A DNA stretch of 64,000 nucleotides, from the NCBI GenBank assembly GCA_964658305.1, contig OZ210885.1, positions 24,490,001-24,554,000 on the forward strand. The letters run 5' to 3'. How positions within the stretch are numbered: position 1 is the first letter of the stretch; each line of letters starts with the position of its first letter. Under the pieces are notes generated by a model. That model ran no database searches and was not told the origin of the DNA. It worked only from the letters and a program-made list of their open reading frames with translations. Of this stretch, positions 1 to 64,000 are shown in pieces. The translations under genes were made by a program, and so were the position numbers. The DNA comes from Leptogorgia sarmentosa. Its lineage: Eukaryota.

Positions 1-99
1 TGGAATATACACACAATTAGTGCTTAGGCATCTAGCAATTATCCCACATTCAAACTCAGAGGTGTTGTAATGCATATGAATAGCTGTAAGTCAACAATG

Positions 100-777
100 T
101 TATTTGCATAAATAATAATGCAATTTTAAATACAATGTATCAGTATGTGTACATTCGGTCATACCTACAGGTCCATATAAATGTGCAATCAATCCGTTTG
201 GTAAAGAGACTGATTGGAACTTCATAGCGTGTAAATGCTTGTGCCTGTTATACATGGTTCTTTGTAATTTTTTGGGACGACATATCGGTCGTACAGTTCC
301 GTCTATGAAACCAAAACAGTTTTCGAGAGCACCGCCTTTCCCATGAACCGCATCAGCATAATTCTGAAGATTTGATTTGCAGGACTGAGAATTGATTGAT
401 TCCACCTTGTAACTCTGTGTCCATGTTCTCTGTATATAAACTGAACTACTTCGTTGTGAATCATACTTAGTACTGGGGGTCTTAGTACTACATAGTCCTT
501 CTATGCCACTCCACACTGAGCCTCGAGGGCATATAAATCTCTGGGGAAGACGTAATAGTTCACCAAGCGTTTCTATATCGCTTTTTTGGCAGCGAAATTC
601 AGCCATACATTCAAATTCATCCATGTCTTCTAAGTTGAACTCTGCAATGTGTTTGTAAGGAAATTCGGGATTTTTTGAACGGTGCAGATCGAAAAGAAGC
701 AAAAATTCGTCTTCGTCTATCACACCTTAGTCGTAGCTCTCTAAAAGAATACCTCTAGTAATTTTAAATGATGCCAT
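100..777 (-). pseudogene. PIF/Harbinger (DDE_Tnp_4, HARBI1-like) transposase, 5' part, disrupted
   Basis: ATG at 777 (MASFK...) with in-frame TAA before the ORF at 723; motifs FGFIDGTVRPICRP, MKFQSVSLPNGLIAHLYGPV, then a GT donor near 168; rest of the gene lies left of the window. Confidence 0.85.
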
Positions 778-914
778 CAAACTAGTTTCTCCCCTTGTTT
801 ATGATGGAATGTCCAAGTAGCCGTCCTTTCGTAAACAAAAATCTTAAGGGTTTGAATTTGGCACGAATCCCGTAGTCTAGTCCCAGTCCCCCCTCTCTCA
901 CTCCCGTCGTCCTT

Positions 915-944
915 CTCTGTCCCGTCGCAGATCTTAAGGTCTCT
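915..944 (-). repeat. Probable terminal inverted repeat of the Harbinger element
   Basis: Minus strand reads TTA-GAGACCTTAAGATCTGCGACGG about 170 bp upstream of the transposase ATG; the TTA/TAA flank fits Harbinger targets. The partner end is outside the window. Confidence 0.45.
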
Positions 945-989
945 AATATATCTGGAGATCGGGCTCTCTCAGTGGGCTCTCCACTTTGA

Positions 990-2847
990 AGTGTCGCCAA
1001 AAACATGGCGGATTTTACGTCACACGTCCCCTATTCTCATGATGGTAATTACTGACCACAGTTGAAGTGTGTGCAGGTGCCGTTTCCAACCCCCCCTGGA
1101 TTTTACTGTTTGTTACTATATAAATATATATACTGCAGTGTTGTTTTGATATTTTTTCAAAGAATTGAGATAAAGTATTAAAATTCTCTTACATCTCAAA
1201 AATATATTGTTGTATTTGTTGATGTACGCGCCTATAAATACCGAACGCGATTGATTAAAGAGGACAGGAATGGAGCTTACTGCTTGCCTGACGGCCACCA
1301 CTGAGCTATAAGAAGACGTTGTTTCAAGACGTTGTTTCATTGTAATAACCACTGATATCACCACTAAGTTTTGTATCTGTATGTATTGCAATTTCAGGTA
1401 TATTCTATCGATGAAATTATTGAAAAATGAGTGCAGCATGTCAATATGAAGTGAAGTGTATATATTTATAATGGTCTTGCTTGAAAAAGGTAATGCCACT
1501 ATTTGATTGAACATTCAAGGAACAATTGCCTTTTAGATGCTTGATCTAGAATGTTTGATATCTGCATTTTATGCAATTCATATCTCATTTTTATTTGCAT
1601 TGAAGAATAATATTTTATCAAAAAATTTCCAAGATAATAATATAATATTTCAGGATATACAATAATATATTCATATTCAAATCACAACAAAATTATTTTT
1701 CTATGTTAAAACACATACAACACAAGTATGAGTAAACAAGTTGCTCAACCAATTCTATGGATGTCAATCCCCATTTGCTCAGCACCTAATTTTGCTGGCA
1801 TATTGACTTTGATTAGCCAGCACAACTAAGAAATAAATACTTATGGAATTGTGTTCACTTTCTAGTTTAATTTGATGCTTTCAACTTCAAAATCAATGTG
1901 AAATGGTCCAGTTATGTGGCAAATGTGATTGCACTCATCAATTTGCATTCAAGAGAATTAGATATGCATAGAATTGATTGAGACAAAATAAATATATTAA
2001 TACATTAGTAATCAGATGAAATTTTAACTTAATTATTTATTATTTCCTTATTTATTATTTCGGCTACTGAACATTGGAGAACAAATTATTAAAAACTATG
2101 TACAACAACTATTAACAAATGAATTAATTATATTAATTAGTTATTTAAAACAATATTATGATTGAAGAAATCATTATTAAAACTTAGTTATTGTTAAAAA
2201 CAATGTCATGGCACCCATGCCAGTGGTGCACTGAACCTTGCTTCCTCCCATCTTTTTGGGGGCATGCGAATCTTGTATGCTCTTACTTGCAACATGACCT
2301 AGCATTCCTGTTTAATATTAATCAACAATAAATGTACTGTAGATGTTTCACGAACAGTGTAATTGTAAAAATCTGGTGAAAATAACCTCAAGTTTCACCC
2401 ATGCAAGATTCCTACTGTGATGGCAGAAACTTTGATATTGTAAACTGGCCTTAAGAGACTGTTGTAAATAAATTTAAGCATACATACGACCTTTAACAAA
2501 ACCTGTCTTAGCAGAAAAACGTCTCGAACGATGTATAAGCATAAAATAAAATTTCCTCACCAGTGTGACGACAGTTCTTTGTTGTCAAAGGAGTTGTGAC
2601 ATCCATAAACATAGCAAAAACGCGGCATGTTGATAATCAACAAAATTCAACGAAATATTGTTTTGAATAAAAAACTTTGACGTGATGTTAGCTGGTATTT
2701 TAGTATTTTATTTCCAGACAGGGGGGTGAGAAAACTGCTCACTTTCGGCAATGTTATTTGGTCAGTGGTTAGTCCCCTGAAATAGGGGACTTACTACGTC
2801 ATAATGACGTAAATTTGGCTAAAATCCGCCATGTTTTTGGCGACACT
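990..2847 (-). mobile_element. Non-autonomous DNA transposon relic with imperfect TIRs and a THAP-like first exon
   Basis: AGTGTCGCCAAAAACATGGCGGATTTT at 990 is the reverse complement of 2821-2847, with further patchy inverted matches (TCCCCTATT, ACTGACCA). No TSD found. Confidence 0.6.
2561..2628 (-). pseudogene. THAP-domain-like first exon remnant
   Basis: MPRFCYVYGCHNSFDNKELSSH (M-P-x-x-C-x4-C-x-N start typical of THAP) followed by a GTGAG donor; no downstream exons recognised. Confidence 0.55.
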
Positions 2848-3699
2848 ATTGGTTTTGTAATTGTAACCAATGTGAAGTACGCACAACATTCAGCACGCCA
2901 TTCGGCACCAGATTCAGCACAAGATTCAAATCCGCTAAAAAATGTGAGCTCGCTCGTTTCAATCATCCAGAAGTACATTATATATTTTACTCGTTTTCTC
3001 ATTATATAAAACATATAGAGACCAGAAACACAATGAAATAATTACAACGAGTCATTCTTTACAGTTTCTGATCAAAATATATCGTAAATGAACGACTTTT
3101 CCACCGAAAAAAACACTTTTTATCCAACCCCATAATTATGTCATCATGAACAAGCGCCGCTGTAAACGCGCTTTTAACTTCCCAATTTCTCATCAGCTAT
3201 ACTATAAAAATTCTTTAAAATTTGGCATATTGTGCAACTTTAGGTCCTCTTTAACATACAACTTCAAACTTAGGTGGCAATGTCGAATAAATATCAGAAA
3301 TCACATCATAAATTCAAGCGTATTTCGTGCGTCTTGGCATAAGATTACAATTGTGAATTACAATGCGCATATTGTAAACAAACCGTTCTAAAACATGTAA
3401 ATGCCTGTATGACGCGCCAAACGTGTCTTTATTGTCTGTTTTTATAAAAATTCCTCTATCATTTTTATTTATTCATTGTAGCAATTGTAAATATTCTAAG
3501 TAAATTAATTTATTCACCGTAATATAAATATATTCGCATTGGATTTATATATATTGAAAACAGAAAACAGGGTAATATTTATGATTCGAGAAACAAATAA
3601 AATATTGCAAGCTGAATATTTACAAAACAGCTTATTTTGCCGGATTTGGATACCAATATTTATTGGTATCCAAATTCGGCAAAATATACCAATATTTAT

Positions 3700-6279
3700 T
3701 TCGAGGAAGAGACGTAGAAAAGCTGCGTCTGGTGAATCTGGAAAACGAGGAAGACCCTGTTCAGCATCCATTGTGCACCGAGAGCTTGTAATTATACCAC
3801 ATCCTGACACAAAAAAAGTGCCTACACATGCTGCACGTGTAGCGCTTGAAAAGAACAAACTTGTTGTGTCAGGTTTTCCTTTTGACCGATCATGGGATGC
3901 TGTAGCACTGAAATCAAACATTCGTAAACAACTTCCTGGAGAGTATATGCTGTTTCAATATGTCAAGGCAAGTAAATTATAGCAGTTACTAGAAATTATT
4001 TGACCAGTATACATCCCTATTAAACAGGCTAACAATCTACAGTGTGTTGTAAGTATTAAAGGCTGTCTGACTGTGTAGCATTCTACAACTATTACATGGT
4101 ACACTATACACTCATATACACTAACATAAACTCATTCACTGATGCGATACATGAAACCCATTATCCCAATAATGAAGTATTCCAGTAGTGAGTACTGTCT
4201 CAAAATTCATCACCCCTAAGAAGAATTCTAATTGACAAATAGAATGGTCATTGATCTACTATTATTTCCTGATGAATGTGAACTATCAAAATGCTTAAAC
4301 AGTGCTATTTCATTCTGTGACAAATTTTTGACAGAATTGCTATGGGACACTTGTGGTGCCAAATTTTGCAAGTGGACAGGAAGTCAATACAGATGCATTG
4401 CTGAAGATGGCAGGTCAAGGTGCTGTGTATGTACGACTGCTGGATCCATACACCATTACAGATTCAGACACAGATTCTGATTGTGATGAAAGATTGATAG
4501 AAACTACGTTAAACTTTGGTAAGAGACAAATATAGCATAGACGACTACAGATGTTAGTTTTTACTGAAGAATAATAGCTCTATATTTGTGCTCTATAGTA
4601 TTTTACTCTTGGTAACAGATGATTTTCCTATGATTAAGGCCAAATGATCTCACTGATCAAAGGCAAAGCTGGCTGCAGTAGTCAAAAGGGTCCAATAAAC
4701 TTACAGTAACCATGCAAGGGAAAATTCTTATGAGCTAAACACTATCCATGACTAATGTTAGTGATAGGATTTCACATTGTATAATGTGGCAAGTGCATTA
4801 TAACAATGTGCATGTTGAAATTGCACTCCTTTTGCCATCTTTTGACAGGTTCTGATTTATCTGCTACCCAAAGAAGTTCTGGTAATCCTGACCCCTTACA
4901 CAAAGGAATAATAACTAATACACTCAGTTTATTATTATTATCCATCAATCTTGTCATTTCTGTAAAAAAAATTTGCAACAGTTCAGATATATATCAGATA
5001 AAGTAAGATCCCAGGAACTGATTTCCCACCCCCTGTGATTTCCCACCCACTCCACACCAAGACTGGGTTTGTACATTTTTGTTTTTTATTTGCAGGAAAT
5101 TCTAATTCTGTTGCCTGTGGAGAGCCTACAGTACTGCCTAGTGAAGAACCTATAGTACTGCCTGGTGAAGAACCATCCACAAGCATGGGAAATTCATTGG
5201 AAATAGCAGATATAGCTGCAGATCTTCACGAAATTCCTGAAACTGCTCTAATTCCTGATGTATTACCTCTAGAGTTACAAGATAAAATTAACATTCGCCT
5301 GCATCGAGCCAATTTAAAGAAGGAACTTATAACTTTATTTGAAGACAAAGACATTGTCAACAAGTATCTTGAGGTAAAAATGATAAATGAGCACGGAGAT
5401 GATGAAAAAGGTGAAGGGTGTGGTGTAGTCTGCGATGCGTTCTCTTTGTTTTGGAATGATGCATATTTAAGTTTGATGCTAGGAGAAGAGGAGCGTGTCC
5501 CATGTATACGTCATGACATGGGCAAACGGCAATGGCAGGCTGTAGCTCGAATTTTTTTGAAGGGATTCTTTCAAACTGGATACTTTCCAATTCAAATATC
5601 ACAAGTCTTCCTGATCTCTCTCATGTTTGGAGAAGATGCAATCACAAAAGAAATGTATTTAGAATCTTTCAAAAGGTACGTGTCTCGGGCTGAAGCAGAC
5701 TTGATTGAAAAAGTTATGGAATGTAAACTTCCCCTTGACGATGACGACTTTGAAGATTTCCTTTCTGCATTTGACTGCAAGAAAATTGTTAATGAAGCAA
5801 ATATTACCGAGGTTCTAATTGAATTAGCTCATAAAGAGCTTGTTCAAAAACCAAGTTACGTAGCGGATTGCTGGGAAAAAATATTATCCCCTCTAAAACT
5901 ATATTTTCCAACAATAAACGAGTTGGTGAACCAGCTATCTTCACTACAACCAACGCCAGGAAAGTTATGTCGCATCTTCAATGCAACGCCAGCCAACCCA
6001 GCAGAAGCTGAAACCTTAGCACATCTTAAGAGATGGGTTAAGGGGCTAGACGACACCTCTCTAAGAAAGTTCCTCAGGTTATCAACTGGTGCAGATGTTC
6101 TTATTGGTGGTGAAATACAAGTCACATTTACCTTGCTCACCGGAGCTGCAAGAAGACCGATTTTCCACACATGTGGCAGTGTCTTGGAGCTACCATCGAC
6201 ATACGACGATTTCTGTGATTTCAGGCAAGAATTAACAAACATTGTAAGTCAGCAAGATATCGAAATGGGTCTTTTGTAG
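3700..6279 (+). CDS. HECT-domain E3 ubiquitin ligase-like protein, multi-exon, start codon not found
   Basis: Last exon about 5096-6279 is open: E-x-G-x-G-x-G-V, FLRLSTGAD, RRPIFHTCGSVLELP (catalytic HTC) and a short C-terminal tail. Upstream exons at about 3700-3967 and 4336-4518. Confidence 0.8.
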
Positions 6280-7785
6280 ACCAGTTATATGCACTGTCTT
6301 ATGGCACAAAATTATCAACACGATTGCCAATTATACTGTTATGCTGTAAAGTTTGAGCTTAACTTTAAACTTTTAGTAAAGTAAGTAAACATTCGAACAT
6401 GTTCATATTATTTAGGTTATTTTGTTAGATTAATAGAGTTATTAACACTCCTTCACAAGATCCGATTTCGCGTGATCGATTCAAATCCTGGTGTGCTGCC
6501 CGATCTAGTGTATGAAGTCAATGCTAACGTTTATTGCCATAAACTGTCAAATGCGGTTGAGAACGCGAACACAGTTTTGGTGTTAGTTGTTAAGCATTCG
6601 CTCCATTAGTTGTACACATTGTAGATAGGCAACAATTCCATTGTCTGCATTTGTTACGTTTATGTTTTCCTTAATAAAATTGATTTGTTCATCAGTCAGG
6701 TTTGCGTCGACCCTGGGTACTGTTACTTGATAATCTGTACCCTCTACATTCATTTGGGAATCGTATTCTACACCATAAACTTGCACTTGTTCTTCACTAA
6801 GAAAACTGTCCATCCCACTAAGATCGGAATTTAAGTTCTCTAAGACGCCTTTAGTATACAATTGAAGTGGTGAGAGGTTATGCTCGGACGAAAGTGGATG
6901 ATGTTGCCATTGCTGCACAAATTCATCGAGTGAATTGTTGATTTTATCCTTAAATACGAGATGAAGGGCAAATAGGTGTGCTTCATTTAGAGGATTCAGC
7001 TGTCCCGATTCCTCGAGTGAATGAAAAATTGAATTGAAAAATGTTAGGACACCAGCGTATACATCTCTATGGACAGAACTGCCGGTTATAATGCTCCCCC
7101 TCCCCAGCCCTCGATGTTCAAGCATGTAAGTGGCAACCCCAAAGTTTTCCATCCCATGGTCACTTTCGGACACAGGAAGGCAATCCGTACCTTGTAACAC
7201 CTTTTTCAAATTGTTCCAAAACCGTCACACTTCGACTTCGGTTATTATCAGCGCAATGGACATATATGAGTAGTCGCGAATAGCCATCAATGCAGCAATG
7301 AACAACAAACCGGTATCGTATCAATTTATGATTGCCATCTATATGCCATAATGCATTTGGGCAAGGAACGGAGTACTTCCTGCGGTATATGAGCGGCCGC
7401 CATCTCAAAGCTGTACCAATCGGATCAACACGCCTCAGACATTCTCGTATTCTTCTACGCTGAACATGCATGTTCCTGCTTCGTATAGCGCCCATTAATC
7501 TACGTTCTCCAATGTTGGGAGTTGTCACGCTAATTTCCTGTACAATTCTTTCTAGTTCTTCGTCGGATATTGGAGACCATTGAGGACTTTCTTCATTCAA
7601 TTTGTGACAGTCACGTGGATTGTGTATAGCTCATTAGAATTGTAGATAGGGTCTCTATGTATATAAACGTGTGTATTTTGTGAATAAAGTGATTTTTTTA
7701 GTCCTCTCTTTTCGAGTAGAGGCTTGGAGTGTGCGTTACATTTGGTAGCAGGAAGTGGTTTTTATAACTATTGAATATAGCGGCA

Positions 7786-9339
7786 ATGTCCTTAAACCGA
7801 GCAATGGAAACGCAAAGTCAGAGAAGAGAGCGTACGGAAGGAGTTCTGTCGGATGTTGATGATGAATGCATCGCTGAACCCGTTGAAGAGGGGCGAAGTA
7901 ATGACAGTTTAGGAAATCAGTCGCAGCTTGAAGAAACCCTGCAAATGATGAAAGAAGTATTAAAAGGGATAGAGAACGATCAAAAAGAACTTAAAGAGTC
8001 ATGTGAGCGGGTGTTTCAGGAAAATACAAGATTAGTAGAGCGCGTAGAAAAGCTTGAATCATACAAGACTGAGAGCCGAATTAATAATTCCGATTTCGAA
8101 ACTCGTTACGATAACCTAGAAGAGAGTATCGGACAGTTGGTGTCAAACGTTAAACAACTTTCGTCTTACGTAAAGGGAGAGGTTGATGCAAAGTTACAAT
8201 ATTCTTCGGAAGCTATCTCTTCAGTTCGCTTGCAGTTTACAGAAAGTTTTGATCAATTACTCACGGCAGTAGAGAATCTAGATAAGCATGTGCAGTCAAC
8301 CGAAGTTGATTTGCAACGCAAAATGATGGAGATTAGCCGTGCCTATCCGGTCGGGAGTCCAGAAGCAAAATCTACCGTAGTGAAACCGACTACAATTACA
8401 AGTGTTACAAAAGCGGAGCGAAGGTTTCTCTCGACAAAGCTGGATTTGGATCATTCCCAAAGCGATAAAGTTCACAAGGTTGGACAAAGAAAGCCAATTC
8501 AAGCGGCGCCCAAATTTAACGGCAAATCTTCATGGGAAGTATTTAAAGTGCAATTTGACATTGCAGCAGAAATCAATGGGTGGCAAGAGAATGATAAGGC
8601 GGTGTTCCTGGCTACTGCATTGGAGGGAAAGGCTGCACTGGTATTGGGCAATCTGTCCAGTTCAGAACGACGTGATTACAAAGTATTAGTCAGCGCTTTA
8701 ACGACACGTTTTGAGATGGCTCACCAGTCAGAGTTGGCAAGAGCAAAGTTGAAATGCAAAACAAAAACAAAGGAAGAGTCCATGCCGGAACTAGCAGAAT
8801 ACGTCGAGACCCTGACCAGAGCAGCGTATCCGGATGCCTCAGCTGAGCTACAAGATATAATGGCTAGAGATAACTTCATCGACGCGTTGCCGGATGATGA
8901 CATACGGTTGAAAATTCGCCAGTCTAGACCTTCCTCACTGCAGGCCGCCCTAGAAAGTGCAATCGAGCTGGAATCATTTCGGTTGGCGTTCCGAAATCGA
9001 AGCAGGTCATTGCGAGATAGCTCCTGGAATGTTCGCAAAGTAGAAGAAACCAAGGATGATTCTGGAAGAGAAGTAGAGAATTCTAGCATCAAGCGTCTCG
9101 AGCGAATGATGGACGCATTGTTGAATGAATTGAGGAAAAATGCTGGTTATGGTACACCACATAAACTCCCGGAGCAGCCGAAATGTTGGAACTGTGGTAA
9201 ACCAGGTCATTTGCGAAGGCAGTGCACAGACGGAAATAAGAGGGGAAGTGAGAGGAAAGGTGATGGTTTAGCTGAAGTCGGTGACGGAGAAAATAAGAAC
9301 CTATCTAAGCAGCAGGGAAACGAGCCACGGTCGACTTGA
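7786..9339 (+). CDS. gag: Gypsy Gag with coiled coil, capsid region and CCHC zinc knuckle
   Basis: Open ORF from ATG 7786; PKFNGKSSWEVF capsid motif; CWNCGKPGHLRRQC knuckle. Confidence 0.92.
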   Translation: MSLNRAMETQSQRRERTEGVLSDVDDECIAEPVEEGRSNDSLGNQSQLEETLQMMKEVLKGIENDQKELKESCERVFQENTRLVERVEKLESYKTESRINNSDFETRYDNLEESIGQLVSNVKQLSSYVKGEVDAKLQYSSEAISSVRLQFTESFDQLLTAVENLDKHVQSTEVDLQRKMMEISRAYPVGSPEAKSTVVKPTTITSVTKAERRFLSTKLDLDHSQSDKVHKVGQRKPIQAAPKFNGKSSWEVFKVQFDIAAEINGWQENDKAVFLATALEGKAALVLGNLSSSERRDYKVLVSALTTRFEMAHQSELARAKLKCKTKTKEESMPELAEYVETLTRAAYPDASAELQDIMARDNFIDALPDDDIRLKIRQSRPSSLQAALESAIELESFRLAFRNRSRSLRDSSWNVRKVEETKDDSGREVENSSIKRLERMMDALLNELRKNAGYGTPHKLPEQPKCWNCGKPGHLRRQCTDGNKRGSERKGDGLAEVGDGENKNLSKQQGNEPRST

Positions 9340-9373
9340 TGGGGCCAAGATCGACCGACGAAGCCAATGCCCC
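9315..9373 (+). promoter_or_regulatory. Predicted -1 ribosomal frameshift signal (slippery heptamer plus pseudoknot)
   Basis: G GGA AAC in the gag frame at 9315-9321; stem CGGTCGA/TCGACCG with inner CTTG/CAAG; loop GGGGC can pair with GCCCC at 9369-9373; pol is in the -1 frame. Confidence 0.75.
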
Positions 9374-12300
9374 TGCACGGAATATTGAAGTTAAGGTGTG
9401 TGGAGGCTCTGTACTTGTGGACGGTTTTATCATGAACAGTCCCTGTAGTTTCACGATAGATACTGGCGCGGACGTAACGATTATGAGTCACCGTGTATAC
9501 ACTGGTTTGAAGGATGCGGAAGGACTACAAGTTCCACATCTGAACGAGTCTATCAGAGGGATTGATGGAAACGAAATACCTGTGCTTGGAAAAGTTGCTG
9601 TTCTTATTGGATTAGGCGAAAGACGATCGACACGAACAGTTTGGGTGGCACGTGTTCAAGAAGATTGTATCTTGGGAACTGACTTCCTTCGGGAAGAGGG
9701 ATGTGTGATTGATTACCCGAACAATGTGTTGCGTTTAGGAGAAGCTGAAATTCCTTTGCGATCTAATAATCATGGTGTTAGATGTCTCCGTTTGGTGTTG
9801 GATCAGTCGGTAAAAGTTCCTGGTCATTCTGAGATGATAATTCCGGTGAGGGTCAAAGGAGAAAAAGAGAGTTTTTGTTGGGGAGCAGTTGGCCCATCCA
9901 GTGGGGGAACGGGAAAACGTGGCATCATGGTTGGGCGAACATTAATTGACTTGAAGAGAGATTGCGTACCAGTGCGTGTGGCAAACTTTAGTGCTAGTAG
10001 ACAGAAGTTGAAAAAGGGGTTGAAGTTGGCGGTGTGTGAACCAGTAACAAGTGTAACCTCAAGAGTAATTAAAGGAGAAAAGCCTGATGAACCGTGTGGA
10101 AAAGTACCAAGTCATCTAAAACCGTTGGCGGAGAAAACGGCAGAGGTGTTGGATGAAGAACAGTCCAGTAAAATTACAAGTGTTCTTCTAAATTACCAAG
10201 ACGTATTCTCAAGGAACGACGGTGATATTGGTCGTGCGGAGGGTGTTCAACATAAAATCGACACAGCAAATTCTCTCCCTGTCAAACAAAATCCACGAAG
10301 GCTTCCTCTGGGTAAAAGACAAGAAGCGGACAGTGCTGTAGAAAAGATGTGCGCACAAGGAGTTATTGAGAAATCAACTAGCCCGTGGTGTTCACCCGTT
10401 GTATTAGTCCGAAAAAAAGACGGGACAACACGTTTCTGTGTCGATTACCGCCGCCTCAACGACGTCACTCGTAAGGATTCTTTCCCACTCCCTCGGGTGG
10501 ATTCGACACTGGATGCCCTGAATGGGTCCCAATGGTTTTCCACACTAGACCTCAAGAGTGGTTACTGGCAGGTTCAACTGGAGGAGTCGGCAAAGGAGAA
10601 AACGGCGTTCTCATTCGGGGAAAGGACTGTGGCAGTTCAACGTTATGCCGTTTGGCTTGTGTAATGCGCCGGCGACGTTTGAGCGCTTAATGGAGTCTGT
10701 GTTAGCACGTATGCCCTGGGAAACTTGTTTGGTATATCTTGATGATATCATTGTAATGGGGAAGAGTTTTGATGAACATCTGGTCAACTTAACACAAGTT
10801 TTTGAACGGCTTCGGAGTTCAAACTTAAAATTAAGTCCTAAGAAGTGTTCTCTGTGTCAGACTCAAGTCACGTACCTGGGATATGTTGTCACAAGAAGTG
10901 GGATTAAGCCAGATCCGAAGAAGGTCGAAGCTGTCCAGTCGTGGCCGGTACCAGTGAATGTTCAGGAACTACGCAGTTTCCTCGGGTTATGTTCCTATTA
11001 CAGAAGATTTGTGAAAGATTTCGCAAAAATAGCTAAGCCCTTGCATTCTTTGACGCAAAAGAATACACCTTTCAAGTGGGATGAAGACTGTCAACAAGCG
11101 TTTGTAGACCTCAAAGAATATTTGACTCGGTCTCCCGTTCTGATCTATCCTGATCCAAGTAGACAGTTTATCCTGGATACTGATGCAAGTCATCTTGCTA
11201 TTGGTGCAGTGTTATCACAGTTAATAGATGGAAAGGAACATCCGGTAGCATATTTCTCTAGAACACTCAACCAGCCAGAGAAACAATATTGCGTCACAAG
11301 GAAAGAATTACTGGCAGTCGTGCAAGCGATAGAACATTTTCACCCTTATTTATATGGCAGGCATTTTATGGTATGCACTGATCACGCATCACTCCAGTGG
11401 CTCCTCAACTTTAAAGCTTTGGAAGGACAGTTAGCAAGATGGATGCAAAAGCTTGGCGAATACGACTTTGAAGTAAAGCATCGAAAGGGAGCTGAACACG
11501 GGAATGCTGATGCTCTGTCAAGACGACCCTGTTTTAGAGAGAGCTGCAAATATTGCGAAAGAACAGAAGTCAAATCGAGTACGCAGCGGAGCGTAACTGA
11601 TGATGTTCACAATGGGAAGTCCTACAAAGCGGCAAGAATTCAAGCGGAAGCATCGTCTGACACAATACCTGATTTTGGTATCACGAGACAAGAACAACTG
11701 GAAGATCCTGATATACGTGTAATCATTCAGCTAGTTGAGGAATCAGAAACAAAACCAGCTTGGGAGAAGATTGCTTCGTATAGCCTGGCTGTTAAAGTTT
11801 ACTGGGGCCAGTGGCAATCTCTACAAATTATAGACGGAAAACTTTACCGATGCTTGGATGTAATACCACCAGAAACACAGTGCAAGCAGTTAATAATCCC
11901 GACACACCTTCGTCCGATGGTGCTACAACATCTTCACGATAGCCGATCAGGAGGACATTTCGGTGTGGCGAAGACTTTAGGAAAGATAAGAGAACGGTTC
12001 TTTTGGCCTCTTTGCAGGCGTGATGTAGAAAGATGGTGTAGGAATTGTGAACAGTGTTCATCTAGAAAGGGACCCCAAAGGAAACAAAGAGGTCCGATGA
12101 GACAATTCATTGTGGAGCGCCACTCGAGAGGATCGCGATCGATGTTTTGGGTCCTCTGCCTGTCTCAGATAGGGGAAATAAGTATATCCTGATTGCAGCT
12201 GACTATTTTACAAAATGGGTCGAAGCATACCCATTGGAGAACCAGCGAGCAGAAGTAGTGGCAGAAGTGCTGGTGAAAGAGTTTGTCTCGCAATTTGGTG

Positions 12301-12971
12301 TTCCAATGCAACTGCATTCAGACCAAGGGCGGAATTTTGAGTCAGCTGTGTTCTCGGGAGTATGTAAGTTGCTCGGAGTTGACAAAACAAGAACTACTGC
12401 CCTCCATCCAGAATCGGACGGCATGGTAGAAAGATTCAACAGAACCCTGGAGAATCAGTTAGCCATTTTTGTAGAACATCACCAAAAAGATTGGGATGAT
12501 CATATACCTTTGCTAATGATGTCCTACCGTTCAGCCGTTCATGAAAGTACGAAACAGACACCGGCCAAGTTAATGTTTGGGCGAGAGTTGAATTTGCCAA
12601 TCGATTTGCTTTTTGGAAGACCTCCTAACGAAAGAGTTGAAAGTATTGATGATTATGTGGAAGCATTGGAGAAAAGATTGGAAAATGTGTACGAGTTTGC
12701 TCGGATACGAACACATGTTGCAAGTGATCGAATGAAGAAACGGTATGACGTGTGTGCGTCGGACGAAGTTTTCAAAGTTGGAGAGTTGGTTTGGCTTTAC
12801 AATCCGAGGAGAAGAAAAGGCCTGTCTCCTAAGCTAATGTGTGATTGGGAAGGTCCATGTGTGATTGTTAAACAAATTAACGAATTGCTGTACAGAGTTA
12901 GGAAATCCAATCGGGATAAGCCAAGAATAATACACCAGAATAGACTATGGTGTTATGCAACGGAAAACTGA
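9336..12971 (+). pseudogene. pol: Gypsy Pol (protease, RT, RNase H, integrase) with two single-base frameshifts
   Basis: IDTGAD, LDLKSGYWQ, YLDDII, LDTDAS, HHCC zinc finger, SDQG, ERFNRT; frame changes near 10620 and 12115. Confidence 0.92.
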
Positions 12972-14055
12972 AATAGAACTATATTCGTAAATTGTTCGGG
13001 ACGAACATAATTCTTTAGAGGGGGCAATGTGACAGTCACGTGGATTGTGTATAGCTCATTAGAATTGTAGATAGGGTCTCTATGTATATAAACGTGTGTA
13101 TTTTGTGAATAAAGTGATTTTTTTAGTCCTCTCTTTTCGAGTAGAGGCTTGGAGTGTGCGTTACAAATTGATACTCTCTCCTTTTTCTTGTGATAGTAGA
13201 TACACTAACACCTAAAAGCTTTGCTATGTTACACCAACTAAAATGTAATGATCTTAAAAACTCCAGTTGTTCTTTGTTGATGTCAATATGTGGTCGCCCT
13301 GGGCAACCATTTGATTCTCTTACGTTACAACTAAAACCTAAATACAACAAATTCGGCTCACACCGGGAAAGAAAACCACATATGGCATCAGTGCAACGCA
13401 AAACAGTGGACAAACTATCAGCAATAGAACTCAGTTCATCTCTACCAGATCGTGCTCGGTATTCATTACTATGATATATTAAAAGCCGTAGTGTTGTTGC
13501 CGCGTCTTCGAACCTTCTTTTAAAAGACTCGATAGTTTCTTCGTCGATTCTTTGAATTCCATCATTTAGTCTGGAAAGTTGACTGAAGAGCGATTTAAGC
13601 GACTCAATAAAAACATGGAGGCCTGATTCGTTTCATTCTCTAGCTGCCATTATCTATTGAATACTTTATAGGTATTTGTTGTATATAAACAACTAGTTAA
13701 GACATATCGGAATATTTTTGTAAATTGTGATCGGAATATTTAAATATGTAAATTGCCGTTGCAAGGTGAATAAATAAATGCAAGGTATCCGAATATTTGT
13801 AATTCACTTTCACACCATCAGAAAACAGGGCAATATTTATGATTCGAGAAACAAATAAAATATTGCAAGCTGAATATTTACAAAACAGCTTATTTTGCCG
13901 AATTTGGATACCAATAAATATAAATCAGTGGCAATATATATAAATCCAATGCGAATATATTTATATTACGGTGAATTAATGAATTTATTTAGAATATTTA
14001 CAATTGCTACAATGAATAAATAAAAATGATAGAGGAATTTTTATAAAAACAGTAA

Positions 14056-14515
14056 TAGCAATGCCACAGAAATAGCAGAATCTCCATCATAACTCAAGGT
14101 ATTTCTGCGCCTGAATATAATAATATTACTGTAAGTTATTAATGTGCGCGTTTAAAAACGAACGTTCTTAGACTTCAAATATCTCTTCGACTATACTGTG
14201 AATTGTTTTCAAACTTTGGAAGATTGTATATGAGTACTTGTTCTCAGCGCGCGTTTAAAAACGAACATTCTTATACCTCAAATATCTCTTCCACTATACT
14301 ATGAATTGTTTTCAAACTTTGGAAGATTATATATGAGTACTTGTTCTTTCATATTACTGTTAAAACTGAAGTGGCAATGCCACAGAAATAGCAGAATAAG
14401 CATGGGAAACTCAAGGTATTTGTGCGTCTGAATATAATAATATTACTATAAGTTATTAATGCGCGCGTTTAAAAACGAACGTTCTTATACTTCAAATATC
14501 TCTTCGACTATACTA
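14056..14515. repeat. About 213-bp tandem repeat array, left arm of foldback A
   Basis: GCGCGTTTAAAAACGAAC recurs at about 14146, 14249 and 14463; reverse complement of the 16262-16800 array. Confidence 0.85.
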
Positions 14516-14516
14516 T

Positions 14517-16196
14517 TGTAATAGATTTCGTTCTACTTCGTAAGAAAATATTAAAAAAATGTAATTTGTTTGATAGGTATTATGTACAGGTCGTGACTTC
14601 GTACTATATTAAAAGTAAAAATACAACAACAACAACAATGTACTTTTCCGATCACGTGATCGTCACATGCAAACTCCATGACACTCCGCGTTGATCACAG
14701 AAATGTGATCAAAATTCTAACAACAAAATATTAATCTAGAACTAAGAATAAAGTCCGTAAGTTCAATGTACATTCTAAGACTTGTCTACTTGGTCTCTCT
14801 GCAAAAGTTCTCCAATTACTGCTGCATTTCGTCTGGGTCGTCGGATGCTAGATTTTCCTTCATCTGTTACGCCATGGCAAACTGGTGGGTCAACGTCTTC
14901 CGCATCAGGACTTAATCGCAACTCCAGAGGTATCAAATGTTGGATAGGTCGACAAAGTTCTGATGCTCGTCCTTTTCCAGAGTTTACAACGCACACCTTT
15001 GCGGCCCGAATAACCCCGTCCTTGCTACTTATAAGTTCCGTCACTCGAGCTAGTTTCCAGAACGTGCATGATGTTAAATCATTCTTCAACACAACTATAT
15101 CACCAACACCAATGATTTCCTTTCCAGGCCCATGAAGTACGCGCGCGGTTTCTCTAAGGCTCAATAAATATTCTGTTCTCCAACGATTCGTTAATGTATC
15201 CAACAAACGCCTTCGATTCTTCGCTCTTTTTGTCAAGGAACGGTTGGTGCTGATGATGTCGAACTGTCGGTCACTTGGTGTCAGCGATATTTGTCTGCCA
15301 TACACAAGTTGAGATGGTGTAAGGGGGTATGAAATGCTTTCAACGTCGTCGTAAACGTACGTCGTAGTTTATCGTAGTTTCGATTTCCACTAAGAGTGTT
15401 CGTAAGGACTCAAAGTCCATGGAAGATCTACCGAGTGATTTCTTTAAACATCGTTTGGTGTTTTGTATCATCCTTTCATAGAACCCCCCTTGCCACGGGG
15501 CCTTCTCTATTATGAATTCCCACTTAACTCCGTTCGACGCCATTTCTCTCTGGATTTCAGACGATCTAATAATGTTTCTCACATCTTTAGATGCACACTT
15601 AAACGTTTTGGCATTGTCCGTTATTAAACGCGATGGGAGGCCTCTACGTGAGGCGAAACGTCTAAAGGCTTGAAGGAATGATGGTACAGATAAACGAGGG
15701 ACAATTTCCAGGTGGACGGCTCGTGTGGACGCACACGTGAAGAGGCAAATGTACACCTTTTCGTGTTCTAGACTGGTCGTGGCGTAGAGGGGGCCCGCAA
15801 AATCGATTCCGGTATTGGCGAATGGCGGGTCCTCACTCTGCTCGGGGGTAAGGCAGGTTCCTTGACAGGAGTAAATGGTTTGCCTTCGAACCGCTTGCAG
15901 GTCACACACTTTCGCACGACACTCTTGACACTTTCCCGGCCACGGAGGACCCAATATTTTCCTCGAACGCAGTTCAAAGTTTCCCTGATTCCGTCGTGGT
16001 GCACTAGTTCATGGCATTCGCGTATGATCAACTTCGTGAAATGGTGCTTAGGTGGAAGAAGCATTGGTCGTTTTGCGTCATCGGGAATTGTAGAATTACT
16101 AATTCGTCCTTCACAGCGAATAATCTGATCGTTGTTGTAAAATAGGTTTAGCTGTTTAACTCGCACGTTCGCACGAGCCGTGCGCATACAATACAT
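14517..16196 (-). mobile_element. 5'-truncated BEL/Pao retrotransposon (integrase region and 3' LTR)
   Basis: GIDFAGP, TDNAKTF, APWQGGFYER, WKLARVTEL motifs with frameshifts; TG...CA LTR at 14517-14683 containing (CAA)n. Confidence 0.9.
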
Positions 16197-16261
16197 TCAG
16201 ACTCCTGTTATAATGCACGCTCATTAGCCAATCACGTTGCAGATTTTACCCTACTTATATT

Positions 16262-16800
16262 ATAATAACTTATAGTAATATTATTATAATCAGACGCTGA
16301 AATACCCTTAGTTATGATGGAGATTCTGCTATTTCTGTGGCATTGCCACTTCAGTTTTAACAGTAATATGAAAGAACAAGTACTCATATACAATGTTCCA
16401 ATGTTTAAAAACAATTCATAGTATAGTCGAAGAGATATTTGAAGTCTAAGAACGTTCGTTTTTAAACGCGCGCATTAATAACTTATAGTAACATTATTAT
16501 ATTCAGACGCAGAAATACCTTGAGTTATGATGGAGATTCTGCTATTTTTGTGGCATTGCCACTTCAGTTTTAACAGTAATATGAAAGAACAAGTACTCAT
16601 ATACAATGTTGCAAAGTTTGAAAACAATTCATAGTATAGTCGAAGAGATATTTGAAGTCTAACAACGTTCGTTTTTAAACGCGCGCATTAATAACTTATA
16701 GTAATATTATATTCAGACGCACAAATACCTTGAGTTTCCCATGCTTATTTGGCATTGCCATTTCAATTTTTACAGTAGAATGACAGAACAAGTACTCATT
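16262..16800. repeat. 213-bp tandem repeat array, right arm of foldback A
   Basis: ATAACTTATAGTAA starts at 16265, 16478 and 16691 (period 213). Confidence 0.9.
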
Positions 16801-17782
16801 TACATTAGGCGCAGGCATTTACACGTTTTAGAACCGATTGTTTACAATATGCGCATTGTAATTCACAATTGTAATCTTATGCTAAGACGCACGAAATACG
16901 CTTGAATTTATGATGTGATTTCTGATATTTATTCAACATTGCCACCTAAGTTTGAAGTTGTATGTTAAAGAGGAACTAAAGTTGCACAATATGCCAAATT
17001 TTAAAGAACTTTTATAGTATAGCTGATGAGAAATTGGGAAGTTAAAAGCGCGTTTACAGCGGCGCTTGTTCATGATGACATAATTATGGGGTTGGATAAA
17101 AAGTGTTTTTTTCGGTGGAAAAGTCGTTCATTTACGATTTTGATCAGAAACTGTAAAGAATGACTCGTTGTAATTATTTCATTGTGTTTCTGGTCTCTAT
17201 ATGTTTTATATAATGAGAAAACAAGTAAAATATATAATGTACTTCTGGATGATTGAAACGAGCGAGCTCACATTTTTTAGCGGATTTGAACCTTGTGCTG
17301 AATCTGGTGCCGAATGTCGTGCTGAATGTTGTGCGTACTTCACATTGGTTATTTTGTACGGCGTGGTATTACGACCTGATCTCCAGATATATTAAGTATA
17401 GCGCAGTGATACGCGCCCTTTTCAAACCACTTCTTTGTCGACGTTGTTGTGTGACCTGTTGTCCTTTGAAATTTGAAATCTTTCCTTCGCTTCTCGTTAG
17501 AAACCACACCGGTAAGCTATCTTTAATTAAATGTATCATTCCTCAAAAACGTGTTCTTTTATTAGTTACTTGAACGTTGCCTTTTATATCTGTAGACTAT
17601 TGTAATACCAGTAGGCGCCATAGGCAGCGGCTAGCACTCAAAGTCAATCTCATATAAATAAACTGCGCATTTTTTATTTTCATTGATTTCGCGATTTGGC
17701 TCATACAGTAGATAACCGTCCTTATTTGCCCATTCTCAAAATCTATCATTCTATTACATATTTTATAGCAAACACTTTACGA

Positions 17783-20700
17783 ATGGATGCCCGTGACTTT
17801 CTAAAGGAAAATGGACTAACAGGTTTAATCCCAATTGTCGTTGAGGATAATAAGGTATGAACTAGCTGCTCCATTATTTTTAAAATCATATGACATGCAC
17901 GTCGAACTACAAGAACATTAGGATAAGTATAAATGTTCTCTGCTTCAATAATAGTTTACAGTTGATTATGGCTTACAGATATTACAGTATACTGTTATAC
18001 TCGGGCCAGGAGGTATATATATATATGTCCGCATAGGTTTTCATACCCATGGTGAATCAAATCAATCAATGGTTTCTTGTGAGCGTTTTGGCCTCTATGA
18101 TTAAGCTAATTGCATGTTTTATGTTTATAGTTTGAAACAACGAAGGACCTTACACTTCTTGCAAAAAATAAGAGGTTTCTGGATGCCCTGAACATTCCAG
18201 TTTGTTGGCAGATGAAGTTTGTAACTGCAATTGACAGGTTAAAGGAACTGTCTGGTAAGGGATGTACTAGTATGGTCATTATAATGTACCATGAATATCA
18301 ATTAAAGCATCCCATCTCTGCAGGGGTGGTGCCAGAGTTATTGGGGCAGGGGACTACAGCCCCCTGTCAGGGAACTCTAGCCCCCCATCGGGGGGAAATT
18401 CCACAACCTTCATCCATGTCATGTATCTACCACCATGTTGTAATTTTCTCAGATGCAGACCTTCCAGTTACCACTAAATGTCCAACACCAGTTACACCAG
18501 TTAAGCCTATCGAAAGCCCTTGCCCCAGAAGTGGCAAAAGTGACAGCAGTGAAAGTTCATTAGAGGGAGAGATCTCCAAGAAGCTACTTGTTGCTTTGGC
18601 AAAAACGGACATGACAGCCCAAGCAATAAATTTGAAATATAATGATTTCAACAAACTACTACTTGCTGAGTTGAGACGTACAGAGTCAAAGGTAAATCAT
18701 TTTATATACTGTATAGTAATATTTGCAATATTTTATTTACTTTGGCTACTGGTGCATCTTACTCTGTCCAGTTTACTTTGCTAATGTACAGTAAGTCAGG
18801 TACTTCTGCCCACGGTGGGTGGTGGTGGGTGGCAGTGCCCGGATCTCAATAGTACTGTCCAGCACAAAACCAAAATGGGCTCTTCTGCCTAGCACAAAAA
18901 ACATGCCAGAAATATCGGTAAACTTGAACATTATTGCAGATGAGCATGAATTATTGTGTCTGTGATACCACGCTGTAAATTGCAATTTCTTGACAAAATG
19001 AAATTCCAGTATGCACTACCAGTCTACAATGTAAACTACTTGTGATTCTCTTTGCATTTAAAAAAAATATGATATACTGTACTCTCAGTATACTGTATAA
19101 AATCTGAGTTTTTATTGAGAAATGTTAGAAAGAGGCAGAAATTTTTGCAATGTTATATCTGCTGGTCCCCTTTGTTATGAGCAGAACTAATATACGTGGA
19201 CCAAATGTATATTGAGAGAAATCATTTAGTTCTTTAAAATATTTGGCTATTGACTAGCAGATCTCAACTGTTATGTTTGTTACCATTTTTAGTTAAAAGG
19301 AGGTGGTGGTTTAAAGAAATGTGAACGGACAGATGGAGAAGATGCTAAGGAAAATATGATTATGATTGATGAGATTGTTGACAGTCCAAATGTTTGTAAA
19401 TTCTACGGAACCTATCAAATTGGAGACAATGGTGCTTTCACAATAAACAGGTCCAAAGCTAAAGTACTCCTAGGACGCAAGCTTGCCCAACAACGGAAAC
19501 CTTCTGCTTACAAGAGAAAGGTAATGTATATAGTATTCTCACTTTGTTTTAAGGGTCATAACAGTTGATGAAGAAGACATTAGTAGACAGAGCAGAAATG
19601 TTCGATTGAATTTTGAAATGTTTCAATCAATCAACATTCAAGTCTGAGTTAATTGTGGGGTGCACTTGGTAGTGATTGTTACTATCCAGTGTGATGCTGG
19701 ATTTTGTAGATTCTGCCATGTTTTCGAAGATGTTTGCAAACATTTCTTAAACTTTAACATTGACTAAAATTTAATTTTCAAGTTAAAATAATTTGCAATT
19801 CCTCTTCAATTGTGGGTTAATGTACTGACTATCTTTTTTGGCATTAATTATGTTTTCCTTAAAGATGTCTTTGAAATAATATCTGGGCCAAATACCTAAT
19901 TATCTGGCCAAGATATTAAATAGTAAATTAATTCACTACCTGGCTGGACATATTTATTGCAATACCTGTGTCATATCAGCACTTTATTTCCTTAAACATC
20001 AGTGTACTGTAGTATACATCTCATCAAATGTGTTCTAAAATATTTTCCTTTGTTATCAAGCTTGCCTTTGATGAAAATGCAAATGAAAATAAAGTGGACT
20101 GTAGTGTAAAGGTAACAAAGTAATTTTCAATGTGTTGTATTATATTTATTTTTTAGGGTTATTATACCCTGTTCAGAATTAATTTGTTAATTGATGTTTT
20201 GAACTGAATCACTTGAGCTCCAAAGTCTATACTGATTCTAGTCGAAGGGGATGTGATTTTTTCAATATTTTGTAAATTATTACCTACATGATTTGTGTTG
20301 ATCAGTGGTGTTGATCATTATATAATTGTATTTTGTGACAGAGAGTGAAAGTAAACATCCAAAAGGGTGAAGATAAAGATATTGTAAGTAATTTCTTTGA
20401 TATAGTATTTTTAAACTGTGAGGCAAATGTGGTTGCACTCAGATATTTTGCAACAATTGAAATTGGGAAACAATGTTGCAAGTGCAAACTTTCAAATCTC
20501 CACTTACAACCAATAAATAGAACTTAAGTTAGAGAGAACATTTATTGGTTAAATCTCTGTATTTTCCAGGAAAATGAAAACATGAGTGAAACTGCAGAAG
20601 CTGATGATGATGAAGTAAGTGAATATGAAAATGAAAGGCTGGCTCGGATTCAAAGGAACAACCTACAGATGCTCAGACAGGGCATTGTAAGTTTGATGTC

Positions 20701-23700
20701 ATCACCTATTTACTAGATGCAAATAAGGTTAAGCTTCGGGCAATAGCATGCCATGCATAGTTGTTGAAAGGGCATTTTCAGGTTGTGTAGTAACACCAGG
20801 GGCGTAGGAACACATTCAAGATTGCGGGGGCCGAAAATTTTTTGAAAATTGGAGGCTCTAGATCCTTGGAAATGGCCATTTCACCTATCTACCTATTTCA
20901 GTACGGACAGTAAGCTGGTTGAGCGAAACATGCAGCGCGTTTTTTTAATATATCAATGCGGTGAAGGCACCAAAAAATTTGGATGCGTAAGACTAGGCAA
21001 GTTGAAAGTTCGATCGACACTTGTTTTTATTTTAATTGACACTTCCATGAAAATTTATCAGAACAAATATAATAAGCTATATGAATGAATCAAGCAAAAC
21101 TGAAAGTAACAATATTTAGAAAGAATTGTCCTACTATCAAAATTCTAAAGTCGCAACTGTTAATCGAAGGAGCCGAAAAAATCCCCTCTACGTTCGTTAC
21201 AGGCTGCAAATTTCTTTGCAATTCCATGGATGTCAAGATCATCAAACTTTGGCTGGTAAATGCTTAGCAGTATGACATTGTTTAGTCTTTCTTGCCCCAT
21301 CGTCGCGCGAAGGTACGATTTCAGTCTCCTGAGCACTGAGAACGTACGTTCCGCCGTTGCGCTAGTTGCTGGAACTGTAAGGAATAGCCTTAGCAGCTTG
21401 TCAACCTCGGAAAACAATATACGGTTGTTGGGATTTTCAGCAATTAAACTGCACAGGGTTTCAAGTTTGGTGACCTCCTTTATTGGCACTGCAGAATTGG
21501 AACATTTAACCAGATTGGGCAGCATCTTTAAATGTAACTCCAGACGAACCAAGTCAAGATCATTCGCGTAAATGTCAGAAATCGTTTCTTTAATGACAAA
21601 GTGATTTCCATTGGCAGCTCTTAAAAGTAGTTCTTCAATATCTTCGAAGCAACGTGAAGCTTTTCTGATCAAATCGCCGAACAAGTTCTTGATATACAAG
21701 ATCGAGAACTTCAAAATATTGCTGGCGGTGAAATGCTTTTGGGCTGCCGAAGTCATGCCCTGGAGCACCATCATCAATTCTTGCTGGTACTTTTCGTTGC
21801 GGCGTGAGAAATGTAGCTTTCGTTTTTCCTTCGGACTCCTTTACTACGCGGTCGTAGAAACCGTTAAACTCTTTATCTGAACGCATGCGCTTGTAATAAT
21901 TTCCTGTAAGATTAGAAGAATTAATAGCCTCTTGGATGTTGCAATCTTTACTCTGGAAGGTTCGAGATAATTCTTCACCTGGACTAAAACACAAGGTAGG
22001 ACAATCTTAAACCAAACAGAGTTGAGAACTTCTTCAGTCTTCTAAGCATACCATCTGCTTTTAGAGCAACATCTCCACCTTCGTCAACAACATTGTTGCA
22101 GGTTTCTTTTAGAGCCTCGTAATTATCCAAGACAGCTTTAATAGCGTCACTCCGAACTGTTCAACGAGTAGGGCAAAGAGGTTTAAGATTCTGGTGGCCA
22201 TAAAAGATTGTTTCCTCATCTTTCATTTGCTTTTTATTGACGATTTCAGCTCTCTTTGGCGATTTGTTGACAATATGGACAGCTTCCCGGACCAAGTCTA
22301 AGGCATCTTGTATCAGACGAAATGACTTGCACACATCTTGCAAGCACAAATTAAGGCTATGGGCCAAGCAGTGAACTGGTATTGCACGTGGTTCCTCTTG
22401 CTGAATTTGAGTGGAAACACCATTAAATCTACCACTCATCGCCGCAGCTCCATCATATCCTTAGCCACGACACTGATTTAAAGGTAAGATACAACGAACG
22501 AGAACATCCTTTAGGTGAGATACAATTGAATCAGCTGTGCAACTTGAAATTTGGAATAGACCTAACGGATCTTCGTGGATGTTATAATACTCATCTACCC
22601 AGCGACAGCAAACGACCAATTGCTCTTTATTGGAGATATATCTAGTTTCATCTGCCATAAGACCAAAATATCCTGCCTCGCGGATTTTTACAAGAATCCC
22701 ACGCAGAACTTCTTGGCCCATTAGAGAAATGATTTCATTTACAATTTGAGGAGACTGATATCGGTTTAACTCCAGCCACTTTGAAATTTCTGGGACATCT
22801 TCAGCCCTTCGTTTTCAACATTTGATATAGGTTTCCGTCTTTATCTTTATGTCCTAAAATTATATTTAAATAACCTATAAAACATGCCAAATGTATTGGT
22901 TGTGTGGACAACCAAATCAAATAATGAATAACAGCCTTCTTGTCTCTTACCTCGCAAAGGCATTCCTTGTCTGAGAAGGTATTTAATTGAAGATATCTCT
23001 TTTTTCAACAATGTGCGGTGCAATGCTTGAGAATTTTCAAGTTCAGTTGCTAACTTTCTTGTTTTGAACTGAATGTCAACAATCCTTTTTGCTTAGCTTT
23101 TCGGCAGTAGTGGCAGAAGACTAAATAGCTTGTGCCACATAATGTAATCCAAGAATAATTATTATACCAAACAACTTGAAATGTCCTAACCCGAAAATTT
23201 TTTCCACCACCAGAAGCTTGAGATGTTTTTTCCAGGATAGTTTTAGAACGTGGTTGAAAAGGTTCGCTTGAGTCTTCAGCACAACATATATTTTTGCATT
23301 TAGCACAACCCTGGAAAATGAATTTTGTATGTGCATGATTAGCTGACATTAAGTTTGAAACCTAGCAGTAATATGTAAAATCCAGTAAAATAAAAGTTTT
23401 GTTTGAAATACTTAACCTGTATATACAGTCTTTATAGTACTGATAAACTTTATATATAGATTATAGTCTTTATATAGAACTTATAAATATACCTGATGAT
23501 CATTAATATTTTTATCCAAGACTGTTATTGGTTGGTGTTCTTCACCAAAACTTTCGTCTGCAGTATAAGTATAAAGTAAAATATATAACTTAGATATTTT
23601 AACATATTCTTCAGTGATTTAGTGATTTACTGGCTTATAAAACGGAATATGCAATATATTGAGTCGCAAAAGTCATAAATATATAATAATTAAGAAATAG

Positions 23701-25123
23701 AAAACATTTTCCGTGTTTCTATTTAAGAAATAGATAACGAGTCGCGTTCCATTATGCTGTTATAATGCACGAGGGAAATGTTGGGAGAATACGAAAGAAT
23801 CGCGTAAAACACGAGGTATAGCCGAGTCAAAGCAAAAAGTCACTGGAGAAATTTAATAGCTAGATGCGTGCATTACGCTGTTAAAATGCACGCTCATTAG
23901 CCAATCACGTTGCAGATTTTACCCTACTTATATTATAAAGAGTTATACAAACACACGTGGAAGTTTGGGAGAAACGAGAAATTCCGTGGGAACACGAGCA
24001 CGAAGTGCGAGTGTTTCCACACAATTTCGAGGAACACGGAAAAAATGTTTTCTATTTCCTTTATTAAATAGCCTTTTAAAAACAATAAAAAAGATAAATT
24101 TATTGATTTTAATTGCATTCATTCAAAGATATATTTTGTTTTTTAATTTTCCACGCAAGCCGCGCGAAAATCCTCGTGTTTCTATAGTGTTATAGAAACA
24201 CGGGTTTTTTGAGCTCTCGACTAATCAACGACCATGTTTTTATTAAAAGGCTATTTTATGATAAACTATACTACCCGTATACTATAAATTAAAAACGTAA
24301 AAGCACCAACCTTGGTTTGCCGAATCGCTAAAGTCTCTACGTTCGGTTTCTTCATCAGAAGACGAGGAGAGAGATGGGTTATCATCCTCCTGTTGACTTT
24401 CTAATTCTTTGCATTTAAAAAACTCTTTAATAGAACGAGAACGGCCAGCACTCATGTTTTATTCATATTTTGCTTGCGATTGCGCTAGATGATAACACTT
24501 AGCGAAGCAATTGCCGCTGCCTAAGTACCTAACACATCAAAACTCCGGGTAAAATAAATAATCGTTAGAAAAATTTTATCCATGTCAATTTTGATCACAG
24601 ATACGGGTATTCCTAAAATGTATACACAATTCTAAATACTTTCAGTTTTGAATTTCACTGCATTTATTGTAAATTGAGTAAATTCAATGATTTATTGGGG
24701 GGGCTGAAAGCTATCTCGGCCCGCCCTTATAAATTTTTGGGGGGGCCGTGCCCCCCCCAGCCCCCCCACTTCCTACGCCCCTGAGTAACACATTGGGTTA
24801 ATACATTATTTATACATGATACATTGACAACAGTACATATTTGTAAATAAAGGCTTGGTTTCTGTCCATTTCAGATTCCCAAGTCAATGGGAATTATGGT
24901 TGCCTTGTTCTATTTAAATGCCAAAAAAATGACAGACGTAAACATCACCAAGCTAAAAAAGGAAGCTGCATCCATTGGCTACAAGGTTACAAAAGCCCAA
25001 AATATATCCAAAGAACAGCTAACATTTACACTGGGGAAGGAGCTGCTCCTTCAGGAAAAAGTTAAACGAATAGATGTTGACAAACCCGTCACTAGGGACA
25101 ATTTAGTTATTAGTAATCTTTAA
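17783..25123 (+). CDS. Uncharacterised 373-aa protein with SAM-like N-terminus, 8 coding exons
   Basis: GT-AG exons 17783-17854, 18131-18254, 18453-18691, 19293-19520, 20061-20111, 20342-20383, 20570-20686, 24875-25123 join in phase without stops (1122 nt). N-terminus DFLKENGLTGLIP...DLTLL...LNIPVCWQMKFVTAIDRL; motif SEYENERLARIQRNNLQML. Confidence 0.7.
21160..24455 (-). pseudogene. ZMYM1/DUF4371-type hAT transposase, disrupted
   Basis: TTF-type zinc finger (VFCHYC), MADET, HCLAHSLNL, CPTR, and dimerisation motif TVPATSATAERTFSVLRRLKSYLR; several stops and frameshifts. Confidence 0.9.
23690..24260. repeat. Non-autonomous repeat inside a hAT intron
   Basis: GAAATAGAAAACATTTTCCGTG near 23693 is inverted near 24035-24060; 23885-23937 is repeated at about 16212-16265. 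Confidence 0.55.
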
Positions 25124-26869
25124 CCAGATTATTGTACACATTCTGATCGTTATAAATGTTATTCACAACTAAAAATTGTTTTGTTTGGAGTAAGTTGTGG
25201 ACAACCAAGTAAATAAGTGATAATTATATTCGTTGTATACCATCATTTTAAGTGTAAGTAAAGTATTTAATCAAACAATATTGTATTTTTATTTAAAGGC
25301 AAATGTATCAAAACATTGGAGTTTTACAATATGATTCATATGTACATCTTAATGGTTTTACAATTCTTATATATTTTTTGAAAAAAATTGCCATCTTCTT
25401 GACTTACAATGGAGATCAATTTCGGATATTCTTGCTAACCGAATATAATTTACAGATATTTTAGGCAGATTTAAGCATTATTTTACATAGTCAATATAAA
25501 GATATTCCAGAGACATTTGTGTTTTCATTTTCCGGAGAAAATAAAGAGGTTTTACAGACATTTAAAAATGTTGTATTCATGTCCTTAATTCACACAGAAA
25601 GTATGATCATTTTAAAGAGATTTTAGATTGAATTTTTAAAATGTATGTAAATTTTCAAAAATTTACATAGAAAACAATAATATTTTACATACATTCAGTG
25701 GTTATTTGAGCAAAGGATTACCTGGAATTTACACAGATTTTGTAGAGATTCGAATTTACAAATAAGAACTTGAGATTTTACAGAGAATTTCTTAACTTTT
25801 TTGATGTCTGTAAATGGTTCAGTTTTTCCAGTGTTCAATCCCTTCCTTTTAAAACAGTTTTCAACAGTGCTTTGCTCAAGCTACAATATGCCAAATCTGA
25901 TGCCAGATGACTTTACATTACATAATAGTTAAGTTAGTGGTTACAGGGTAATTCATTATCTTTTTTGCCCATTAAATCATACAATTTGGTAACAATATAC
26001 TAGAATCTTCTACATGCTGGAATCCCTCAAGAATTATAGAATCCCAGTGGGGCCATGATATGCCAATCAATTCAAAATCTACCCATGCAATCCACTCCAG
26101 ACCAACAAAGGGATGAGATTTAGGATAACATATAGCAGGACTTATTTGTATCATAATGACAAATATATTAGGAAAGCAATTTCCAATATTTTTACATGAT
26201 AAAATAGCAAGCTGCTATCAATAGTTAAATACTGCTGTGAACAGAGCTCATAAGACAATTCTACTTTTGAAGGTTTAGTGCTCAAATAATTTACAAAACA
26301 GGGCAGAAACTTTTTGCAAGAAGGAAATTGACTTTGGTAGAAACTTCGTGCAATTTTCACAGGAGATGTGAAAACTGAAAATGCAGTAGTTGTGGTCACT
26401 CAAGTTAACAAATAATGATTTACTAATGAATATACTGCCATTTCTTTTTATGAATTTACCTAGTATATGTTTTGAAATTTCACGGTGTGACTTCGAAATA
26501 TAGATGTTGTCTTTTTTCACATTTCGTGACGTTTTAACACTTTTTTTGACATTCACCGTTGGTAATAGAATATACAACATATCTTACTTTCAGTCCTTTG
26601 AGCAAATTTATCGGTAAATAAATAAAATGCCTAAATATGTCGAAAAAAACACTGCAAAACTGAAGTTTTTATAAAAAAACCAGGGGGGTGTGGAAAGGTA
26701 GCGGGCTCATAAATCGAGCCCTGGTAAGCGGTAATTCTGTGAGGTTTTCGGTAACTACTTCATAGTCTTGATCTATTGTGGATCCTAGCTGTAATGTATC
26801 TAAGGGTTCTATACATGTTCATAATCATGAATATCCTTTCCTAACCCTCGATAATGGTACATAACCCTA

Positions 26870-28141
26870 CATAGTACTACATAGTATTCCATAGTACTGC
26901 ATAGTACTCCATAGAACTCCACAGTACTCCATGGAACTCCATAGTACTCCATGGAACTCCATAGTATTCCGTGGAACTCCATAGTATTCCATGGAACTCC
27001 ATACAGGGTGTATCAAAAAAAAGTTTACTGATGAAAAACATTCTCTAAACTAACGAGCGCTCAAAATTTCCAAAAACTTTCGGTTAGCCTGGGTAGTTTA
27101 ACACCCTCTGGTATATCTAGTACTCAGTTTATTTTAAAAACAAACTTTTTTAGAATGGGAAATGTGGTTACTGAAAGGCCCATTAAAAACGGCTTGCGCG
27201 GAAAAAATAAGTTTTCTTCACACAATTTGATTTAATCGGATGAAAATATGGAGTATGATATACAAGCTATTCAAGTTTTGAGAAATTTGGTGCACGCTGA
27301 GACGAACGCGCGATGTCCGAAAACTGGATTTTTTCGCGTAATTACGGACCTTTGGGAATTAGCTTGCAATTTGCATTGGTAATTAATGCAAATATCCAAT
27401 TATGCATAAATTAATCGGTAATCACGCAGGAAAGAACGCAAAATCCAGTTTTCGGACATAGCACGTTCGTCTCAGCGTACACCAAATTTCTCAAAACTTG
27501 AATAGCTTGTATATCATACTCCATATTTTCAACCGATTAAATCAAATTGCGTGAAGAAAACTTATTTTTTCCACACAAGCCGTTTTTAATGGGCCTTTCA
27601 GTAACCAAATTTCCCATTCTAAAGAAGTTTGTTTTTAAAATAAACTTAGTGCTAGATATACCAGAGGGTGTTAAACTACCCAGGCTAACCAAAAGTTTTT
27701 GGAAATTTTGAGCGCTCGTTAGCTTAGAGAATGTTTTTCATCAGTAAACTTTTTTTTGATACACCCTGTAGTACTCCATAGAACTCCATGGAACTCCATA
27801 GTACTCCATGGAACTCCATAGTACTCCACAGAACTCCATGGAACTCCATGCAACTCCATAGTACTCCATGCAACTCCATAGAACTCCATGGAACTCCACA
27901 GTACTCCATGGAACTCCACAGTACTCCATGGAACTCCACAGTACTCCATGGAACTCCATAGAACTCCATGGAACTCCATGGAACTCCATAGAACTCCATG
28001 GAACTCCATAGAACTCCATGGAACTCCATGAAACTCCATAGAACTCCACAGTACTCCATGGAACTCCATAGTACTCCATGGAACTCCACAGTACTCCATA
28101 GAACTCCATGGAACTCCATAGTACTGCATAGAACTCCATAG
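26870..28141 (-). repeat. 10-bp satellite array, left arm of element B (interrupted by the MITE)
   Basis: Units such as GTACTCCATA and GAACTCCATG; reverse complement of the right array. Confidence 0.97.
27004..27768. mobile_element. Tc1/mariner-type MITE, almost fully palindromic
   Basis: CAGGGTGTATCAAAAAAAAG...CTTTTTTTTGATACACCCTG; arms about 330 bp; TA TSD at 27002-27003 and 27769-27770. Confidence 0.93.
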
Positions 28142-28922
28142 TCTTGCATATTACTCTGTAGATATTGGTAATAATGCTTTGTCTTGAAGGATAAACGATG
28201 ATAAATTTTGAAAACCAAACTCATCAGTGATGACAACCTCGCGACCATATTTTGCGAAGAGAGCATTCACTGGAAACAAGTATCGTTGAGTAGGCGGTAA
28301 CGGAGAACTTTTAACCGGTGTCCCCGACTAACGAATTGTCTATGAGGCATTCTATTGCAGTATTGCTTGGTACCCATTTATAATATTATGTTTTATTACT
28401 TGTAAAATGCGCTGGTGAAAAAAAAATGGACAATGCTGGAAACAACTTTAATCACATAACCTCAACGCTTCCTTCCATATTTTTGTTTTCTAATTTCTTT
28501 GAGTTAATACGACGACCCACATACACCTCAACACCGACGATTCATTTAAATTAATAATGAAGAGTTTTGACTACAGTTCTAAAGTTGAACATACTATCAT
28601 TATTTTATTATTATTAATATTTATACACGTTTATTAGCGTCTTATTACCATGACTTTCTTCTATTATTAATGGTGTTTTATGATGTTTATGAAGATAATG
28701 AATATGAAGTAGATATAGTAGATATCACTCGTACGCGTGTTGCTTCATACCGTTTAACGTAACAATCATATATTACTAACATAAAGCCCCCGGAAATAAA
28801 TGTTTACATTCACTTGGCCTGTGGAAATGCAAGCCATTGTCCTTTTCACACTCTATTTTTAAAACAATACCACTCAAATATGGTCGCCCAGTTATAGCCG
28901 ATTCTAATTTTTTCAATGGCAT

Positions 28923-31900
28923 TTATAAAATCTTTTGAGATTCTATCTCTTTTTGTACCATTTTAACATGGACCTCTTGCAACTTCTTCATGTGCATAAT
29001 TTTACCAGAAATCTGGCTGCTTGTTTTTTGCCCAATTGGTAAACCACTATTTTGAAGTGCAAGTGATGATGCCAAGTTGCGATAAAGAATGCTGCTGTTA
29101 ACTGCACTGTTCTGTAAAGGGCTTTCTTCCAAAATTTCCGATATTGTTATTAAAACAATTGTTTCAAGGTCTGTCCATGTACCAGAGTTTATGTTGAAAC
29201 CTTGTTCAGCAAGATATTCACATCCTTTGCTGCGGTGAAAATGTGGCTCGTTGTTTCTTTTCCTCTTGTTGGCTTGCCCTCTGGTATCTTTGTTTCCCAC
29301 TTCCAATGGTTTTCTGTTGCCACAGTTCTTGCATTTGCATGATGTAGAACAGTGTTGCGCATTTCGTAAACACGGGTATTTTGATTTGTGATTATTTGAA
29401 TCTTCACAAGCCACAGGTGACTTGTGACAGGAGCATTCTATTTTCGTCAAACTGTTAACAGCACTTTTACATTGTGAGTTACCGCACAACTTACATCTGC
29501 AGATACGTGAGCAAGTGACCTTCCTGGTAAAACAAGGGCATCTAGAGGTAGTGCACGAGGACGTGTTTATTTCACCTTTCCTTTTCCTGCCACAATTGCA
29601 TCCTTTTTCGTCATCTCTATTTCTCGTTCTTGCATGTACTTCCTCCTCTTGGGCATCTAAATGTATATTATACAGTCGTTAAGAAATATGAAACATTTCA
29701 GTGTTGACATACGGTTGTTGTGTTAAAACTAACAATGGTGGTAAATTAATTACTATTAAACATACCTGATGTTCCGTCATAATGTCCAGGCGATGTGTGG
29801 TTGAAGGTGATATAAATTGGTTTGGAAAAAATCATTTGAGTTGGAAAAAATGAAAATTGTGGTGCACTGGGGTAAGAGGTGATGACAACTATTGGCAATC
29901 CAAGAACGTTAGCGCAGACTTTAACACACAAATCTGCTAAGTTGCTGCCAAAACTGCCTTCTTGCTTAAGGTACGAAACTTCTTGGAAAAAGTGATGTTC
30001 GTCAAGGCCTATCCAATTCTTATAACGATCGACGTTATTCATTAACTCTTGTATGAAAAGCGTGCGAAGTAATGAAGCGTCCTCCTTGGTTGACTTTCCG
30101 AAGCCTATGCCTTTCAAAGTAGAAACAAAGTTTTTAATGTTTTCGTCATTGTCTAAACATAGCAATTTGGATAACTGAACGGTGATGCTATGAAAGCAAC
30201 AATTTCCGTCACCAACTACATTGTCGATTGTTAAGCTGAAAGACAGTAAATTTCTCAACAAAGTCTCTTTATTTCTTCCACTGTCAAGACAGAACTAAAT
30301 TTTAACTCAGGAGCTAAATTTTTCGTTTGTGTTCTAATCAGGCTTGCTTGTTGTTCCATTTGATGGAGAGGAAAACTTCCAAAAGTAATTCCACGATTGG
30401 CAGATTGGCTATTGAGACTATCAAACGTTTCTTGTAGTTGCAGAGCTTAACTTTTGAATAGTGTATGCGAGAATTTCATCTGTGTTCAAGTCTTCAACTT
30501 TATTTGCATTGTATATCTTTATTTTTATGTTCACTTGATCTTGAAATGTTATTGATGGGCAGTCTTGTCGAATATTTCCCTGTCGGTGCAAAAAGCAATC
30601 TGGTACACTATGTATGCCTGTATTACGGACGCCAAGAAACGTATCAGACACGCTGGAAGAATTCTGTTCAATGAAACATTCAGGTGGAACAATTGGGTAA
30701 ACTCTTTGATTTTTTGAATGTGTTCGCTTTTTTCTGCGACAGTTCCAGACATATATGCAAACTGTAAGGCAAGCTACTGCTAATTCTGGTGATATGGTAT
30801 TGGCTCCAACCAAAAGAGAACTGCGCAAATGTCTATGGAATCTTTCATTTTTTTCTGTTCCCTCACCAGGCAAAATACCTGAAAGGCAACCTACATCAAT
30901 GTGTTTCCTCAGAGTATCAATTGCTTTTGCATTCAACATACCCTCCCAGCGATAGAGAAATTGCTCTAAGTTTGCATTTATTATTTCTGGTATCGGTGTC
31001 GCTTGCTGCCTCTCGTCATCGAGATCATTGTCATTCCTGATTATCAAACCGAACTCTTTGCTAAACTGAAGTCTTCGGTTACTGTTATCAAATGTTTGAA
31101 TTACACGTTGGCAGGCATGAAAAATATCGAGTTTTACAAGTGTTTCTGCTCCAAAAACACTTTCATACAAACGCCGCATTTTGCAACAGTCGTCTAATAA
31201 TATAACTTCTATTCCAACACCTTTATCGTTATGTCGTTGTTTCAGATCAACCAAAAGATCTTTGATTTGACATGATCCATGTCACAATTTCTTCATGCTC
31301 GTTCATAACAAAAAGACAATTTTCGAACTGTTTCACAAAAGTGTTGTCATTCCGTTTAATAGATATGTGTTTACTGACTTTAAAGGTATGATCTAGCGAG
31401 AGAACAGTGCCAGTTAACTTTTGCATTTCAGTGGAATATGTATGTTTGATGGTTTCAAAATGCTCAAGAAATATCTGCATAAGTTTATCATTGCTGGGGA
31501 AAGAGTATAGCATGTCGGCATAAAATGAATCCACAATATTGTCACAATCGGTAAATGTTCTCTGATATTTTCGAAAATTAAGTAAGGGATGCTAACCGTT
31601 CTGAAATTTTCAAAAAGTTTTGTCCAAGTTCTATATTCGTCCAGATATCGTCAAGGAGGTCAGTCGTAAATGCACTTTTGTGGTGCAAGATGACTGGAAG
31701 TTGTGTAAGGGAGGTTTTGGGCAACCTGTCCAAAATTTCTTTGGATCCAGATAGATAGGTATGTTTTGGCCAGTTTAATCCATGAGGCGAATTGCACTCA
31801 TATAATCTTTGCACCAATATTATGTTACAACCTAAATCGTACGCAAGTCGTGGGTTCCAGTTACTCTTCTTCTCCAAATCAGACATCCATTTTTTGAGCT

Positions 31901-32156
31901 GCAGTCTACTATTATGAATAGGACATAACAGTTGCAGATTAAAGTGGCTAACTGGACACAAGATGAATATTTTTGGCAGGATTTTGCAATCTGGAGCGCT
32001 AGTTAATATGACATGATCAAAGCGAGGATGTTGAGGATCTTTATCAAACTCCTTTAATACAGATTGTAGCACATTATGTGCGTGTTTGCTGATAAATACC
32101 GCCCAACCAGTGGCCAAGATATAGAATACTATTACCAGTGACACAACTGTTGCCAT
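28923..32156 (-). pseudogene. MULE-like transposase fused to OTU protease, two CXC domains and a SANT-like tail
   Basis: LSLDHTFKVSK, MNEHEEIV, LLDDCC, VKLDIFHACQR, GTEKNERFHRHL; OTU VVGDGNCCFHSI...PGHYDG; intron 29765-29657; then CNCG...CPC...C...CRC..CGN and a second similar repeat, and WTDLE. Stops and frameshifts near 31578, 31250 and 30420. Confidence 0.72.
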
Positions 32157-32353
32157 AACAAGTCACTTAATTTACAGCAAAAACCAGTATTGAAAAGATA
32201 TTCGCATGTCTACTACACAACTGCGTTTAAGATAGCACAGAGATGAACAAAGGCGGTGGGCGTCTCGTCGGGATTTTCAGGTAACTCTAATGGGCGTGGC
32301 ACATGGTAAAGAAGAAAAAAAAAATTGTAATAGAAAAGTTACAAAAAAACAAG

Positions 32354-32479
32354 TAAAGCTATTCTTAGAACTGAACAAATGTCATTGGAATTGAAAATGA
32401 ACATGACAACAAGTCGATAAAGCTATTCTTAGAACTGAACAAATGTCATTGGAATTGAAAATGAACATGACAACAAGTC
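32354..32479. repeat. 64-bp tandem duplication in the divergent intergenic region
   Basis: TAAAGCTATTCTTAGAACTG...CAACAAGTC at 32354 and 32418. Confidence 0.92.
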
Positions 32480-33956
32480 AACTGTTTCTTATGGCAAGTG
32501 TGCACACTCCGGGTTACATGTGAAACAGCAGAATTCCAAAATTTGCTAGGATGATGGATATGGATGATCTGTTACAATGCGACACCAGCACAGACACAAA
32601 TATAGACTTCGATGAAAGATTGGATCAAGCGTTGGATAATGAATTAGACCAAGCCCGTGTTTCGCATCGGTCAGACAAGAGTAAAAATTCATCAAGGCGT
32701 AAATTTGTAGTTCAATCAGGCGAAATCGGCTATATGAAAGGAGACAATTTCGTGGCTGTTTCAAATTTTACGGTGGAATGCACTGGATTCGTCAGCAAGA
32801 ACGCAAACTCGACCACTGCTGAAGGCTATTTCATTGATGTCATACCAAAAGCATCCGTACAGGCTCCAGAGAATGATTGCAGCCTAAATACAAATACAGA
32901 AAAGAGGTAAGGATTATCAAAATACTACGATTAATTATACAGTAGCTATAAAAAAGTTCAAAACTTACTATAAATTCGTCAGCTTAATTCGCAGTCGTCG
33001 GCTGTTGTGCATTATGCATGATTTCAAAATTTTGTACACCTGCATGCCTTGTAGAAAACAGCCTGAATTGTTCAGCTTCTATTTTTGCATGGAAGACAAA
33101 TTGAAAGCTGGCAAAAAATTGCAATAATTATCACATGACTATCGAAATCATTTCCAAATTTAGATCGTAAGCCCAGTAATTACTTCGGTAACCACTAATG
33201 ACAAAGTTTTACCAATTTTGTTTTCTATTTTTCTAGGGAGTCGTATTATTTGACATGGAACAGTTGACAGGACAATTCGACGGCGTGCCATTAATAGTCG
33301 CTTATTAATTGGCCAGTTTGATAGAGTTGAGATAAATTTATTTTTATTTGATTTCTTGCTTTGAAATAGACCTAAGACCTTATCATTGTGATCTTATGCA
33401 TAATAACGCTTTGTTGCGTTGCGTGCTTGTGTAACTAATTTGACATCTTTTCCCTTCAAATTAAAGTAGCTAGTGCATGTGCGCGCAGGTTAAGTTATAT
33501 TTGTAAAAACATTTTATGTATTTAATTTTTTGTTTGCGCATGATTGTATATTTAGAGTGCACCCTGGCTGGGCTTGTTAAAATGATAGGAAACCAGAGTC
33601 TACCGTTTTGGTGGGATGACGCGGACAAATTTTCCATCCTAGAGAAGTTGGCTGTCATGGCATTTAACAAAGTAATAATTTTGATAGTGTACAAGTATTT
33701 TTTAACATTCAATTGTTTAGGTTTATTAATAGGTTTTTTGTTGCTCATTCATGTTTCTAATTCTACAGTCCAAAAAGAAGACATTAAGAAAAATGGATGG
33801 GGAATGCAACAGCGCAAGAACCGTGCCTTTAGTTACTATGAATCCAACAACATTGACAAAGACGATCCTCAACAACAAAGAGAAGTTATCCAGGTAAATG
33901 TAATTTAATTCACATTTTTGACAACTATATATAATGTGGTTTGGTGTAGTTATATG

Positions 33957-36900
33957 TGTAAGAAACTGCTAGACAGTGTTATTTATAACCGGAACTGAGT
34001 TGGGACTTCCGGTTAGCACTGCGGGGGGGTTTTGTTGTTGTTGTTGTACAATTTTGAGGCAACGGGTTTGGTTGTGTTTTTTTTGGAACGATCGAGGATC
34101 AATAAAATGTCTAAATAAATCAGTGTGCGACTTTATTATATGGCGCCTAACGTGGGGCACTAGCCCAGTCGAAAGTTTGAGAAGATTATTTGCGAACCGA
34201 TCGAAATGTCAACCGGACAGCAAGCCAGTAACGAGCAGGGCGGCAGCGAAGCAACGAACAGCGAGGCGACGATTACGAACAGCATAGCAATGAAAAATTT
34301 CGAGAGAACCAAAGCGATACGAAGGGGACACCGTGGCGTTGTAACGAAATTGACTAACGAGGTTTCATCATACTACAGTACCGAAGAAAAATTACCCGAA
34401 GCGATGTTATACCGTTTAGAAATAATCGACCGAAATTTAGAAACCAAACTACGAGTACGCGAGGAGTTGAATCAACAAGTATTAGACGTTTGCGAAGTCG
34501 AAGAAATCGAAACAGAAATCGAGGAAGCCGAAGCAATTTTGTGGAAAATATTGGAGTGTAGAAAAATTATTGGCATAACACAGCAAAGGCAAGAATCGCT
34601 GCGTCACGAGGAGTTGTCACAAGCGCAAGAATCGAATTCGCAAGAGGAAATACAAGCTACACAACCACAACAACTTGAAGTCACAGCGCAAGAGGAAGGT
34701 TCGTCACACGAGGTGGTCAATCAAAGTCAAGGTCAAGGTACTGTGATAAACAATGTTAGTTCGACTCCAAATGTTAATACAAGCTCTATTACACGAACGC
34801 GTTTACCGAAGCTCACGCTACTAAAATTCAAGGGAAACATTATAAACTGGACAACATTTTGGGACTCTTTTCAATCAGCCATTCACAACAATGGGGACAT
34901 TACCGACATTGACAAATTCCGGATGAAATACGATTGCACATTGCACGAAGGAGCTCCAAAAATGTGTGGGAAATTAGTGAATTGCTCGAAATCATTAAGG
35001 TTGAAGTGGAACCACGAGAGGCGAGCAGTGCAGTGAAGGTCAAAGAGAGTCGCAGACAAAATGAACCCACAGGACATCAAAGAAACCGGCAGTCGTCAGC
35101 AGGAACGTTTACGACTAGAGTGAATGGTGTTGCTCCGGATAGTATCAAGTGCGTATATTGCAACGATAGCCACTTTTCCGCTTCATGCAAGAAATTTACC
35201 GACGCTAGGGAAAGAAAGGACATTCTGTATAGGGACGGACGGTGTTTCAACTGTATAAGAAAGGGGCATCAGACAAAGGATTGTCAAAGAGCTAAAACAT
35301 GTCGTGTGTGTAGTGGAAGACATCACCAGTCAATTTGCACGAGCCAGAAGGAAACCCCGAGGCCTAACCCAGACAACGAATCGCGGCAACCCCAGGCGAA
35401 GGCGGCTCAATTAGACTCTGTTACCAAGACAGTGACAGTAAAGGGCGAAAGAGTAGGGAAAACGGTTCTTCTGCAGACAGCTACAGCCGTCGTGTTCAAT
35501 GAAAGCAACTCCAAATCGGTACCTGTTAGAATCTTGTTCGACAATGGATCTCAACACTCGTATGTTACATCCCAGTTGAAGTCTCGTTTGGGTCTGAAGC
35601 CAATCAAAACAGAGACATTGCGTCTGAACACCTTTGGTCAACCTAATTACAGGAAGGAGAAATGTTCGGTTGTGAAACTTTGCTTGAAGAAACGCGAACA
35701 GGAAATTGACCTAGTTGCATTGGACTACCCCGTCATCTGTTCTCCACTTCCAACGAAGGTTTGCATCGAGCATCCGCATTTAGAGGGCCTAGAGCTGGCG
35801 GACGATTGTGAAGGCGCGTCGGCCGATATCGATATCCTTGTAGGATCGGATTATTATTGGGAGTTAGCTCGAGGGGAAGATGGCCCGACCGCAGTTGCCA
35901 GTAAGCTGGGATGGTTACTGTCTGGACCGCTGGGGGATACAGAAGAGAGCTCAAACCTTTCAGTATCCAATCTAATTATCGCTGGAAATTGCAATTCGCC
36001 CGAGAACGCAACACTAAGTGACCCTATTGTCGAAGCACTACGGCAGTTCTGGGATGTGGAGACGGCTGGCGTAATAGACAAGACTCCACCATACGACCAA
36101 GTGATAGACGACATCCGATTTGACAAGGATCGTTATGTTGTTGGACTTCCCTGGAGTTCAAAACTGTAATCCCGAATGTACCAATTACGAACTGAGTCAC
36201 AACCGTTTGAGATCATTGCACTACAAGCTCAGAAATCAACCAGATATTCTAAAGGAATACGATAGCATCTTAAAGGGACAACTCGAATCCGGAATTATAG
36301 AGGAGGTACCCAAGGACGAAATCGAGATACGAGAACCGAGTGAAGTACACTACACACCCCACCACGCGGTCGTCAGGAAGGACAAGGAGACAACGAAGGT
36401 TAGAATTGTGTATGACTGTTCGGCCAAACCAACGTCGCAGCAACGTTCGCTAAACGACTGCATGGAAACTGGTCGTAATTTTATTCCAAAATTGTTTGAA
36501 GTGTTGATCAAGTTTAGAAGCAATCCAATTGGCCTCGTGGCAGATATCGAGAAGGCGTTCCTCATGGTCGGAATACGAAAGGAAGATCGCGATCGGTTGC
36601 GGTTCTTGTGGTTTAAGCATCCCGAGAGCGCAAATCCGGAATTGGTGCAAATGCGTTTTTGTCGTCTCGCTTTTGGATTGAAGTGTTCCCCATCCATGCT
36701 AGGAGGAACAATTATGCACCATTTAAAATCGTACAAAGAGCGCTTTCCTGACATTGTAGAGATAATCAAGGAATCCCTGTATGTGGATGACCTGGTGTCT
36801 GGATCAACAAGCGATGATAAAGCGTTCGAAATTTATGAGAAATCGAAGAAAATATTCGCAGATGGCGGGTTTAACTTAAGAAAGTGGAGTTCGAATTCGA

Positions 36901-39862
36901 AGGTCCTAATGGAGAACATAAGAGGAAGTGAACGTGTCGCCGGAGACGGACAACCACCACGACGTGAACACGAAACACAACCAATGACTACCGAAGACGA
37001 CGAGACGTACGTCAAGTATCAAGTTGGTCCATACAACAACCAGGAAGAAAACGACACCGTGAAACTGCTTGGAATTAATTGGAACACTACGCGCGATGAG
37101 TTCTTCTACAACATGTCCGAACTGATTGAGTACGCCGAGACCTTGCCAGTCACTAAGCGTTCTTTGCTGAAGTTGACGGCAAAGATATTTGACCCGCTTG
37201 GGTTGCTCAGTCCTGTCACGATCAAGATGAAAATGATGTTTCAAATCTTATGCAAGGAGGGAGTCGATTGGGACGAACAACTTCGTGGAGACGTGGAAAT
37301 CCAATATCGAGGTTTCCTGGTGGACCTACATAAGATAAACCGGTTACGAATTCCCAGATGCTACTTTATGCTTGCTAGTACGCCAGTGTCAATACAATTG
37401 CATGCATTTTGTGATGCCTCGGGGAAGGCGATGGGCACAGCCGTTTATCTCAGATCAGCTTACGAAGATGGTATTGTACAAGTGCGTTTAGTCGCTTCGA
37501 AAACGAAGGTAGCGCCGATTAAGAGACAGACTATCCCTCGACAAGAACTGCTCGGGGCAGTTATCCTCGCCCGACTGGTTGACACAATCGCGAATGCCAT
37601 ACCTCGAGAAATCGAAATATTTTATTGGACAGATTCAATGACCTATTATATTGGATCCTGAACCTCAAGCAATGGAAGCAGTACGTGCAACATCGCGTAC
37701 AGCAAATATGCGGCTTGACAAAGGGAAGAGTGTGGCGACATTGCCCAGGCCATCTGAATCCGGCCGACCTACCATCGAGAGGAATTAGTGGAGCAGATAT
37801 TGTGGAGAGCAGTCTGTGGTGGTCGGGTCCAGAATTCCTTCTCAAAACTGAGGACCAATGGCCAGTGAATCCGGTAATCGACAAGGGTGAAGCTTTCGAC
37901 GAATTAGTTAGACACCCGGCTCCGACAACGTTCATCATGATCAATCAGACTGAAAGAACGGGAGGCGTAGATGTTGGCAAAATTATTGTCTGCGAACGAT
38001 TCAGCAGCCTGAATTCACTACTTCGAGTAACAGCGTATGTGTTTAGAGCAGTCGTGTCCTTCAAACGGAAAGCCAAGGACCACTCGAATCAATTGACTAA
38101 GGCACGGGAGTTGACGGCGGAAGAAATCAACACGGCAGAAACCTGTTGGATCAAGTCAGTTCAAATGACGGCGTTTGATGAGGAACTTGCGTATCTAAGT
38201 GGGAATCAGAGATCTAGTACCCCGTCACTCATGCCTCAGTTGGGACTGTTTGTAGACCGGGATGGTGTCCTCAAGAGCAGGGGTCGAATCTGGCACGCGG
38301 ATCTGCCACAATCAACCAAGACTCCTGTTCTGTTACCAGCGAAGCATGGGTTTGTCCAACTGGTTATTTTCGCCTTCCATGAAAGGGTGAAACATAGCGG
38401 AATAAGAGATACCTTGTCCACTGTTAGAGAAAGATTTTGGATCTTACGAGGGCGTGAGGCGATTAAAAGAGTCATAAGGAAGTGTGTGTTGTGTCGAAAG
38501 TTACAAGGACAGCCATTTCAACCCGAGGTTTTGCCAGATTTACCAGCTGATAGTGTATCGGAGGATCCTCCCTTTCACCATACAGGACTAGACTTTGCTG
38601 GTCCTTTGTTTGTGAGGCGATCGAAGGAGTCCGAAGAAGAGAACGAAATGGTCAAGGCGTATGTGTGTTTGTTCACATGCCAATCAACGAGAGCAATTCA
38701 TTTGGAACTGCTTCTACGTCTAGACGTTCTATCATTTTTGCAAGCGTTCCGCAGATTTGCCAGCAGAAGGGAACTGCCATCAACCTTGTTGTCAGACAAT
38801 GCGAAGAATTTTAGGTCGTCGTCTAAAGACGTAGCGAAGATTGTACGATCTGATGAAGTGAAGAGATATCTCGCCACCAATAGAATCGCGTGGAATTTCA
38901 TAGTGGAGCGAGCGCCTTGGTGGGGGGGTTTCTGGGAGCGCCTGGTAAAGAGCGTCAAGGGGTGTATCAAACGAGTTATTGGAAGAGCGTCATTATCGTT
39001 CGAAGAAATGAGGACAGTGCTCACAGAAGTGGAAGCAATCATTAATGCACGCCCTTTGACTTATTTATATGACGACGAGGAATCTATTTCATATCCGTTA
39101 AGTCCGTCCCATTTGATAAATGGTCATCGAATTACTACGACACCGAACAGCGAGCACTTTGACGTAGTCAGCACGTACAAGACCCTAACGAGAAGAGCCC
39201 GACATCAGAAGAACATTTTGCAAATGTTTACTAACCAATGGAGGAAAGAGTATTTGACCGGATTGCGGGAGCAGCATCGTATTAAGGCGAAGAAGCAAGG
39301 GGGACCATCTATATCCGTTGGTGACGTTGTAATTGTAAAGAACGACTCAACGTCAAGGTTGTTTTGGAAGCTTGCGATAGTGGAAGAGTTGATACAGGGA
39401 AGTGATGGGAAAGTTTGAGCAGCAATGGTCAAGGTGTCTAACGCTGACAAGAAACCGTCTCGACTGCGACGAGTCATACAACATCTATATCCAATCGAGA
39501 TGAAATGCGAGAACCAAGAAGGTCAGGAAGGACAAGAAAAGGCGGAGCTTGAACTGGAAGATGCGACAATAAACTGGAAAGGCCGCGAAGAAAGACAGCT
39601 GAGAGAGGAGAACTACAACGAAAGAAGAATATGTAGGGACTTATTGATCACCCCGTGGTGAATCAATCCGGGGGAGTGTAAGAAACTGCTAGACAGTGTT
39701 ATTTATAACCGGAACTGAGTTGGACTTCCGGTTAGCACTGCGGGGGGGGTTTGTTGTTGTTGTTGTTGTACAATTTTGAGGCAACGGGTTTGGTTGTGTT
39801 TTTTTTGAAACGATCGAGGATCAATAAAATGTCCAAATAAATCAGTGTGCGACTTTATTATA
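33957..39862 (+). mobile_element. BEL/Pao LTR retrotransposon, both LTRs present, coding region decayed
   Basis: LTRs 33957-34140 and 39677-39862; 5-bp TSD ATATG; PBS TGGCGCCTAACGTGGGGC (tRNA-Lys-like) at 34141; PPT before the 3' LTR. Confidence 0.96.
34206..39661 (+). pseudogene. BEL gag-pol polyprotein with a gag deletion, stops and frameshifts
   Basis: LPKLTLLKFKG (DUF1759-like), triple Cys-His knuckles, LFDNGSQ protease, ADIEKAF and YVDDL RT, FCDASG RNase H, GLDFAGP and APWWGGFWER integrase. Confidence 0.93.
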
Positions 39863-40979
39863 ATATGGTTCATCATCAACTGCCATAAATTCTTGTTTCA
39901 GAACGTTCTCAAGGATCGCAGTAATTCCATAAGTGTGGGTGTGGTGCTGGAACTGAGAGAAGAATATAGGAATATTAGAAATGATCCTATGTTTCTTGAG
40001 ATGACGGATGCCATAGAAGCTGTAGAAGAAATGGACATGCGAGCACAGTGCAATTATGCACTGCTTTTTTACAGTACAATCAAGGTATGGTCAATATTTT
40101 TAACTGGTTATGAATATCGAAACGATCAAACGAATTTGCGAGCTTTTCATGGACACAATCAATCGCCCTGAACTGAACGAGTTCAGTGGATATTGTGCAT
40201 TATAGATTAATTATTGCAAAGTTTGGTTACATTGTAAAGTATGCGAATTTGGTATTTACTTGTGTTATGCACGCGAATTTTATTCCGGTTTTTCCGCGCG
40301 TAATACGAGTATATCATTTCCTCATTTTAAAAGGTTCTCATTAAATATATACGTTGTATAATAAATAAATGCAATTGCCTAATACTTCTTTAAAATCACA
40401 GATTTTGCAAAAAATTGGAATGACGGAAAGTCTTTTTCCCTTCATGAAAGACTGGATGGTGAACGTTCTGTTACCAGCGCATCTAAAGCTTGTGGGAAAA
40501 TGTGAAACAAATATTGAGAACCCGGCAAATGAAGCCTTGTACAAGGCGATGCGAGATGATATCTCTCAAACTTGCAACTTGGTTATAGGAATAGTAAAAA
40601 AAGCTATTTCTAATCCGAAAGTTTGTTGTTTGATGGATAAAAATGGAGTATTTTGGTGAATTTTAATTAAGTCCTAAATTAATGCTGTACCATGTATTAT
40701 ATATGATTTCATTTCTGGGCAAAAGATTTTTTTAACCCAATGTTAAGTGCAAGGAAGTGTTTTTGTGGTCAGGTGTTTGCTTTTAACGTTCCCAAGGCTC
40801 TTTCGTTCATTGGGTCGAATTGTTCAGGTGATCTTTTAAGGTCATATGTCCGCAGTCAAGGTGTTGGATGCAACGGAGTGAAGTTTAATGTTGATAACAA
40901 ACAGTATGTGGGAACGCACATTAGATATAGTACTCTGCCAGAAAGCGTACGTGAGGATCTTCTCAAAGGTGAGTATGTG

Positions 40980-43900
40980 TAGTCCAGCTGTTAAACGACA
41001 TAAAATAGCCAAATTGTTCGTTTTGTGATAAAAGCATGAAACTTGGCTCAAATACTCATCTCGATGTGCTTGTTAATTTGTGATATGGAGGCATTTGAGA
41101 TATCGCCTATATTTCCTGTAATGCGCATGTCAAAAATCCTACAACGTGAAAACGAGGCTGAGCAAAGAAAGCTCGTTTTTATGAGTTTTATCCATTGAAT
41201 AAAGTCGAAAATAGTTGTAAAACATTGTTTAAGGATTAGTTTGTATTATTAGGTGTTTTAAGAATTTTCACATGATCACCCACGTGAAGACGGTAGGAGG
41301 TGCTGTTTCAAACCTGGTTGTAAAATTCCTCTAAACTAAAACACTAAATTATGTTAAAGTATATTTTTGTCCTTTACTTGTTAAAGCTGGAGAAATTGCA
41401 TATTTCATCTCAAAAAACTTTATTCAGCGGAGGGGAGGTGGGGGGGGGGGGTGATTGAGAGGTTCATGTATTTTAGTGTCCAGTCCTATCGCGTTTTTCA
41501 AGATGGCGACTTGCAATGTCAAAGGTTAATGTTACCGTTCATCTACAACAACTGTAAGTAAAGTTCTTGATAGTTTTTTTTTGGTTTAAAATGTTCACTA
41601 TTCAATCATAACACTTTAAATTGCTTAAATATTACAATTATCAAAAAGAAAAGACAATACTTCTATGAAATAGCGATAATTTAGTACAGTTTTATCGATG
41701 TTGAACTCAGTATTATAGTTGACACGGTAAAATATAATATGTATGGATGCATGAATGGATAAATCAACTTTATTTCAAAAGGATAAATAAGTATGAGTTA
41801 CAAAACGTTTTTGAATGAAAGCTATTGGCAATTAAATTTTAAAACCATCCAAAAGGAATTGTATAAGTCCATGATGATAGATACAAATCATTCAAGCTCT
41901 TATTAAATTTAATTACGATCTCATTTATATTACGTCGCATTACGACACTTTTTATTTTACTTTTTATTTCACTTGTATTCACTTAAAGGGTCTTGTGATG
42001 GCTACCCTCAGTAATCAGTCTACAATACCTATTAATTGGAAACTCTGTGTCATTTGTCAAGTTAAAACTAACGAGCCTCTACAATGTCCTGCAAATTCAA
42101 AAAGAAGTGACGTGGGAGCAGGATACAAATCTTTAGTCGACAACATAAAGTTGTTTCACGATGTCGGTGAGATCCCATTAAAAGTTGATCTAAGTAAACT
42201 GAATGATGGTTCAGGAGTTGAAAATTCATTACTCCAAAATAAAGCTTCATGAGCTTCATGGCATAAGTCATGCAGGAACAAATTTAACATTACTGAGATC
42301 AAAAGAGCTCAAAAACGAAAGGCATGTGAGAATGAAAGACGACCCAAAGAAAGCAGCCCATGTAGGACGAGGTGGACAAGCTCATTGCATTCTTTTAAGG
42401 GGAAGAGTAGTGAACTTAGATGTTTCTTCTGCGATGAAGTTGATAGTAATGCTAACCTCCATCGTGCATCGACTGAAGTAATAGATAAAAGAGTGAAAGA
42501 ATGTGCTGTCCAATTAAAAGACAGGAATCTCCTAACCAAACTGGCTGCTGCCGGTGATATGGTAGCCCTAGAAGCAAAATATCACTCCCGCTGTCTGGCA
42601 TCGTTGTACAATCGCTACAGGAAAATGGCCAACACAAATAGTGATAAAGCATCAGGACAAGAAAAACGCCTGCACGGAATTGCTTTTGCAGAAATCATTT
42701 CCTACATTGAAGAATTCTTTGAAGAGAGAAATACGAGTAGTAATGTTCCCAGTCTCAGGCTAGCAGATCTTGCGAAGATGTACATGACAAAACTCAAAGA
42801 ACTAGGTGTTGATACAAGTCGTGTCAATACCACAAGACTAAAAGAAAGAATACTGTCAACTTTACCACATGTGTCAGCACATCCGCAAGGAAGAGACATA
42901 GTATTAGTTTTAGATCGTGATGTTGGGGGCGCCATAAAGTTGCTAAATGACCAAGACACTGATGTTGAGGCAATGCATCTCGTCAGAGCTGCCAAAGTAA
43001 CACGCAAGGACATCCTGAAGCAGAATCAGTCATTCAAAGGAACATTTGACACTGACTGCCAAGAGAACGCAATCCCTCAGTCTCTTAAAGCTCTCATTAA
43101 TTTTATTTTGAGAGGGCCAGGTACCCAAAGAAACACAGCCATCAAAGAATCAGTAGAAGTAAATGAAACACAAGCCTCCCGTTCTATATCTCAGCTAATT
43201 ATCTACAACACAACCATACGTCAGGCTAAAACACCCCAAAATGCTACACGCCATAAGAGAGAAAGAGAAACACCTCTCCCAATATATGTTGCACTCAAAA
43301 TACATGGCCTTACTAGAGGACGAGGTTTGATCGACGCACTATTCAACCTTGGACTTTGCATTTCCTATGACAGAGTGTTAAGCATATCAACAGACATTGC
43401 GAATGCCATGTGTGAACGATTTGACAAAGATGGTGTAGTCTGTCCTCCAGTATTAAGAAGTGGAATCTTTACTACAGCTGGCTTTGATAATATTGATCAT
43501 AATCCGAGCTCCACTACATCTCGAGATTCATTTCATGGCACAGCAATTTCACTAATTCAACACCCGACAAAGCAAACACCGGGAACTGTTAGAGAAGCGA
43601 CTGTTATAGATGGCCGCCCTCAGAAAGAAAGGGAAATTTCCTCACTACCAACCCAATTCAGTGATGTCCAGCCATTAGTTTTATTACAGCGAGATCTGTC
43701 ACCTCCACCACTGATCGGGCAGCTCCCAGACGTAGAGAATGTGAACAATTATGCATACAAGAAAGAAGACCAGTGGCTTCTTAATGTAAAGGAACTTATG
43801 AGGAAAGAGAAACTTGAATCAGATGATAATATTTCATGGGCTGCTTACCATGCATCAAACGAACGGGAACTGAACTATGAACCAGCTATTACTTCACTGA

Positions 43901-46782
43901 TGCCCTTGTTCCTAGAAAACGCACATTCTGCTCCAATGATTCTTCACGGTATGAATGTCATCCGCTCCGCAGTAGGGCTAGTAAATCCAGGTCAGACTCC
44001 CGTTATCGCAATGGACCAGCCGCTTTTCGCTCTGGCGAAACAGATCCAGTGGCAATGGCCCCACACTCATGGAGAAGACAAACTGTTGGTGATGTTTGGA
44101 GGTTTGCATATTGAGATGGCAGTGCTAAGAACATTGGGTAATTATTGCATAATAGTTATTATTTTTCCATCTATTTAAACATTGTTACTGATTTAAATGT
44201 TTTTCCTTTTTAATCTCATATATTGTTAGCGAATTGATCATTGCGTTTTTAAGAACTTTGTATTATTATTTAGGTAAGTGGCTAGATAAGAGTGGATGGA
44301 CAACTGTCATGGTAAATGCTGGTGTTGCAACCCCTGGTGTTGTCGACTCTTTCACCTCAGCTAAACACATCACAAGAACTAGAAGAGCTCATCAAGTATC
44401 TTCCGCCTCCCTGTACATTCTTCAGCAGTGTGCATATGAAAAGTACGTTACAAAAGCTGAAGATAGAGTCCCCCTGTCGTTTACAGATTGGAGAGATAAG
44501 AAATCAGAACAGTGCCCACAATTTCTCTACTGGTGCAGAGTCATGGAGCTGCAGCTACTTTCCTTGCAGTTGGTTAAAGCATTTAGGACAGCGGATTTCA
44601 AGTTGTATGTTGACTCCCTAACGAAGATGATGCCTTGGATGTTTGCACTTGACCAGACAAATTATTGCAGATGGTTACCAGTCCATATCCGTGATATGCA
44701 AGAGCTTCCTATCAAACACCCTGATGTGTACGAGAAATTTACCAGTGGCTTCTTCGTTGTTCATAAGACGCAGAAACGATTCTCTGCTATGGCACTGGAC
44801 CAGGCACACGAACAGGAGAACGCAGTGATCAAAGGTGAAGGTGGGGCGGTAGGACTTACGGAGAACCCAGGCGCTCTAAAACGCTGGATGATTTCTGGGC
44901 CCGAGATTGCCAGAATCGTCAACGAATTTGAAAAGACAACAACAACATCCTCTAATGACAGTCTAAAGCACCACGAACAGTCATACAGTCATCGAGTGGC
45001 ATTTCAGAAGGATATACAGTCAGTGGTTGACAGTTTTGAAGAGCTGGGAAATCCCTTTTTGGAGGAAGGTAAAGATCTGCTAGCAGTTGACACCAAGGAT
45101 ATCATGAACAATGACGTTGTGGAAGCTGTGAAGAATGTTGAGAAAATAGGCCAAGAAAAGCACTCAACGTATGTAGAATGTAGACTGAAACGCAGGACAA
45201 CACCCATCACAGAGCCTATCACGAAAAACAAGTTGTCTTTATTTAATAATTCATACGAGAACGTTCAATCCAAGGACAAATCAAAGATTCTTCAGTTAAA
45301 AAATGACTGTTCATTGTTCTCTCGGTTGTATATTGCGTGTCAAAACCGAGACGGAAACCTTGAAGAGTTCTTTAAGCACGAAAATCAGCCTTGGCCACCG
45401 TCACTAGCCGACAAAGGAGAACTCAGAAAAGGACAGAAATCTGACCTAGTGAAATGCCTTGAGGCCCTTCAGACAAACATCACCAATGAAGCCCCCGTAG
45501 TGGAGAGTGTGGTTGTAGATGGCGCAGTTGCCGTTCAAATGTTGAAACCAGGCACAGCACGTACCTTTCAAGAGTATATTGATACTGTTTTCAAGCCCTA
45601 TGTCCTCAAGCAACTTGAACATGTCAAGAGAGTAGACATCGTATGGGATGTGTACAGAGAAGACTCACTGAAAACAGGCACAAGAGAAAAGAGAGGTAAA
45701 GCAACACGTCGCAGAGTGTTACCAACAACTGCTATCCCAGGCGACTTGAGCTCTTTTCTTCGTGTGGATCAAAATAAAGTAGAACTCTTCCACCTACTAT
45801 CCCAAGAAACGGCCTCGTTGGAAGTAGAACATCGAGAAATATATACCACCATCGATAAAAATGTCTTACACTCTGGGTCATGTCGAAATGATCTATCACC
45901 TCTACAGCCATGTACACATGAAGAAGCAGACACAAGGATCATGTTACATGTGAAGGATTCAGCTGTCTGTGGACATCAAAGTATCATGATACGAACCATT
46001 GACACTGACGTTGCTGTATTAGCAATATCAATGAATCTAATCTAAAAGCTAATCTAGACTGTACAGCCTTATGCCTCTGTGCTGGGCATTCTCTCCAAGA
46101 CTCCTGATCAGGCGATGTAAGTTACGTTTGTGGTTACACAATAACAAAATCAAATTACGTTTTAGTTCATTTGAGTCACGTGTTTTAGCACGCGATAATT
46201 TTAACTCTCTCACAGTCTTTCTAGATTAACCCCTTAAAACAATTTCAGCAATATTTGACGTCAAAATGGACTAGGGACGTGACATTTTTGGTCAGCCTCG
46301 TTTTCATATTATTTTTTTGGCATACACATTTAAAAAGGTAGGCCTTTTCTGAGATAACGTCTGTCTCCATATCACAAATTAACAAGCACATCGAATTGAG
46401 TAAGTATGGCAGGTTTTATGCCTTTATCACTGAACGATCTATTTTTGTTTTAAGAGCCTTCTATTTCGTTTGAGTCACGTGGTTGACCATGTGTTATTCA
46501 CTAAAACGCTCTCACAACATTTCTCCATTTTCTAACTCCTTAAACAATGTTTTACAACTATTTTCGACATTATTCAATCGATAAAACTTATAAAAACGTG
46601 CTTTTTTTGCTCAGCCTCGTTTTCATGCTGGAGCATTTTTGACATGCGCATTACAGGAAATATAGGCGATATCTCAAATGCCTCCATATCACAAATTAAC
46701 AAGCACATCGAGTTGAGTATTTCTGCCAAGTTTCATGCTTTTATCACAAAATGAACAATTTTTCACCTTAACAGCTGGACTA
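40980..46782 (+). mobile_element. Academ DNA transposon in an intron of the ATPase-like gene
   Basis: Termini TAGTCCAGCTGTTAA...TTAACAGCTGGACTA with about 300-bp imperfect TIRs; 3-bp TSD GTG; duplicated subterminal block at about 46150-46480. Confidence 0.92.
41998..46108 (+). pseudogene. Academ transposase with XPG-like domain, disrupted
   Basis: FDNIDHNP, SFHGT, MDQPLFALAK, FGGLHIEM, DQAHEQEN, HEEADTRI, DTDV; intron about 44139-44273; in-frame TGA at 42250; deletion near 46040 before the terminal CTALCLC. Confidence 0.9.
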
Positions 46783-47109
46783 GTGACAATGTATTAACTT
46801 ATTTGTACATGTATGAAATTGAAAAATTGCTATGCATATGTAATCGAAATTTATTCAAAATCAAAACACATCACAGCACTATAAAGAGACATTTAACCGA
46901 TACTTAAAATGGTGAAAATCAATGTTACGTATAATTCAATAGGTCCTACGGTTTTAGGTGTTTTTTTTATAATTCTACAGGTCCTACAATAGGCCTGCAA
47001 ACATCGTATACCATGCGACATTTGCATTTAACATCATTATATGTGTATTCTATTATACTTTTTAGCTTTCGATATTCAGCATGGTACCAGTGACAGTAAA
47101 TCCATCAAC

Positions 47110-47485
47110 GAATACGTTGAACCCACCAGAAAATCTGTTGAACCCACCAGAAAATACATTGGACCCACCGGAATATACGTTGAACCCACCTGAAAAGACG
47201 TTGAACCCACCAGAAAGTACGTTGAACCCACCAGAAAGTATGTTGAACCCACCAGAAAATACGCTGAACCCACCTGAAAATACGTTGAACCCACCTGAAA
47301 AGACGTTGAACCCACCAGGAAATACGTTGAACCCACCAGGAAATACGTTGAACCCACCAGGAAATACGTTGAACCCACCAGAAAAGACGTTGAACCCACC
47401 AGAAAGTACGTTGAATCCACCAGAAAAGACGTTGAACCCACCAGGAAATACGTTGAACCCACCAGAAAAGACGTTGAATCCCCAG
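47110..47485. repeat. 21-bp minisatellite, about 18 copies
   Basis: Consensus GTTGAACCCACCAGAAAATAC. Confidence 0.97.
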
Positions 47486-48671
47486 GTGAACACATGAGGT
47501 CAGTTCACAAGGCTGTTTCATGCTGTTATAGCTTTATTAGTAGTTCATGCACAAGCCAGCATAAAAGTGGTCCGCGAATGATAATTGGAGTGCACCCAAT
47601 ATGTTTTGTGAAGTATAGTTTTACGTACGGTTTGATCTCTGATCTAATATACAATAAGATTACTCGCTCTCCTTTTATACGAGATGATAGTTGATTTAAG
47701 CTTCATTCTCATCACATATCATTTCATAGAGTTCTCGAGCTAGCTCGTAATCTAATTATAAATTAGAGGAAATGGTCATTTATCGTACCATTGAAACATG
47801 ATTGAAGGAATAATCAAAGACGAAACTGATTGAAAATTGTGAAATCGTCGCAAGATGTATCGTAAATACTGCAGTAAATACTTTTTAAATGCTTGTTCTT
47901 TTTTCTTAGGTGGAATGAACAAAAAGAAAAGAAGTGCATTGAGTGACTCGCTAACGGACTACTTCAAGCCATCAGCTAAAAAAAGACGTTAATATGTTGA
48001 CAAAATCATTACCACTGCCACAGAGTAATTACACACAGGGGTCTCACTTGGCGAAAAAATACAGGAGGAAAAAATCCATGCCCTTAATTAGTTTACCTAT
48101 TTGTTTGTAGCCAGCCTCTGGGTGCGACATTGCTGGCGGCCAGACAAAAACACCTTGCGCTTTGTTGAAGCGATAACCTAACCTACCCTGTGTGTGTTAC
48201 TGCGGTTCATGTTATCTTTTTAATACGAAGTAGTAAATGACTTGTTTAAAAATAAACTGCTTCTTTATTGGGACGATTTCAAGTTTGTTTTTTCACGTAG
48301 TGGTAGTGGTAGCGAGTTGTGTATGGTGACCATGGTCTTAAACCTGAAGTTTGCGACGACTTACAGTAGTCACACTATGGGCGTTCAACAAAACTTAGCA
48401 GTACAAATTTTCCCATGGCAAACTTGAAAGTCTTGTATTCAGTTTAAATTCTTTTTATTAGGAACTATAATCAAGAATTAATACATGCCCCAATTTCGGC
48501 GTGATGCCTTGTGTCACTTTAGCATCTTCTTTTGCCAATTGATAGTATTTTGTTTTGGGTGTGTCAAATTGCGTACAGGCATGCAGCAATTCTATCACGT
48601 AAGACTGGGGCTAACAAAGTCTTGAAAAAAGGAATGAATGGAAAACATATTTTAGAATCAAGGGCAGAATA

Positions 48672-48792
48672 CTATTAGTACTATGGAGTACTATGTAGGG
48701 CTATGTACCATTATGGAGGGTTAAGAAAAGATATTCGTAATTCATGATTACGAAGATGTATAGAATGCTATGTAGTACTATGGAGTTCCATG
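48672..48792 (+). repeat. Degenerate internal copy of the element B right-TIR segment plus the first 10-bp units
   Basis: TATGTAGGGCTATGTACCATTATGGAGGGTTAAGAAAAGATATTC...ATGTATAGAA resembles 57500-57567 in the same orientation. Confidence 0.8.
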
Positions 48793-51700
48793 AACAAGGG
48801 GGAATTTCGTTCTCGACCAATCAGTGCATTTGTTGACATTTTTGCGCTAAGCCAATCAGAACGCGTAAATCGCTATTTTGTAAACAAAGATGGGTACAAA
48901 TATATACTTTACTCTTCGGCTTTGTTGCCATTGGAATCTTGATATTTTATTCTGAAATTATAATATGTTGTTTAGGAAAGATTTTCCTACAATATTACCG
49001 TGGCGATTTGTAAATAATGGCGATTTCGGGGAGATATGCACGTCCAAACTTTGCCGCGCGCAAGCATAAATAATGCCCTTCGAATCCACCAACCTTTTGA
49101 CATCTTAACTTATTAACTTGTTAATTTCCCGTTTCTAAACATGGTGAATTCACGATCAGAGTGTCATGAGTCATGACATGCACACATGACAAACGGATGC
49201 TTTGCGAACGTTTTCAATCGCTTTTATTTTGCGAAGGAAAGCGAATGATATTCTGAAACTCACCGAACTTCAAGACATCGAAGTCTCAAACCTATGCCAA
49301 CATTTCACCCTCGATATCAAATTGAAGACAGTCTGTGTGTCGGTTGTATTTTGGAATTCGCCTTCTTCATCAACATCAAGCGACTCGAGAAGTGACTCGT
49401 CCTCGTTGTCATCTTCTTCATTGTCTGTCAAAGTTTCCTCATCATCGGGCCCTTGACTGTCGTCTGATGAAGGAGCGAACTCATGGACTGCTTTATTTGC
49501 CGCTTCTCCGAGTGATGCAGCTTTCGACATGAGGAACTCTTGGCAAATCTTGCACACGCTTATGTCTGGAAGGTTGCACTGGAGATGAAAGGAATGCCCA
49601 CAGCCAAGAAAGACGCGCCATAATGTGCTTGTGTGAGTGCAATGGACGGCATCACACACTCTGGTTTAAATCACAGAGTAAGAATAAGGTAAGGACTGAT
49701 CTATATATTTTTATTATTATGACCGATTATATGTAACTTACTTTTGTGGATTTGGTGACATTTCCACTGAGAAAAATCCAAGTGGGAGCACTCTGTTGGT
49801 TACAACTTGGTCACCAAATAAATTGGGTAAGACCCATCTGCTCATGTCCTTCCTCTGCCTGTGCTGCCGTGGTTGTTGGGTGGCTTGTCCTGAGTGGGAG
49901 TGGATTAGCTCAAACTTTTTAACTAAATATTCAGCTGCTTTGGTTTTTAAACAATCAATCCGCTTTCTGCTGAAGTTAAATTTTCTGGGTGGGACAAATG
50001 ATGACTGAGACTCCTGCATTTCTGTCTTGCATGCATCAATCTCTCTGGCCTTCTCCTGAACTTGCTCTGCCATGTCTGTGTCGTTTGTCCTTGCTCTGAG
50101 CACAGAGTGGAAGTTTTCCACAGGGTATTCGTCCAAAGCTACCAAAAATTGTTGGATGACGTGGTTCAGTGGGTGATTGTTTTCATGCCAATAATGGAAA
50201 TTAGAAAGAGCAATAAGCAGTGCTTTATCGTAATGCCGGCGACAAAATACCATCATCATAACCCAACAACGGAATAATGATTTGCAGTAGAGGTTGTAAT
50301 TACTGCCCTTAAAGACAACTGAGTAAATGCTTAGCACAAGTGGCACATAGTTATCGATGAGGTTGACTAAGGTAAGATATTCAATGTCCTTGCAATTTGG
50401 GAAAACTGACATAATAGTGTCTCGAATAAGAGTCCAACCCCCATAGATGACCTCTAGGAGTAAGGATAGTCGCCAAGCTTTCGGTTTTTTTGCCAGCTTT
50501 GCCTTTGTGCCGAAGAGGAATGAATACAGTTCAGCAAATACAGTGTGGAACTGGAGGAAAACAGACTCTCGGGAGTTTAAGGAAATATGTAGTGGGCCAA
50601 TAAGTGGGATGACGTTGTTGCAGACAGTGGGAAGAGATACAGATGCAGTGTTGTACACAAGTTGTCGCATGAAGAATTGCATAGGCCAATCTGCAGGAAA
50701 GGGAGCTACGAAATTGCTCAGGTAATCTTCTAAACCATTAGCCAATATATGTTTGAAAGCAACCAGGACATCTTTGTAGGATTTCAAGGGCAATTTGAGA
50801 CTGTCAACAAGCTTGGTGTTATCCATACGTCGCATCTCTCTGATTTCGGTCTGTTGATAGTCATGAATTGCAACTCGCTTTTTTTCTGCCTCGGGGTCAA
50901 AATACTCGGCAACTGCCCAATCAGGCATTGTGCTGGCATATGTTTGGGAACAAGTGCTCATATGCTCCACTATTAACTGTTTCAGTGAAGTTTCCTCAAC
51001 AGGATTAGCAGGTAATATAGGGTGAATGTAATCATTAGGAACAGCTTGAATGTTTGGAAAAACTTTGACAAGGAGAGTTGTGGTGTGCACTGCTTGGGTT
51101 TGGGTCTTACTCTCAGGACGGTGCTTCGTATGAATGTTATGATAATCGTCAATACAAAATATAATAAATTGTTGCTTTTCTATTACAGTTTGAAAGAATA
51201 CTTTCACTCTATCAAGGTGGGAAGCTGATGAAGTTAGCATAGAGGCTTTCATGGTACGTGGGTGTGCAACAATCCCCAGATTTCGCAGCGATGCAAGTCC
51301 TTGCTGGCTAATACCGAACTGTTGAAGGGTTCTTGCCAGAGATAATTGGAACCAGTTAGCACGCTGTGACCTGGAATACATCATGATGTACAGTACAACC
51401 ATAACTCTTAGCTTTGTCAACTGCTGCCGCTCACCTGACATCCGAGTTGAACTCATTGCATTGATGAATGTCGAAAAGAGATTTGAAACTCCAGCCTGTG
51501 TACAAATTTCTTGAAATTGATCAGGATCCATTACAGGGGGCTGTGGATCATATGCAAGAAAGAATGTTTTCAACTTTTCTAGGTCACCTTCAATGTCGAT
51601 GATATCAGCAGTTTTTCGAAGCAGCTCTTCATATTCACCCTTTGAAATGACAGTTACTTCTGTTGTCTGGCACTCAACACTTGTCTTTGTCTTCAAAACT

Positions 51701-52985
51701 TCAAATACCTCGGAATTTTGACTTGGGGAACTCAGTGTGACAGTTGACTCAGTGCTTTGGCTACCAGATAACTGAATGGTGGAAATACTTGCAGTTTGGG
51801 TGTGTTCACTACTGGGTGATGAGTAGGAGGCGGAATGGACAGGGACACTTGCAGTCGCAGCCACATCTTCATTTTCTTTCACAAACTCACTTGGCAGATA
51901 AGTCGATAAACTGTTCAGCTACATTAAGAAAATATTTACCTGTTTATTACTACTATGTTAATTCCCAAATTACTATAGAATGCGAATGCGGGCCACACAC
52001 TGGCAAGTAATGGTAACTTGGCAAAACAATAGTTTTGACTTTCGGTACCTGCCAGAGTACTGTATTAATGGTGTGAAACCAATACAGTATACATTACTAA
52101 TGTCCACTCCAATGTAGTCCAAATGTTGTTTATGTCCATACAGCACATGTAACCCTAAACTTTTTTCATGTCACTAAGTCTCTTTCATTTTTTTTTCAGA
52201 AAATACTGACTTACAAGATATATCAATAATATTCCAATATACATTATTATTCCATTAGTATTCCCCTTACCTTCATTTCAATACTGTCCATATGTAGTCG
52301 TTTTGGCAAATGACGAGTGATATTTCTCTTTTTGAGGCACTCGTGAATACAATTTTTGCAAAGTTGGCTGATTTTTTTTGACGTTTCAATTTGTTTTTCA
52401 CATGCCAAAAAAATAGAAAGCGCTTGTCCCAACTCACACCAACCAAACGCTTTTAATTTTACCATCTTGGAGTCTTCATACCCTTCAGACCACTCGTTGT
52501 GAAGAGGGTTATTGCACTTTTTTCCAAATCTAGGCATTTTATTGTACGAATTTCTCAAGCGGATAACTATAGAACAACGTATAGACTTCGAAAGACTTGT
52601 GTGTTTGGAATTCATTATTTTCCCGTTGGCGGGAAAATATAGCGTTCGAAAGAACACTATATCTAATTTCGATTTAATTTCGAGTTTGGTGGATTCGAAG
52701 GGCATTATTTATGCTTGCGCGCGGCAAAGTTTGGACGTGCATATCTCCCCGAAATCGCCATTATTTACAAATCGCCACGGTAATATTGTAGGAAAATCTT
52801 TCCTAAACAACATATTATAATTTCAGAATAAAATATCAAGATTCCAATGGCAACAAAGCCGAAGAGTAAAGTATATATTTGTACCCATCTTTGTTTACAA
52901 AATAGCGATTTACGCGTTCTGATTGGCTTAGCGCAAAAATGTCAACAAATGCGCTGATTGGTCGAGAACGAAATTCCCCCTTGTT
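48793..52985 (-). mobile_element. Unclassified 4193-bp DNA transposon X, apparently intact
   Basis: 300-bp TIRs 48793-49092 and 52686-52985 (AACAAGGGGGAATT...; one mismatch seen); exact 9-bp TSD AGTTCCATG on both sides; inserted in the 10-bp satellite. Confidence 0.93.
49270..52537 (-). CDS. 944-aa putative DDE transposase with N-terminal Cys/His cluster and C-terminal RING-H2
   Basis: Exons 52537-52271, 51918-49742 and 49660-49270 splice GT-AG in phase (2835 nt, no stops). Motifs CIDDYHNIH, PADWPMQ, IGPLHISLN, EYPVENFHSVLR; RING CDAVHC...CGHSFHLQC...CKIC; acidic tail. Confidence 0.8.
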
Positions 52986-55900
52986 AGTTCCATGGAGTTC
53001 TATGCAGTACTATGGAGTTCTATGGAGTACTATGGAGTACTATGGAGTACTATGGAGTACTATGGAGTTCTATGCAGTTCTATGGAGTTCTATGGAGTTC
53101 CATGGAGTACTATGGAGTTCTATGGAGTTCTATGCAGTTCTATGGAGTACTATGGATTTCTATGGAGTTCCATGGAGTACGATGGAGTACTGTGCAGTTC
53201 TATGGAGTACGATGGAGTTCCATGGAGTACTATGGAGTTCCATGGAGTACGATGGAGTTCTATGGAGTTCCATGGAGTACTATGGAGTTCCATGGAGTAC
53301 TATGGAGTTCCATGGAGTACTGTGGAGATCTATGCAGTACTATGGAGTACTATGGAGTTCCATGGAGTACTGTGGAGTTCTATGGAGTACTATGGAGTTC
53401 CATGGAGTACTGTGGAGTTCCATGGAGTACTATGGAGTTCCATGGAGTACTATGGAGTTCCATGGAGTACTGTGGAGATCTATGCAGTACTATGGAGTAC
53501 TATGGAGTTCCATGGAGTACTGTGGAGTTCTATGGAGTACTATGGAGTACTATGGAGTTCCATGGAGTACTATGGAGTTCTATGGAGTTCCATGGAGTAC
53601 TATGGAGTTCTATGCAGTACTATGCAGTACTATGGAGTACTATGGAGTGCTATGGAGTTCCATGGAGTACTATGGAGTTCTATGCAGTTCTATGCAATAC
53701 TATGGATTTCTATGGAGTTCCATGGAGTACGATGGAGTTCCATGGAGTACTGTGCAGTTCTATGGAGTACGATGGAGTTCCATGGAGTACTATGGAGTTC
53801 CATGGAGTACGATGGAGTTCTATGGAGTTCCATGGAGTACTATGGAGTACTATGGAGTTCCATGGAGTACTGTGGAGATCTATGCAGTACTATGGAGTTC
53901 CATGGAGTTCCATGGAGTTCCATGGAGTACTGTGGAGATCTATGCAGTACTATGGAGTACTATGGAGTTCCATGGAGTACTGTGGAGTTCTATGGAGTAC
54001 TATGGAGTTCCATGGAGTACTATGGAGTTCTATGGAGTTCCATGGAGTACTATGGAGTTCCATGGAGTACTATGGAGCTCCATGGAGTACTATGGAGTTC
54101 CATGGAGTTCCATGGAGTTCCATGGAGTACTATGGAGCTCCATGGAGTACTATGGAGTTCTATGGAGTTCCATGGAGTACTATGGAGCTCCATGGAGTAC
54201 TATGGAGTTCCATGGAGTTCCATTGAGTACTGTGGAAATCTATGCAGTACTATGGAGTACTATGGAGCTCCATGGAGTACTATGGAGTTCCATGGAGTTC
54301 TATGGAGTTCCATGGAGTACTATGGAGTTCCATGGAGTACTGTGGAGTTCCATGGAGTTCTATGGAGTTCCATGGAGTACTATGGAGTTCCATGGAGTAC
54401 TATGGAGTTCCATGGAGTACTATGGAGTTCCATGGAGTACTATGGAGTTCCATGGAGTACTATCGAGTTCCATGGAGTACTATCGAGTTCCATGGAGTAC
54501 TATGGAGTTCCATGGAGTACTATGGAGTTCCATGGAGTACTATGGAGTTCCATGGAGTACTATGGAGTTCCATGGAGTACTATCGAGTTCCATGGAGTAC
54601 TATGGAGTTCCATGGAGTACTATGGAGTTCCATGGAGTTCCATGGAGTACTATGGAGCTCCATGGAGTACTATGGAGTTCCATGGAGTTCCATGGAGTTC
54701 CATGGAGTACTATGGAGCTCCATGGAGTACTATGGAGTTCTATGGAGTTCCATGGAGTACTATGGAGCTCCATGGAGTACTATAAAGTTCCATGGAGTTC
54801 CATTGAGTACTGTGGAGATCTATGCAGTACTATGGAGTACTATGGAGCTCCATGGAGTACTATGGAGTTCCATGGAGTACTATGGAGTTCCATGGAGTTC
54901 TATGGAGTTCCATGGAGTACTATGGAGTTCCATGGAGTACTGTGGAGTTCCATGGAGTTCTATGGAGTTCCATGGAGTACTATGGAGTTCCATGGAGTAC
55001 TATGGAGTTCCATGGAGTACTATGGAGTTCCATGGAGTACTATGGAGTTCCATGGAGTACTATCGAGTTCCATGGAGAACTATCGAGTTCCATGGAGTAC
55101 TATGGAGTTCCATGGAGTACTATGGAGTTCCATGGAGTACTATGGAGTTCCATGGAGTACTATGGAGTTCCATGGAGTACTATCGAGTTCCATGGAGTAC
55201 TATGGAGTTCCATGGAGTACTATGGAGTTCCATGGAGTTCCATGGAGTACTATGGAGCTCCATGGAGTACTATGGAGTTCCATGGAGTTCCATGGAGTTC
55301 CATGGAGTACTATGGAGCTCCATGGAGTACTATGGAGTTCTATGGAGTTCCATGGAGTACTATGGAGCTCCATGGAGTACTATAAAGTTCCATGGAGTTC
55401 CATTGAGTACTGTGGAGATCTATGCAGTACCATGGAGTACTATGGAGTTCTATGGAGTTCCATGGAGTACTATGGAGCTCCATGGAGTACTATGGAGTTC
55501 CATGGAGTACTGTGGAGATCTATGCAGTACTATGGAGTACTATGGAGTTCCATGGAGTACTGTGGAGTTCTATGGAATACTATGGAGTTCCATGGAGTAC
55601 TATGGAGCTCCATGGAGTACTATGGAGTTCCATGGAGTACTATGGAGTTCCATGGAGTTCCATGGAGTACTATGGAGTTCCATGGAGTACTGTGGAGATC
55701 TATGCAGTACTATGGAGTTCCATGGAGTACTGTGGAGTTCTATGGAGTTCCATGGAGTACTATGGAGTTCTATGGAGTTCCATGGAGTACTATGGAGTTC
55801 TATGGAGTTCCATGGAGTACTATGGAGTTCCATGGAGTACTGTGGAGTTCCATGGAGTTCCATGGAGTACTATGGAGTTCCATGGAGTACTATGGAGTTC

Positions 55901-57505
55901 CATGGAGTACTATGGAGTTCCATGGAGTACTATGGAGTTCCATGGAGTACTATGGAGTTCCATGGAGTACTATGGAGTTCCATGGAGTACTATGGAGTTC
56001 CATGGAGTACTATGGAGTTCCATGGAGTTCCATGGAGTTCTATGGAGTTCCATGGAGTACTGTGGAGATCTATGCAGTACTATGGAGTACTATGGAGCTC
56101 CATGGAGTTCCATGGAGTTCTATGGAGTTCCATGGATTTCTATGGAGTGCCATGGAGTTCCATGGAGTACTGTGGAGATCTATGCAGTACTATGGAGTAC
56201 TATGGAGTTCCATGGAGTACTGTGGAGTTCTATGGAGTACTATGGAGTTCCATGGAGTACTATGGAGTTCCATGGAGTACTATGGAGTTCTATGGAGTTC
56301 CATGGAGTTCCATGGAGTACTATGGAGCTCCATGGAGTACTATGGAGTTCCATGGAGTACTGTGGAGATCTATGCAGTACTATGGAGTACTATGGAGTTC
56401 CATGGAGTACTGTGGAGTTCTATGGAATACTATGGAGTTCCATGGAGTACTATGGAGCTCCATGGAGTACTATGGAGTTCCATGGAGTACTATGGAGTTC
56501 CATGGAGTTCCATGGAGTACTATGGAGTTCCATGGAGTACTGTGGAGATCTATGCAGTACTATGGAGTTCCATGGAGTACTGTGGAGTTCTATGGAGTTC
56601 CATGGAGTACTATGGAGTTCTATGGAGTTCCATGGAGTACTATGGAGTTCCATGGAGTACTATGGAGTTCCATGGAGTACTGTGGAGATCTATGCAATAC
56701 TATGGAGTACTATGGAGTTCCATGGAGTACTGTAAAGTTCTATGGAGTTCCATGGAGTACTATGGAGTTCTATGGAGTACTATGGAGTTCTATGGAGTTC
56801 TATGGAGTTCCATGGAGTTCTATGGAGTTCCATGGAGTACTATGGAGTTCCATGGAGTACTGTGGAGGTCTATGCAGTACTATGGAGTTCCATGGAGTTC
56901 CATGGAGTACTGTAAAGTTCTATGGAGTACTATGGAGTTCCATGGAGTACTATGAAGTTCCATGGAGTACTATGGAGTTCCATGGAGTACTATGGAGCTC
57001 CATGAAGTACTATGGAGTTCTATGGAGTTCCATGGAGTACTATGGAGTTCCATGGAGTACTGTGGAGATCTATGCAGTACTATGGAGCTCCATGGAGTAC
57101 TATGGAGTACTATGGAGTTCCATGGAGTACTGTGGAGTTCTATGGAATACTATGGAGTTCCATGGAGTACTATGGAGCTCCATGGAGTACTATGGAGTTC
57201 CATGGAGTTCTATGGAGTTCCATGGAGTTCTATGGAGTTCCATGGAGTACTATGGAGTTCCATGGAGTACTGTGGAGATCTATGCAGTACCATGGAGTAC
57301 TATGGAGTTCCATGGAGTACTGTGGAGTTCTATGGAGTTCCATGGAGTACTATGGAATTCCATGGAGTACTATGGAGTTCCATGGAGTTCTATGCAGTAC
57401 TATGGAGTTCCATGGAGTACTATGGAGTACTATGGAGTTCCATGGAGTACTGTGGAGTTCTATGGAGTACTATGCAGTACTATGGAATACTATGTAGTAC
57501 TATGT
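52986..57505 (+). repeat. About 4.5-kb 10-bp satellite (YATGGAGTWC), right arm of element B
   Basis: About 450 in-register units, mostly TATGGAGTTC and CATGGAGTAC, with recurrent variants TGTGGAGATC and TATGCAGTAC. Confidence 0.99.
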
Positions 57506-57866
57506 AGGGTTATGTACCATTATCGAGGGTTAGGAAAGGATATTCATGATTATGAACATGTATAGAACCCTTAGATACATTACAGCTGGGATCCACAATA
57601 GATCAAGACTATGAAGTAGTTACCAGGTTTTCAGACCAGTTGTCATGGAAATGGCATCAGCAAATGACGAATTTTTGGCTTCACTTTTTGTTCGCGTGCG
57701 CTTCCTCCAGTATGGTGGCCGAGAACTGCCATTTCGAAAATTGAGTTTATTTTCATTTTATATCAACGTGGCCGAGAACTGCCAACTGCCAAATTATCTA
57801 TACCCATTTGTCCTTAATATCCATCATATTACCCATAGTTACCCTTAGTTATCACAAGCTGTTAAG

Positions 57867-59358
57867 ATGGCGGAAATACAAAAATGGAGGAGATTTGCGA
57901 ACGCCATAAAAAAGAAACGAACGACAGGCCAAACAACAAAGAAAAATGGAAATCAAAAAGAAAGTAACAGCGGTGGTTCGTCGGACAACAGTATTTTTGA
58001 AAGAAAAGAGCTTTTAGTGCAACTGTTAGCAACAGAAGCTACTGGAAAGGCGAAGAAATATGAAAGAACTGGTCCCAAGGAATTTGTGGCTTTTCCGTAC
58101 GAAGAAGTAACAATTCCTAACATCATAAGGGCTTGCAATAAACATTTTCAAAAGCATCTCAAGGGCAAGTCAGTTGATGTTCTGGCAAGCGAACGTGGTC
58201 CTTCGTGTTCCAAAATCTCGCAACTGCCAGATCTTAAATTAATACACGTGCGTTTTGTCATCAATTCCTCGGTTCCTCTCTCGAGTTCTCCATTTCCCAG
58301 CTATAGGGAAGGTTTGTCCTCTGGTGTATTAACGCCACGAATATCTGTTCCGTGCTCCACAATTAGTTCCAGTCTGAAGCGACGAACATCACCACCATTG
58401 TGAGTGAACAAGTTCCCCAAAAGCCTTCCAGTAACCGCGATGATGAAGCTAGGCTCACCCATTAACGTCACAGACTGTCAAAGTGAAACTTTAGTTGACG
58501 TTTCCTGCTTCGACATAAATAAAATGGCTTGGTCAACTCCCATCTTTGTTCCATTTACCATAGAAAAAGAAGAATTTGGAAAAGGTGGCTTTCGTTCTGC
58601 ATACAAAGCATCTTGTAACTTGCCTCATTTTCCAACAAGAGCATATGTTGTCAAATACTTTTTGGAAAGTACTAAGAAAATTATTAGCGACCTTGGAGAG
58701 TCGGAGTTGTATCACGCTCGAAAATCGGTCCAAATGCATTCCCTGGCCAAACATTTTTCGGAAAAAATTGCTACCAAGGTGAAAAAGGATGGGAATGAAG
58801 AAGTGTTTGGAAGAACCTTCAGGTATAATAAAATAACATGAAATCTAAGGTCTTATTGCCATCAAGTGTGCTAATATCAATTATTTACGAAAGTCTGGTT
58901 CGGGGTTTGATTGGATCTACTTGGACACACACATGCTTGCTTTAATATTTTCAGTTTTTTATTTCTCTAGATATGTAGATGCTCATCTTGGAATTGTCAA
59001 AGATACGCAACAGGTTGTCACAATTGAAGAACTTGTGACAGGCAGTTTCGAGAAGTATGTGAATAATGATGGTGTCATTTGTAAGAACAAGAATGATGAT
59101 TTGCAAAACAAGGCAGAGTGTCTCGTCCACTTCTCTTATATCAAATCCAATAGGAAATTAATGCTTGTGGATATCCAAGGTGCAGGCCACAATCTGACAG
59201 ATCCAGAAATTGCATCACTTACTGGGGCTTATGATGATGAGAACCATTTGCTTTTCTGTGCTGGCAACTTTTCCAAAGAAGCTTATGCCAACTTTTTTAA
59301 GGTACATGAGTGCAATGCGTTTTGCAATTTGCTGGAACTTTCACCCGAAGATGTTTGA
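57867..59358 (+). CDS. Alpha-kinase (eEF2K/MHCK/TRPM-type) domain protein with one in-frame TGA
   Basis: FGKGGFRSAYKA, YVVKYF, FEKYVNNDG, HFSY, LVDIQG, LTDPEIAS, GNFS, HECNAFC; intron 58823-58970 joins in phase; TGA at 58401-58403. Confidence 0.88.
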
Positions 59359-59420
59359 ATAAACATTTGGCATAACTTACCACTTATTATAGTATTTATA
59401 TTTTGCAAATAATTTTAATA

Positions 59421-59446
59421 GTTGTTGTTGTTGTTGTTGTTGTTGT
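59421..59446. repeat. (GTT)n microsatellite
   Basis: About 8 GTT units. Confidence 0.9.
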
Positions 59447-59644
59447 GGTGATAAGACACAGAGCCATTGGTACATGCAAACAATTTTGCTGTACAATTTG
59501 TCAGAACGTTGCATTATAACGTTGACTGATCTGTGATCAGAGACTGTACTTTTATATGTGTATCTTGTTACTTTTGTTAAAATAAAATGAATTGTAGAAT
59601 ATTTCAGTTGAATGTTTGAAAGATGTCAATATAGTACATTCGAA

Positions 59645-61173
59645 TCAGATCTCTTTCATTTCAAAATATCTTTGCTTCAGTGTGAGATATGATTGGACAA
59701 ATTCATTACACTTTATTTCTTCAGGATTTTGCCTCAAATCATCCAAATCTTTTCGAAATGATGGTGGGATATAGTCTTCAGGAGCATCTAAAACCCCAGA
59801 TAACTTTGCAACTTGCGCCAGATCTTCTTGAGATACATGGAATCCTAAAATTGAAGTTTATGAATTCAGCACTGTTAAAAAAATCTGCACATAAGAGCAA
59901 TGAAGTATAAATAACACATGAGTTTAAGATACCTTTTTTTTCCATTCCATATCTGTCTGGGAATTCATATATGTGATTTGGAACTCCATCTGCCATTAAT
60001 GTATCCTTTTGAGCCCTGATCCTATGAGTATTCCACACAGTATCTCTGAATTCATTCAGCTCTCTTTGCATGACTGGTATCATTATATAGGCCAGGATGT
60101 ACCTAAAATATCAGGCAATGGATTGTGAGTACTACTTTTATACCTGAAAGGTCTTAAAGCCCACATTTTTTATTTATCAGAACTTAAGCATTAGACCATA
60201 AATTACCTGTCTATTTCTTGGCTTGGATCGTAATGGCATTCTTCCTTTAACCAGCATAAACCAGCTTTGAAATATTTTTCTAATCTGTCGTGAAGTTCAC
60301 GCCACCATCGCTCAATCTGAAAAAGACATCAAGAAGAGAAATTTTATTTCTATAGGAATCAGTGCAATACTTAGTGAAAGACTGTTAGTTAATTTATTTA
60401 ATCAATTATTTAATTGTTTGATTGAATTTATACCTGATTTGATGGGGAAGGTCCAAATAAAATTGATTCAGATGGGTCTTGTAAATCACCTTGCCTCTCT
60501 CGAAGATATACATGTATAGTACTCATAGTGGTTGTCTCTGTTCCCTTATCCAAGCAAAGGTAATGAGGTAATGTGTGACTTTCTAATAGGGCTTCAAGGT
60601 ACCACTTTCCTATCAGAAGTGGATTGGATTGGTATTCCAAATTCTAATCCACATCAGTTTACGGCTAGCCGTATCCACACAACCATAAATGGCTAATGGA
60701 AAGGTTGAATTTTGAAACCCCGTCAATTTATCGTGGCCATCAAGTGAGTATGTCCAGTTGGGGCCTAATGTTACAAAATGACCTTTAGCTTTGGCTTTTT
60801 TGGCACCAGGTGCCCTAGCTGCCAGTCCATCAGGATCAAGGTCAAACATGAGGTTATGAACTAGATCTCTCGGGACCTTTAATTTGTACTTTTGGCGAAG
60901 TTTTTGAGTCATTGCTCGATACCCAAGCAGCTTTCCGGACCCATCAAGCTCTTGGATCACTGCTTCTCTTGCATCTTCCACTGAAACATTCCCATCAATA
61001 TATCTTATCTCGAAATAATTAAGTCTTCGGTCGAGAGAACGCAGGCTCCATTTGTAGCATGGATAATCTCTAGCCATAAAATCTAGAACTTCAGTACGCT
61101 GTAGTCGCTGTTGAACATATTTTATCAGATCGTTTTTCAACTTCGCATCATTTTTCCACGTTGTCGTCGCCAT
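59645..61173 (-). pseudogene. IS3EU-type integrase-core transposase, 4 exons, one frameshift
   Basis: GYRAMTQKL, GPNWTYSLDGHDKL, GCVDTASR, LDKGTE, SNQ/IERWWRELH, WNTHRIR; exons about 61173-60435, 60317-60207, 60103-59932, 59845-59645; frameshift near 60625. Confidence 0.85.
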
Positions 61174-61498
61174 ATTGAATGAAACAAAGGGTACTGCAAT
61201 AGTAACTATGGGTAATATGATGGATATTAAGGACAAATGGGTATAGATAATTTGGCAGTTGACAGTTCTCGGCCACGTTGATATAAATGTTTTTTAAATT
61301 AAAATAATAAACAATAAAGTTGTATTTTTGTGCTTTATTTTTTTTTGTTTTTAACTGTTATTTAAGAACTTTTTGATAAGTTTTAAAAGTAAATATGAAA
61401 ATAAACTCAATTTTCGAAATGGCAGTTCTCGGCCACCATACTCCAGTAATATAATATAGCTCAGTGGGAAAAACACATTGAAACAAGGTAAAACAAAT

Positions 61499-62717
61499 AT
61501 GGCGGACAAAGTTCTCGCAAAATTTACTCTTTTAAAAAAGCATAGAGTTCTTTGCAAAAAGACTTTGACTACTATTAGCATTATCTGCCATTACTATATG
61601 TAATCCTCCAGTTGATCGAGGAGTATGGATGTTACCTCGTACTGATCACTGGTATTCAATTGTGCGGACAAAATCGTCAGATAAGGAGTGGTATTCGAAT
61701 TTCCGCGTTTCTGGGGAAACGTTTGATTACATACTGTCCAGAATTTCTACCGAGATCAGCCACAAAGACACTAAACTATGTGAAGCAATTCCTCCAACAA
61801 AACGTCTAGCCATTTATCTGTACTATTTGGGCTCTACTGCTGAATATCGAACTATCGCGAACTTGTTTGGTGTGTCGAATGCATTCGTTTGTTTATGCGT
61901 TAAGGAGGTATCTGAGGCTATTTATAAGAAAATGAAGAAGAAGTTTCTGTGTCTAAGGGTGATGACCTGAAGAATGTCATGGCAATGTACAAAGAAAGGT
62001 GGGGATTTCCTATGTGTCCAGGTGCCATTGATGGCACACACATTGCAATACAAGCCCCTGCTGGAAACCATGCTGATTATGTCAACAGAAAAAGTTATCA
62101 TAGTATAGTAATGCAGGCAGTGGTGGACTGCCAGTATCTTTTTTGTGATGTCGTCATTGGATGGCCAGGCAGTGTCCATGACGCTAGAGTCCTGTCCAAT
62201 TTGGAGATTTACAGCCTTGGTTCCCAATCGCAGTTGTTTGATGTCAATGTGAAAAAGAAAATTCTTGGTGTTGATGTTGGGCCAGTTATTCTTGGCGACC
62301 CTGCCTATCCACTCCTGATATGGCTGATGAAAGCATATTCTGAAAACGCCAACACACCCAAATGGCAGACGTTTTAATTATCGGCTTAGTAGGGCCAGAA
62401 TGACTGTCGAGAACACATTCGGTAGGTGGAAGGGTCGGTTTAGAAGATTTAGCAAGAGAGTTGATATGCAAGTTGAATCAGTTACCTACCTTGCAGCCTC
62501 TTCATGTGTTGTTCACAACATCTGTGAGCTTAGACGAGATGACTTTTTTCAAGAGTGGTTAGAAGTGTGCAACAATGTTGACCAACCTGAAAGCCTACCA
62601 TTATCAAATGAAGATGTGGATTCACAATGTGAGTCAGATGCCACAGTTGTTCGAGATACTCTGGCAAGATATTTCACAACAATGGAGGGCAGAAATATTG
62701 AGCAAGGGATTGTATAA
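61499..62717 (+). pseudogene. Harbinger/HARBI1-like transposase, frameshifted
   Basis: NFRVSGETF, YRTIANLFGVS, GAIDGTHI, GWPGSVHDARV, LGDPAYPL, VENTFGRWKGRF, VHNIC; frameshifts near 61620, 61950 and 62372. Confidence 0.92.
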
Positions 62718-63400
62718 ACATATTTTGGTACAGGCTAAATGTACATGTATTGTAAATTTACAGGCTCTAAAGTCAACCTTTCTATCCAGTGGTATAATCA
62801 TAGATGTTGTGACAATAGATTTTTTTGTATTTCAGAGTAAGATTCTGTATAATATTTACTCAAGTTGCCCTATTTAAAATGTGACAAATTAAATTAAGTT
62901 TGATCTGATTATTTATACTGCATATGGTAGATAAAGTTCCCCTTTTTGTCAATAAGTATTGTTGCGTTGAGTTTTATAAGAACAAATAACATAACAATTA
63001 ACATGAAGTATAGAGATATTTGCCGCCCGCAAGACAAAAAAGCGCGCGAACAAAAGGAAGCCATATTTTGATGTTGACATTTATTCCGAAGTAAAAGCGT
63101 ATAAAAAGTGATGTTTCAATTAAAGGTTTAAGTCTAAAGGTTTAAGTAACAGTGGTTTGGACAAATGTAAGTAAATGAGGTATTATGTAGTCTAATTTAG
63201 TGCACGCAAATAGTCATAAATATCTTTATTTCTTTATTTCCTTATAGCTTCAGATTGCATATATTTGCATGTCAAATATAATAAATAAGAAACCAAACCA
63301 TTGTTTATGTTGAATTGTCGTGCGCCATCGGTCCACTATCTGAAGATTTTCTATATGTTTGCTGATGGTGCTATGTACTGAACTTTGTCTGTAAATTACA

Positions 63401-64000
63401 ATGGATAACGATACGAATAAAGCTAAGAATGCGCGTCGGGGTGCAAAGGGTGCTCTGACGAGGGCAATCAACGTAACAAGGGAAATCATGGAAGCATATC
63501 GTTCGAAAAGTGAAGTGACAAAAGCCCTGATTGCAGTACAACAAGCCCACGATGCCCTATTGATGAAACATGAAGAATTTGCCATGTTATTAGACGATGA
63601 AGAGTTCGAAGAAGCTGAAAGATGGATGCAAGTTTGTACAAGTGAGTACACAGCCTTTACTATGAGTTGTCATGACTATATTAATGAAGTAAATGGAGAT
63701 AAAAGTAAACAGAATACAAGTGACATTGACGTTGTGGAAACAAGCGCTGGGAACGATGAGCAAAACGATCATGGTGAAGGAAGTAACGAAATGATTGAGC
63801 AGTCTGCTGTTTCTAATGAAAGTAATCACCCAAACACAATTCAAAACCCTGATGCAATAGAACCAAGTTCGAGTTCAGCCAAGCCCTTTACTGTAAAACA
63901 CGAAAAAGCCAAGTTACCTGTGTTTGCTGGGGACGTTCGACAGTATTTCATATTTAAGTCAGATTTTAAACACGCTGTTGAAGCACAATATTCTGAAAGA
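63401..64000 (+). CDS. BEL/Pao Gag N-terminus, runs off the window
   Basis: Open frame from ATG 63401 (MDNDTNKAKNARRGAKGALTR...) to KLPVFAGDVRQYFIFKSDF (DUF1759-like); possible 5' LTR at about 62960-63118. Confidence 0.75.
   Translation, partial: MDNDTNKAKNARRGAKGALTRAINVTREIMEAYRSKSEVTKALIAVQQAHDALLMKHEEFAMLLDDEEFEEAERWMQVCTSEYTAFTMSCHDYINEVNGDKSKQNTSDIDVVETSAGNDEQNDHGEGSNEMIEQSAVSNESNHPNTIQNPDAIEPSSSSAKPFTVKHEKAKLPVFAGDVRQYFIFKSDFKHAVEAQYSER

Follow-up and report, generated by a model that had tools for sequence, protein, structure and literature searches.

The arms of Drosophila FB elements are built from short tandem repeats. Long modular inverted arms with variable numbers of tandem repeats characterize the foldback class (FB, Tetris, Tm1, Galileo), and these are also the features of an element located in a 64,000-nucleotide stretch of Leptogorgia sarmentosa DNA (GenBank assembly GCA_964658305.1, contig OZ210885.1, positions 24,490,001 to 24,554,000, forward strand), hereafter called the window and numbered from its first letter. 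Like FB and FB-NOF, this element has long, unequal inverted arms of short tandem repeats and a large cargo. FB4, compared by description only, has target site duplications (TSDs) of 9–10 bp versus 8 bp here, and is called non-autonomous and moved by an unknown transposase (PMC8277862; PMC articles are cited throughout for the sections available). The Tetris element of Drosophila virilis has a modular terminal inverted repeat (TIR) of flanking, tandem-repeat and inner domains, TSDs of 8–10 bp, and arm repeats that are related to the TIR and expand into kilobase arrays, all of which resemble the present case; its unit is 220 bp and it has no known transposase in the cited sections, whereas the present family has a 9–10-bp unit and coding genes (PMC4079207). 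Most described satellite-armed foldbacks are without a transposase of their own (Tetris, PMC4079207; FB4, PMC8277862, same sections), and because the transposase is absent the link between arm repeat and enzyme is untestable in them. The first-pass annotation had treated a MULE-related FB/NOF protein as established; this is disputed in PMC4079207 and PMC8277862, the former counting Badal et al. 2013 as one of the exceptions to the view that foldbacks are Mutator elements.

Tm1 and Phantom (PMC3169594) and Rehavkus (PMC6446971) likewise carry a MULE-type transposase within foldback-like or minisatellite-bearing ends, but as described there they have 9-bp TSDs, FLYWCH or PHD domains and one ORF, against 8-bp TSDs, OTU/CXC domains and two genes here; the Rehavkus PHD finger was sought in homologs of gene 1 and not matched. 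An 'Ovarian Tumour Gene' motif is given for one Hydra MULE group (MuDR-6_HM), a possible likeness, and the words 'helicase' and 'OTU' are absent from the main text of the same article (PMC6446971). Foldback arms that seed satellites are already known (Tetris, Tm1), and the new part is the present transposase lineage with its ATPase partner. Literature searches for a transposon pairing of DUF6729, DUF927 or OTU-CXC, with Repbase and supplements outside their scope, returned no description.

Boundaries, arms and nested inserts

The element (26750–57624; Table 1) is a single 31-kb insertion unit with matched TIRs and an exact 8-bp TSD. Its outermost letters, GGTAACTAC, begin at 26750 and the opposite TIR finishes at 57624; the outer 203 bp of the two ends, comprising the 120-bp unique part and the first eight satellite units, differ at one position. 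An empty site was identified in public run X1, where a 104-bp contig passes from left-flank-like sequence directly into the right flank and contains the target only once; this site is a paralog of the high-copy target repeat, and read depth rises abruptly at 57625 in X1, X4 and X5. The first-pass annotation had described inverted satellites continuing from the TIRs and an exact 8-bp TSD, all of which were present on re-measurement, and had proposed a search for an empty allele; the reading as one insertion is supported by the empty site at the paralogous locus. A second TIR-plus-satellite end in X1, ~90% identical, has 1.3 kb of different flank.

The two arrays are mutually inverted and very unequal in length (left ~0.5 kb, right ~4.5 kb). 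The left array occupies 26870–27003 and 27771–28141 and has the unit variants CATGGAACTC, CATAGTACTC and CATAGAACTC; within the right array, stretches of 352 and 349 bp are exactly duplicated. The 10-bp unit pattern was sought across the 64-kb window and not found outside the element. On its inner edge the right arm carries, at 48670–48747, a diverged (86%) copy of the inner 78 bp of the TIR. In a second organism, the TIR inner segment was observed at high depth and flanked by satellite.

The boundaries could be real and the right array nonetheless inflated or misjoined by assembly, as the exact ~350-bp repeats would allow, and none of the examined public contigs spans an array. This is judged very unlikely: unit variants follow a non-random order along the array, the arms of relatives reach 1–4.8 kb, the TSD and empty site tie both ends together, and a 4,274-bp contig matches 28110–32383 with zero differences.

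Four inserts are nested in the element, all of them flanked by TSDs of their own; their removal leaves a core of 14,188 bp, in agreement with the ~14.2 kb first estimated. The MITE would be of Tc1/mariner type, judged by its TSD. The LTR retrotransposon, which by its motifs is presumably of BEL/Pao type, has an ATATG TSD (read from the flanks) and broken reading frames. The TAG..CTA element, which by resemblance we take to be Academ-like, gave no Pfam match, and neither did the 726-aa ORF of the fourth insert, which appears AcademH-like by its TSD length. The idea that the nested LTRs are older than the host TIRs was dropped (2–3 substitutions per ~185 bp versus 1 per 203).

Table 1. Features of the element in window coordinates, followed by its complete relatives, each in the coordinates of its own sequence.
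Feature	Position	Strand	Remarks
Left TSD copy AGGTTTTC	26742–26749		Single copy in empty paralogous site
Left TIR, unique 120-bp part	26750–26869	+	5'-GGT end
Left satellite arm, ~50 10-bp units	26870–28141	+	Split by MITE
Foldback MITE, CAGGGTG ends, TA TSD	27004–27768		Very high depth in public contigs
Gene 1, predicted DUF6729-family DDE transposase with OTU and CXC	28923–32156	-	Starts 32156, ends 28923
Gene 1 D-D-DxxH-E motifs	LDHTF 31396–31382, DDCC 31194–31183, DIFH 31128–31117, NERFH 30849–30835	-	
Gene 1 OTU protease domain	30210–29776	-	
Gene 1 predicted intron	~29657–29765	-	Followed by CXC exon
Gene 2, predicted multi-exon P-loop ATPase of DUF927 type	32551–47992	+	Exon model is a manual prediction
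Gene 2 exons (near)	32551–32907, 33237–33320, 33557–33671, 33769–33893	+	Walker B LPFWWDD in third, LVTMN in fourth
Gene 2 exons (near)	39902–40085, 40402–40648, 40780–40968, 47066–47485, 47910–47992	+	
LTR retrotransposon	33957–39862	+	LTRs 33957–34140 and 39677–39862; inside gene 2 intron
DNA transposon, TAG..CTA ends, 3-bp TSD GTG	40980–46783	+	Inside gene 2 intron
21-bp minisatellite	47111–47485	+	Family members carry such tracts
Inner edge of right arm	48662–48792	-	Diverged TIR inner-segment copy between a few satellite units
Element with 303-bp TIRs (99.3%)	48793–52985	-	9-bp TSD AGTTCCATG, cut in satellite
Right satellite arm, ~450 ten-base units	52986–57504	-	Unbroken 10-bp register (as assembled)
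Right TIR, unique 120-bp part	57505–57624	-	
Right TSD copy AGGTTTTC	57625–57632		Runs on into high-copy target repeat
Complete relative L083	271–13841		TSD GGTCAAAC
Complete relative G001:C30	96616–116010		TSD CCAAGTGC
Complete relative G003:C18	274895–286717		TSD ACAATTAT; intact 1074-aa ORF

A predicted transposase and a predicted ATPase

Gene 1 is broken by frameshifts near 31582, 31260 and 30485–30324. Its predicted catalytic residues were conserved in all ungapped alignment rows (D261, 28/28; D334, 31/31; D356/H359, 31/31; E453, 29/29), including the invariant DxxH, which reads DIFH in the window copy. A structure model (pLDDT 79) was made for homolog P0003, which is 58–65% identical to the window gene over matched blocks. 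In Foldseek searches with this model the top five matches were to the IS256 transposase ISCth4 (PDB 6xgx/6xg8; E 9e-9 to 5e-6), with moderate TM-scores of 0.46–0.54 by target at 12% identity, followed by OTUs and P transposase. Modelling of this homolog thus predicts a DDE transposase with an IS256/Mutator-type fold, in support of the first-pass reading. The long TIRs and the C/DxxH signature between the second D and E also resemble Mutator/MULE and IS256; DxxH is not diagnostic of these, as the motif is common to Dada, hAT, Kolobok and P (PMC10045372). The 8-bp TSD falls within the 4–10 bp, mostly 9, given for IS256/MuDR (PMC6446971, PMC10045372). Unlike Mutator/MULE elements, the present one combines an N-terminal DUF6729 with a C-terminal OTU plus CXC, a constant 8-bp TSD, GG(T/C) ends and a second gene for a DUF927-type ATPase, and the Pfam MULE profile gave no match in the window pieces, P0003, P0007, P0013, P0027 or the intact 1074-aa ORF. 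No relatives of gene 1 were found among viral contigs.

Membership of another superfamily with 8-bp TSDs (P/Galileo, Merlin, hAT or Zisupton) was weighed against this assignment. Merlin shares GG ends with the present element. The 8-bp TSD together with DxxH fits P, the P transposase fold match is itself significant (E 6e-4), and Merlin makes 8-bp TSDs (PMC10045372). However, ISCth4 beats P by five orders of magnitude and Hermes (hAT) reaches only E 0.014; no match to THAP (N-terminal in Galileo, PMC4079207), IS1595 or KDZ was found in Pfam, and the IS1595/IS1016-type transposase of Merlin had no Pfam or fold counterpart here. Such an origin is accordingly considered improbable.

Gene 2 contains stops and frameshifts, and lacks Walker A near 33305, where the letters of an X4 contig encode GKPVSGK. 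The 21-bp minisatellite is likely the coding C-terminal repeat tract of this gene. The window exons gave no direct match to the ATPase profile; they match relative L005 (tblastx E 8e-28), which in turn matches the profile (E 7e-22), and gene 2 is on this basis, via one relative, predicted to encode a DUF927-type P-loop ATPase. Several relatives retain the Walker A, Walker B and sensor motifs. One row, the G002:C3 exon, was excluded from alignment A3. The best named protein-atlas neighbours of the ATPase are DUF927 clusters (0.97), and the best scores to Pfam PF06048 (DUF927) were 19.9–20.3 bits against a curated cutoff of 22.6. By hhalign, the ATPase aligned with the DUF927-type domain of a cyanobacterial plasmid Prim-Pol protein, the primase-helicase WP_013325793.1 (Gloeothece plasmid), at probability 98.9 over 242 columns spanning the N-terminal region, Walker A, Walker B and the sensor motif. 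Unlike that protein, gene 2 is an intron-containing animal gene with no primase domain and a C-terminal peptide repeat, and lies inside a DDE transposon. Homolog searches with gene 2 exon 1 and the L081 ATPase exon found nothing, the family being recovered only by profile search; PDB sequence searches gave nothing significant, and PHROGs and phage comparisons gave weak matches.

Complete relatives and the extent of the family

Three complete relatives of 11.8–19.4 kb were identified in animal-type contigs (Table 1), each with both genes and its own 9-bp repeat unit in inverted arrays of the lengths given above. The 8-bp TSD and GG(T/C) ends are constant in all four complete elements, the window copy included, and in each the array begins ~30–150 bp from the element end on both sides. 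The large two-gene architecture first proposed recurs, with both genes broken in the window copy, a state that the first-pass annotation had overlooked along with the ATPase nature of gene 2; the head-to-head arrangement holds in the window (32156 to 28923, 32551 to 47992), but the genes are in tandem in 2/4 complete elements. L082 shares a right flank with L083 and was counted with it. A 113-bp inverted repeat at L024 had no TSD and was not counted as an element, and no paired ends were found at G002:C3 or G001:C63.

Arrays of period 8–20 and at least 100 bp were present in 21 of 80 metagenome loci (15/42 clusters) and in 2/20 control stretches, the two sets coming from different hosts. The 59 loci with no array are mostly short contigs, and contigs often terminate at arrays, 13 of the 23 reaching a contig end. 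The arrays might not have been born in the element, pre-existing satellites having been captured into its arms or the element merely lying among satellites. Two unrelated units occur with similar transposases of a single cluster (L026 and L036), the same unit can be shared by separate clusters (L002, L055), and no origin event was observed. Against this stand the inverted placement near both ends in all four complete elements, the TIR-derived modules within arrays (48670–48747 in the window, and in the G003:C18 left arm) and the restriction of the unit to the element within the window, and this reading is regarded as distinctly unlikely. The first-pass statement that the element generates satellite DNA is supported in part, by the tie of arrays to the family (family loci totalling 332 kb hold 23 arrays, and 400 kb of control holds 2) and by recent internal duplications in the right arm; release of free-standing satellite from the arms would be a further, putative step.

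The ATPase gene is found in all four complete elements and in L005, L084 and G002:C3; it was seen in 1/80 metagenome loci, most of which have short flanks. Some family loci are without one of the two genes. Gene 2 could be a passenger, taken from the host or belonging to a different mobile element, that plays no part in moving an ordinary one-gene Mutator-like foldback. Four ATPase loci in G002/G003 have no gene 1 match within 10 kb (the fourth, L137, was weak at first and not re-found on repeat), the 10-kb array-to-array interior of L013 has no ATPase match, gene order and orientation vary, and the ATPase belongs to a big family (1,594 clusters at E<=0.001), some of whose members, in Amphimedon, Patiria, Branchiostoma and Ptychodera, carry annotations as ordinary genes of uncharacterised type. 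This explanation is rated unlikely, since the gene accompanies, in two arrangements and in all four complete elements, transposases that share only ~29–38% identity with the query homolog, no ATPase match was found in 20 control stretches, the ATPase motifs are kept in several copies, and independent capture of the same gene several times is improbable. At L134, the TIRs of an ISL2EU-type element beside an ATPase leave the ATPase outside, so that the two are not linked.

Proposed mechanism and meaning

The locus is very probably a single, now defective foldback-type insertion of a marine-invertebrate family with a predicted IS256/Mutator-fold transposase and a likely DUF927-type ATPase helper. 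The transposase would likely cut at the GG ends, paste the element with an 8-bp stagger, and bind the 9–10-bp arm repeats as putative sites; with a unit length of about one helical turn, the repeats may have arisen by multiplication of a site that the transposase, or its CXC domain, binds. Growth of the arrays by slippage and unequal exchange would account for arms of different length whose outer 200 bp nevertheless match. IstB, TnsC and MuB are ATPases for loading and target capture, and the ATPase here may act on DNA in transposition in that manner or by unwinding the folded arms; the OTU domain may remove ubiquitin from the complex or from chromatin. The window copy makes neither protein, and so it was either mobilised in trans or decayed once inserted.

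More tentatively, though quite possibly, the family is an undescribed lineage of animal DNA transposons, in at least cnidarians and sponges, in which DUF6729-OTU-CXC proteins are IS256-fold transposases that depend on an intron-containing gene from a bacterial plasmid-type DUF927 helicase, each subfamily building its own 8–20-bp satellite into kilobase mirror arms. The window copy is dead and matters mainly as a lead to this family. Complete two-gene elements, each with its own unit and one with an intact 1074-aa ORF, make the idea of arm repeats as multiplied binding sites that expand into satellites directly testable. The results suggest a likely function for two families that many marine invertebrate genomes list as uncharacterised, and they point to recruitment of a bacterial plasmid-type ATPase by an animal transposon. 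If true, the family would be a eukaryotic counterpart of bacterial IS21, Tn7 and Mu in having a dedicated AAA+ partner, and also a steady source of new short satellites.

Boundaries, arms and target of the insertion

The feature at 26750-57624 is real, and its boundaries were recovered as first annotated, with an exact 8-bp TSD, matched TIRs and inverted arrays. The TIRs start with GGTAACTAC and show one mismatch between the two ends over 203 bp, this matched end being composed of 120 bp of unique TIR and eight 10-bp units. The arrays, of ~50 units on the left (interrupted by a MITE) and ~450 units on the right as assembled, with the register kept throughout, are a single repeat family in mutually inverted orientation, and the unit pattern was not seen outside the element when the whole window was scanned. 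At its inner edge, the right arm carries a diverged copy of the inner 78 bp of the TIR. The four nested inserts proposed earlier each have their own TSD (TA, ATATG, GTG and AGTTCCATG) and their removal left a core of 14,188 bp, in agreement with the ~14.2 kb first estimated; the labels BEL/Pao, Academ and Tc1/mariner-type are our assumption, from motifs and TSD lengths.

Features of the window and complete relatives of the element
Feature	Position or length	Strand	TSD	Content
Element	26750-57624		AGGTTTTC, 8 bp (26742-26749 and 57625-57632)	foldback arms of 10-bp satellite units
Gene 1	32156->28923	minus		predicted DDE transposase
Gene 2	32551->47992	plus		predicted multi-exon DUF927-type ATPase
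Target repeat parts	25800-26749, 57625-57712, after 61442
Second TIR element	57709-61442			alpha-kinase-domain ORFs (Pfam PF02816, E 3e-26)
Young element	48793-52985		9 bp	TIRs 99.3% identical; 726-aa ORF and small RING-like ORF
Large nested element	2864-17351			544-bp inverted ends, 97%; HECT-domain ORF, BEL-like fragment
Gypsy-like LTR element within it	7603-13165
L083, complete	13.6 kb		GGTCAAAC	genes tandem
G001:C30 (L081), complete	19.4 kb		CCAAGTGC	genes head-to-head
G003:C18, complete	11.8 kb		ACAATTAT	genes tandem; intact 1074-aa ORF

Public contigs from 4 of 15 sequencing runs (X1, X4, X5 and X7) were compared with the window. The two flanks of the element are a high-copy repeat, and contig depth steps up exactly at 57625 (X1, X4, X5). 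A 104-bp contig of X1 passes from left-flank-like letters directly to the right flank with the target present once; the empty site it shows lies in a paralogous copy of the target repeat and need not be the empty allele of this locus. The element is one insertion. A second element end in X1 is ~90% identical and has satellite on its inner side and 1.3 kb of a different flank on its outer side. X7, from a second organism, contains a relative of gene 1 at roughly 90% similarity, and the inner TIR segment at high depth with satellite on its flanks. No contig crossing either array was found among the contigs of the four runs.

The target repeat was struck twice, by the element and by the second TIR element, beyond which it continues as in its other copies. 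The ORFs of the young element gave no significant Pfam match; likeness to the neighbouring Academ-like ORF is weak (E 0.14), and the lineage is possibly AcademH-related.

The two predicted proteins

The window copy is defective in both genes. Gene 1 is frameshifted at three places, and these lesions are also in the contig data, because a 4,274-bp contig is identical to 28110-32383 with zero differences; X1 may derive from the sample that yielded the window. The 32 longer homologs have DUF6729 and OTU, and the named ones come from Nematostella vectensis and Sanderia malayensis, which makes a cnidarian host probable. Across the 31 rows of an alignment, D(HTF), D(DCC), DxxH and (N)E do not vary wherever a row is free of gaps, and most rows retain the Cys and His motifs of OTU. 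The fold was read from a predicted model of the homolog P0003 (pLDDT 79), for which the best structural match was ISCth4 (E 9e-9), an IS256-family transposase, followed by OTU domains and P transposase. No Pfam MULE match was obtained for the gene 1 pieces of the window, the homologs P0003, P0007, P0013 and P0027 or the intact 1074-aa ORF; by affiliation the element is probably near MULE/IS256.

The gene 2 exons of the window had no match in Pfam or a database search, and these short exons did not match the ATPase profile directly. The metagenome locus L005 has a head-to-head gene that four of the exons match (E 8e-28); this gene encodes a sensor motif besides Walker A (GKPVSGKTT) and Walker B (LPFLWDD), and the relatives align across all three. 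Window gene 2 is without Walker A, whose codons are encoded by an X4 contig at 33305. A profile search collected 1,594 clusters at E<=0.001, the long members being uncharacterised proteins of Amphimedon, Patiria, Branchiostoma and Ptychodera; three have C-terminal peptide repeats resembling the 21-bp tract of the window. The family scores slightly below the Pfam DUF927 cutoff, has DUF927 as its atlas neighbours (0.97), and aligns by profile to a cyanobacterial plasmid Prim-Pol protein (alignment probability 98.9), a target first located via one alignment member, the match reaching regions missing from that member. Gene 2 is accordingly classed as a predicted DUF927-type ATPase, for the window copy by a transitive link through L005. 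In P0091, an Amphimedon member, a PHD finger lies C-terminal to the repeat tract, which suggests chromatin targeting.

Relatives and the variability of the arrangement

A genome scan for relatives gave five loci, all in MAG records, on contigs that look like animal-type DNA, a host origin we infer from introns and transposons. The prokaryote MAG records concerned (L081-L085, G001-G003) hold long intron-rich, transposon-rich contigs of this type, likely host contamination. Three are complete; L082 duplicates an L083 flank, and in L085, which is truncated, the arrays are inverted and have 10-bp units. Each complete relative starts with GG(T/C), continues into inverted arrays of 9-bp units (1-4.8 kb) and contains both genes, in head-to-head order in one of the three. 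The part of the transposase gene that encodes CXC has a second, inverted copy within the inner arms of L081 (97% over 604 bp); this foldback arm has extended into the gene.

Among 80 metagenome loci of the gene 1 family, arrays (period 8-20, at least 100 bp) were found at 21, in 15 of 42 clusters. The 332 kb of these metagenome loci hold 23 arrays and the 400 kb of control, from other hosts, 2; under a looser filter none lay within gene 1. The unit differs from subfamily to subfamily. L026 and L036, 92% identical in their transposase regions, are followed by unrelated 20-bp units, reflecting rapid unit turnover or one family nested in another. At two ATPase loci, L135 has a 1.1-kb 17-bp array downstream of the ATPase, and in L134 an ISL2EU-type THAP-DDE element has inserted next to the ATPase.

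A strict model of two genes plus arrays is weakened by the 59 array-less loci (mostly short contigs), by the ATPase being seen at 1 of 80 loci (L005), by L013, which has an inverted 17-bp array at each end and no ATPase match, by four ATPase loci (L134-L137) with no gene 1 match within 10 kb, and by the control hosts. The predicted ATPase would on balance be a working partner in transposition; that it is cargo is unlikely. At the ATPase loci with no gene 1 match nearby, it may serve other, more diverged transposases.

Known systems and a proposed mechanism

The architecture is already familiar. The element operates like Tetris, whose foldback arms feed satellites (PMC4079207), and Tm1, with a MULE enzyme within foldback ends (PMC3169594). 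The proposed FB-NOF analogy holds for shape but not beyond it, the role of NOF being disputed (PMC4079207; PMC8277862), and FB differs in its 9-10-bp TSD. The features listed for Rehavkus, P/Galileo and Merlin were not found in the element. Eukaryotic DDE elements with a helicase exist, as in AcademH (PMC10045372). A literature search for DUF6729 or DUF927 together with transposons found no description; the transposase lineage, the constant 8-bp/GG signature and the putative ATPase partner of plasmid type seem not to have been described in the literature searched, although Repbase may already list members.

The most probable mode of transposition is cut-and-paste, in which a predicted enzyme of IS256/Mutator fold would cut the GG ends and produce the 8-bp stagger. 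The arrays probably represent putative binding sites in many copies, one unit per approximately one helical turn, as proposed for Galileo and Tetris (PMC4079207). They would grow through slippage and unequal exchange, which fits the exact internal duplications of 352 and 349 bp in the right arm.

Follow-up and report, generated by a model that had tools for sequence, protein, structure and literature searches.

A predicted signal peptide on an OTU- and CXC-bearing transposase of a Mutator-type foldback element in Leptogorgia sarmentosa

Results

Gene A of the window

The window, a 64,000-nucleotide stretch of Leptogorgia sarmentosa DNA (contig OZ210885.1, positions 24,490,001 to 24,554,000), contains on its minus strand a transposase gene, gene A, which runs from 32156 to 28923 in window numbering and is interrupted by four frameshifts and one 109-bp in-frame intron. 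The ORF listing places it in six stop-free frames (32162-31578, 31591-31247, 31281-30421, 30446-30255, 30294-29746 and 29678-28923), so that of the original prediction of five fragments lined up on one strand the collinearity stands and the count does not. Alignment with close intact relatives (57-70% identity) puts the frameshifts near 31581, 31260, 30446 and 30300. The intron (29765-29657, GT..AG, phase 1) was placed by comparison with relatives and joins the OTU His loop in frame to the CXC exon, in agreement with the in-phase intron that had been proposed ahead of two Cys clusters; several related loci have a comparable donor directly behind this loop. Exon 1 comprises ~797 codons and exon 2 ~244 codons, and the joined frames give a reconstructed product of ~1040 aa, close to the ~1000 aa expected for the ancestral protein.

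From its N-terminus the product carries a predicted cleavable signal peptide of 19 aa (32100..32156, assigned from hydrophobicity and the -3/-1 pattern), a Cys/His-bearing DUF6729 region (31581..32099, located by DUF6729 matches on intact relatives), a DDE transposase core of IS256/Mutator fold (30700..31580) that contains two of the frameshifts, a predicted OTU deubiquitinase domain (29766..30260), two CXC (tesmin/MSL2-like) cysteine clusters (CXC1 29600-29478 and CXC2 29435-29316, by profile and motif mapping), a basic NLS-like patch (29256..29267) that recurs in relatives, and a weakly assigned three-helix C-terminal domain (28989..29177) that is Myb/SANT-like at best, all on the minus strand. 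The motifs on which the first reading of the gene had relied could all be located: DHTFK lies at 31393, LDDCC at 31197, DIFH at 31128 and NERFH at 30849 in the core, and GDGNC at 30213 and GHYD at 29787 mark the Cys and His loops of the OTU domain, both of which are intact. The core residues are D at 31393, D at ~31191, the DxxH at 31128, W at ~30948 and E at ~30846. With its four frameshifts this copy is dead, and it looks single-copy at 85% likeness in the contigs of one sample; the window element, if mobilised recently, moved in trans.

The surrounding foldback element

Gene A lies in an element of 30.9 kb and of foldback type. Self-comparison identified 120-bp TIRs, of which the left (26750..26869, plus strand) starts with GG and is 99% identical to the right (57505..57624, minus strand), and the same 8 bases lie outside them at 26742..26749 and 57625..57632. 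The 10-bp arm repeats noted beforehand form arrays inside both TIRs, with 47 units on the left (26870..28141, plus strand, with a palindromic MITE inserted at 27004-27768) and 389 on the right (52986..57504, minus strand). The TIR arms are thus built of subterminal tandem repeats, the feature by which foldback elements are recognised. The element is flanked by a high-copy host repeat, and since empty copies of this repeat, in contigs from a single sample (three runs of one study) that also supplied the copy-number evidence, pass straight from the left into the right flank without the element, the 8-bp TSD is confirmed for this one element. The same sample holds one further copy of the TIR with a different flank; no TSD was found at the 113-bp inverted repeat of a related locus (L033). 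By raw count, short-period arrays occur at 24 of 80 related loci, several of which are near-identical, and the unit differs between loci; at one locus (L011) the arrays are inverted at both ends.

Four nested elements together account for 16.6 of the 30.9 kb. A BEL/Pao LTR retrotransposon (33956..39862, plus strand), with LTRs 96% identical and Pfam matches to DUF1759 and an aspartyl protease, is no part of the ancestral make-up of the element. A TIR element at 41011..46761 (plus strand, 230-bp TIRs 94% identical), which we take to be Academ-like, gave no match in a Pfam search, and another at 48793..52985 (minus strand, 303-bp TIRs 99% identical, 9-bp TSD) is presumably AcademH-like. Judged from the sequence, gene A appears to be the sole DDE-type gene of the element that does not lie inside the nested elements' own ends.

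Gene B

A divergent multi-exon gene for a putative DUF927-like P-loop NTPase, gene B, stands head-to-head with gene A on the plus strand (32550..40970). It begins ~400 bp from gene A, is split by the LTR element and extends to at least 40970, with a candidate last exon at ~47909-47990 on the same strand. The exons that precede and encode Walker A are absent from the window copy, and another gene B copy in the contigs of one sample contains extra sequence at the position of these missing exons. Walker A and a WDD motif are present in relatives from Acropora millepora and Paramuricea, and in a comparison of language-model features these relatives reach 0.92 to DUF927 clusters. Profile matches of gene B were weak (Pfam DUF927, E 0.16; PHROG primase, E 0.009), PDB, NCBIfam and phage searches returned no match, and its structural model had a pLDDT of 37, too low for a fold search. 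At one related locus (L007), a distant gene A likewise stands head-to-head with gene B. Because it was found in only 1 of 18 related loci that have at least 1.5 kb of upstream DNA, gene B is a partner of some families only; that it acts as a target-DNA ATPase or helicase is conjecture. The locus shows an animal DDE element that has a gene for a putative DUF927-like NTPase as its partner.

Relatives and single-chain architecture

With the transposase core as query, which matched 772 clusters at 50% identity (the best 150 of the 772 are listed), 32 longer relatives were found. A single chain running from DUF6729 through the core, an OTU-type region and one or two CXC clusters to a helical tail is present in the protein records Sanderia P0027, Clytia XP_066934802.1 and XP_066913274.1, Nematostella XP_032240268.2 and Hydractinia XP_057302830.1, the last of which has lost the OTU catalytic motifs. 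We tested whether the OTU/CXC part is a separate gene and found that it is not: core, OTU and CXC share one chain in the Sanderia, Clytia and Nematostella records, so that the proposed fusion of a transposase with OTU and double CXC domains is a trait of the family. Among the 80 related loci, the OTU piece matched in 45 and the CXC exon in 23, always on the same strand and downstream; most of the contigs end early.

The family extends over jellyfish, hydroids and sea anemones, and no relatives were found in viral contigs. Of 67 relatives that reach 740 aa, 58 have an intact D-D-DxxH-E. In four proteins with a leader, Nematostella LOC5514795 among them, DDE or DxxH residues have been lost while the OTU triad is kept; for this reason these four look domesticated, which is a pointer to domesticated OTU genes in sea anemones whose products are predicted to be secreted.

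Fold and placement of the transposase core

The model of the Sanderia relative P0027 (pLDDT 68.7, with the CXC region unmodelled) has as its top structural match the transposase ISCth4 of the IS256/Mutator group (E 1e-8, Z 17.2, 334 aligned residues, rmsd 4.5), far above the next family at Z ~10. Tested for the RNase H fold, the core of this model proved to be RNase H-like and closest to ISCth4. The model thereby supports the assignment of the core as an RNase H-like DDE transposase of IS256/Mutator type. In MULEs, as the accessible text of PMC5499845 defines them, a (C/D)xxH motif lies 15-45 aa after the second D; here, DxxH follows the second D by 22 aa. A nearly invariant W419 precedes the catalytic E463 in the relatives' alignment (RWEG at 30951 in the window), as a W does in MULEs, although its correspondence to Muta1 W401 is presumed only. 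The 8-bp TSD and the 120-bp TIR with arrays are likewise of the MULE kind, in one element. The Pfam MULE profile (PF10551) stayed below its cut-off in the relatives (best E 0.058), and a cluster atlas gave a match to an oomycete 'MULE domain' cluster with a score of 0.94.

DUF6729 matched intact relatives with a best E of 4.6e-10, in their N-terminal region. The original prediction of a DUF6729/MULE-type core was therefore right as to the presence of DUF6729 and the Mutator type of the core, and wrong in making DUF6729 the core domain itself. A DUF6729 family is hereby placed in the IS256/Mutator fold. KDZ/Zisupton elements have CxC, SWIM or SAP domains alongside their KDZ transposase domain, and none of the KDZ, CxC1-7, SWIM and SAP families was matched at E up to 0.5-1 in Pfam searches of the window and relatives. 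A search of the openly accessible literature gave no description of the gene A family or of DUF6729, and a Repbase name may exist. The element is a Mutator/IS256-fold foldback transposon of an apparently undescribed clade.

OTU domain, CXC clusters and C-terminal tail

Pfam recognised the OTU domain in the window copy above cut-off (E 2.5e-6), an OTUD3 profile matched at E 1.1e-6, and the corresponding region of the P0027 model matched OTU domains at Z 9-10 (Otu2: Z 9.7, rmsd 2.8). Together with the two catalytic loops, this bears out the OTU domain with intact GDGNC and HYD that had been read from the ORFs, and both sequence and model point to a deubiquitinase-type domain with predicted activity. 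The cysteine clusters of the window copy matched Pfam TCR (E 0.0027) and MSL2-CXC (E 0.012) below cut-off, and relative P0163 matched MSL2-CXC above it (E 2.4e-7), so that the nine-Cys cluster profile is recognised in the family. Its proteins have one or two such clusters. In all 8 of the full-length leader-bearing relatives examined, CXC is followed by a basic NLS-like patch. The C-terminal tail contains three confident helices and an invariant W (P0027 model and alignment); the Myb/SANT Pfam profile matched weakly (E 0.14), and did so in one of the 15 tails aligned, and no Myb structure appeared among the profile matches of the tail. Of the SANT tail first proposed, a three-helix domain with an invariant W thus remains, and its identity as SANT is tentative. 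CXC and the helical tail are candidate binders of the 10-bp arm arrays.

The N-terminal leader

The N-terminus of gene A had been remarked upon as oddly hydrophobic. This feature is real, and it matches a predicted cleavable signal peptide that is found family-wide: where relatives have their N-terminal domain complete, most start with a Met that is followed first by hydrophobic and then by polar residues. Six leader-less relatives have their Met exactly 18 residues before the anchor in the first helix, and the same aligned position, which is V or I in leader-bearing relatives, was taken as +1. In a set of 31 leaders (30 relatives chosen by eye for a hydrophobic leader, some of them close kin, plus the window copy), a small residue occupies -1 in 26 and -3 in 24, against a background of 25%, and -2 and -4 in 10 each; among the 22 rows without length adjustment the counts are 19 at -1 and 15 at -3. 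Most leaders are 16-25 aa long, with an h-region of ~11-13 residues followed by a polar c-region, and mean hydropathy is 2.3-3.2 over -13 to -6 and negative at -5. Basic residues stand ahead of the h-region in several clades. The leaders therefore combine the elements of a Sec/SPI signal, namely Met, a short n-region, an h-region within 7-15 aa, a polar c-region and small residues at -3 and -1. They are retained across clades with ~30-40% identity, and hydropathy revealed no second membrane segment in the 31 rows.

At 17 loci, the window included, Met and h-region stand in frame in 5 (0 of 34 in shifted frames), the hydrophobic run is present with no nearby Met in 9, and 3 are disrupted, as read by eye. 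An acceptor-like site lies just 5' of the leader in several of the loci lacking a nearby Met, and since a run without Met adjoins such a site, a small upstream first exon probably supplies the Met. In leader DNA, T makes up 0.49 and A 0.10 of codon position 2. The leader is present in RefSeq or transcript-labelled proteins of Clytia and Nematostella, and both Nematostella RefSeq isoforms retain it. The next Met downstream is found at +19 to +213 in 30 of the 31 rows, inside the folded domain, and none of the 31 rows offers a conserved downstream Met able to bypass the leader; one clade (P0012) has Met at +1 behind the leader. By prediction, the leader is a textbook cleavable signal peptide, and the protein that bears it has nuclear-type features. 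Our search of the openly accessible literature brought up no signal peptide on a transposase.

Every one of the 26 leader-bearing rows has the OTU Cys loop, against 1 of the 9 leader-less rows. This comparison uses 35 of the 67 rows of at least 740 aa, after removal of 32 that were truncated, redundant or ambiguous. A quick tree built from the transposase part shows five changes of the leader and five of the OTU state, and within a starred leader-bearing clade sits one pair that has neither leader nor OTU catalysis. With 2 independent leader/OTU pairs on starred branches and 5 on all branches, significance is out of reach, and because only 2 stand on starred branches the link is a lead and not a result. 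Depletion of N-glycosylation sequons is equal in the two groups (117/157 with leader, 48/64 without), and lysine, at 6.5% in the leader-bearing versus 7.7% in the leader-less group, is not scarce; there is therefore no sequence trace of ER passage. The OTU domain itself needs no ER explanation, because OTU or other proteases occur on MuDR-6_HM and Helentrons, transposons that are not known to have a leader.

Discussion

Routing of the transposase

A cut-and-paste transposase has to act on chromosomes, in the nucleus. The family thus presents a paradox, an export-type signal on a nuclear enzyme, kept in proteins whose active site is intact and which also bear nuclear-type signals. The explanation that we tentatively favour, and regard as possible though somewhat short of probable, is a detour through the ER. 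The predicted signal peptide would send the transposase to the ER, where the leader would be cleaved; part of the protein would escape or be retro-translocated to the cytosol, where its own OTU domain would strip quality-control ubiquitin, and a small fraction would enter the nucleus by means of the basic patch and move the element. Movement would be by cut-and-paste with array-assisted end binding, as modelled on Muta1 and on the fold. The leader would then act as a throttle on the transposase level, and the OTU domain would make the detour survivable. We favour this course because Met-started leader-less relatives begin at +1, so that cleavage would regenerate the leader-less start and restore the ancestral N-terminus, because there is no conserved bypass Met, and because OTU catalysis is lost with the leader. 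Keeping a Cys-rich protein of 1000 aa active through retro-translocation is, however, demanding.

The leader would call for no such route if it were a gene-calling artefact reaching into AT-rich or polypyrimidine intron sequence, and the facts that most relatives are single-frame calls from contigs and that 9 of 17 loci have no nearby Met could be read in this way. The T-rich, A-poor second codon position, the empty off-frame controls and the -3/-1 pattern rule out a polypyrimidine tract, the leader recurs in RefSeq or transcript-labelled proteins, and we consider an artefact largely refuted and very improbable. The hydrophobic run might alternatively remain uncleaved and anchor the transposase in the membrane of the ER or in the inner nuclear membrane, its enzymatic part facing the nucleoplasm, for which the best 19-residue hydropathy window, 2.5 in both the window copy and P0052, could be cited. 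Against such an anchor speak the short h-region, after which comes a polar c-region that fits the -3/-1 rule, and the basic residues before the h-region in several clades, which favour a C-terminus-out topology; we judge it distinctly improbable.

The two remaining accounts accept the signal peptide and differ in the fate of the protein. An alternative first exon, splice or start could yield a leader-less nuclear transposase, the leader form being a sink or having an extracellular role. The acceptor-like sites just 5' of the leader in several loci do indicate a spliced 5' end, the P0012 clade has its Met at +1, and domesticated-looking copies keep leader and OTU but have lost DDE residues; the acceptors found nevertheless sit 5' of the h-region and hence retain it, the next Met falls within the folded domain in nearly all rows, and both Nematostella RefSeq isoforms have the leader, so that two isoforms seem to us rather unlikely. 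Full secretion is likewise unlikely in our estimation. The protein would be taken up by other cells (for instance passing from soma to germline or stem cells), would mobilise resident copies there and would be protected on entry by its OTU domain. The classical, predicted cleavable leader with no second membrane segment, its retention across diverged clades and a chain that also contains an NLS-like patch and domains of DNA-binding type would all suit secretion, but profile and structure searches of relatives recognised no uptake domain, sequon depletion is not specific to leader-bearing proteins, and the literature search gave no precedent. Secretion, if true, would be a DNA-transposon counterpart of the soma-to-germline invasion by enveloped retroelements, and a widespread animal transposon family would have copies mobilised in cells that never expressed the transposase. 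What is at stake is thus either transposon self-limitation by an ER detour with self-deubiquitination, the course preferred here, or transposases acting between cells, and with intact relatives available in Nematostella, Clytia and Hydractinia both readings are directly testable.

Comparison with known systems

ISCth4 (PDB 6XGX, 6XG8) shares its fold with the gene A family over ~340 residues, including a DDE core with helical insertion and DxxH, whereas it is bacterial, only 11-13% identical, and has no introns, leader, OTU, CXC or arm arrays. The ISL3 and ISLre2 families, which are prokaryotic unlike gene A, gave weak profile matches far below curated cut-offs (DDE_Tnp_ISL3, E 3.8e-4; ISLre2, E 2.4e-4); ISL3 elements have 8-bp TSDs and GG ends. 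Among eukaryotic elements, a close parallel is with Muta1 of Aedes, which according to the available text of PMC5499845 resembles the present element in DDE, (C/D)xxH, a W before E, 8-bp TSD and GG ends, and whose subterminal tandem repeats in the TIR promote transposase binding and excision. The Muta1 transposase is described there as a protein of 504 aa with an N-terminal FLYWCH finger, as against ~1040 aa with DUF6729, OTU, CXC and leader in gene A, and the arrays of the present element reach up to 4.5 kb. Rehavkus, in the portion of PMC6446971 consulted, is similar in having a minisatellite before the 3' TIR and differs in its 9-bp TSD and PHD finger; membership in Rehavkus was rejected, as the TSD in the window is 8 bp and Pfam gave no PHD match.

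Protease domains have been recorded on other transposons. The same portion of PMC6446971 lists the Hydra element MuDR-6_HM, a cnidarian MULE, with an 'Ovarian Tumour Gene' motif and without TIRs, and its likeness to gene A lies in this listed motif. In Helentrons, as characterised in the accessible sections of PMC6431247, a transposon protein is fused to an OTU-like protease, so that OTU fusion alone has precedent, although these elements, unlike gene A, use rolling-circle RepHel chemistry and have no DDE; OTU on transposons is also mentioned in passing in the part of PMC5751038 available to us. For gene B, the nearest parallel is with the DUF927/Cch-type helicases of bacterial mobile elements (from the accessible text of PMC10061031), with which its relatives share Walker A and the Walker B-like WDD, and from which it differs as an intron-rich animal gene beside a DDE transposase.

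Relatives and partners of the transposase gene

In several protein relatives of the minus-strand transposase gene (gene A), namely P0062, P0181 and P0182, which all correspond to Nematostella LOC5514795, and P0055, P0039 and P0109, DDE or DxxH residues have been lost. All of them retain the predicted signal peptide and the OTU triad, and the CXC region is also retained wherever the record is complete. The changes at the DDE/DxxH positions are identical in P0062 and P0055 and these two proteins cluster together, which suggests that they represent a domesticated and possibly secreted OTU gene.

A second gene other than the divergent DUF927-like P-loop NTPase gene (gene B) adjoins gene A in four loci from other families, with about 100 aa conserved. 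This gene is found at L033:905–1270 and L046:1044–1316, and downstream in L027 and L077. The partner genes of these elements seem to be swappable. Residues 1–25 of the gene B relative P0200 (Acropora millepora LOC122947290) form a hydrophobic, leader-like stretch that is missing in the remaining gene B relatives; the P0200 gene model is of low quality, and this start is probably a modelling artefact.

Repeats and nested elements

At 4.5 kb, the right arm array of the transposon (52986–57504) is longer than its left counterpart, which covers about 0.5 kb. The most frequent unit of the right array contains an 8-bp palindrome, and on one strand all three frames of this array are long open repeats. 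An internal copy of the right TIR, 82% identical and accompanied by a few array units, lies at 48670–48792, immediately preceding a nested TIR element with a 9-bp TSD (48793–52985, long ORF of 726 aa), and is perhaps an older element end. Another nested TIR element occupies 41011–46761, with long ORFs of 641 and 617 aa. A Pfam search of the long ORFs in both nested elements returned no match; judged by their motifs, the two are Academ-like. A perfect 64-bp tandem duplication (32354–32479) sits in the short gap separating genes A and B, and a tandem array of 18 copies of a 21-bp unit (47111–47485) is located within the element, probably in a gene B intron.

Surroundings and look-alikes

A Gypsy-type LTR element at 7603–13165 is very recent, since its 138-bp terminal repeats are 100% identical. 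Transposon debris surrounds both an alpha-kinase gene to the right of the transposon (57849–59358, Pfam E 2.9e-26) and a HECT-like ORF near 5 kb (5002–6279, E 0.027).

The ESM Atlas feature look-alikes of the gene A core include an oomycete cluster labelled 'MULE domain' as well as chordate clusters, one of them with DUF6729.

Follow-up and report, generated by a model that had tools for sequence, protein, structure and literature searches.

The movement and multiplication of cut-and-paste transposons of 10-30 kb are poorly understood in animals, and the window analyzed here, a 64,000-nucleotide stretch of the Leptogorgia sarmentosa genome, raises the question of what a second gene, scattered in exons beside a transposase gene, does for such an element. 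In the window, terminal inverted repeats (TIRs) enclose a 30.9-kb element that has an 8-bp target site duplication (TSD) and 10-bp subterminal arrays, and the exons of the partner gene (32551-47992, + strand) lie inside it, head-to-head with a DDE transposase gene of the DUF6729 plus OTU type. Our preferred reading, which we hold to be somewhat probable, is that the partner is a decayed, intron-containing AAA+ helicase gene of the Cch/DUF927 type, the second gene of a DDE transposon and likely a transposition helper. Its identity and its place within the element are very probably correct, and the helper role, given both, is fairly probable. If a ring helicase like those of bacterial islands does serve the element in this way, transposons would have a new accessory function, and animal transposons would be linked to the replication modules of SaPI and SCC. 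The element contains the following features:

26742..26749, no strand: left TSD AGGTTTTC, 8 bp, identical to the 8-mer at 57625-57632
26750..28141, + strand: left TIR (first bases GGTAAC) and 10-bp subterminal tandem array
27004-27768: MITE splitting the left TIR/array region
28926..32162, - strand: DDE transposase gene, broken into five ORF pieces, assigned to the DUF6729 family via homologs
33957..39862, + strand: nested BEL/Pao LTR retrotransposon, intronic, TSD ATATG
40980..46782, + strand: nested TIR element with TAG termini, intronic, 3-bp TSD GTG
48793..52985, - strand: TIR element nested within the right arm, 9-bp TSD
52992..57624, - strand: right 10-bp subterminal array (4.5 kb) and TIR
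57625..57632, no strand: right TSD AGGTTTTC

The two TIRs agree at 242 of their 260 outermost bases, with a single mismatch within the first 203, and TSDs of 8 bp were found in all five elements whose two ends were both read. The original prediction held that a BEL and an Academ insertion interrupt the partner gene. Both insertions proved to be intronic, and the empty site of the BEL element was recovered in sequencing run X7, where a contig spans 33478 to 33940 and continues into the sequence 3' of the BEL. The TAG-ended element has no Pfam match; Academ is the name that it received in that prediction.

The transposase reads, in order, DHTFK (31393, - strand), DDCC, DxxH (as DIFH) and GTEKNE, followed by OTU and CXC-like domains. 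In the alignment of its family, the motifs DHTFK, D-[DNK]-CC, DxFHA (D355 and H358 invariant) and NE constitute a DDE triad with C/DxxH, whereas Pfam recognized only DUF6729, OTU and a weak TCR/CXC in the window ORFs and the intact transposases. The element had been called MULE-like, which is a loose term: the family shares the C/DxxH signature with MuDR/Mutator. TSDs of MuDR/Mutator are usually 9-11 bp, and the 8-bp duplications, the OTU and CXC tail and the absence of Pfam MULE or Transposase_mut matches in the window ORFs and the full-length homologs set the family apart. No MULE with a ring helicase was found in the literature. The elements also resemble KDZ/Zisupton, which, according to the available text of two reports, produces 8-bp TSDs (PMC12730594) and is large, with nested insertions and accessory genes (PMC12477816). 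The window element agrees in each of these traits, and its D-x-x-C and FH motifs are similar by eye. It differs in the first motif (DHTFK versus DGN), neither the window ORFs nor the intact transposases matched Pfam KDZ or CxC1-6, and the KDZ/Zisupton accessory genes named in the available text are TET/JBP, not helicases. Among 38 candidates from viral contigs there was no relative of the transposase.

The partner gene is real, and its copy in the window is a pseudogene. The exons are as follows:

32551..32906, + strand: exon 1, acidic leader and N-terminal beta domain (L005, E 2.6e-11; P0033, E 1.7e-11)
33258..33329, + strand: remnant of the Walker A exon, EQL..GVPLIVAY, later IGQFDRV in a different frame
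33556..33671, + strand: Walker B exon (FWWDD), 116 nt, length and phases equal to those in L005
33769..33893, + strand: sensor 1 exon (VPLVTMN)
39902..40084, + strand: exon encoding SRIAVIP, the predicted arginine finger, and the lid helices
40402..40655, + strand: exon extending the helical domain, 3' junction unplaced
40728..40968, + strand: C-terminal domain exon, in a predicted winged-helix-like position (P0033 481-557, E 5e-13; profile, E 3e-6)
47066..47485, + strand: tail exon of 21-nt repeats (VEPTRKY) with three in-frame stops
47910..47992, + strand: last exon, basic NLS-like tail ending in AKKRR*

The motifs GVPLIVAY (33282), LPFWWDD (33600) and RTVPLVTMN (33817) can be read directly on the + strand, and LSRTFSRIAVIP arises by splicing over the BEL-holding intron, from a donor after 33893 (phase 2) to an acceptor before 39902. 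The AAA+ order originally proposed for LPFWWDD, RTVPLVTMN and LSRTFSRIAVIP across the insertions was confirmed, as the ordered exon peptides (X at the breaks) matched a family profile built from 73 sequences, none of them from the window, at 106 bits (E 2.3e-25 at Z = 1.8e9). This match is not due to chance, because none of 200 shuffled exon orders reached the ordered single-domain score (maximum 100.5, median 40). The basic C-terminus was found as well. The claim of phase-compatible exons held for five junctions with GT-AG borders (E4/E5, E5/E6, E6/E7, E8/E9 and E9/E10). No clean join was placed between E7 and E8, the splice donor near 33327 is lost, and splicing alone gives no open frame. 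Pfam found nothing in the partner exons of the window, and a word-based search with a single window exon produced no relative among four candidates; an L005 exon used in the same way recovered P0033 and P0034.

The decay of the window copy can be followed in the exons. Walker A had been described as lost after GVPLIVAY, and a deletion of ~49 nt after VAY indeed removed the P-loop and shifted the frame; contigs from two other sequencing runs, X4 and X5, give GKP(V/I)SGK at this place, i.e. right after 33305. A second frameshifting deletion, of about 28 codons, follows RIAVIP near 39930, the stops in the repeat exon (E9) are all TGA, and for about 150 residues that separate exon 1 from the Walker A exon in relatives, the window offers no match. 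Run X1 contains a second, differently broken copy, and substitutions in other copies, at the listed sites, gave no sign of selection (synonymous 4/7, 2/6 and 8/20). Since the window copy is dead, its value lies only in pointing to the family.

Relatives of the gene do possess a P-loop. Walker A (G-x4/5-GK[ST]) is present in 46 of the 63 relatives aligned over the site, the strict pattern being absent in 17; in L005 it reads GKPVSGKT, and P0033 has a P-loop too. Walker B, which is DD or ED in this family and not DE, carries an acidic pair in 38 of 39 printed rows (strict hhD[DE] in 21), and the sensor-1 Asn is found in 32 of 33 printed rows. The arginine finger is predicted from its position in the alignment. 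The family comprises 341 clusters at 50% identity with these motifs kept, and hundreds of "uncharacterised" animal proteins, together with DUF6729, gain a family name.

The original choice between DUF927/Cch-like and SF3 was narrowed to the former by fold and features, and the family is predicted to be DUF927/Cch-like, with a Cch-like fold predicted for a relative. ESM Atlas features point to DUF927 clusters (score 0.97). Pfam PF06048 (DUF927) stays below its curated cut-off (best 19.9 bits versus 22.6; best E 6.5e-4) and reaches E <= 0.01 in 2 of 73 family members, and PDB sequence searches gave P-loop matches only, all non-significant. The folded protein was the Clytia relative P0044, taken as a protein alone (pLDDT 79.4, variant P-loop GTPGTAKS); a model of P0033 (pLDDT 34.5) was omitted from the comparison. 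P0044 matched Cch (5dgk) with a Foldseek E of 1.4e-11 and Z of 19.0 over 454 aligned residues (rmsd 6.8), covering positions 6-570 of the model with its N-terminal, AAA+ and C-terminal domains. SaPIbov1 Rep scored Z 18.1 and MCM Z 12.9. The top structural matches are helicases (Cch, SaPI Rep, MCM and D5), with D5/SF3 clearly lower than DUF927/Cch. Since no ATPase relative occurred among 21 viral-contig candidates and no match was found in phages, a Polinton or viral origin is unsupported here.

The best whole-length matches, Cch of SCCmec (PDB 5dgk; PF06048) and SaPIbov1 Rep (PDB 8tch), are each encoded on a mobile element next to its recombinase, according to the available text of PMC7581432 and PMC10061031. 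Unlike them, the window family is eukaryotic and spliced, has a low-complexity tail and an NLS-like end, and is paired with a DDE transposase and TIRs instead of a serine or tyrosine recombinase; identity is 11-12%, and no primase, polymerase or SSB gene was found here. The AcademH helicase is SF2/RecQ-like. That of KolobokH, in the text available on it, is also RecQ. Both systems have in common with ours a helicase encoded by a DDE element (available text of PMC9587614 and PMC10045372), but the window gene belongs, by motifs and predicted fold, to the AAA+ ring type, is a separate spliced gene and accompanies another transposase and TSD. No description of elements like these was found in the literature, Repbase lying outside the search.

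Pairing of the transposase with an ATPase is recurrent and not obligatory. Three other complete elements (G001:C30, G003:C18 and G002:C4), with GG termini, inverted arrays and 8-bp TSDs, carry both genes, and the ATPase homologs between their TIRs are not just single-copy host genes. Neither outcome named at the outset as refuting the prediction, loss of the P-loop in intact homologs or their confinement to unlinked host genes, was therefore observed. L005 repeats the head-to-head layout and intron phases of the window; its transposase and the query P0001 share 35% identity. In two jellyfish gene models (Sanderia P0026 and P0054), parts of the transposase and of the ATPase are fused. An ATPase-only search of three records returned five matches, each near a DDE-type transposase gene: three by DUF6729 (the query itself, L078 and one further) and two by KDZ-like genes. 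The co-occurrence with a DHTFK-type transposase recurs in other genomes but is not exclusive, since KDZ-like transposase genes adjoin a Cch-type ATPase in L087 and L088 and partnerless copies exist. Ten metagenome loci extend 2.5 kb or more beyond the transposase on its upstream side, and only three of them (L005, L025 and L027) show an ATPase partner there; L013 and L080, with both ends visible, show none.

In other transposase clades the same partner slot is taken by a DUF3987 ATPase (L025, L065 and L070), of a phage helicase family (SF6, MCM-like) distinct from that of the window gene; tblastn found no match of this partner in the window. Elements differ in whether the partner is Cch or DUF3987, on which side it lies and how it is oriented. 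In the transposase tree (FastTree, 70 rows, 6 loci omitted) the partner types lie on separate, distant branches, from which the order of events is not derivable, and in the ATPase tree, a weak one with 3 of 16 branches starred, DUF6729-side and KDZ-side ATPases are intermixed. Head-to-head exon-1-like exons in L037 and L059 were not counted (hhalign probability 44%, E 2.4e-4); a second comparison, with one out-of-frame profile row, did not recover their likeness.

As a transposition helper, the ATPase would form a ring and load on or near the element ends, where the tandem subterminal arrays might act by analogy with the iterons of SaPI Rep. DNA unwinding or remodeling driven by ATP could then open the way for excision, copying or repair of the element by the transposase and by polymerases of the host. 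The ATPase would act in trans, so that partnerless and dead copies could still be moved. It is doubtful, though conceivable, that these elements form an undescribed animal DDE group (DUF6729, 8-bp TSD, GG termini, arrays) that copies itself in a partly replicative, island-like way, its own self-loading Cch-type or DUF3987-type ring helicase loading at the arrays, and that this helicase module is swapped among several eukaryotic transposon superfamilies.

A helper is likelier than self-replication, because no primase or polymerase was found. We consider it unlikely that the ATPase loads itself and initiates replication as SaPI Rep does, with the excised element copied in the form of an extrachromosomal circle by host primase and polymerase before reinsertion. 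The best whole-length fold matches are initiator-helicases, and the long tandem arrays at both element ends recall the short repeats close to its own gene that Rep binds (PMC7581432, available text). Yet a PHROG scan matched none of 75 ORFs (at least 75 aa, four elements), though it is insensitive to short exons and missed the ATPase exons too, and the clean 8-bp TSDs and TIRs of all five elements fit ordinary DDE integration. The replicative function suggested originally stays a conjecture, no primase or polymerase having been found and some copies being without the ATPase.

It is less likely still that the gene is a passenger without a role in transposition, moving among large transposons and persisting to its own advantage or that of the host, like TET/JBP in fungal transposons. 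Accessory genes are often transferred passively between transposon superfamilies (PMC12730594, available text), and two unrelated ATPase types on either side and in either orientation, the KDZ-like neighbors, the partnerless copies and the mixed tree fit a hitch-hiking gene and count against a helper. Against a passenger, the recurring partner is in each case an ATPase of ring-helicase type from a mobile-element family, intron phases are conserved across divergent elements, and none of the five ATPase matches lacked a transposase neighbor.

IS21, Mu and Tn7 combine an AAA+ ATPase with a DDE transposase, a layout seen here too; nevertheless, a role in target capture or transpososome assembly, like that of IstB, MuB or TnsC and without DNA unwinding, is improbable, as the fold matches listed are helicases with no IstB, MuB or TnsC chain among them, although this listing is also compatible with such a role. 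A host gene hit by transposon pieces or captured once is largely refuted, despite the introns and the Clytia, Branchiostoma and Acropora copies filed as uncharacterized host proteins (protein records alone), by its location in four separate elements, each time enclosed by matching TIRs and a TSD, the several divergent copies in Clytia and the second broken copy in run X1.

The helper reading is directly testable in two elements in which open transposase frames stand beside partner genes, the 11.8-kb G003:C18 (1074 aa) and G001:C30 (916 aa).

Element B is a 30.9-kb TIR transposon in which a DUF6729+OTU DDE transposase gene on the minus strand lies head-to-head with a partner gene on the plus strand. 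For the latter, the original prediction, made from the sequence alone, proposed a helicase-like product of the DUF927/Cch-like or SF3 type that had lost its Walker A motif; this observation was confirmed and its interpretation is supported. DUF6729 transposases and Cch-type ATPases form a real and recurring pair, whose copy in the window is dead. The features concerned are as follows.

26750-57624, element B, delimited by inverted repeats and an 8-bp duplication
32551-47992, plus strand, partner gene, exons E1-E10
48793-52985, nested TIR element in the right arm of B, with arms of about 300 bp and the 9-bp TSD AGTTCCATG

The inverted repeats start with GGTAAC and match between the ends at 242 of the first 260 bases; they are flanked by the 8-bp target duplication AGGTTTTC, and 10-bp tandem arrays sit inside both ends. 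Four elements are nested in element B (a MITE, a BEL retrotransposon, a TAG-ended TIR element and the TIR element with the 9-bp TSD); subtracting them leaves about 14.2 kb. The 726-aa minus-strand ORF of the last of these had no Pfam match. A diverged internal copy (82%) of the element B terminal sequence lies just past the partner gene (48670-48765), about 9 kb inward of the true right end. The window DNA is animal-type and rich in repeats, and for both genes the closest relatives with a name come from cnidarians. The transposase gene is split into five ORFs; its homologues (32, of which 31 were aligned) carry DUF6729 and OTU domains and have the DHTFK, D-[DNK]-CC, DxFHA and NE motifs in common.

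The predicted motifs of the partner gene are present in the window, and splicing across the BEL insertion holds, the junction over this intron yielding LSRTFSRIAVIP. The metagenome locus L005 matches window exons E1, E3, E4, E5 and E6 in order (E-values 2.6e-11, 0.08, 1e-10, 1e-5 and 0.4, respectively), on the other strand from its transposase; the intron phases agree with those of the window, and the Walker B exon is 116 nt long in both. In L005 the Walker A exon encodes GVPLILAWGKPVSGKTT...LIGQQ. In the window copy IGQFDRV directly follows VAY in a different frame, indicating a deletion of about 49 nt at Walker A, which accounts for the loss noticed originally. Contigs from two other sequencing runs, X4 and X5, agree with the window to position 33305 and then continue into a P-loop (GKPVSGK and GKPISGKSSA, respectively), and run X1 has another copy, interrupted by an insert there, which retains a splice donor absent from the window. 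Because the window gene also has a second deletion after RIAVIP and three stops in the repeat exon, it is, judged by its sequence, a pseudogene of a formerly intact P-loop ATPase.

Using the L005 exon as a query, we retrieved a 783-aa Acropora millepora model (P0033) that matches five window exons. HMMER searches gave 341 clusters of relatives at 50% identity, and the ten looked up include full-length proteins from Clytia, Sanderia and Branchiostoma. Among the best 150 of the 341 clusters, counting rows aligned over each site, Walker A (G-x4/5-GK[ST]) fits 46 of 63 rows, Walker B has two acidic residues in 38 of 39 printed rows, and the sensor-1 asparagine is present in 32 of 33. Both DD and ED are found at the Walker B position in active SF3 helicases. 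The window exons joined in order matched a profile of 73 relatives with an E-value of 2.3e-25, and none of 200 shuffled orders scored as well. ESM Atlas features pointed to DUF927 (0.97; in the top clusters 12-20% of members carry a Pfam annotation); the best direct score against Pfam DUF927 (E 6.5e-4) was below the curated cut-off. An alignment-based AlphaFold model of the Clytia relative P0044 (pLDDT 79.4) was best matched in Foldseek by the SCCmec helicase Cch (E 1.4e-11), followed by the SaPIbov1 initiator-helicase Rep (1.8e-9) and D5/E5 (7e-5). Structural Z was 19.0 for Cch and 18.1 for Rep, spanning residues 6-571, whereas MCM reached 12.9 over the AAA+ part alone. The predicted fold thus supports the proposed likeness to DUF927/Cch-like mobile-element ATPases.

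The metagenome scan with the transposase alignment yielded 75 loci, and the genome-contig scan five in prokaryote-labelled records (L076-L080, from G001-G003). The latter contigs are likely animal host DNA, since they are long and intron-bearing with eukaryote-type neighbouring genes. Between inverted 9-bp arrays, L076 has a 916-aa open transposase frame and, head-to-head with it, an ATPase gene (GEPDVGKT); L078 has a decayed tandem pair. Searching the three genome records with the ATPase gave five matches, L076, L078, L086 (an additional element, complete at 11.8 kb, whose transposase frame is 1074 aa long) and two loci where the ATPase adjoins KDZ-like genes, with weak CxC4 (L087) and CxC5 (L088) matches:

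L087:9012-18255, Cch-type ATPase head-to-head with KDZ-like transposase genes, a THAP-Harbinger element between them
L088:9139-19449, Cch-type ATPase head-to-head with KDZ-like transposase genes

In Sanderia, two gene models join parts of the transposase and of the ATPase into one. All five elements with both ends read (window, G001, G002, G003 and L080) have 8-bp duplications and GG termini. Other transposase clades have a DUF3987 ATPase in place of the Cch-type one, either head-to-head (L025, E 8e-17; L065, E 8e-10), downstream (L070 and its near-copy L074) or as C-terminal pieces (L027, L064). Co-occurrence of the Cch-type ATPase with the DUF6729 transposase recurs (L005, L076, L078, L086), though it is not fixed: where metagenome loci extend 2.5 kb or more upstream (10 loci), 7 have no partner on that stretch, and none was seen between the two ends of L013 and L080; most of the 75 metagenome contigs are too short to show its presence or absence.

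Close to the transposase, tandem arrays of 8-40 bp occur in many contigs (L002, L008, L013, L022, L025, L027, L028, L032, L038, L045), some of which break off inside an array, and the unit varies from family to family; such subterminal arrays look like a hallmark of the transposase family. In the left arm of the L076 element, 600 bp of the transposase 3' end are repeated in inverted orientation (2687-3289 and 10147-10746), forming very long fold-back arms. In L029 (1865-5323), near-identical to the L027 element, an intact 1153-aa intronless coiled-coil ORF occupies the partner-gene position.

Ordinary cut-and-paste integration is indicated by the TIRs, the DDE triad and the shortness of the duplications. 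The Cch helicase and its SaPI counterpart Rep are both self-loading, and Rep binds iterons near its gene (PMC7581432). A primase is usually encoded next to them (PMC10061031, PMC4889955); in the present elements an insensitive scan of 75 ORFs, each of 75 aa or more and drawn from four elements, saw none. On these grounds we slightly favour a helper of transposition that would act in trans, loading at the repeat-rich ends and unwinding or remodelling DNA for excision, for copying or for repair of the donor by host enzymes. A role in starting extrachromosomal replication is unlikely, and that of a passenger quite doubtful. A target-capture ATPase is the least probable of these.

The pairing is apparently undescribed. 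No paper on DUF6729 was found in the literature searched, which left Repbase, Dfam and most subscription journals outside, and element B may already be catalogued without a helicase annotation. Judged by their listings, the 13 papers found on DUF3987, and the 12 listed on DUF927 with transposons, deal with bacteria, archaea and phages. As DDE elements that bear a helicase, the literature consulted names KolobokH (RecQ) and AcademH (PMC9587614, PMC10045372).

Elsewhere in the window, a Gypsy-like LTR element (7603-13165) inserted recently, as its 138-bp LTRs are identical. Two rva_4 integrase elements, presumably IS3EU-like (5002-7630 and 57709-61442), lie one opposite a weak HECT-like ORF and the other opposite an alpha-kinase gene. 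Two decayed transposase ORFs (21163-23361 and 61569-62714) we take, by their motifs, to be hAT-like and Harbinger-like.

Follow-up and report, generated by a model that had tools for sequence, protein, structure and literature searches.

The window, a 64,000-nucleotide stretch of Leptogorgia sarmentosa DNA, contains what is probably an intact 4.2-kb autonomous transposon encoding the DDE transposase of a third Academ-related lineage that is both helicase-free and XPG-free. The link to Academ is likely but distant, as suggested by language-model features, a sub-threshold DUF6589 match in one of 51 relatives and a weak colinear profile match. The lineage is apparently old and undescribed, its relatives extending from root fungi to sponges and corals. 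Few groups of DNA transposons have received less study than Academ, and, if this reading is true, a lineage without helicase or nuclease that yet makes 9-10-bp duplications would imply that the transposase alone sets their length, a question made directly testable by this compact, unbroken single-gene copy. Thousands of proteins listed as 'uncharacterized' in corals, other invertebrates and mycorrhizal fungi can also be identified as members of this family, and the role of its conserved transposase-finger fusion (DNA binding or ubiquitin control) is assayable.

The element comprises 4,193 bp and ends exactly at positions 48793 and 52985. Its terminal inverted repeats (TIRs), located at 48793-49092 on the plus strand (the 3' end relative to the gene, with first bases AACAAGGGGG) and at 52686-52985 on the minus strand (the 5' end), are identical at 299 of 300 positions, with the sole mismatch at position 33 and a collapse of identity past base 300, which bears out the near-identical 300-bp repeats given in a preliminary description of this DNA. 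The exact 9-bp duplication claimed there was also recovered, as k=9 alone gave matching flanks when duplication lengths of 1-20 were compared: the 9-mer AGTTCCATG occupies 48784-48792 and 52986-52994 on the plus strand, the right copy being the first unit of a 10-bp satellite. The insertion site lies at the edge of this satellite (52992-57498), and because the satellite is rich in the same 9-mer (152 occurrences in ~451 units), the match is weaker evidence than it would be in unique DNA. In a satellite phase test, deletion of 9 bp best restored the 10-bp period, at 32 of 40 positions compared with 25-26 for deletions of 0, 8 or 10 bp. The terminal 17-mer was found within the window at the two ends of the element only; a match to it among viral contigs (L068) was dismissed as chance.

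Other copies stop at the same base. Contigs diverging from the element exactly at 48793 were present in five runs, some of them from two other organisms (1 contig in X4, 4 in X9, 2 in X10, 6 in X7 and 8 in X12), and mostly showed low flank agreement; these distinct flanks support mobility. No empty-site contig was seen in the contigs of 8 of the 24 runs. The ends, the TIR identity and the open spliced frame uphold the description of an intact, young TIR transposon, and judged from its sequence the window copy is likely an unbroken, recently inserted autonomous cut-and-paste element. Contig depth at the ends was ~10-40 times that of the interior, a hint only and not a measure of copy number.

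The gene is encoded on the minus strand by three exons (52537-52271, 51918-49742 and 49660-49270) separated by introns that measure 352 and 81 bp and have GT-AG boundaries, and the splice model yields the unbroken 944-aa protein that had been proposed, with a single terminal stop and both intron positions common to close relatives. Exon 1 provides the ATG and a putative zinc-binding N-terminus (C-x4-H ... C-x2-C) that is kept in relatives P0053, L001, L005 and L007. Intron 1 (51919-52270, phase 0) shares its donor codon with L005 and L007, and intron 2 (49661-49741, phase 2) has a donor at the equivalent place in five of the seven relatives examined, with an acceptor position common to relatives. 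Exon 2 encodes a low-complexity linker, a helical domain and the DDE core with its helical insertion, followed in exon 3 by a RING-like finger, a helix, an acidic tail and the stop. Joints matching the introns were absent among the joints listed for the contigs of 8 of 24 runs, a result that is uninformative either way. The protein has evolved under purifying selection, with pN of 0.11-0.28 against pS of 0.70-0.91 across 13 alignments from 12 loci and dN/dS of 0.04 and 0.08 in the two alignments that were unsaturated. The assertion that no other DNA transposon in the window has an undamaged candidate transposase holds against the neighboring Academ element, whose frame stops at 46045 within the XPG-like region, a comparison limited to that neighbor.

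The RNase H fold anticipated for the spliced protein was found in an AF2 model of the core (mean pLDDT 83, pTM 0.80), which adopts a DDE/RNase H fold interrupted by a helical insertion. With VIA-align the top match was the P-element transposase (PDB 6p5a; Z 11.4, 364 aligned residues, rmsd 6.5), tied within 1 Z with Hermes (hAT, 8edg; Z 10.7) and followed by Tn5 (Z 9.0), ISCth4 in fourth place (Z 8.5) and then integrases (cores at Z 7-8). Foldseek returned no match to the core model at E 0.001 or better, a PDB sequence search with P0118 gave 0 matches, and Pfam applied to the three frames of the element gave only sub-threshold RING matches. The candidate catalytic span (50116-51150, minus strand) includes D346/D347, D499, H533 of the GxxH motif and E686/E690 in the numbering of the 944-aa protein; in an alignment of 71 sequences, each of these residues is conserved in 70 or all 71. 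From the modeled fold we infer that D346 or D347, D499 and E690 (or E686) are the catalytic residues. This conservation, together with the weak colinear profile match described below, is in line with the earlier proposal that the D, D, GxxH, E order resembles that of Academ.

In the P element and Hermes, as in the modeled protein, a large helical insertion divides the RNase H DDE core, but identity is 8-11% and the window element has no THAP or BED Pfam match. The P and hAT groups typically have 8-bp duplications and CA..TG ends, neither of which is seen in the window element. As the P element superfamily is characterized by an N-terminal THAP domain and an 8-bp duplication, membership in it is not supported, given the missing THAP match and the 9-bp duplication. 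MuDR/MULE elements carry a MULE transposase domain and make 9-10-bp duplications; the duplication length fits, but this assignment is not supported either, with no MULE Pfam match in the element or 51 relatives and ISCth4 ranking behind three other structures.

The C-terminal finger (aa 817-854; 49543-49656, minus strand) has the pattern C-x4-C ... C-x-H-x2-H-x2-C ... C-x2-C, a C3H2C3 ligand order of the RING-H2 type in which the first pair is usually C-x4-C rather than C-x2-C. All eight zinc ligands are at least 90% conserved in 37 aligned sequences, the motif is present in 47 of the 54 members whose tail is complete, and the finger is modeled with pLDDT >90. Its profile matches the RING-H2 E3 proteins Arkadia, EL5 and RNF38 (E 1e-4 to 4e-4). 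Structural matches are weak: no Foldseek hit reached E 0.001, the best having E 0.83, with PHD fingers first and RINGs at ranks 10 and 17, and the best VIA match reached Z 3.5. The second loop is short and the helix tryptophan is lacking. Identity as a PHD finger, a domain carried by one AcademH sublineage, was rejected on the ligand order C-x-H-x2-H-x2-C. Of the 'built-in E3 ligase' suggested earlier, the RING-H2 ligand pattern and the profile relationship stand, but the weak structural matches place PHD fingers first and an E3 role is not established. We propose that the finger is a conserved accessory module, ancestral in the family. Binding of DNA, chromatin or a partner is its foremost candidate role, close to an even prospect; ubiquitin-linked control of transposase turnover is possible and somewhat less likely, and another or a structural role is the least likely. 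A precedent for binding is piggyBac, in which a cross-brace finger of RING/PHD-like type at the transposase C-terminus binds the transposon ends, according to PMC5861402. However, the catalytic core of piggyBac is of an unrelated type (6x67, Z 5.1 by VIA-align), and the window finger has a RING-H2-like ligand pattern.

The view of the element as a lone oddity was not borne out. It belongs to a family of 2,965 clusters with members in animals, Glomeromycota and a nucleariid, the named animal members being from a sponge, cnidarians, a brachiopod, a hemichordate and amphioxus. Three genome-contig matches considered as prokaryotic members were rejected as resembling eukaryotic contaminants, and L065 groups with Glomeromycota. 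None of 13 pattern matches in viral contigs is a relative. Four related but divergent families (L005, L009, L010-L013 and L065) have homologous TIR ends around their gene. L005 shares the terminus of the window element and lies inside another ORF, and L010-L013 form a 6.4-kb family of 99.5% identical copies with different flanks. Family termini read A(A/G)CA(A/G), with AAC or AGC starts in the window element (AAC..GTT) and five related ends; those of L010-L013 alone can also be read as YAG..CTR with an 8-bp duplication. On the 9-bp duplications expected around other TIR-bounded copies, the six related loci that retain both ends give a mixed picture: L012, in non-satellite DNA, is flanked by an exact duplication of 10 bp, and L010 allows 9 or 10 bp if one terminal change is accepted, but L009, L013 and L065 have no duplication at their ends and L011 is a chimera of the L012 and L010 flanks. 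On this thin evidence, the family may make 9-10-bp duplications.

The absence of an XPG-like domain and a helicase gene noted in the preliminary description agrees with the frames, the Pfam results and the related copies. No XPG Pfam match was found in the element or relatives, the protein ending instead in finger, helix and acidic tail, and the element has neither room nor a frame for a helicase. Five relatives with both ends also lack a helicase and any second long ORF, their next longest frames being at most 160 aa. A helicase was rejected as a family component in two further cases: a motif in L033 lies inside the transposase frame, and a RecQ-like fragment upstream of the decayed member in L061 is missing from its 94%-identical sister copy, L057.

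Comparison with XPG-type Academ (AcademX) was aided by an example within the window (40980-46782) that has TAG..CTA ends and a 3-bp duplication. The split in this neighbor at about 44140-44270 resembles an intron. The two elements both have long TIRs and apparently the same succession of D, D, GxxH and E motifs, and hhalign to XPG-type Academ cores gave a colinear alignment (score 34.8, E 0.003, probability 10%) with the GxxH and Y-L-W-x-HY motifs aligned in order, compared with scores of 14-25 in six controls, of which one was reversed and five were shuffled. A single-sequence profile comparison with the Academ element of the window gave a probability of 0.3%. Termini of the TAG..CTA (YR..YR) type are typical of Academ and are lacking in the window element and five related ends. 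The window element further differs from AcademX in having no XPG-like domain and a 9-bp rather than 3-bp duplication (3-4 bp in AcademX), and a very long branch lies between them, at ~7.4 changes per column in a quick, unfinished tree without AcademH sequences, in which long branches meet.

AcademH (Kojima 2020, Mob DNA 11:15) is considered here as cited in PMC10045372 and PMC10799480, and the former associates Academ duplications of 9-10 bp with a helicase and those of 3-4 bp with a nuclease. As described there, AcademH resembles the window element in its 9-10-bp duplications, TIRs and animal and fungal range, and the ESM language-model features of the window protein lie at 0.97-0.98 to DUF6589 clusters, its nearest Atlas clusters. 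By the same descriptions it differs in its helicase gene, which is absent from the window element and five both-end relatives. The window element also differs in its A..T termini, its C-terminal RING-H2-like finger and its lack of DUF6589 above the cut-off. This domain was matched weakly in one of 51 relatives (P0145; E 0.0016, its 17.7 bits falling below the cut-off, 27) and not at all on the window protein. No description of a helicase-free, XPG-free, RING-bearing Academ-like lineage was found in the literature searched, which was mainly outside subscription journals and Repbase Reports, and the lineage appears to be undescribed, as first suggested. PMC5718144, PMC7805219 and PMC12730594 yielded no passage on Academ; the curated bivalve library of PMC10294476 holds 100 Academ consensus sequences and may include family members.

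These comparisons leave a modest chance that the element is an AcademH sublineage after loss of the helicase, or one served by a helicase in trans, and that it already has a name in Repbase or Dfam such as 'Academ-2', a label used undefined for a mushroom and bivalves in the literature. The duplication range given for AcademH in PMC10045372, the DUF6589 of the nearest Atlas clusters and the RecQ-like fragment in L061 would fit such an origin. Against it are the low score and rarity of DUF6589 matches, the family's own spread over animals, Glomeromycota and a nucleariid, its distinctive termini and finger, the missing helicase frame in both-end relatives and, as weak evidence, the lack of any relative of 1,911-5,000 aa among 5,253 candidates. 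It is distinctly unlikely that the protein represents a separate DDE superfamily, at least as far from Academ as from P, hAT or other insertion-domain transposases; the tree distance, the distinct A..T termini and the best structural match to the P element would favor this, together with a closing motif that we take to resemble that of the P element. However, the P-element match is the nearest available because no Academ structure is among the matches, and we know of no solved Academ structure. The three weak lines (ESM, DUF6589 and hhalign) all favor Academ, with both motifs aligned in order. Finally, we consider it highly improbable that the ends and duplication are incidental, through satellite rearrangement or capture of a host gene, and that the protein is the product of host-gene domestication. 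The 9-mer-rich satellite and the three both-end loci without a duplication are compatible with this, but the many distinct flanks at one base, the homologous TIR ends round the gene in four families and the 10-bp duplication of L012 in non-satellite DNA argue against it.

For the preferred reading, an autonomous transposon of a third Academ-related lineage, the spliced protein would bind the TIRs, likely through the N-terminal zinc motif and helical domain, and pair the two ends. The DNA would be cut and joined by the candidate catalytic residues in a P/hAT/RAG-type RNase H fold, and a staggered attack 9-10 bp apart with host repair would generate the duplication without an element-encoded helicase. 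The same transposase could mobilize more numerous, internally deleted copies.

A broader reading, which we regard as doubtful, is that of an opisthokont-wide superfamily beside Academ in whose transposase a functional RING ubiquitin ligase predates the animal-fungal split and is joined by a deubiquitinase in several branches, so that the element would set the ubiquitin state of its transposase or target chromatin, with the window copy as an active single-gene member. A herpes-type deubiquitinase-like tail occurs in 16 of 54 full-length members, and is absent from the window element. This resembles the Helitron VTD deubiquitinases described in PMC9741609, where a herpes-tegument-type domain is also joined to a transposon protein and cnidarian VTD fusions with transposon-associated domains are noted; the host protein there is RepHel, whereas here it is a DDE transposase. 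Weak Herpes_teg_N matches were obtained on 2 of 17 relatives, and 15 of 24 deubiquitinase motif matches carry E-x-H instead of the invariant D-x-H.

The transposon at 48793-52985 (4,193 bp) is bounded by inverted repeats that are near-identical over 300 bp, as the preliminary description had claimed, with 299 of 300 bases in agreement. The exact 9-bp target duplication claimed there also holds, 9 bp being the sole fitting length among lengths of 1-20. The element is located at the degenerate left edge of a ~4.5-kb array of a 10-bp satellite (52992-57498) which forms its right flank and in which the duplicated 9-mer occurs 152 times in ~451 units. Because the 9-mer is so abundant in the flanking satellite, the match at this site could have other origins; the satellite period is best restored by deleting exactly 9 bp (32 of 40 positions versus 25-26). 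This satellite is present three times in the window, in both orientations (26870-27003, 27769-28141 and 52992-57498).

The transposon is a real feature and is mobile DNA. Contigs with other flanks diverge exactly at base 48793 in five public sequencing runs (X4, one; X9, four; X10, two; X7, six; X12, eight), with X7 and X12 labelled as other organisms, and that the element is an incidental feature is extremely improbable. Internal deletion joints that recur in several runs between 49326 and 51659 (50506-51659, 49326-49526 and 49330-49543), together with a 162-base insertion at 49715, also in several runs, mark internally deleted derivatives, and derivatives with internal deletions have greater contig depth than the full-length element.

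The minus-strand gene comprises three exons joined across two GT-AG introns (352 bp and 81 bp) and encodes the unbroken 944-aa protein previously described, with no internal stops. Comparison with relatives supports this predicted model: a related protein of 961 aa (P0053) aligns in a single block (residues 1-873, 48%) spanning both exon junctions, the second junction is crossed by 58 alignments among 268 stored proteins, intron 1 occupies an identical codon position in L005 and L007 (two of the three related loci in which exon 1 is present), and the donor site of intron 2 matches in position in five of seven loci examined. Substitutions are strongly skewed to synonymous sites (pN 0.11-0.28, pS 0.70-0.91; 13 alignments, 12 loci). 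In runs X9 and X10, a joint at 48952-49093 inside the 3' terminal repeat has minus-strand GT..AG ends and is likely a 3'-UTR intron. Run X4 contains three joints whose ends are plus-strand GT..AG and whose splice context is good (49688 to 50497, 50371 to 50497 and 50721 to 51189), none of which was seen in X1, X3 or X5; these likely reflect antisense transcripts that run across the transposase gene (49689-51188) and are spliced.

The core domain of the transposase has no match in a Pfam search. AlphaFold2 modelled exon 2 with good confidence (pLDDT 83, pTM 0.80); Foldseek returned no significant matches for this model, and Hermes, P element, Transib and RAG1 were near the top of the non-significant list. 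VIA-align placed the P element first (Z 11.4, 364 aligned, rmsd 6.5) and Hermes second (10.7), followed by Tn5, ISCth4 and integrases, which is consistent with the RNase H-type DDE fold proposed earlier. Residues D346, D347, D499, H533, E686 and E690 are kept in 70-71 of 71 aligned sequences. In the model D346/347 and D499 lie on or end strands and E690 lies on a helix after an insertion, a placement that would fit a DDE triad with these as the putative catalytic residues.

The relation to Academ was evaluated by comparing a profile of 141 family cores (from 171 long proteins) with one of 28 XPG-type Academ cores (from 120 homologs of the neighbouring element). The alignment is weak (score 34.8, E 0.003, probability 10%; controls 14-25) and colinear: the two aspartate motifs, GxxH and the helix preceding the last acidic motif are matched with each other. 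Language-model features of the core give 0.97-0.98 against DUF6589 clusters, and Pfam DUF6589 was found below cut-off in one of 51 relatives. By the definitions in the consulted part of PMC10045372, AcademX combines XPG with a 3-4 bp duplication, whereas the element lacks XPG, as had been claimed, and its duplication is not of that length; AcademH carries a helicase, which is absent here, although its duplication length is shared. The element is therefore likely outside both named lineages, and its mode of action is likely that of an Academ-type DDE transposon.

On this evidence the family is probably a third Academ-related lineage. A smaller chance exists that it is an AcademH which lost its helicase, with which the duplication length would agree, or a lineage already catalogued; the label 'Academ-2' circulates undefined in the literature. 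The described absence of a helicase gene extends to relatives, as five related loci with both ends each have one long frame and every other frame is at most 160 aa. A separate superfamily is improbable. A quick-search tree (51 rows, six of them Academ-like and none AcademH) has a very long branch between the family and the Academ-like rows. Inside the family, this tree sets apart Glomeromycota, a sponge-bilaterian group and cnidarian groups.

Inverted-repeat searches on loci of at least 2.5 kb among 67 related loci, 23 of them in detail, revealed both ends in six. These represent three families: L009 (3.7 kb), L010-L013 (6.4 kb, 99.5% identical, with differing flanks) and L065 (3.9 kb), all sharing an A(A/G)CA(A/G) start with the window element and L005. 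Target duplications were recovered in part: in L012 the duplication is exact at 10 bp (8 bp with ends set one base wider), in L010 a length of 9 or 10 bp fits if one terminal base is changed, and none was found in L009, L013 or L065. L011, the both-end locus outside the frame count, has the left flank of L012 and the right flank of L010, which is explained by collapsed assembly; collapsed assemblies may also lie behind the missing duplications. L065 (120-4006), L066 and L067 are on contigs filed in bacterial MAGs, likely as contamination; L065 is AT-rich and intronless, encodes 930 aa between matching termini and clusters with Glomeromycota. A RecQ-like helicase N-terminal fragment (L061, 1-225), divergently oriented from a decayed family member, was rejected as a family component since the sister copy L057 lacks it.

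Of 54 family proteins that combine a full core with a sufficiently long tail, 47 contain the C-terminal finger motif; among 37 aligned sequences selected for having the region, each of the eight ligands is conserved at 90% or more. Its profile matched RING-H2 E3 ligases (E ~1e-4); its structure model is confident, and structure searches gave weak matches with PHD fingers listed first. In most sequences the first ligand pair has C-x4-C spacing; the finger has a short second loop and lacks the tryptophan that typical E3 RINGs carry in the helix. A ubiquitin role draws support from the VTD-type deubiquitinase-like tail found in 16 of 54 relatives; in Helitrons, this domain has been proposed to shield the proteins of transposition (PMC9741609, in part). 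A DNA-binding role draws support from piggyBac, whose C-terminal cross-brace finger binds transposon ends (PMC5861402, in part). Given the weak structure matches, the atypical RING features and evidence for both roles, E3 activity is a tentative and somewhat doubtful hypothesis. The extended relatives (L010-L013, P0110, P0116-P0122, P0161, P0169) carry an extra small zinc motif with the herpes-tegument-type (VTD) domain, in many of which E-x-H replaces D-x-H.

Homologs number 255 proteins at E <=0.001 in the 90% collection and 2,965 clusters at 50%, some of which may match tails only, since accessory tails were part of the profile. Cnidarian proteins are the nearest homologs with a name, and 20 proteins looked up yielded Diversispora, Gigaspora, Oscarella, Lingula, Pompholyxophrys, Ptychodera, Branchiostoma, Montipora and Porites; named relatives are annotated 'uncharacterized' or 'hypothetical', except one 'RING-type domain-containing'. 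The literature searched, which lay outside Repbase, Dfam and most subscription papers, gave no account of the lineage in the portions covered of PMC10045372, PMC10799480, PMC4455052, PMC5751038, PMC10294476, PMC12411881, bioRxiv 2026.02.10.705023, PMC12730594, PMC9741609, PMC7805219 and PMC5861402, and a term search of PMC5718144 had no matches. The window contributes an unbroken family copy with defined ends, duplication and modelled fold.

The neighbouring XPG-type Academ (40980-46782) has TAG..CTA ends, long imperfect terminal repeats, a 3-bp GTG duplication and a probable intron near 44140-44270. Its frame halts at 46045 within a part that we take to be XPG-like from its motifs and for which Pfam gave no match. 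Two frames at 58404-59355 have what we presume to be alpha-kinase-like motifs. Translations inspected by eye also indicated Gypsy-like and BEL-like retroelements with frameshifts, a fragment resembling hAT, a broken element with CXC-/OTU-like frames and a fragment resembling Harbinger (7768-12971, 34164-39418, 21160-21840, 28923-32162 and 61569-62714).

What the first reader, a model, noticed from the sequence alone, without database searches (positions are those of the whole stretch)
57711..61440. IS3EU-type transposon carrying an alpha-kinase as its second gene
Seen: exact 6-bp TSD and TAT...ATA ends enclose only a transposase and a convergent, intron-containing alpha-kinase with catalytic (K, D-x-Q, D-P) and zinc-binding (H...HxC...C) residues preserved. 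Each gene has just one lesion. Inference: the kinase is a fixed accessory gene, so some alpha-kinase expansions in such genomes may be transposon-driven.
Basis: partly seen in the sequence, partly recalled or inferred. Interest (0 to 1): 0.75.

Follow-up and report, generated by a model that had tools for sequence, protein, structure and literature searches.

The report
IS3EU transposon carrying its own kinase
A young but broken 3.7-kb DNA transposon, likely from a cnidarian, carries an alpha-kinase gene facing its transposase gene; related elements keep the same pair and conserve the kinase, so it is likely a standing helper gene of these transposons, a pairing already mentioned in print for fungi, and what it phosphorylates is unknown.

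Summary
Confirmed. 57711-61440 is an IS3EU/GingerRoot DNA transposon: 6-bp target duplication CTCCAG, TATGG...CCATA ends, a four-exon integrase-core transposase (one frameshift) and a convergent two-exon alpha-kinase (one TGA), catalytic and zinc residues intact. All 5 of 5 related metagenome loci (four families) carry the kinase in the same place and orientation; transposase and kinase divergences track each other (Spearman 0.94); between families the kinase is under purifying selection (dN/dS 0.20, transposase 0.12). Other runs read CGA at 58401 and lack the frameshift, but carry their own lesions: young copies decay neutrally in both genes. The kinase has a conserved N-terminal domain predicted to be ubiquitin-like. 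The transposase-plus-opposed-alpha-kinase layout is already stated for fungal IS3EU (Kojima 2025, PMC12730594), and this scan noted it before in fungal and invertebrate DNA. What this adds: the animal form, selection evidence, and a likely explanation for kinase-only cnidarian genes annotated as TRPM6-, eEF2K- or MHCK-like. No genome was held, so genome-wide counts were not made. New member of a known kind; interest 0.38.

The parts
57705..57710 (.). Left target-site duplication CTCCAG
   Evidence: contigs of related host repeats run from this flank straight into sequence like the right flank (loose ends at 57712/57713 in X1, X4, X5)
57711..61440 (.). Whole IS3EU/GingerRoot element, 3730 bp
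57711..57842 (+). Left terminal inverted repeat (46 + 86 bp), two GTGGCCGAGAACTG motifs, 107-bp AT-rich spacer missing; ends 24 bp before the kinase ATG
   Evidence: the spacer is present on the kinase side of L002 and the transposase side of L001
57867..58822 (+). Alpha-kinase exon 1: basic N-terminal helix, beta-grasp domain, disordered linker, N-lobe of the kinase
57987..58265 (+). Conserved N-terminal domain (residues 41-133), predicted ubiquitin-like beta-grasp fold; no Pfam match
   Evidence: model pLDDT 91.5; Foldseek best E 0.008, rows mostly ubiquitin-like, PB1 and Ras-binding domains; VIA Z up to 6.2, rmsd 3.5, 73 aligned; present in 116 of 130 kinase hits
58401..58403 (+). Premature TGA at kinase codon 179, a CpG-type change
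   Evidence: runs X1 and X5 read C at 58401; homologues P0062 and P0065 have R here
58823..58970 (+). Kinase intron, 148 bp, GT-AG
   Evidence: homologues without the gap align across it
58971..59358 (+). Alpha-kinase exon 2: catalytic D-x-Q, D-P-E and zinc ligands, stop
   Evidence: Pfam PF02816 E 2.9e-26
59645..59844 (-). Transposase exon 4 with stop
59933..60102 (-). Transposase exon 3
60207..60316 (-). Transposase exon 2, catalytic E249 (IERWW)
60434..61173 (-). Transposase exon 1: helix-turn-helix-like region, D145 and D209; 1-bp frameshift near 60628
   Evidence: X1 and X5 contigs have one more base behind 60627
61202..61440 (-). Right terminal inverted repeat, 239 bp with spacer; ends 28 bp before the transposase ATG
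61441..61446 (.). Right target-site duplication CTCCAG

Best explanation
This is a young, broken copy of a two-gene IS3EU/GingerRoot DNA transposon whose second gene is an alpha-kinase that is inherited and conserved with the transposase and likely serves the element's own spread. Shown: element anatomy, linkage in relatives, co-divergence, purifying selection between families, intact catalytic residues. From knowledge of DDE transposons: the transposase binds the terminal repeats, cuts and inserts with a 6-bp stagger. Inferred: each terminal repeat doubles as the promoter of the gene next to it, which would explain the inward-facing layout and would switch both genes on together; the kinase likely enters the nucleus through its basic N-terminus, uses the beta-grasp domain to dock on a partner, and phosphorylates host chromatin or silencing proteins to favour transposition (my odds for this target about 0.4; the transposase itself about 0.3; something else about 0.3). 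Intact kinase-only 'host genes' of this architecture in cnidarian annotations are likely other copies of such elements.
For: Anatomy. Linkage: kinase convergent with the transposase in L001, L002, L004, L005 and its tail at the cut end of L003: 5 of 5 loci, four families since L003 and L005 are 92% alike; L001, L002 and L003 also show a TATGGTGGCC end. Co-divergence over 10 pairs of 5 elements: Spearman 0.94, 1 of 120 permutations as high. Selection, window against L001: kinase dN/dS 0.20 (bootstrap 0.10-0.34, 129 codons, second exon only), transposase 0.12 (0.08-0.18, 381 codons), dS 0.46 and 0.49; against L002 synonymous sites are saturated while the N-terminal domain and the kinase C-lobe keep 65% and 64% identity and the linker 21%. 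Mobility: a second insertion with duplication CAGCAG, its flanks seen in X1, X6 and X7. Linked kinases fall on both sides of the midpoint root of the 87-row tree. The inner repeat motif lies 86-121 bp before the ATG in all 6 gene starts examined. Fold: TRPM7 kinase Z 22.4, rmsd 2.9, 226 aligned; MHCK A Z 21.5. Print: same opposed pair in fungal IS3EU; TRPM6/7 kinases phosphorylate histones in the nucleus (passage).
Against: No test of activity, substrate, localisation or promoter was possible. Only five related loci were found, all short metagenome contigs, chosen by transposase likeness; none holds both ends with a duplication. No contig spans the second insertion, so that it holds both genes is not shown directly. 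Among 30 listed coding differences between young copies the kinase shows 15 non-synonymous to 2 synonymous, including a stop, plus a 4-bp and an 18-bp deletion in X1: compatible with neutrality (p 0.55) and not with dN/dS 0.2 (p 0.0001); the transposase behaves alike (12 to 1). The dN/dS rests on one unsaturated pair. Accession numbers and contig lengths of 10 transposase and 10 kinase clusters showed no neighbouring pair in named cnidarian genomes; only P0049 and P0083 share a contig length, 17,739. The tree is a quick one with few columns and weak inner support. Some IS3EU relatives are described without a kinase.
Confidence: 0.75

Rival explanations
1. The kinase acts on the transposition machinery itself: it binds and phosphorylates the transposase (or scaffolds it through the beta-grasp domain), as a required second subunit or a brake, like the second proteins of Harbinger or EnSpm elements (recalled).
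For: Tight co-divergence with the transposase; shared upstream motif at equal distance for both genes; IS3EU are described as two-protein elements (passage).
Against: Co-divergence follows from linkage alone. Styx/REP9 is mobile and no kinase is mentioned among its four genes in the passages seen.
Confidence: 0.3
2. The kinase is a host gene captured recently by one element and carried as a passenger, as GingerRoot elements capture gene fragments.
For: GingerRoot elements hold host gene fragments with introns (22 of 77; passage); the kinase has an intron; young copies lose it freely.
Against: Whole gene, same place and orientation in families whose transposases are only about 50% identical; saturated synonymous sites with conserved catalytic residues; same layout in fungi.
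Confidence: 0.04
3. The kinase is kept because it helps the host (stress or immune signalling), and elements that carry it are tolerated or domesticated for that reason.
For: Many full-length, intact members exist and several are annotated as host genes in Paramuricea, Exaiptasia, Clytia, Dendronephthya and Ciona; some come from sources that may be transcript assemblies (not checked).
Against: Every copy seen closely is decaying (window; X1; P0065 ends at the same 4-bp deletion); the kinase follows the transposase's history; many database members are fragments.
Confidence: 0.1

Closest known systems
IS3EU/GingerRoot superfamily (Repbase; Kojima and Bao 2023, PMC10045372; Cerbin et al. 2019, PMC6839031)
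   Same: TA..TA termini, 6-bp duplication, repeats over 100 bp, DDD/E transposase without HHCC; core motifs match the published alignment (xxDGxDKL, GxxDxxSR, DxGxE, NQxIExxW); found in corals and sea anemones.
   Different: Neither paper's main text contains the word 'kinase'. Here the second gene is identified and tested for selection.
TET+ IS3EU families of rust fungi and Tuber (Kojima 2025, PMC12730594)
   Same: Transposase and alpha-kinase in opposite orientation; ends TAYGG..CCRTA; 6-bp duplication.
   Different: Those are 8-13 kb in the rows seen and hold a TET/JBP gene between the two; this element is 3.7 kb with only the two genes and is animal. The paper gives the kinase two sentences and no analysis. 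Whether fungal and animal kinases share one origin was not tested.
Alpha-kinase family PF02816: TRPM6/7 kinase, MHCK A, eEF2K, ALPK1
   Same: Fold and all catalytic and zinc residues. Best solved match by sequence is TRPM7 (99.6 bits; next 80.6; ALPK1 38).
   Different: Own architecture: basic helix, beta-grasp domain, linker, kinase; no channel, WD40, Ig or vWA domain (82 of 82 members match Alpha_kinase and no other Pfam family is matched by more than 2). By structure TRPM7 and MHCK A are tied.
Cnidarian kinase-only 'TRPM6-like' genes (PMC13143021)
   Same: The paper notes that they hold only a kinase domain and are wrongly annotated (passage); proteins with such names are among the hits (P0070, P0156, P0143).
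   Different: The paper does not link them to transposons (0 occurrences of 'transpos'). I did not check its Table S1 against these ids.

Membership tests
IS3EU/GingerRoot | TA..TA termini (TAYGG..CCRTA in the fungal set) | tested here: met
   TATGG...CCATA; criteria
IS3EU/GingerRoot | 6-bp target-site duplication | tested here: met
   CTCCAG here; CAGCAG at a second site
IS3EU/GingerRoot | Terminal inverted repeats longer than 30 bp (100-150 bp in GingerRoot) | tested here: met
   132 aligned bases, 131 matching
IS3EU/GingerRoot | DDD/E integrase-type transposase, first D 100-300 residues from the start, no HHCC | tested here: met
   D145, D209, E249; intact homologues match rva_4 at E 1e-19 to 1e-23; motifs match published cores by eye; no zinc-finger family in Pfam scans
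IS3EU/GingerRoot | Placement inside the IS3EU/GingerRoot clade in a transposase tree | not testable with these tools
   Reference Repbase sequences could be read in a supplement but were not available as sequences for a tree
IS3EU/GingerRoot | Two protein genes; alpha-kinase opposite to the transposase as in fungal families | tested here: met
   criteria
Alpha-kinase (PF02816) | Profile match above the curated cut-off | tested here: met
   93.1 bits against 21.3
Alpha-kinase (PF02816) | Catalytic K, hinge E, D-x-Q, D-P and zinc H/H/C/C (roles recalled from TRPM7 and MHCK structures) | tested here: met
Alpha-kinase (PF02816) | Alpha-kinase fold | tested here: met
   model of homologue P0066: Z 22.4 to 16.9 for five alpha-kinases, next 8.2
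Alpha-kinase (PF02816) | Protein kinase activity | not testable with these tools
   needs an assay; the window's copy is truncated by its stop
TRPM6/7 channel-kinases | Melastatin and channel domains fused to the kinase | tested here: not met
   447-codon gene inside the element; no such Pfam domain in 82 members
Ubiquitin-like beta-grasp domains | Beta-grasp fold | tested here: met
   confident model; the 50 rows shown are beta-grasp domains of several kinds, best Z 6.2
Ubiquitin-like beta-grasp domains | Assignment to a named subfamily (ubiquitin, PB1, Ras-binding) | tested here: inconclusive
   rows tied at Z 5.4-6.2, identity up to 16%

The most novel reading that the evidence does not exclude
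IS3EU elements are an old, kingdom-spanning vehicle for an alpha-kinase that works as a chromatin-directed anti-silencing enzyme; they account for most kinase-only alpha-kinase genes of cnidarians, and the animal ALPK2/3-TRPM6/7 kinase branch descends from a domesticated copy of this transposon kinase. The first half is likely; the descent rests only on TRPM7 being the best solved match by sequence, is not backed by structure and had no tree.
Probability: 0.08. Interest if true: 0.8.

Novelty: new member of a known kind. Interest (0 to 1): 0.38.

Why it matters
Protein kinases are rare as standing genes of DNA transposons. The pairing has been mentioned for fungi but, in the papers I could search, not analysed. 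This copy shows the minimal two-gene form in an animal, with evidence that selection keeps the kinase, and gives a small system in which one can ask what a transposon gains by phosphorylating proteins. It also warns that many 'TRPM6-like', 'eEF2K' or 'myosin heavy chain kinase-like' genes in coral and anemone annotations are likely transposon genes, which bears on gene-family expansion claims. The locus itself is a dead copy.

Tried and rejected
No genome was held, so genome-wide counts were not made. No RNA holder was listed. Complex prediction of transposase with kinase was not available. No relative of the kinase was found in viral contigs (129 pattern hits, none confirmed) or prokaryote genomes (22 hits, none confirmed). 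No second copy of either gene lies in the window. The atlas gave no usable hit for the N-terminal domain; a second query did not complete. The wide structural search for that domain was not available; the second-look search was used instead. Accession adjacency in named genomes gave nothing, but sampled different clusters and is a weak test. dN/dS for most pairs is undefined because synonymous sites are saturated; L003 against L005 (1.33, 0-5.3) is uninformative. The bacterial promoter scan does not apply to this organism and found nothing. Depth figures of contigs were not used as copy numbers. Look-ups of earlier notes by place, by sequence and by coral words were empty. Iyer et al. 2014 and Kojima 2019 were not held; Repbase Reports cannot be searched here and may already describe the kinase in animal IS3EU families. 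Rejected: chance repeat, recent gene capture, TRPM6/7 membership.
Full report
Observation. CTCCAG flanks 57711-61440 on both sides and the ends read TATGG...CCATA. The repeats match at 46 of 46 and 85 of 86 bases; the right one holds a 107-bp AT-rich spacer that the left lacks. The end motif occurs 4 times in the window, all in these repeats, against 0.05 expected. Contigs of related host repeats run from the left flank directly into sequence like the right flank in X1, X4 and X5, as an empty site would; these are other copies of the host repeat, not this locus.

Genes. The kinase model is 57867-58822 plus 58971-59358, 447 codons, with one stop at codon 179. Its second exon matches Pfam Alpha_kinase at 93 bits against a cut-off of 21.3. 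Against 86 near-full-length homologues, 60 columns are at least 90% conserved and the window departs at 2 of them, neither catalytic; K263, E338, D386, Q388, D396 and the zinc ligands H372, H431, C433, C437 are kept (their roles are recalled from TRPM7 and MHCK and agree with the alignment). The transposase model has four exons, 406 codons, one frameshift near 60628 and the triad D145, D209, E249. It departs from 40 homologues at 8 of 108 conserved columns, one being the broken codon; five of the others are shared with L001 and two (S79, C207) are not. The named transposase homologues among 60 hits are from Dendronephthya, Clytia, Actinostola and Exaiptasia, so the host is likely a cnidarian (inference).

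Is the kinase a standing part? A scan of metagenome contigs with the transposase gave 204 pattern hits and 5 confirmed loci. Four show a convergent kinase by tblastn; the fifth, L003, ends 186 bp after its transposase, and its last bases encode the kinase's HxC...C tail. So 5 of 5, in four families, as L003 and L005 are 92% alike. L001, L002 and L003 each show one TATGGTGGCC end. Transposase identities to the window are 88, 73, 71 and 50% and kinase identities 83, 59, 58 and 38% (the kinase regions compared differ by contig); over 10 pairs Spearman is 0.94, reached by 1 of 120 permutations. This is what linkage gives and shows no more than shared descent.

Selection. The one unsaturated pair, window against L001, gives dN/dS 0.20 (0.10-0.34) for 129 kinase codons and 0.12 (0.08-0.18) for 381 transposase codons at similar dS. 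Against L002 synonymous sites are saturated while the N-terminal domain keeps 65% identity, the two kinase lobes 53% and 64%, and the 19 aligned linker codons 21%. Young copies tell another story. Of 56 differences found in four runs 40 were listed; I used 39 (one lies outside the element); 30 are coding: 15 non-synonymous to 2 synonymous in the kinase and 12 to 1 in the transposase. Both fit neutrality (p 0.55, 0.33) and reject 0.2 (p 0.0001, 0.0003). X1 and X5 read CGA at 58401 and have the base missing near 60628, so both window lesions are recent; but X1 carries another kinase stop and deletions of 4 and 18 bp, and X5 a transposase stop. This is ordinary decay after insertion and hits both genes.

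Age and mobility. The seven longest inner X1 pieces differ from the window at 17 of 3455 bases (summed). A second insertion shows flanks that give the duplication CAGCAG: both flanks in X1, one in X6 and X7. No piece spans it, so its gene content is not shown. Only 6 of 16 listed runs were laid, all as contigs.

The kinase family. Searches gave 39 hits for the N-terminal part, 144 for a profile, 120 listed, and 550 clusters at 50% identity with E up to 1e-30 (this may include host alpha-kinases). 116 of 130 hits carry the N-terminal domain; the 14 misses are all under 300 residues. That domain folds confidently (pLDDT 91.5) and matches only beta-grasp domains, weakly and without a winner. The kinase domain of homologue P0066 matches TRPM7 (Z 22.4) and MHCK A (21.5), a tie; by sequence TRPM7 leads. 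In a quick tree of 87 C-lobes the six linked kinases (one linked only by a shared contig length) fall on both sides of the midpoint root, among proteins annotated as TRPM6-, MHCK- and ALPK1-like; support is weak. A check of accession numbers in 20 clusters found no neighbouring pair.

Mechanism. Cut-and-paste by a DDE transposase with a 6-bp stagger follows from family knowledge. The inner repeat motif lies 86-121 bp before the ATG in 6 of 6 gene starts, so I infer that each repeat is also a promoter and that this explains the convergent layout. A gene kept under selection inside a selfish element most likely aids the element. I favour a host chromatin or silencing target (about 0.4), by analogy with TRPM6/7 kinases that phosphorylate histones (passage) and with the TET genes that ride in fungal IS3EU, over the transposase (about 0.3). 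Neither was tested.

What is known. PMC12730594 (passages, section 4.1 whole, part 1 of 20 of the supplement, and a supplement search with no 'kinase' hit) states that all TET+ IS3EU families have a transposase and an alpha-kinase in opposite orientations. PMC10045372 (passages and supplement passages) defines the termini and duplication and shows matching cores. PMC6839031 (passages), PMC8232023 and PMC10853768 (passages) mention no element kinase; PMC11934779 (passages) calls IS3EU structure largely unexplored. PMC13143021 (passages) notes kinase-only cnidarian 'TRPM6-like' genes and derives the TRPM6/7 kinase from an ALPK2/3 ancestor. Eight searches showed no paper that analyses the kinase or reports it in animals, but most listed papers were seen only as listings, and Repbase Reports, Kojima 2019 and Iyer 2014 were not held. 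Earlier notes of this scan report the pair in fungi and in another invertebrate; I had reached the reading and the paper before that look-up.

Verdict. A real, dead, young member of a known two-gene superfamily. New member of a known kind, interest 0.38.

Noticed in passing
window 57705-57710; second site; L001:210-215; L003:2825-2830: The four target sites seen read CTCCAG, CAGCAG, GACCAG and TGCCAG in one orientation: all end in CAG next to the TATGG end, hinting at a target preference near CTGCAG. Only four sites.
   Followed up: no
window 61500-62717 (+): Broken Harbinger/PIF-type transposase (DDE_Tnp_4, E 1.6e-18). The IS3EU copy sits about 60 bp before its likely start, inside a repeat that has many relatives in the runs.
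   Followed up: partly
window 52992-57498, 26870-28141, 57510-57624 and 26750-26864: A 10/20-bp satellite array of 227 units with smaller inverted copies 25-30 kb away, and a 115-bp 99% identical inverted duplicate right beside both arrays: perhaps a satellite-bearing mobile element. Its long open frames are repeat artefacts.
   Followed up: no
window 63395-64000 (+): Open frame of 200 codons running off the window with no Pfam match above cut-off; it recalls the gag region of BEL/Pao retrotransposons (recalled, untested).
   Followed up: no
window 58419-58458 (+), kinase residues about 185-197: A conserved PKS-x-x-x-x-x-M-x-x-LG segment before the kinase domain, with a short predicted helix, recalls the dimer-swapping segment of the TRPM7 kinase (recalled, untested).
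   Followed up: no
L002, L004, L005 against the window: Intron number varies among families: the L002 kinase and the L005 transposase align without intron gaps, and L004 lacks the first transposase intron.
   Followed up: no
window 60266-60316 and 61278-61356: Contigs of X4 and X5 share only this 50-bp piece of the transposase with other DNA, and X8 has an end that skips 77 bp of the right repeat: traces of related or deleted elements.
   Followed up: no
window 47111-47485: A 21-bp tandem array of 18 copies.
   Followed up: no
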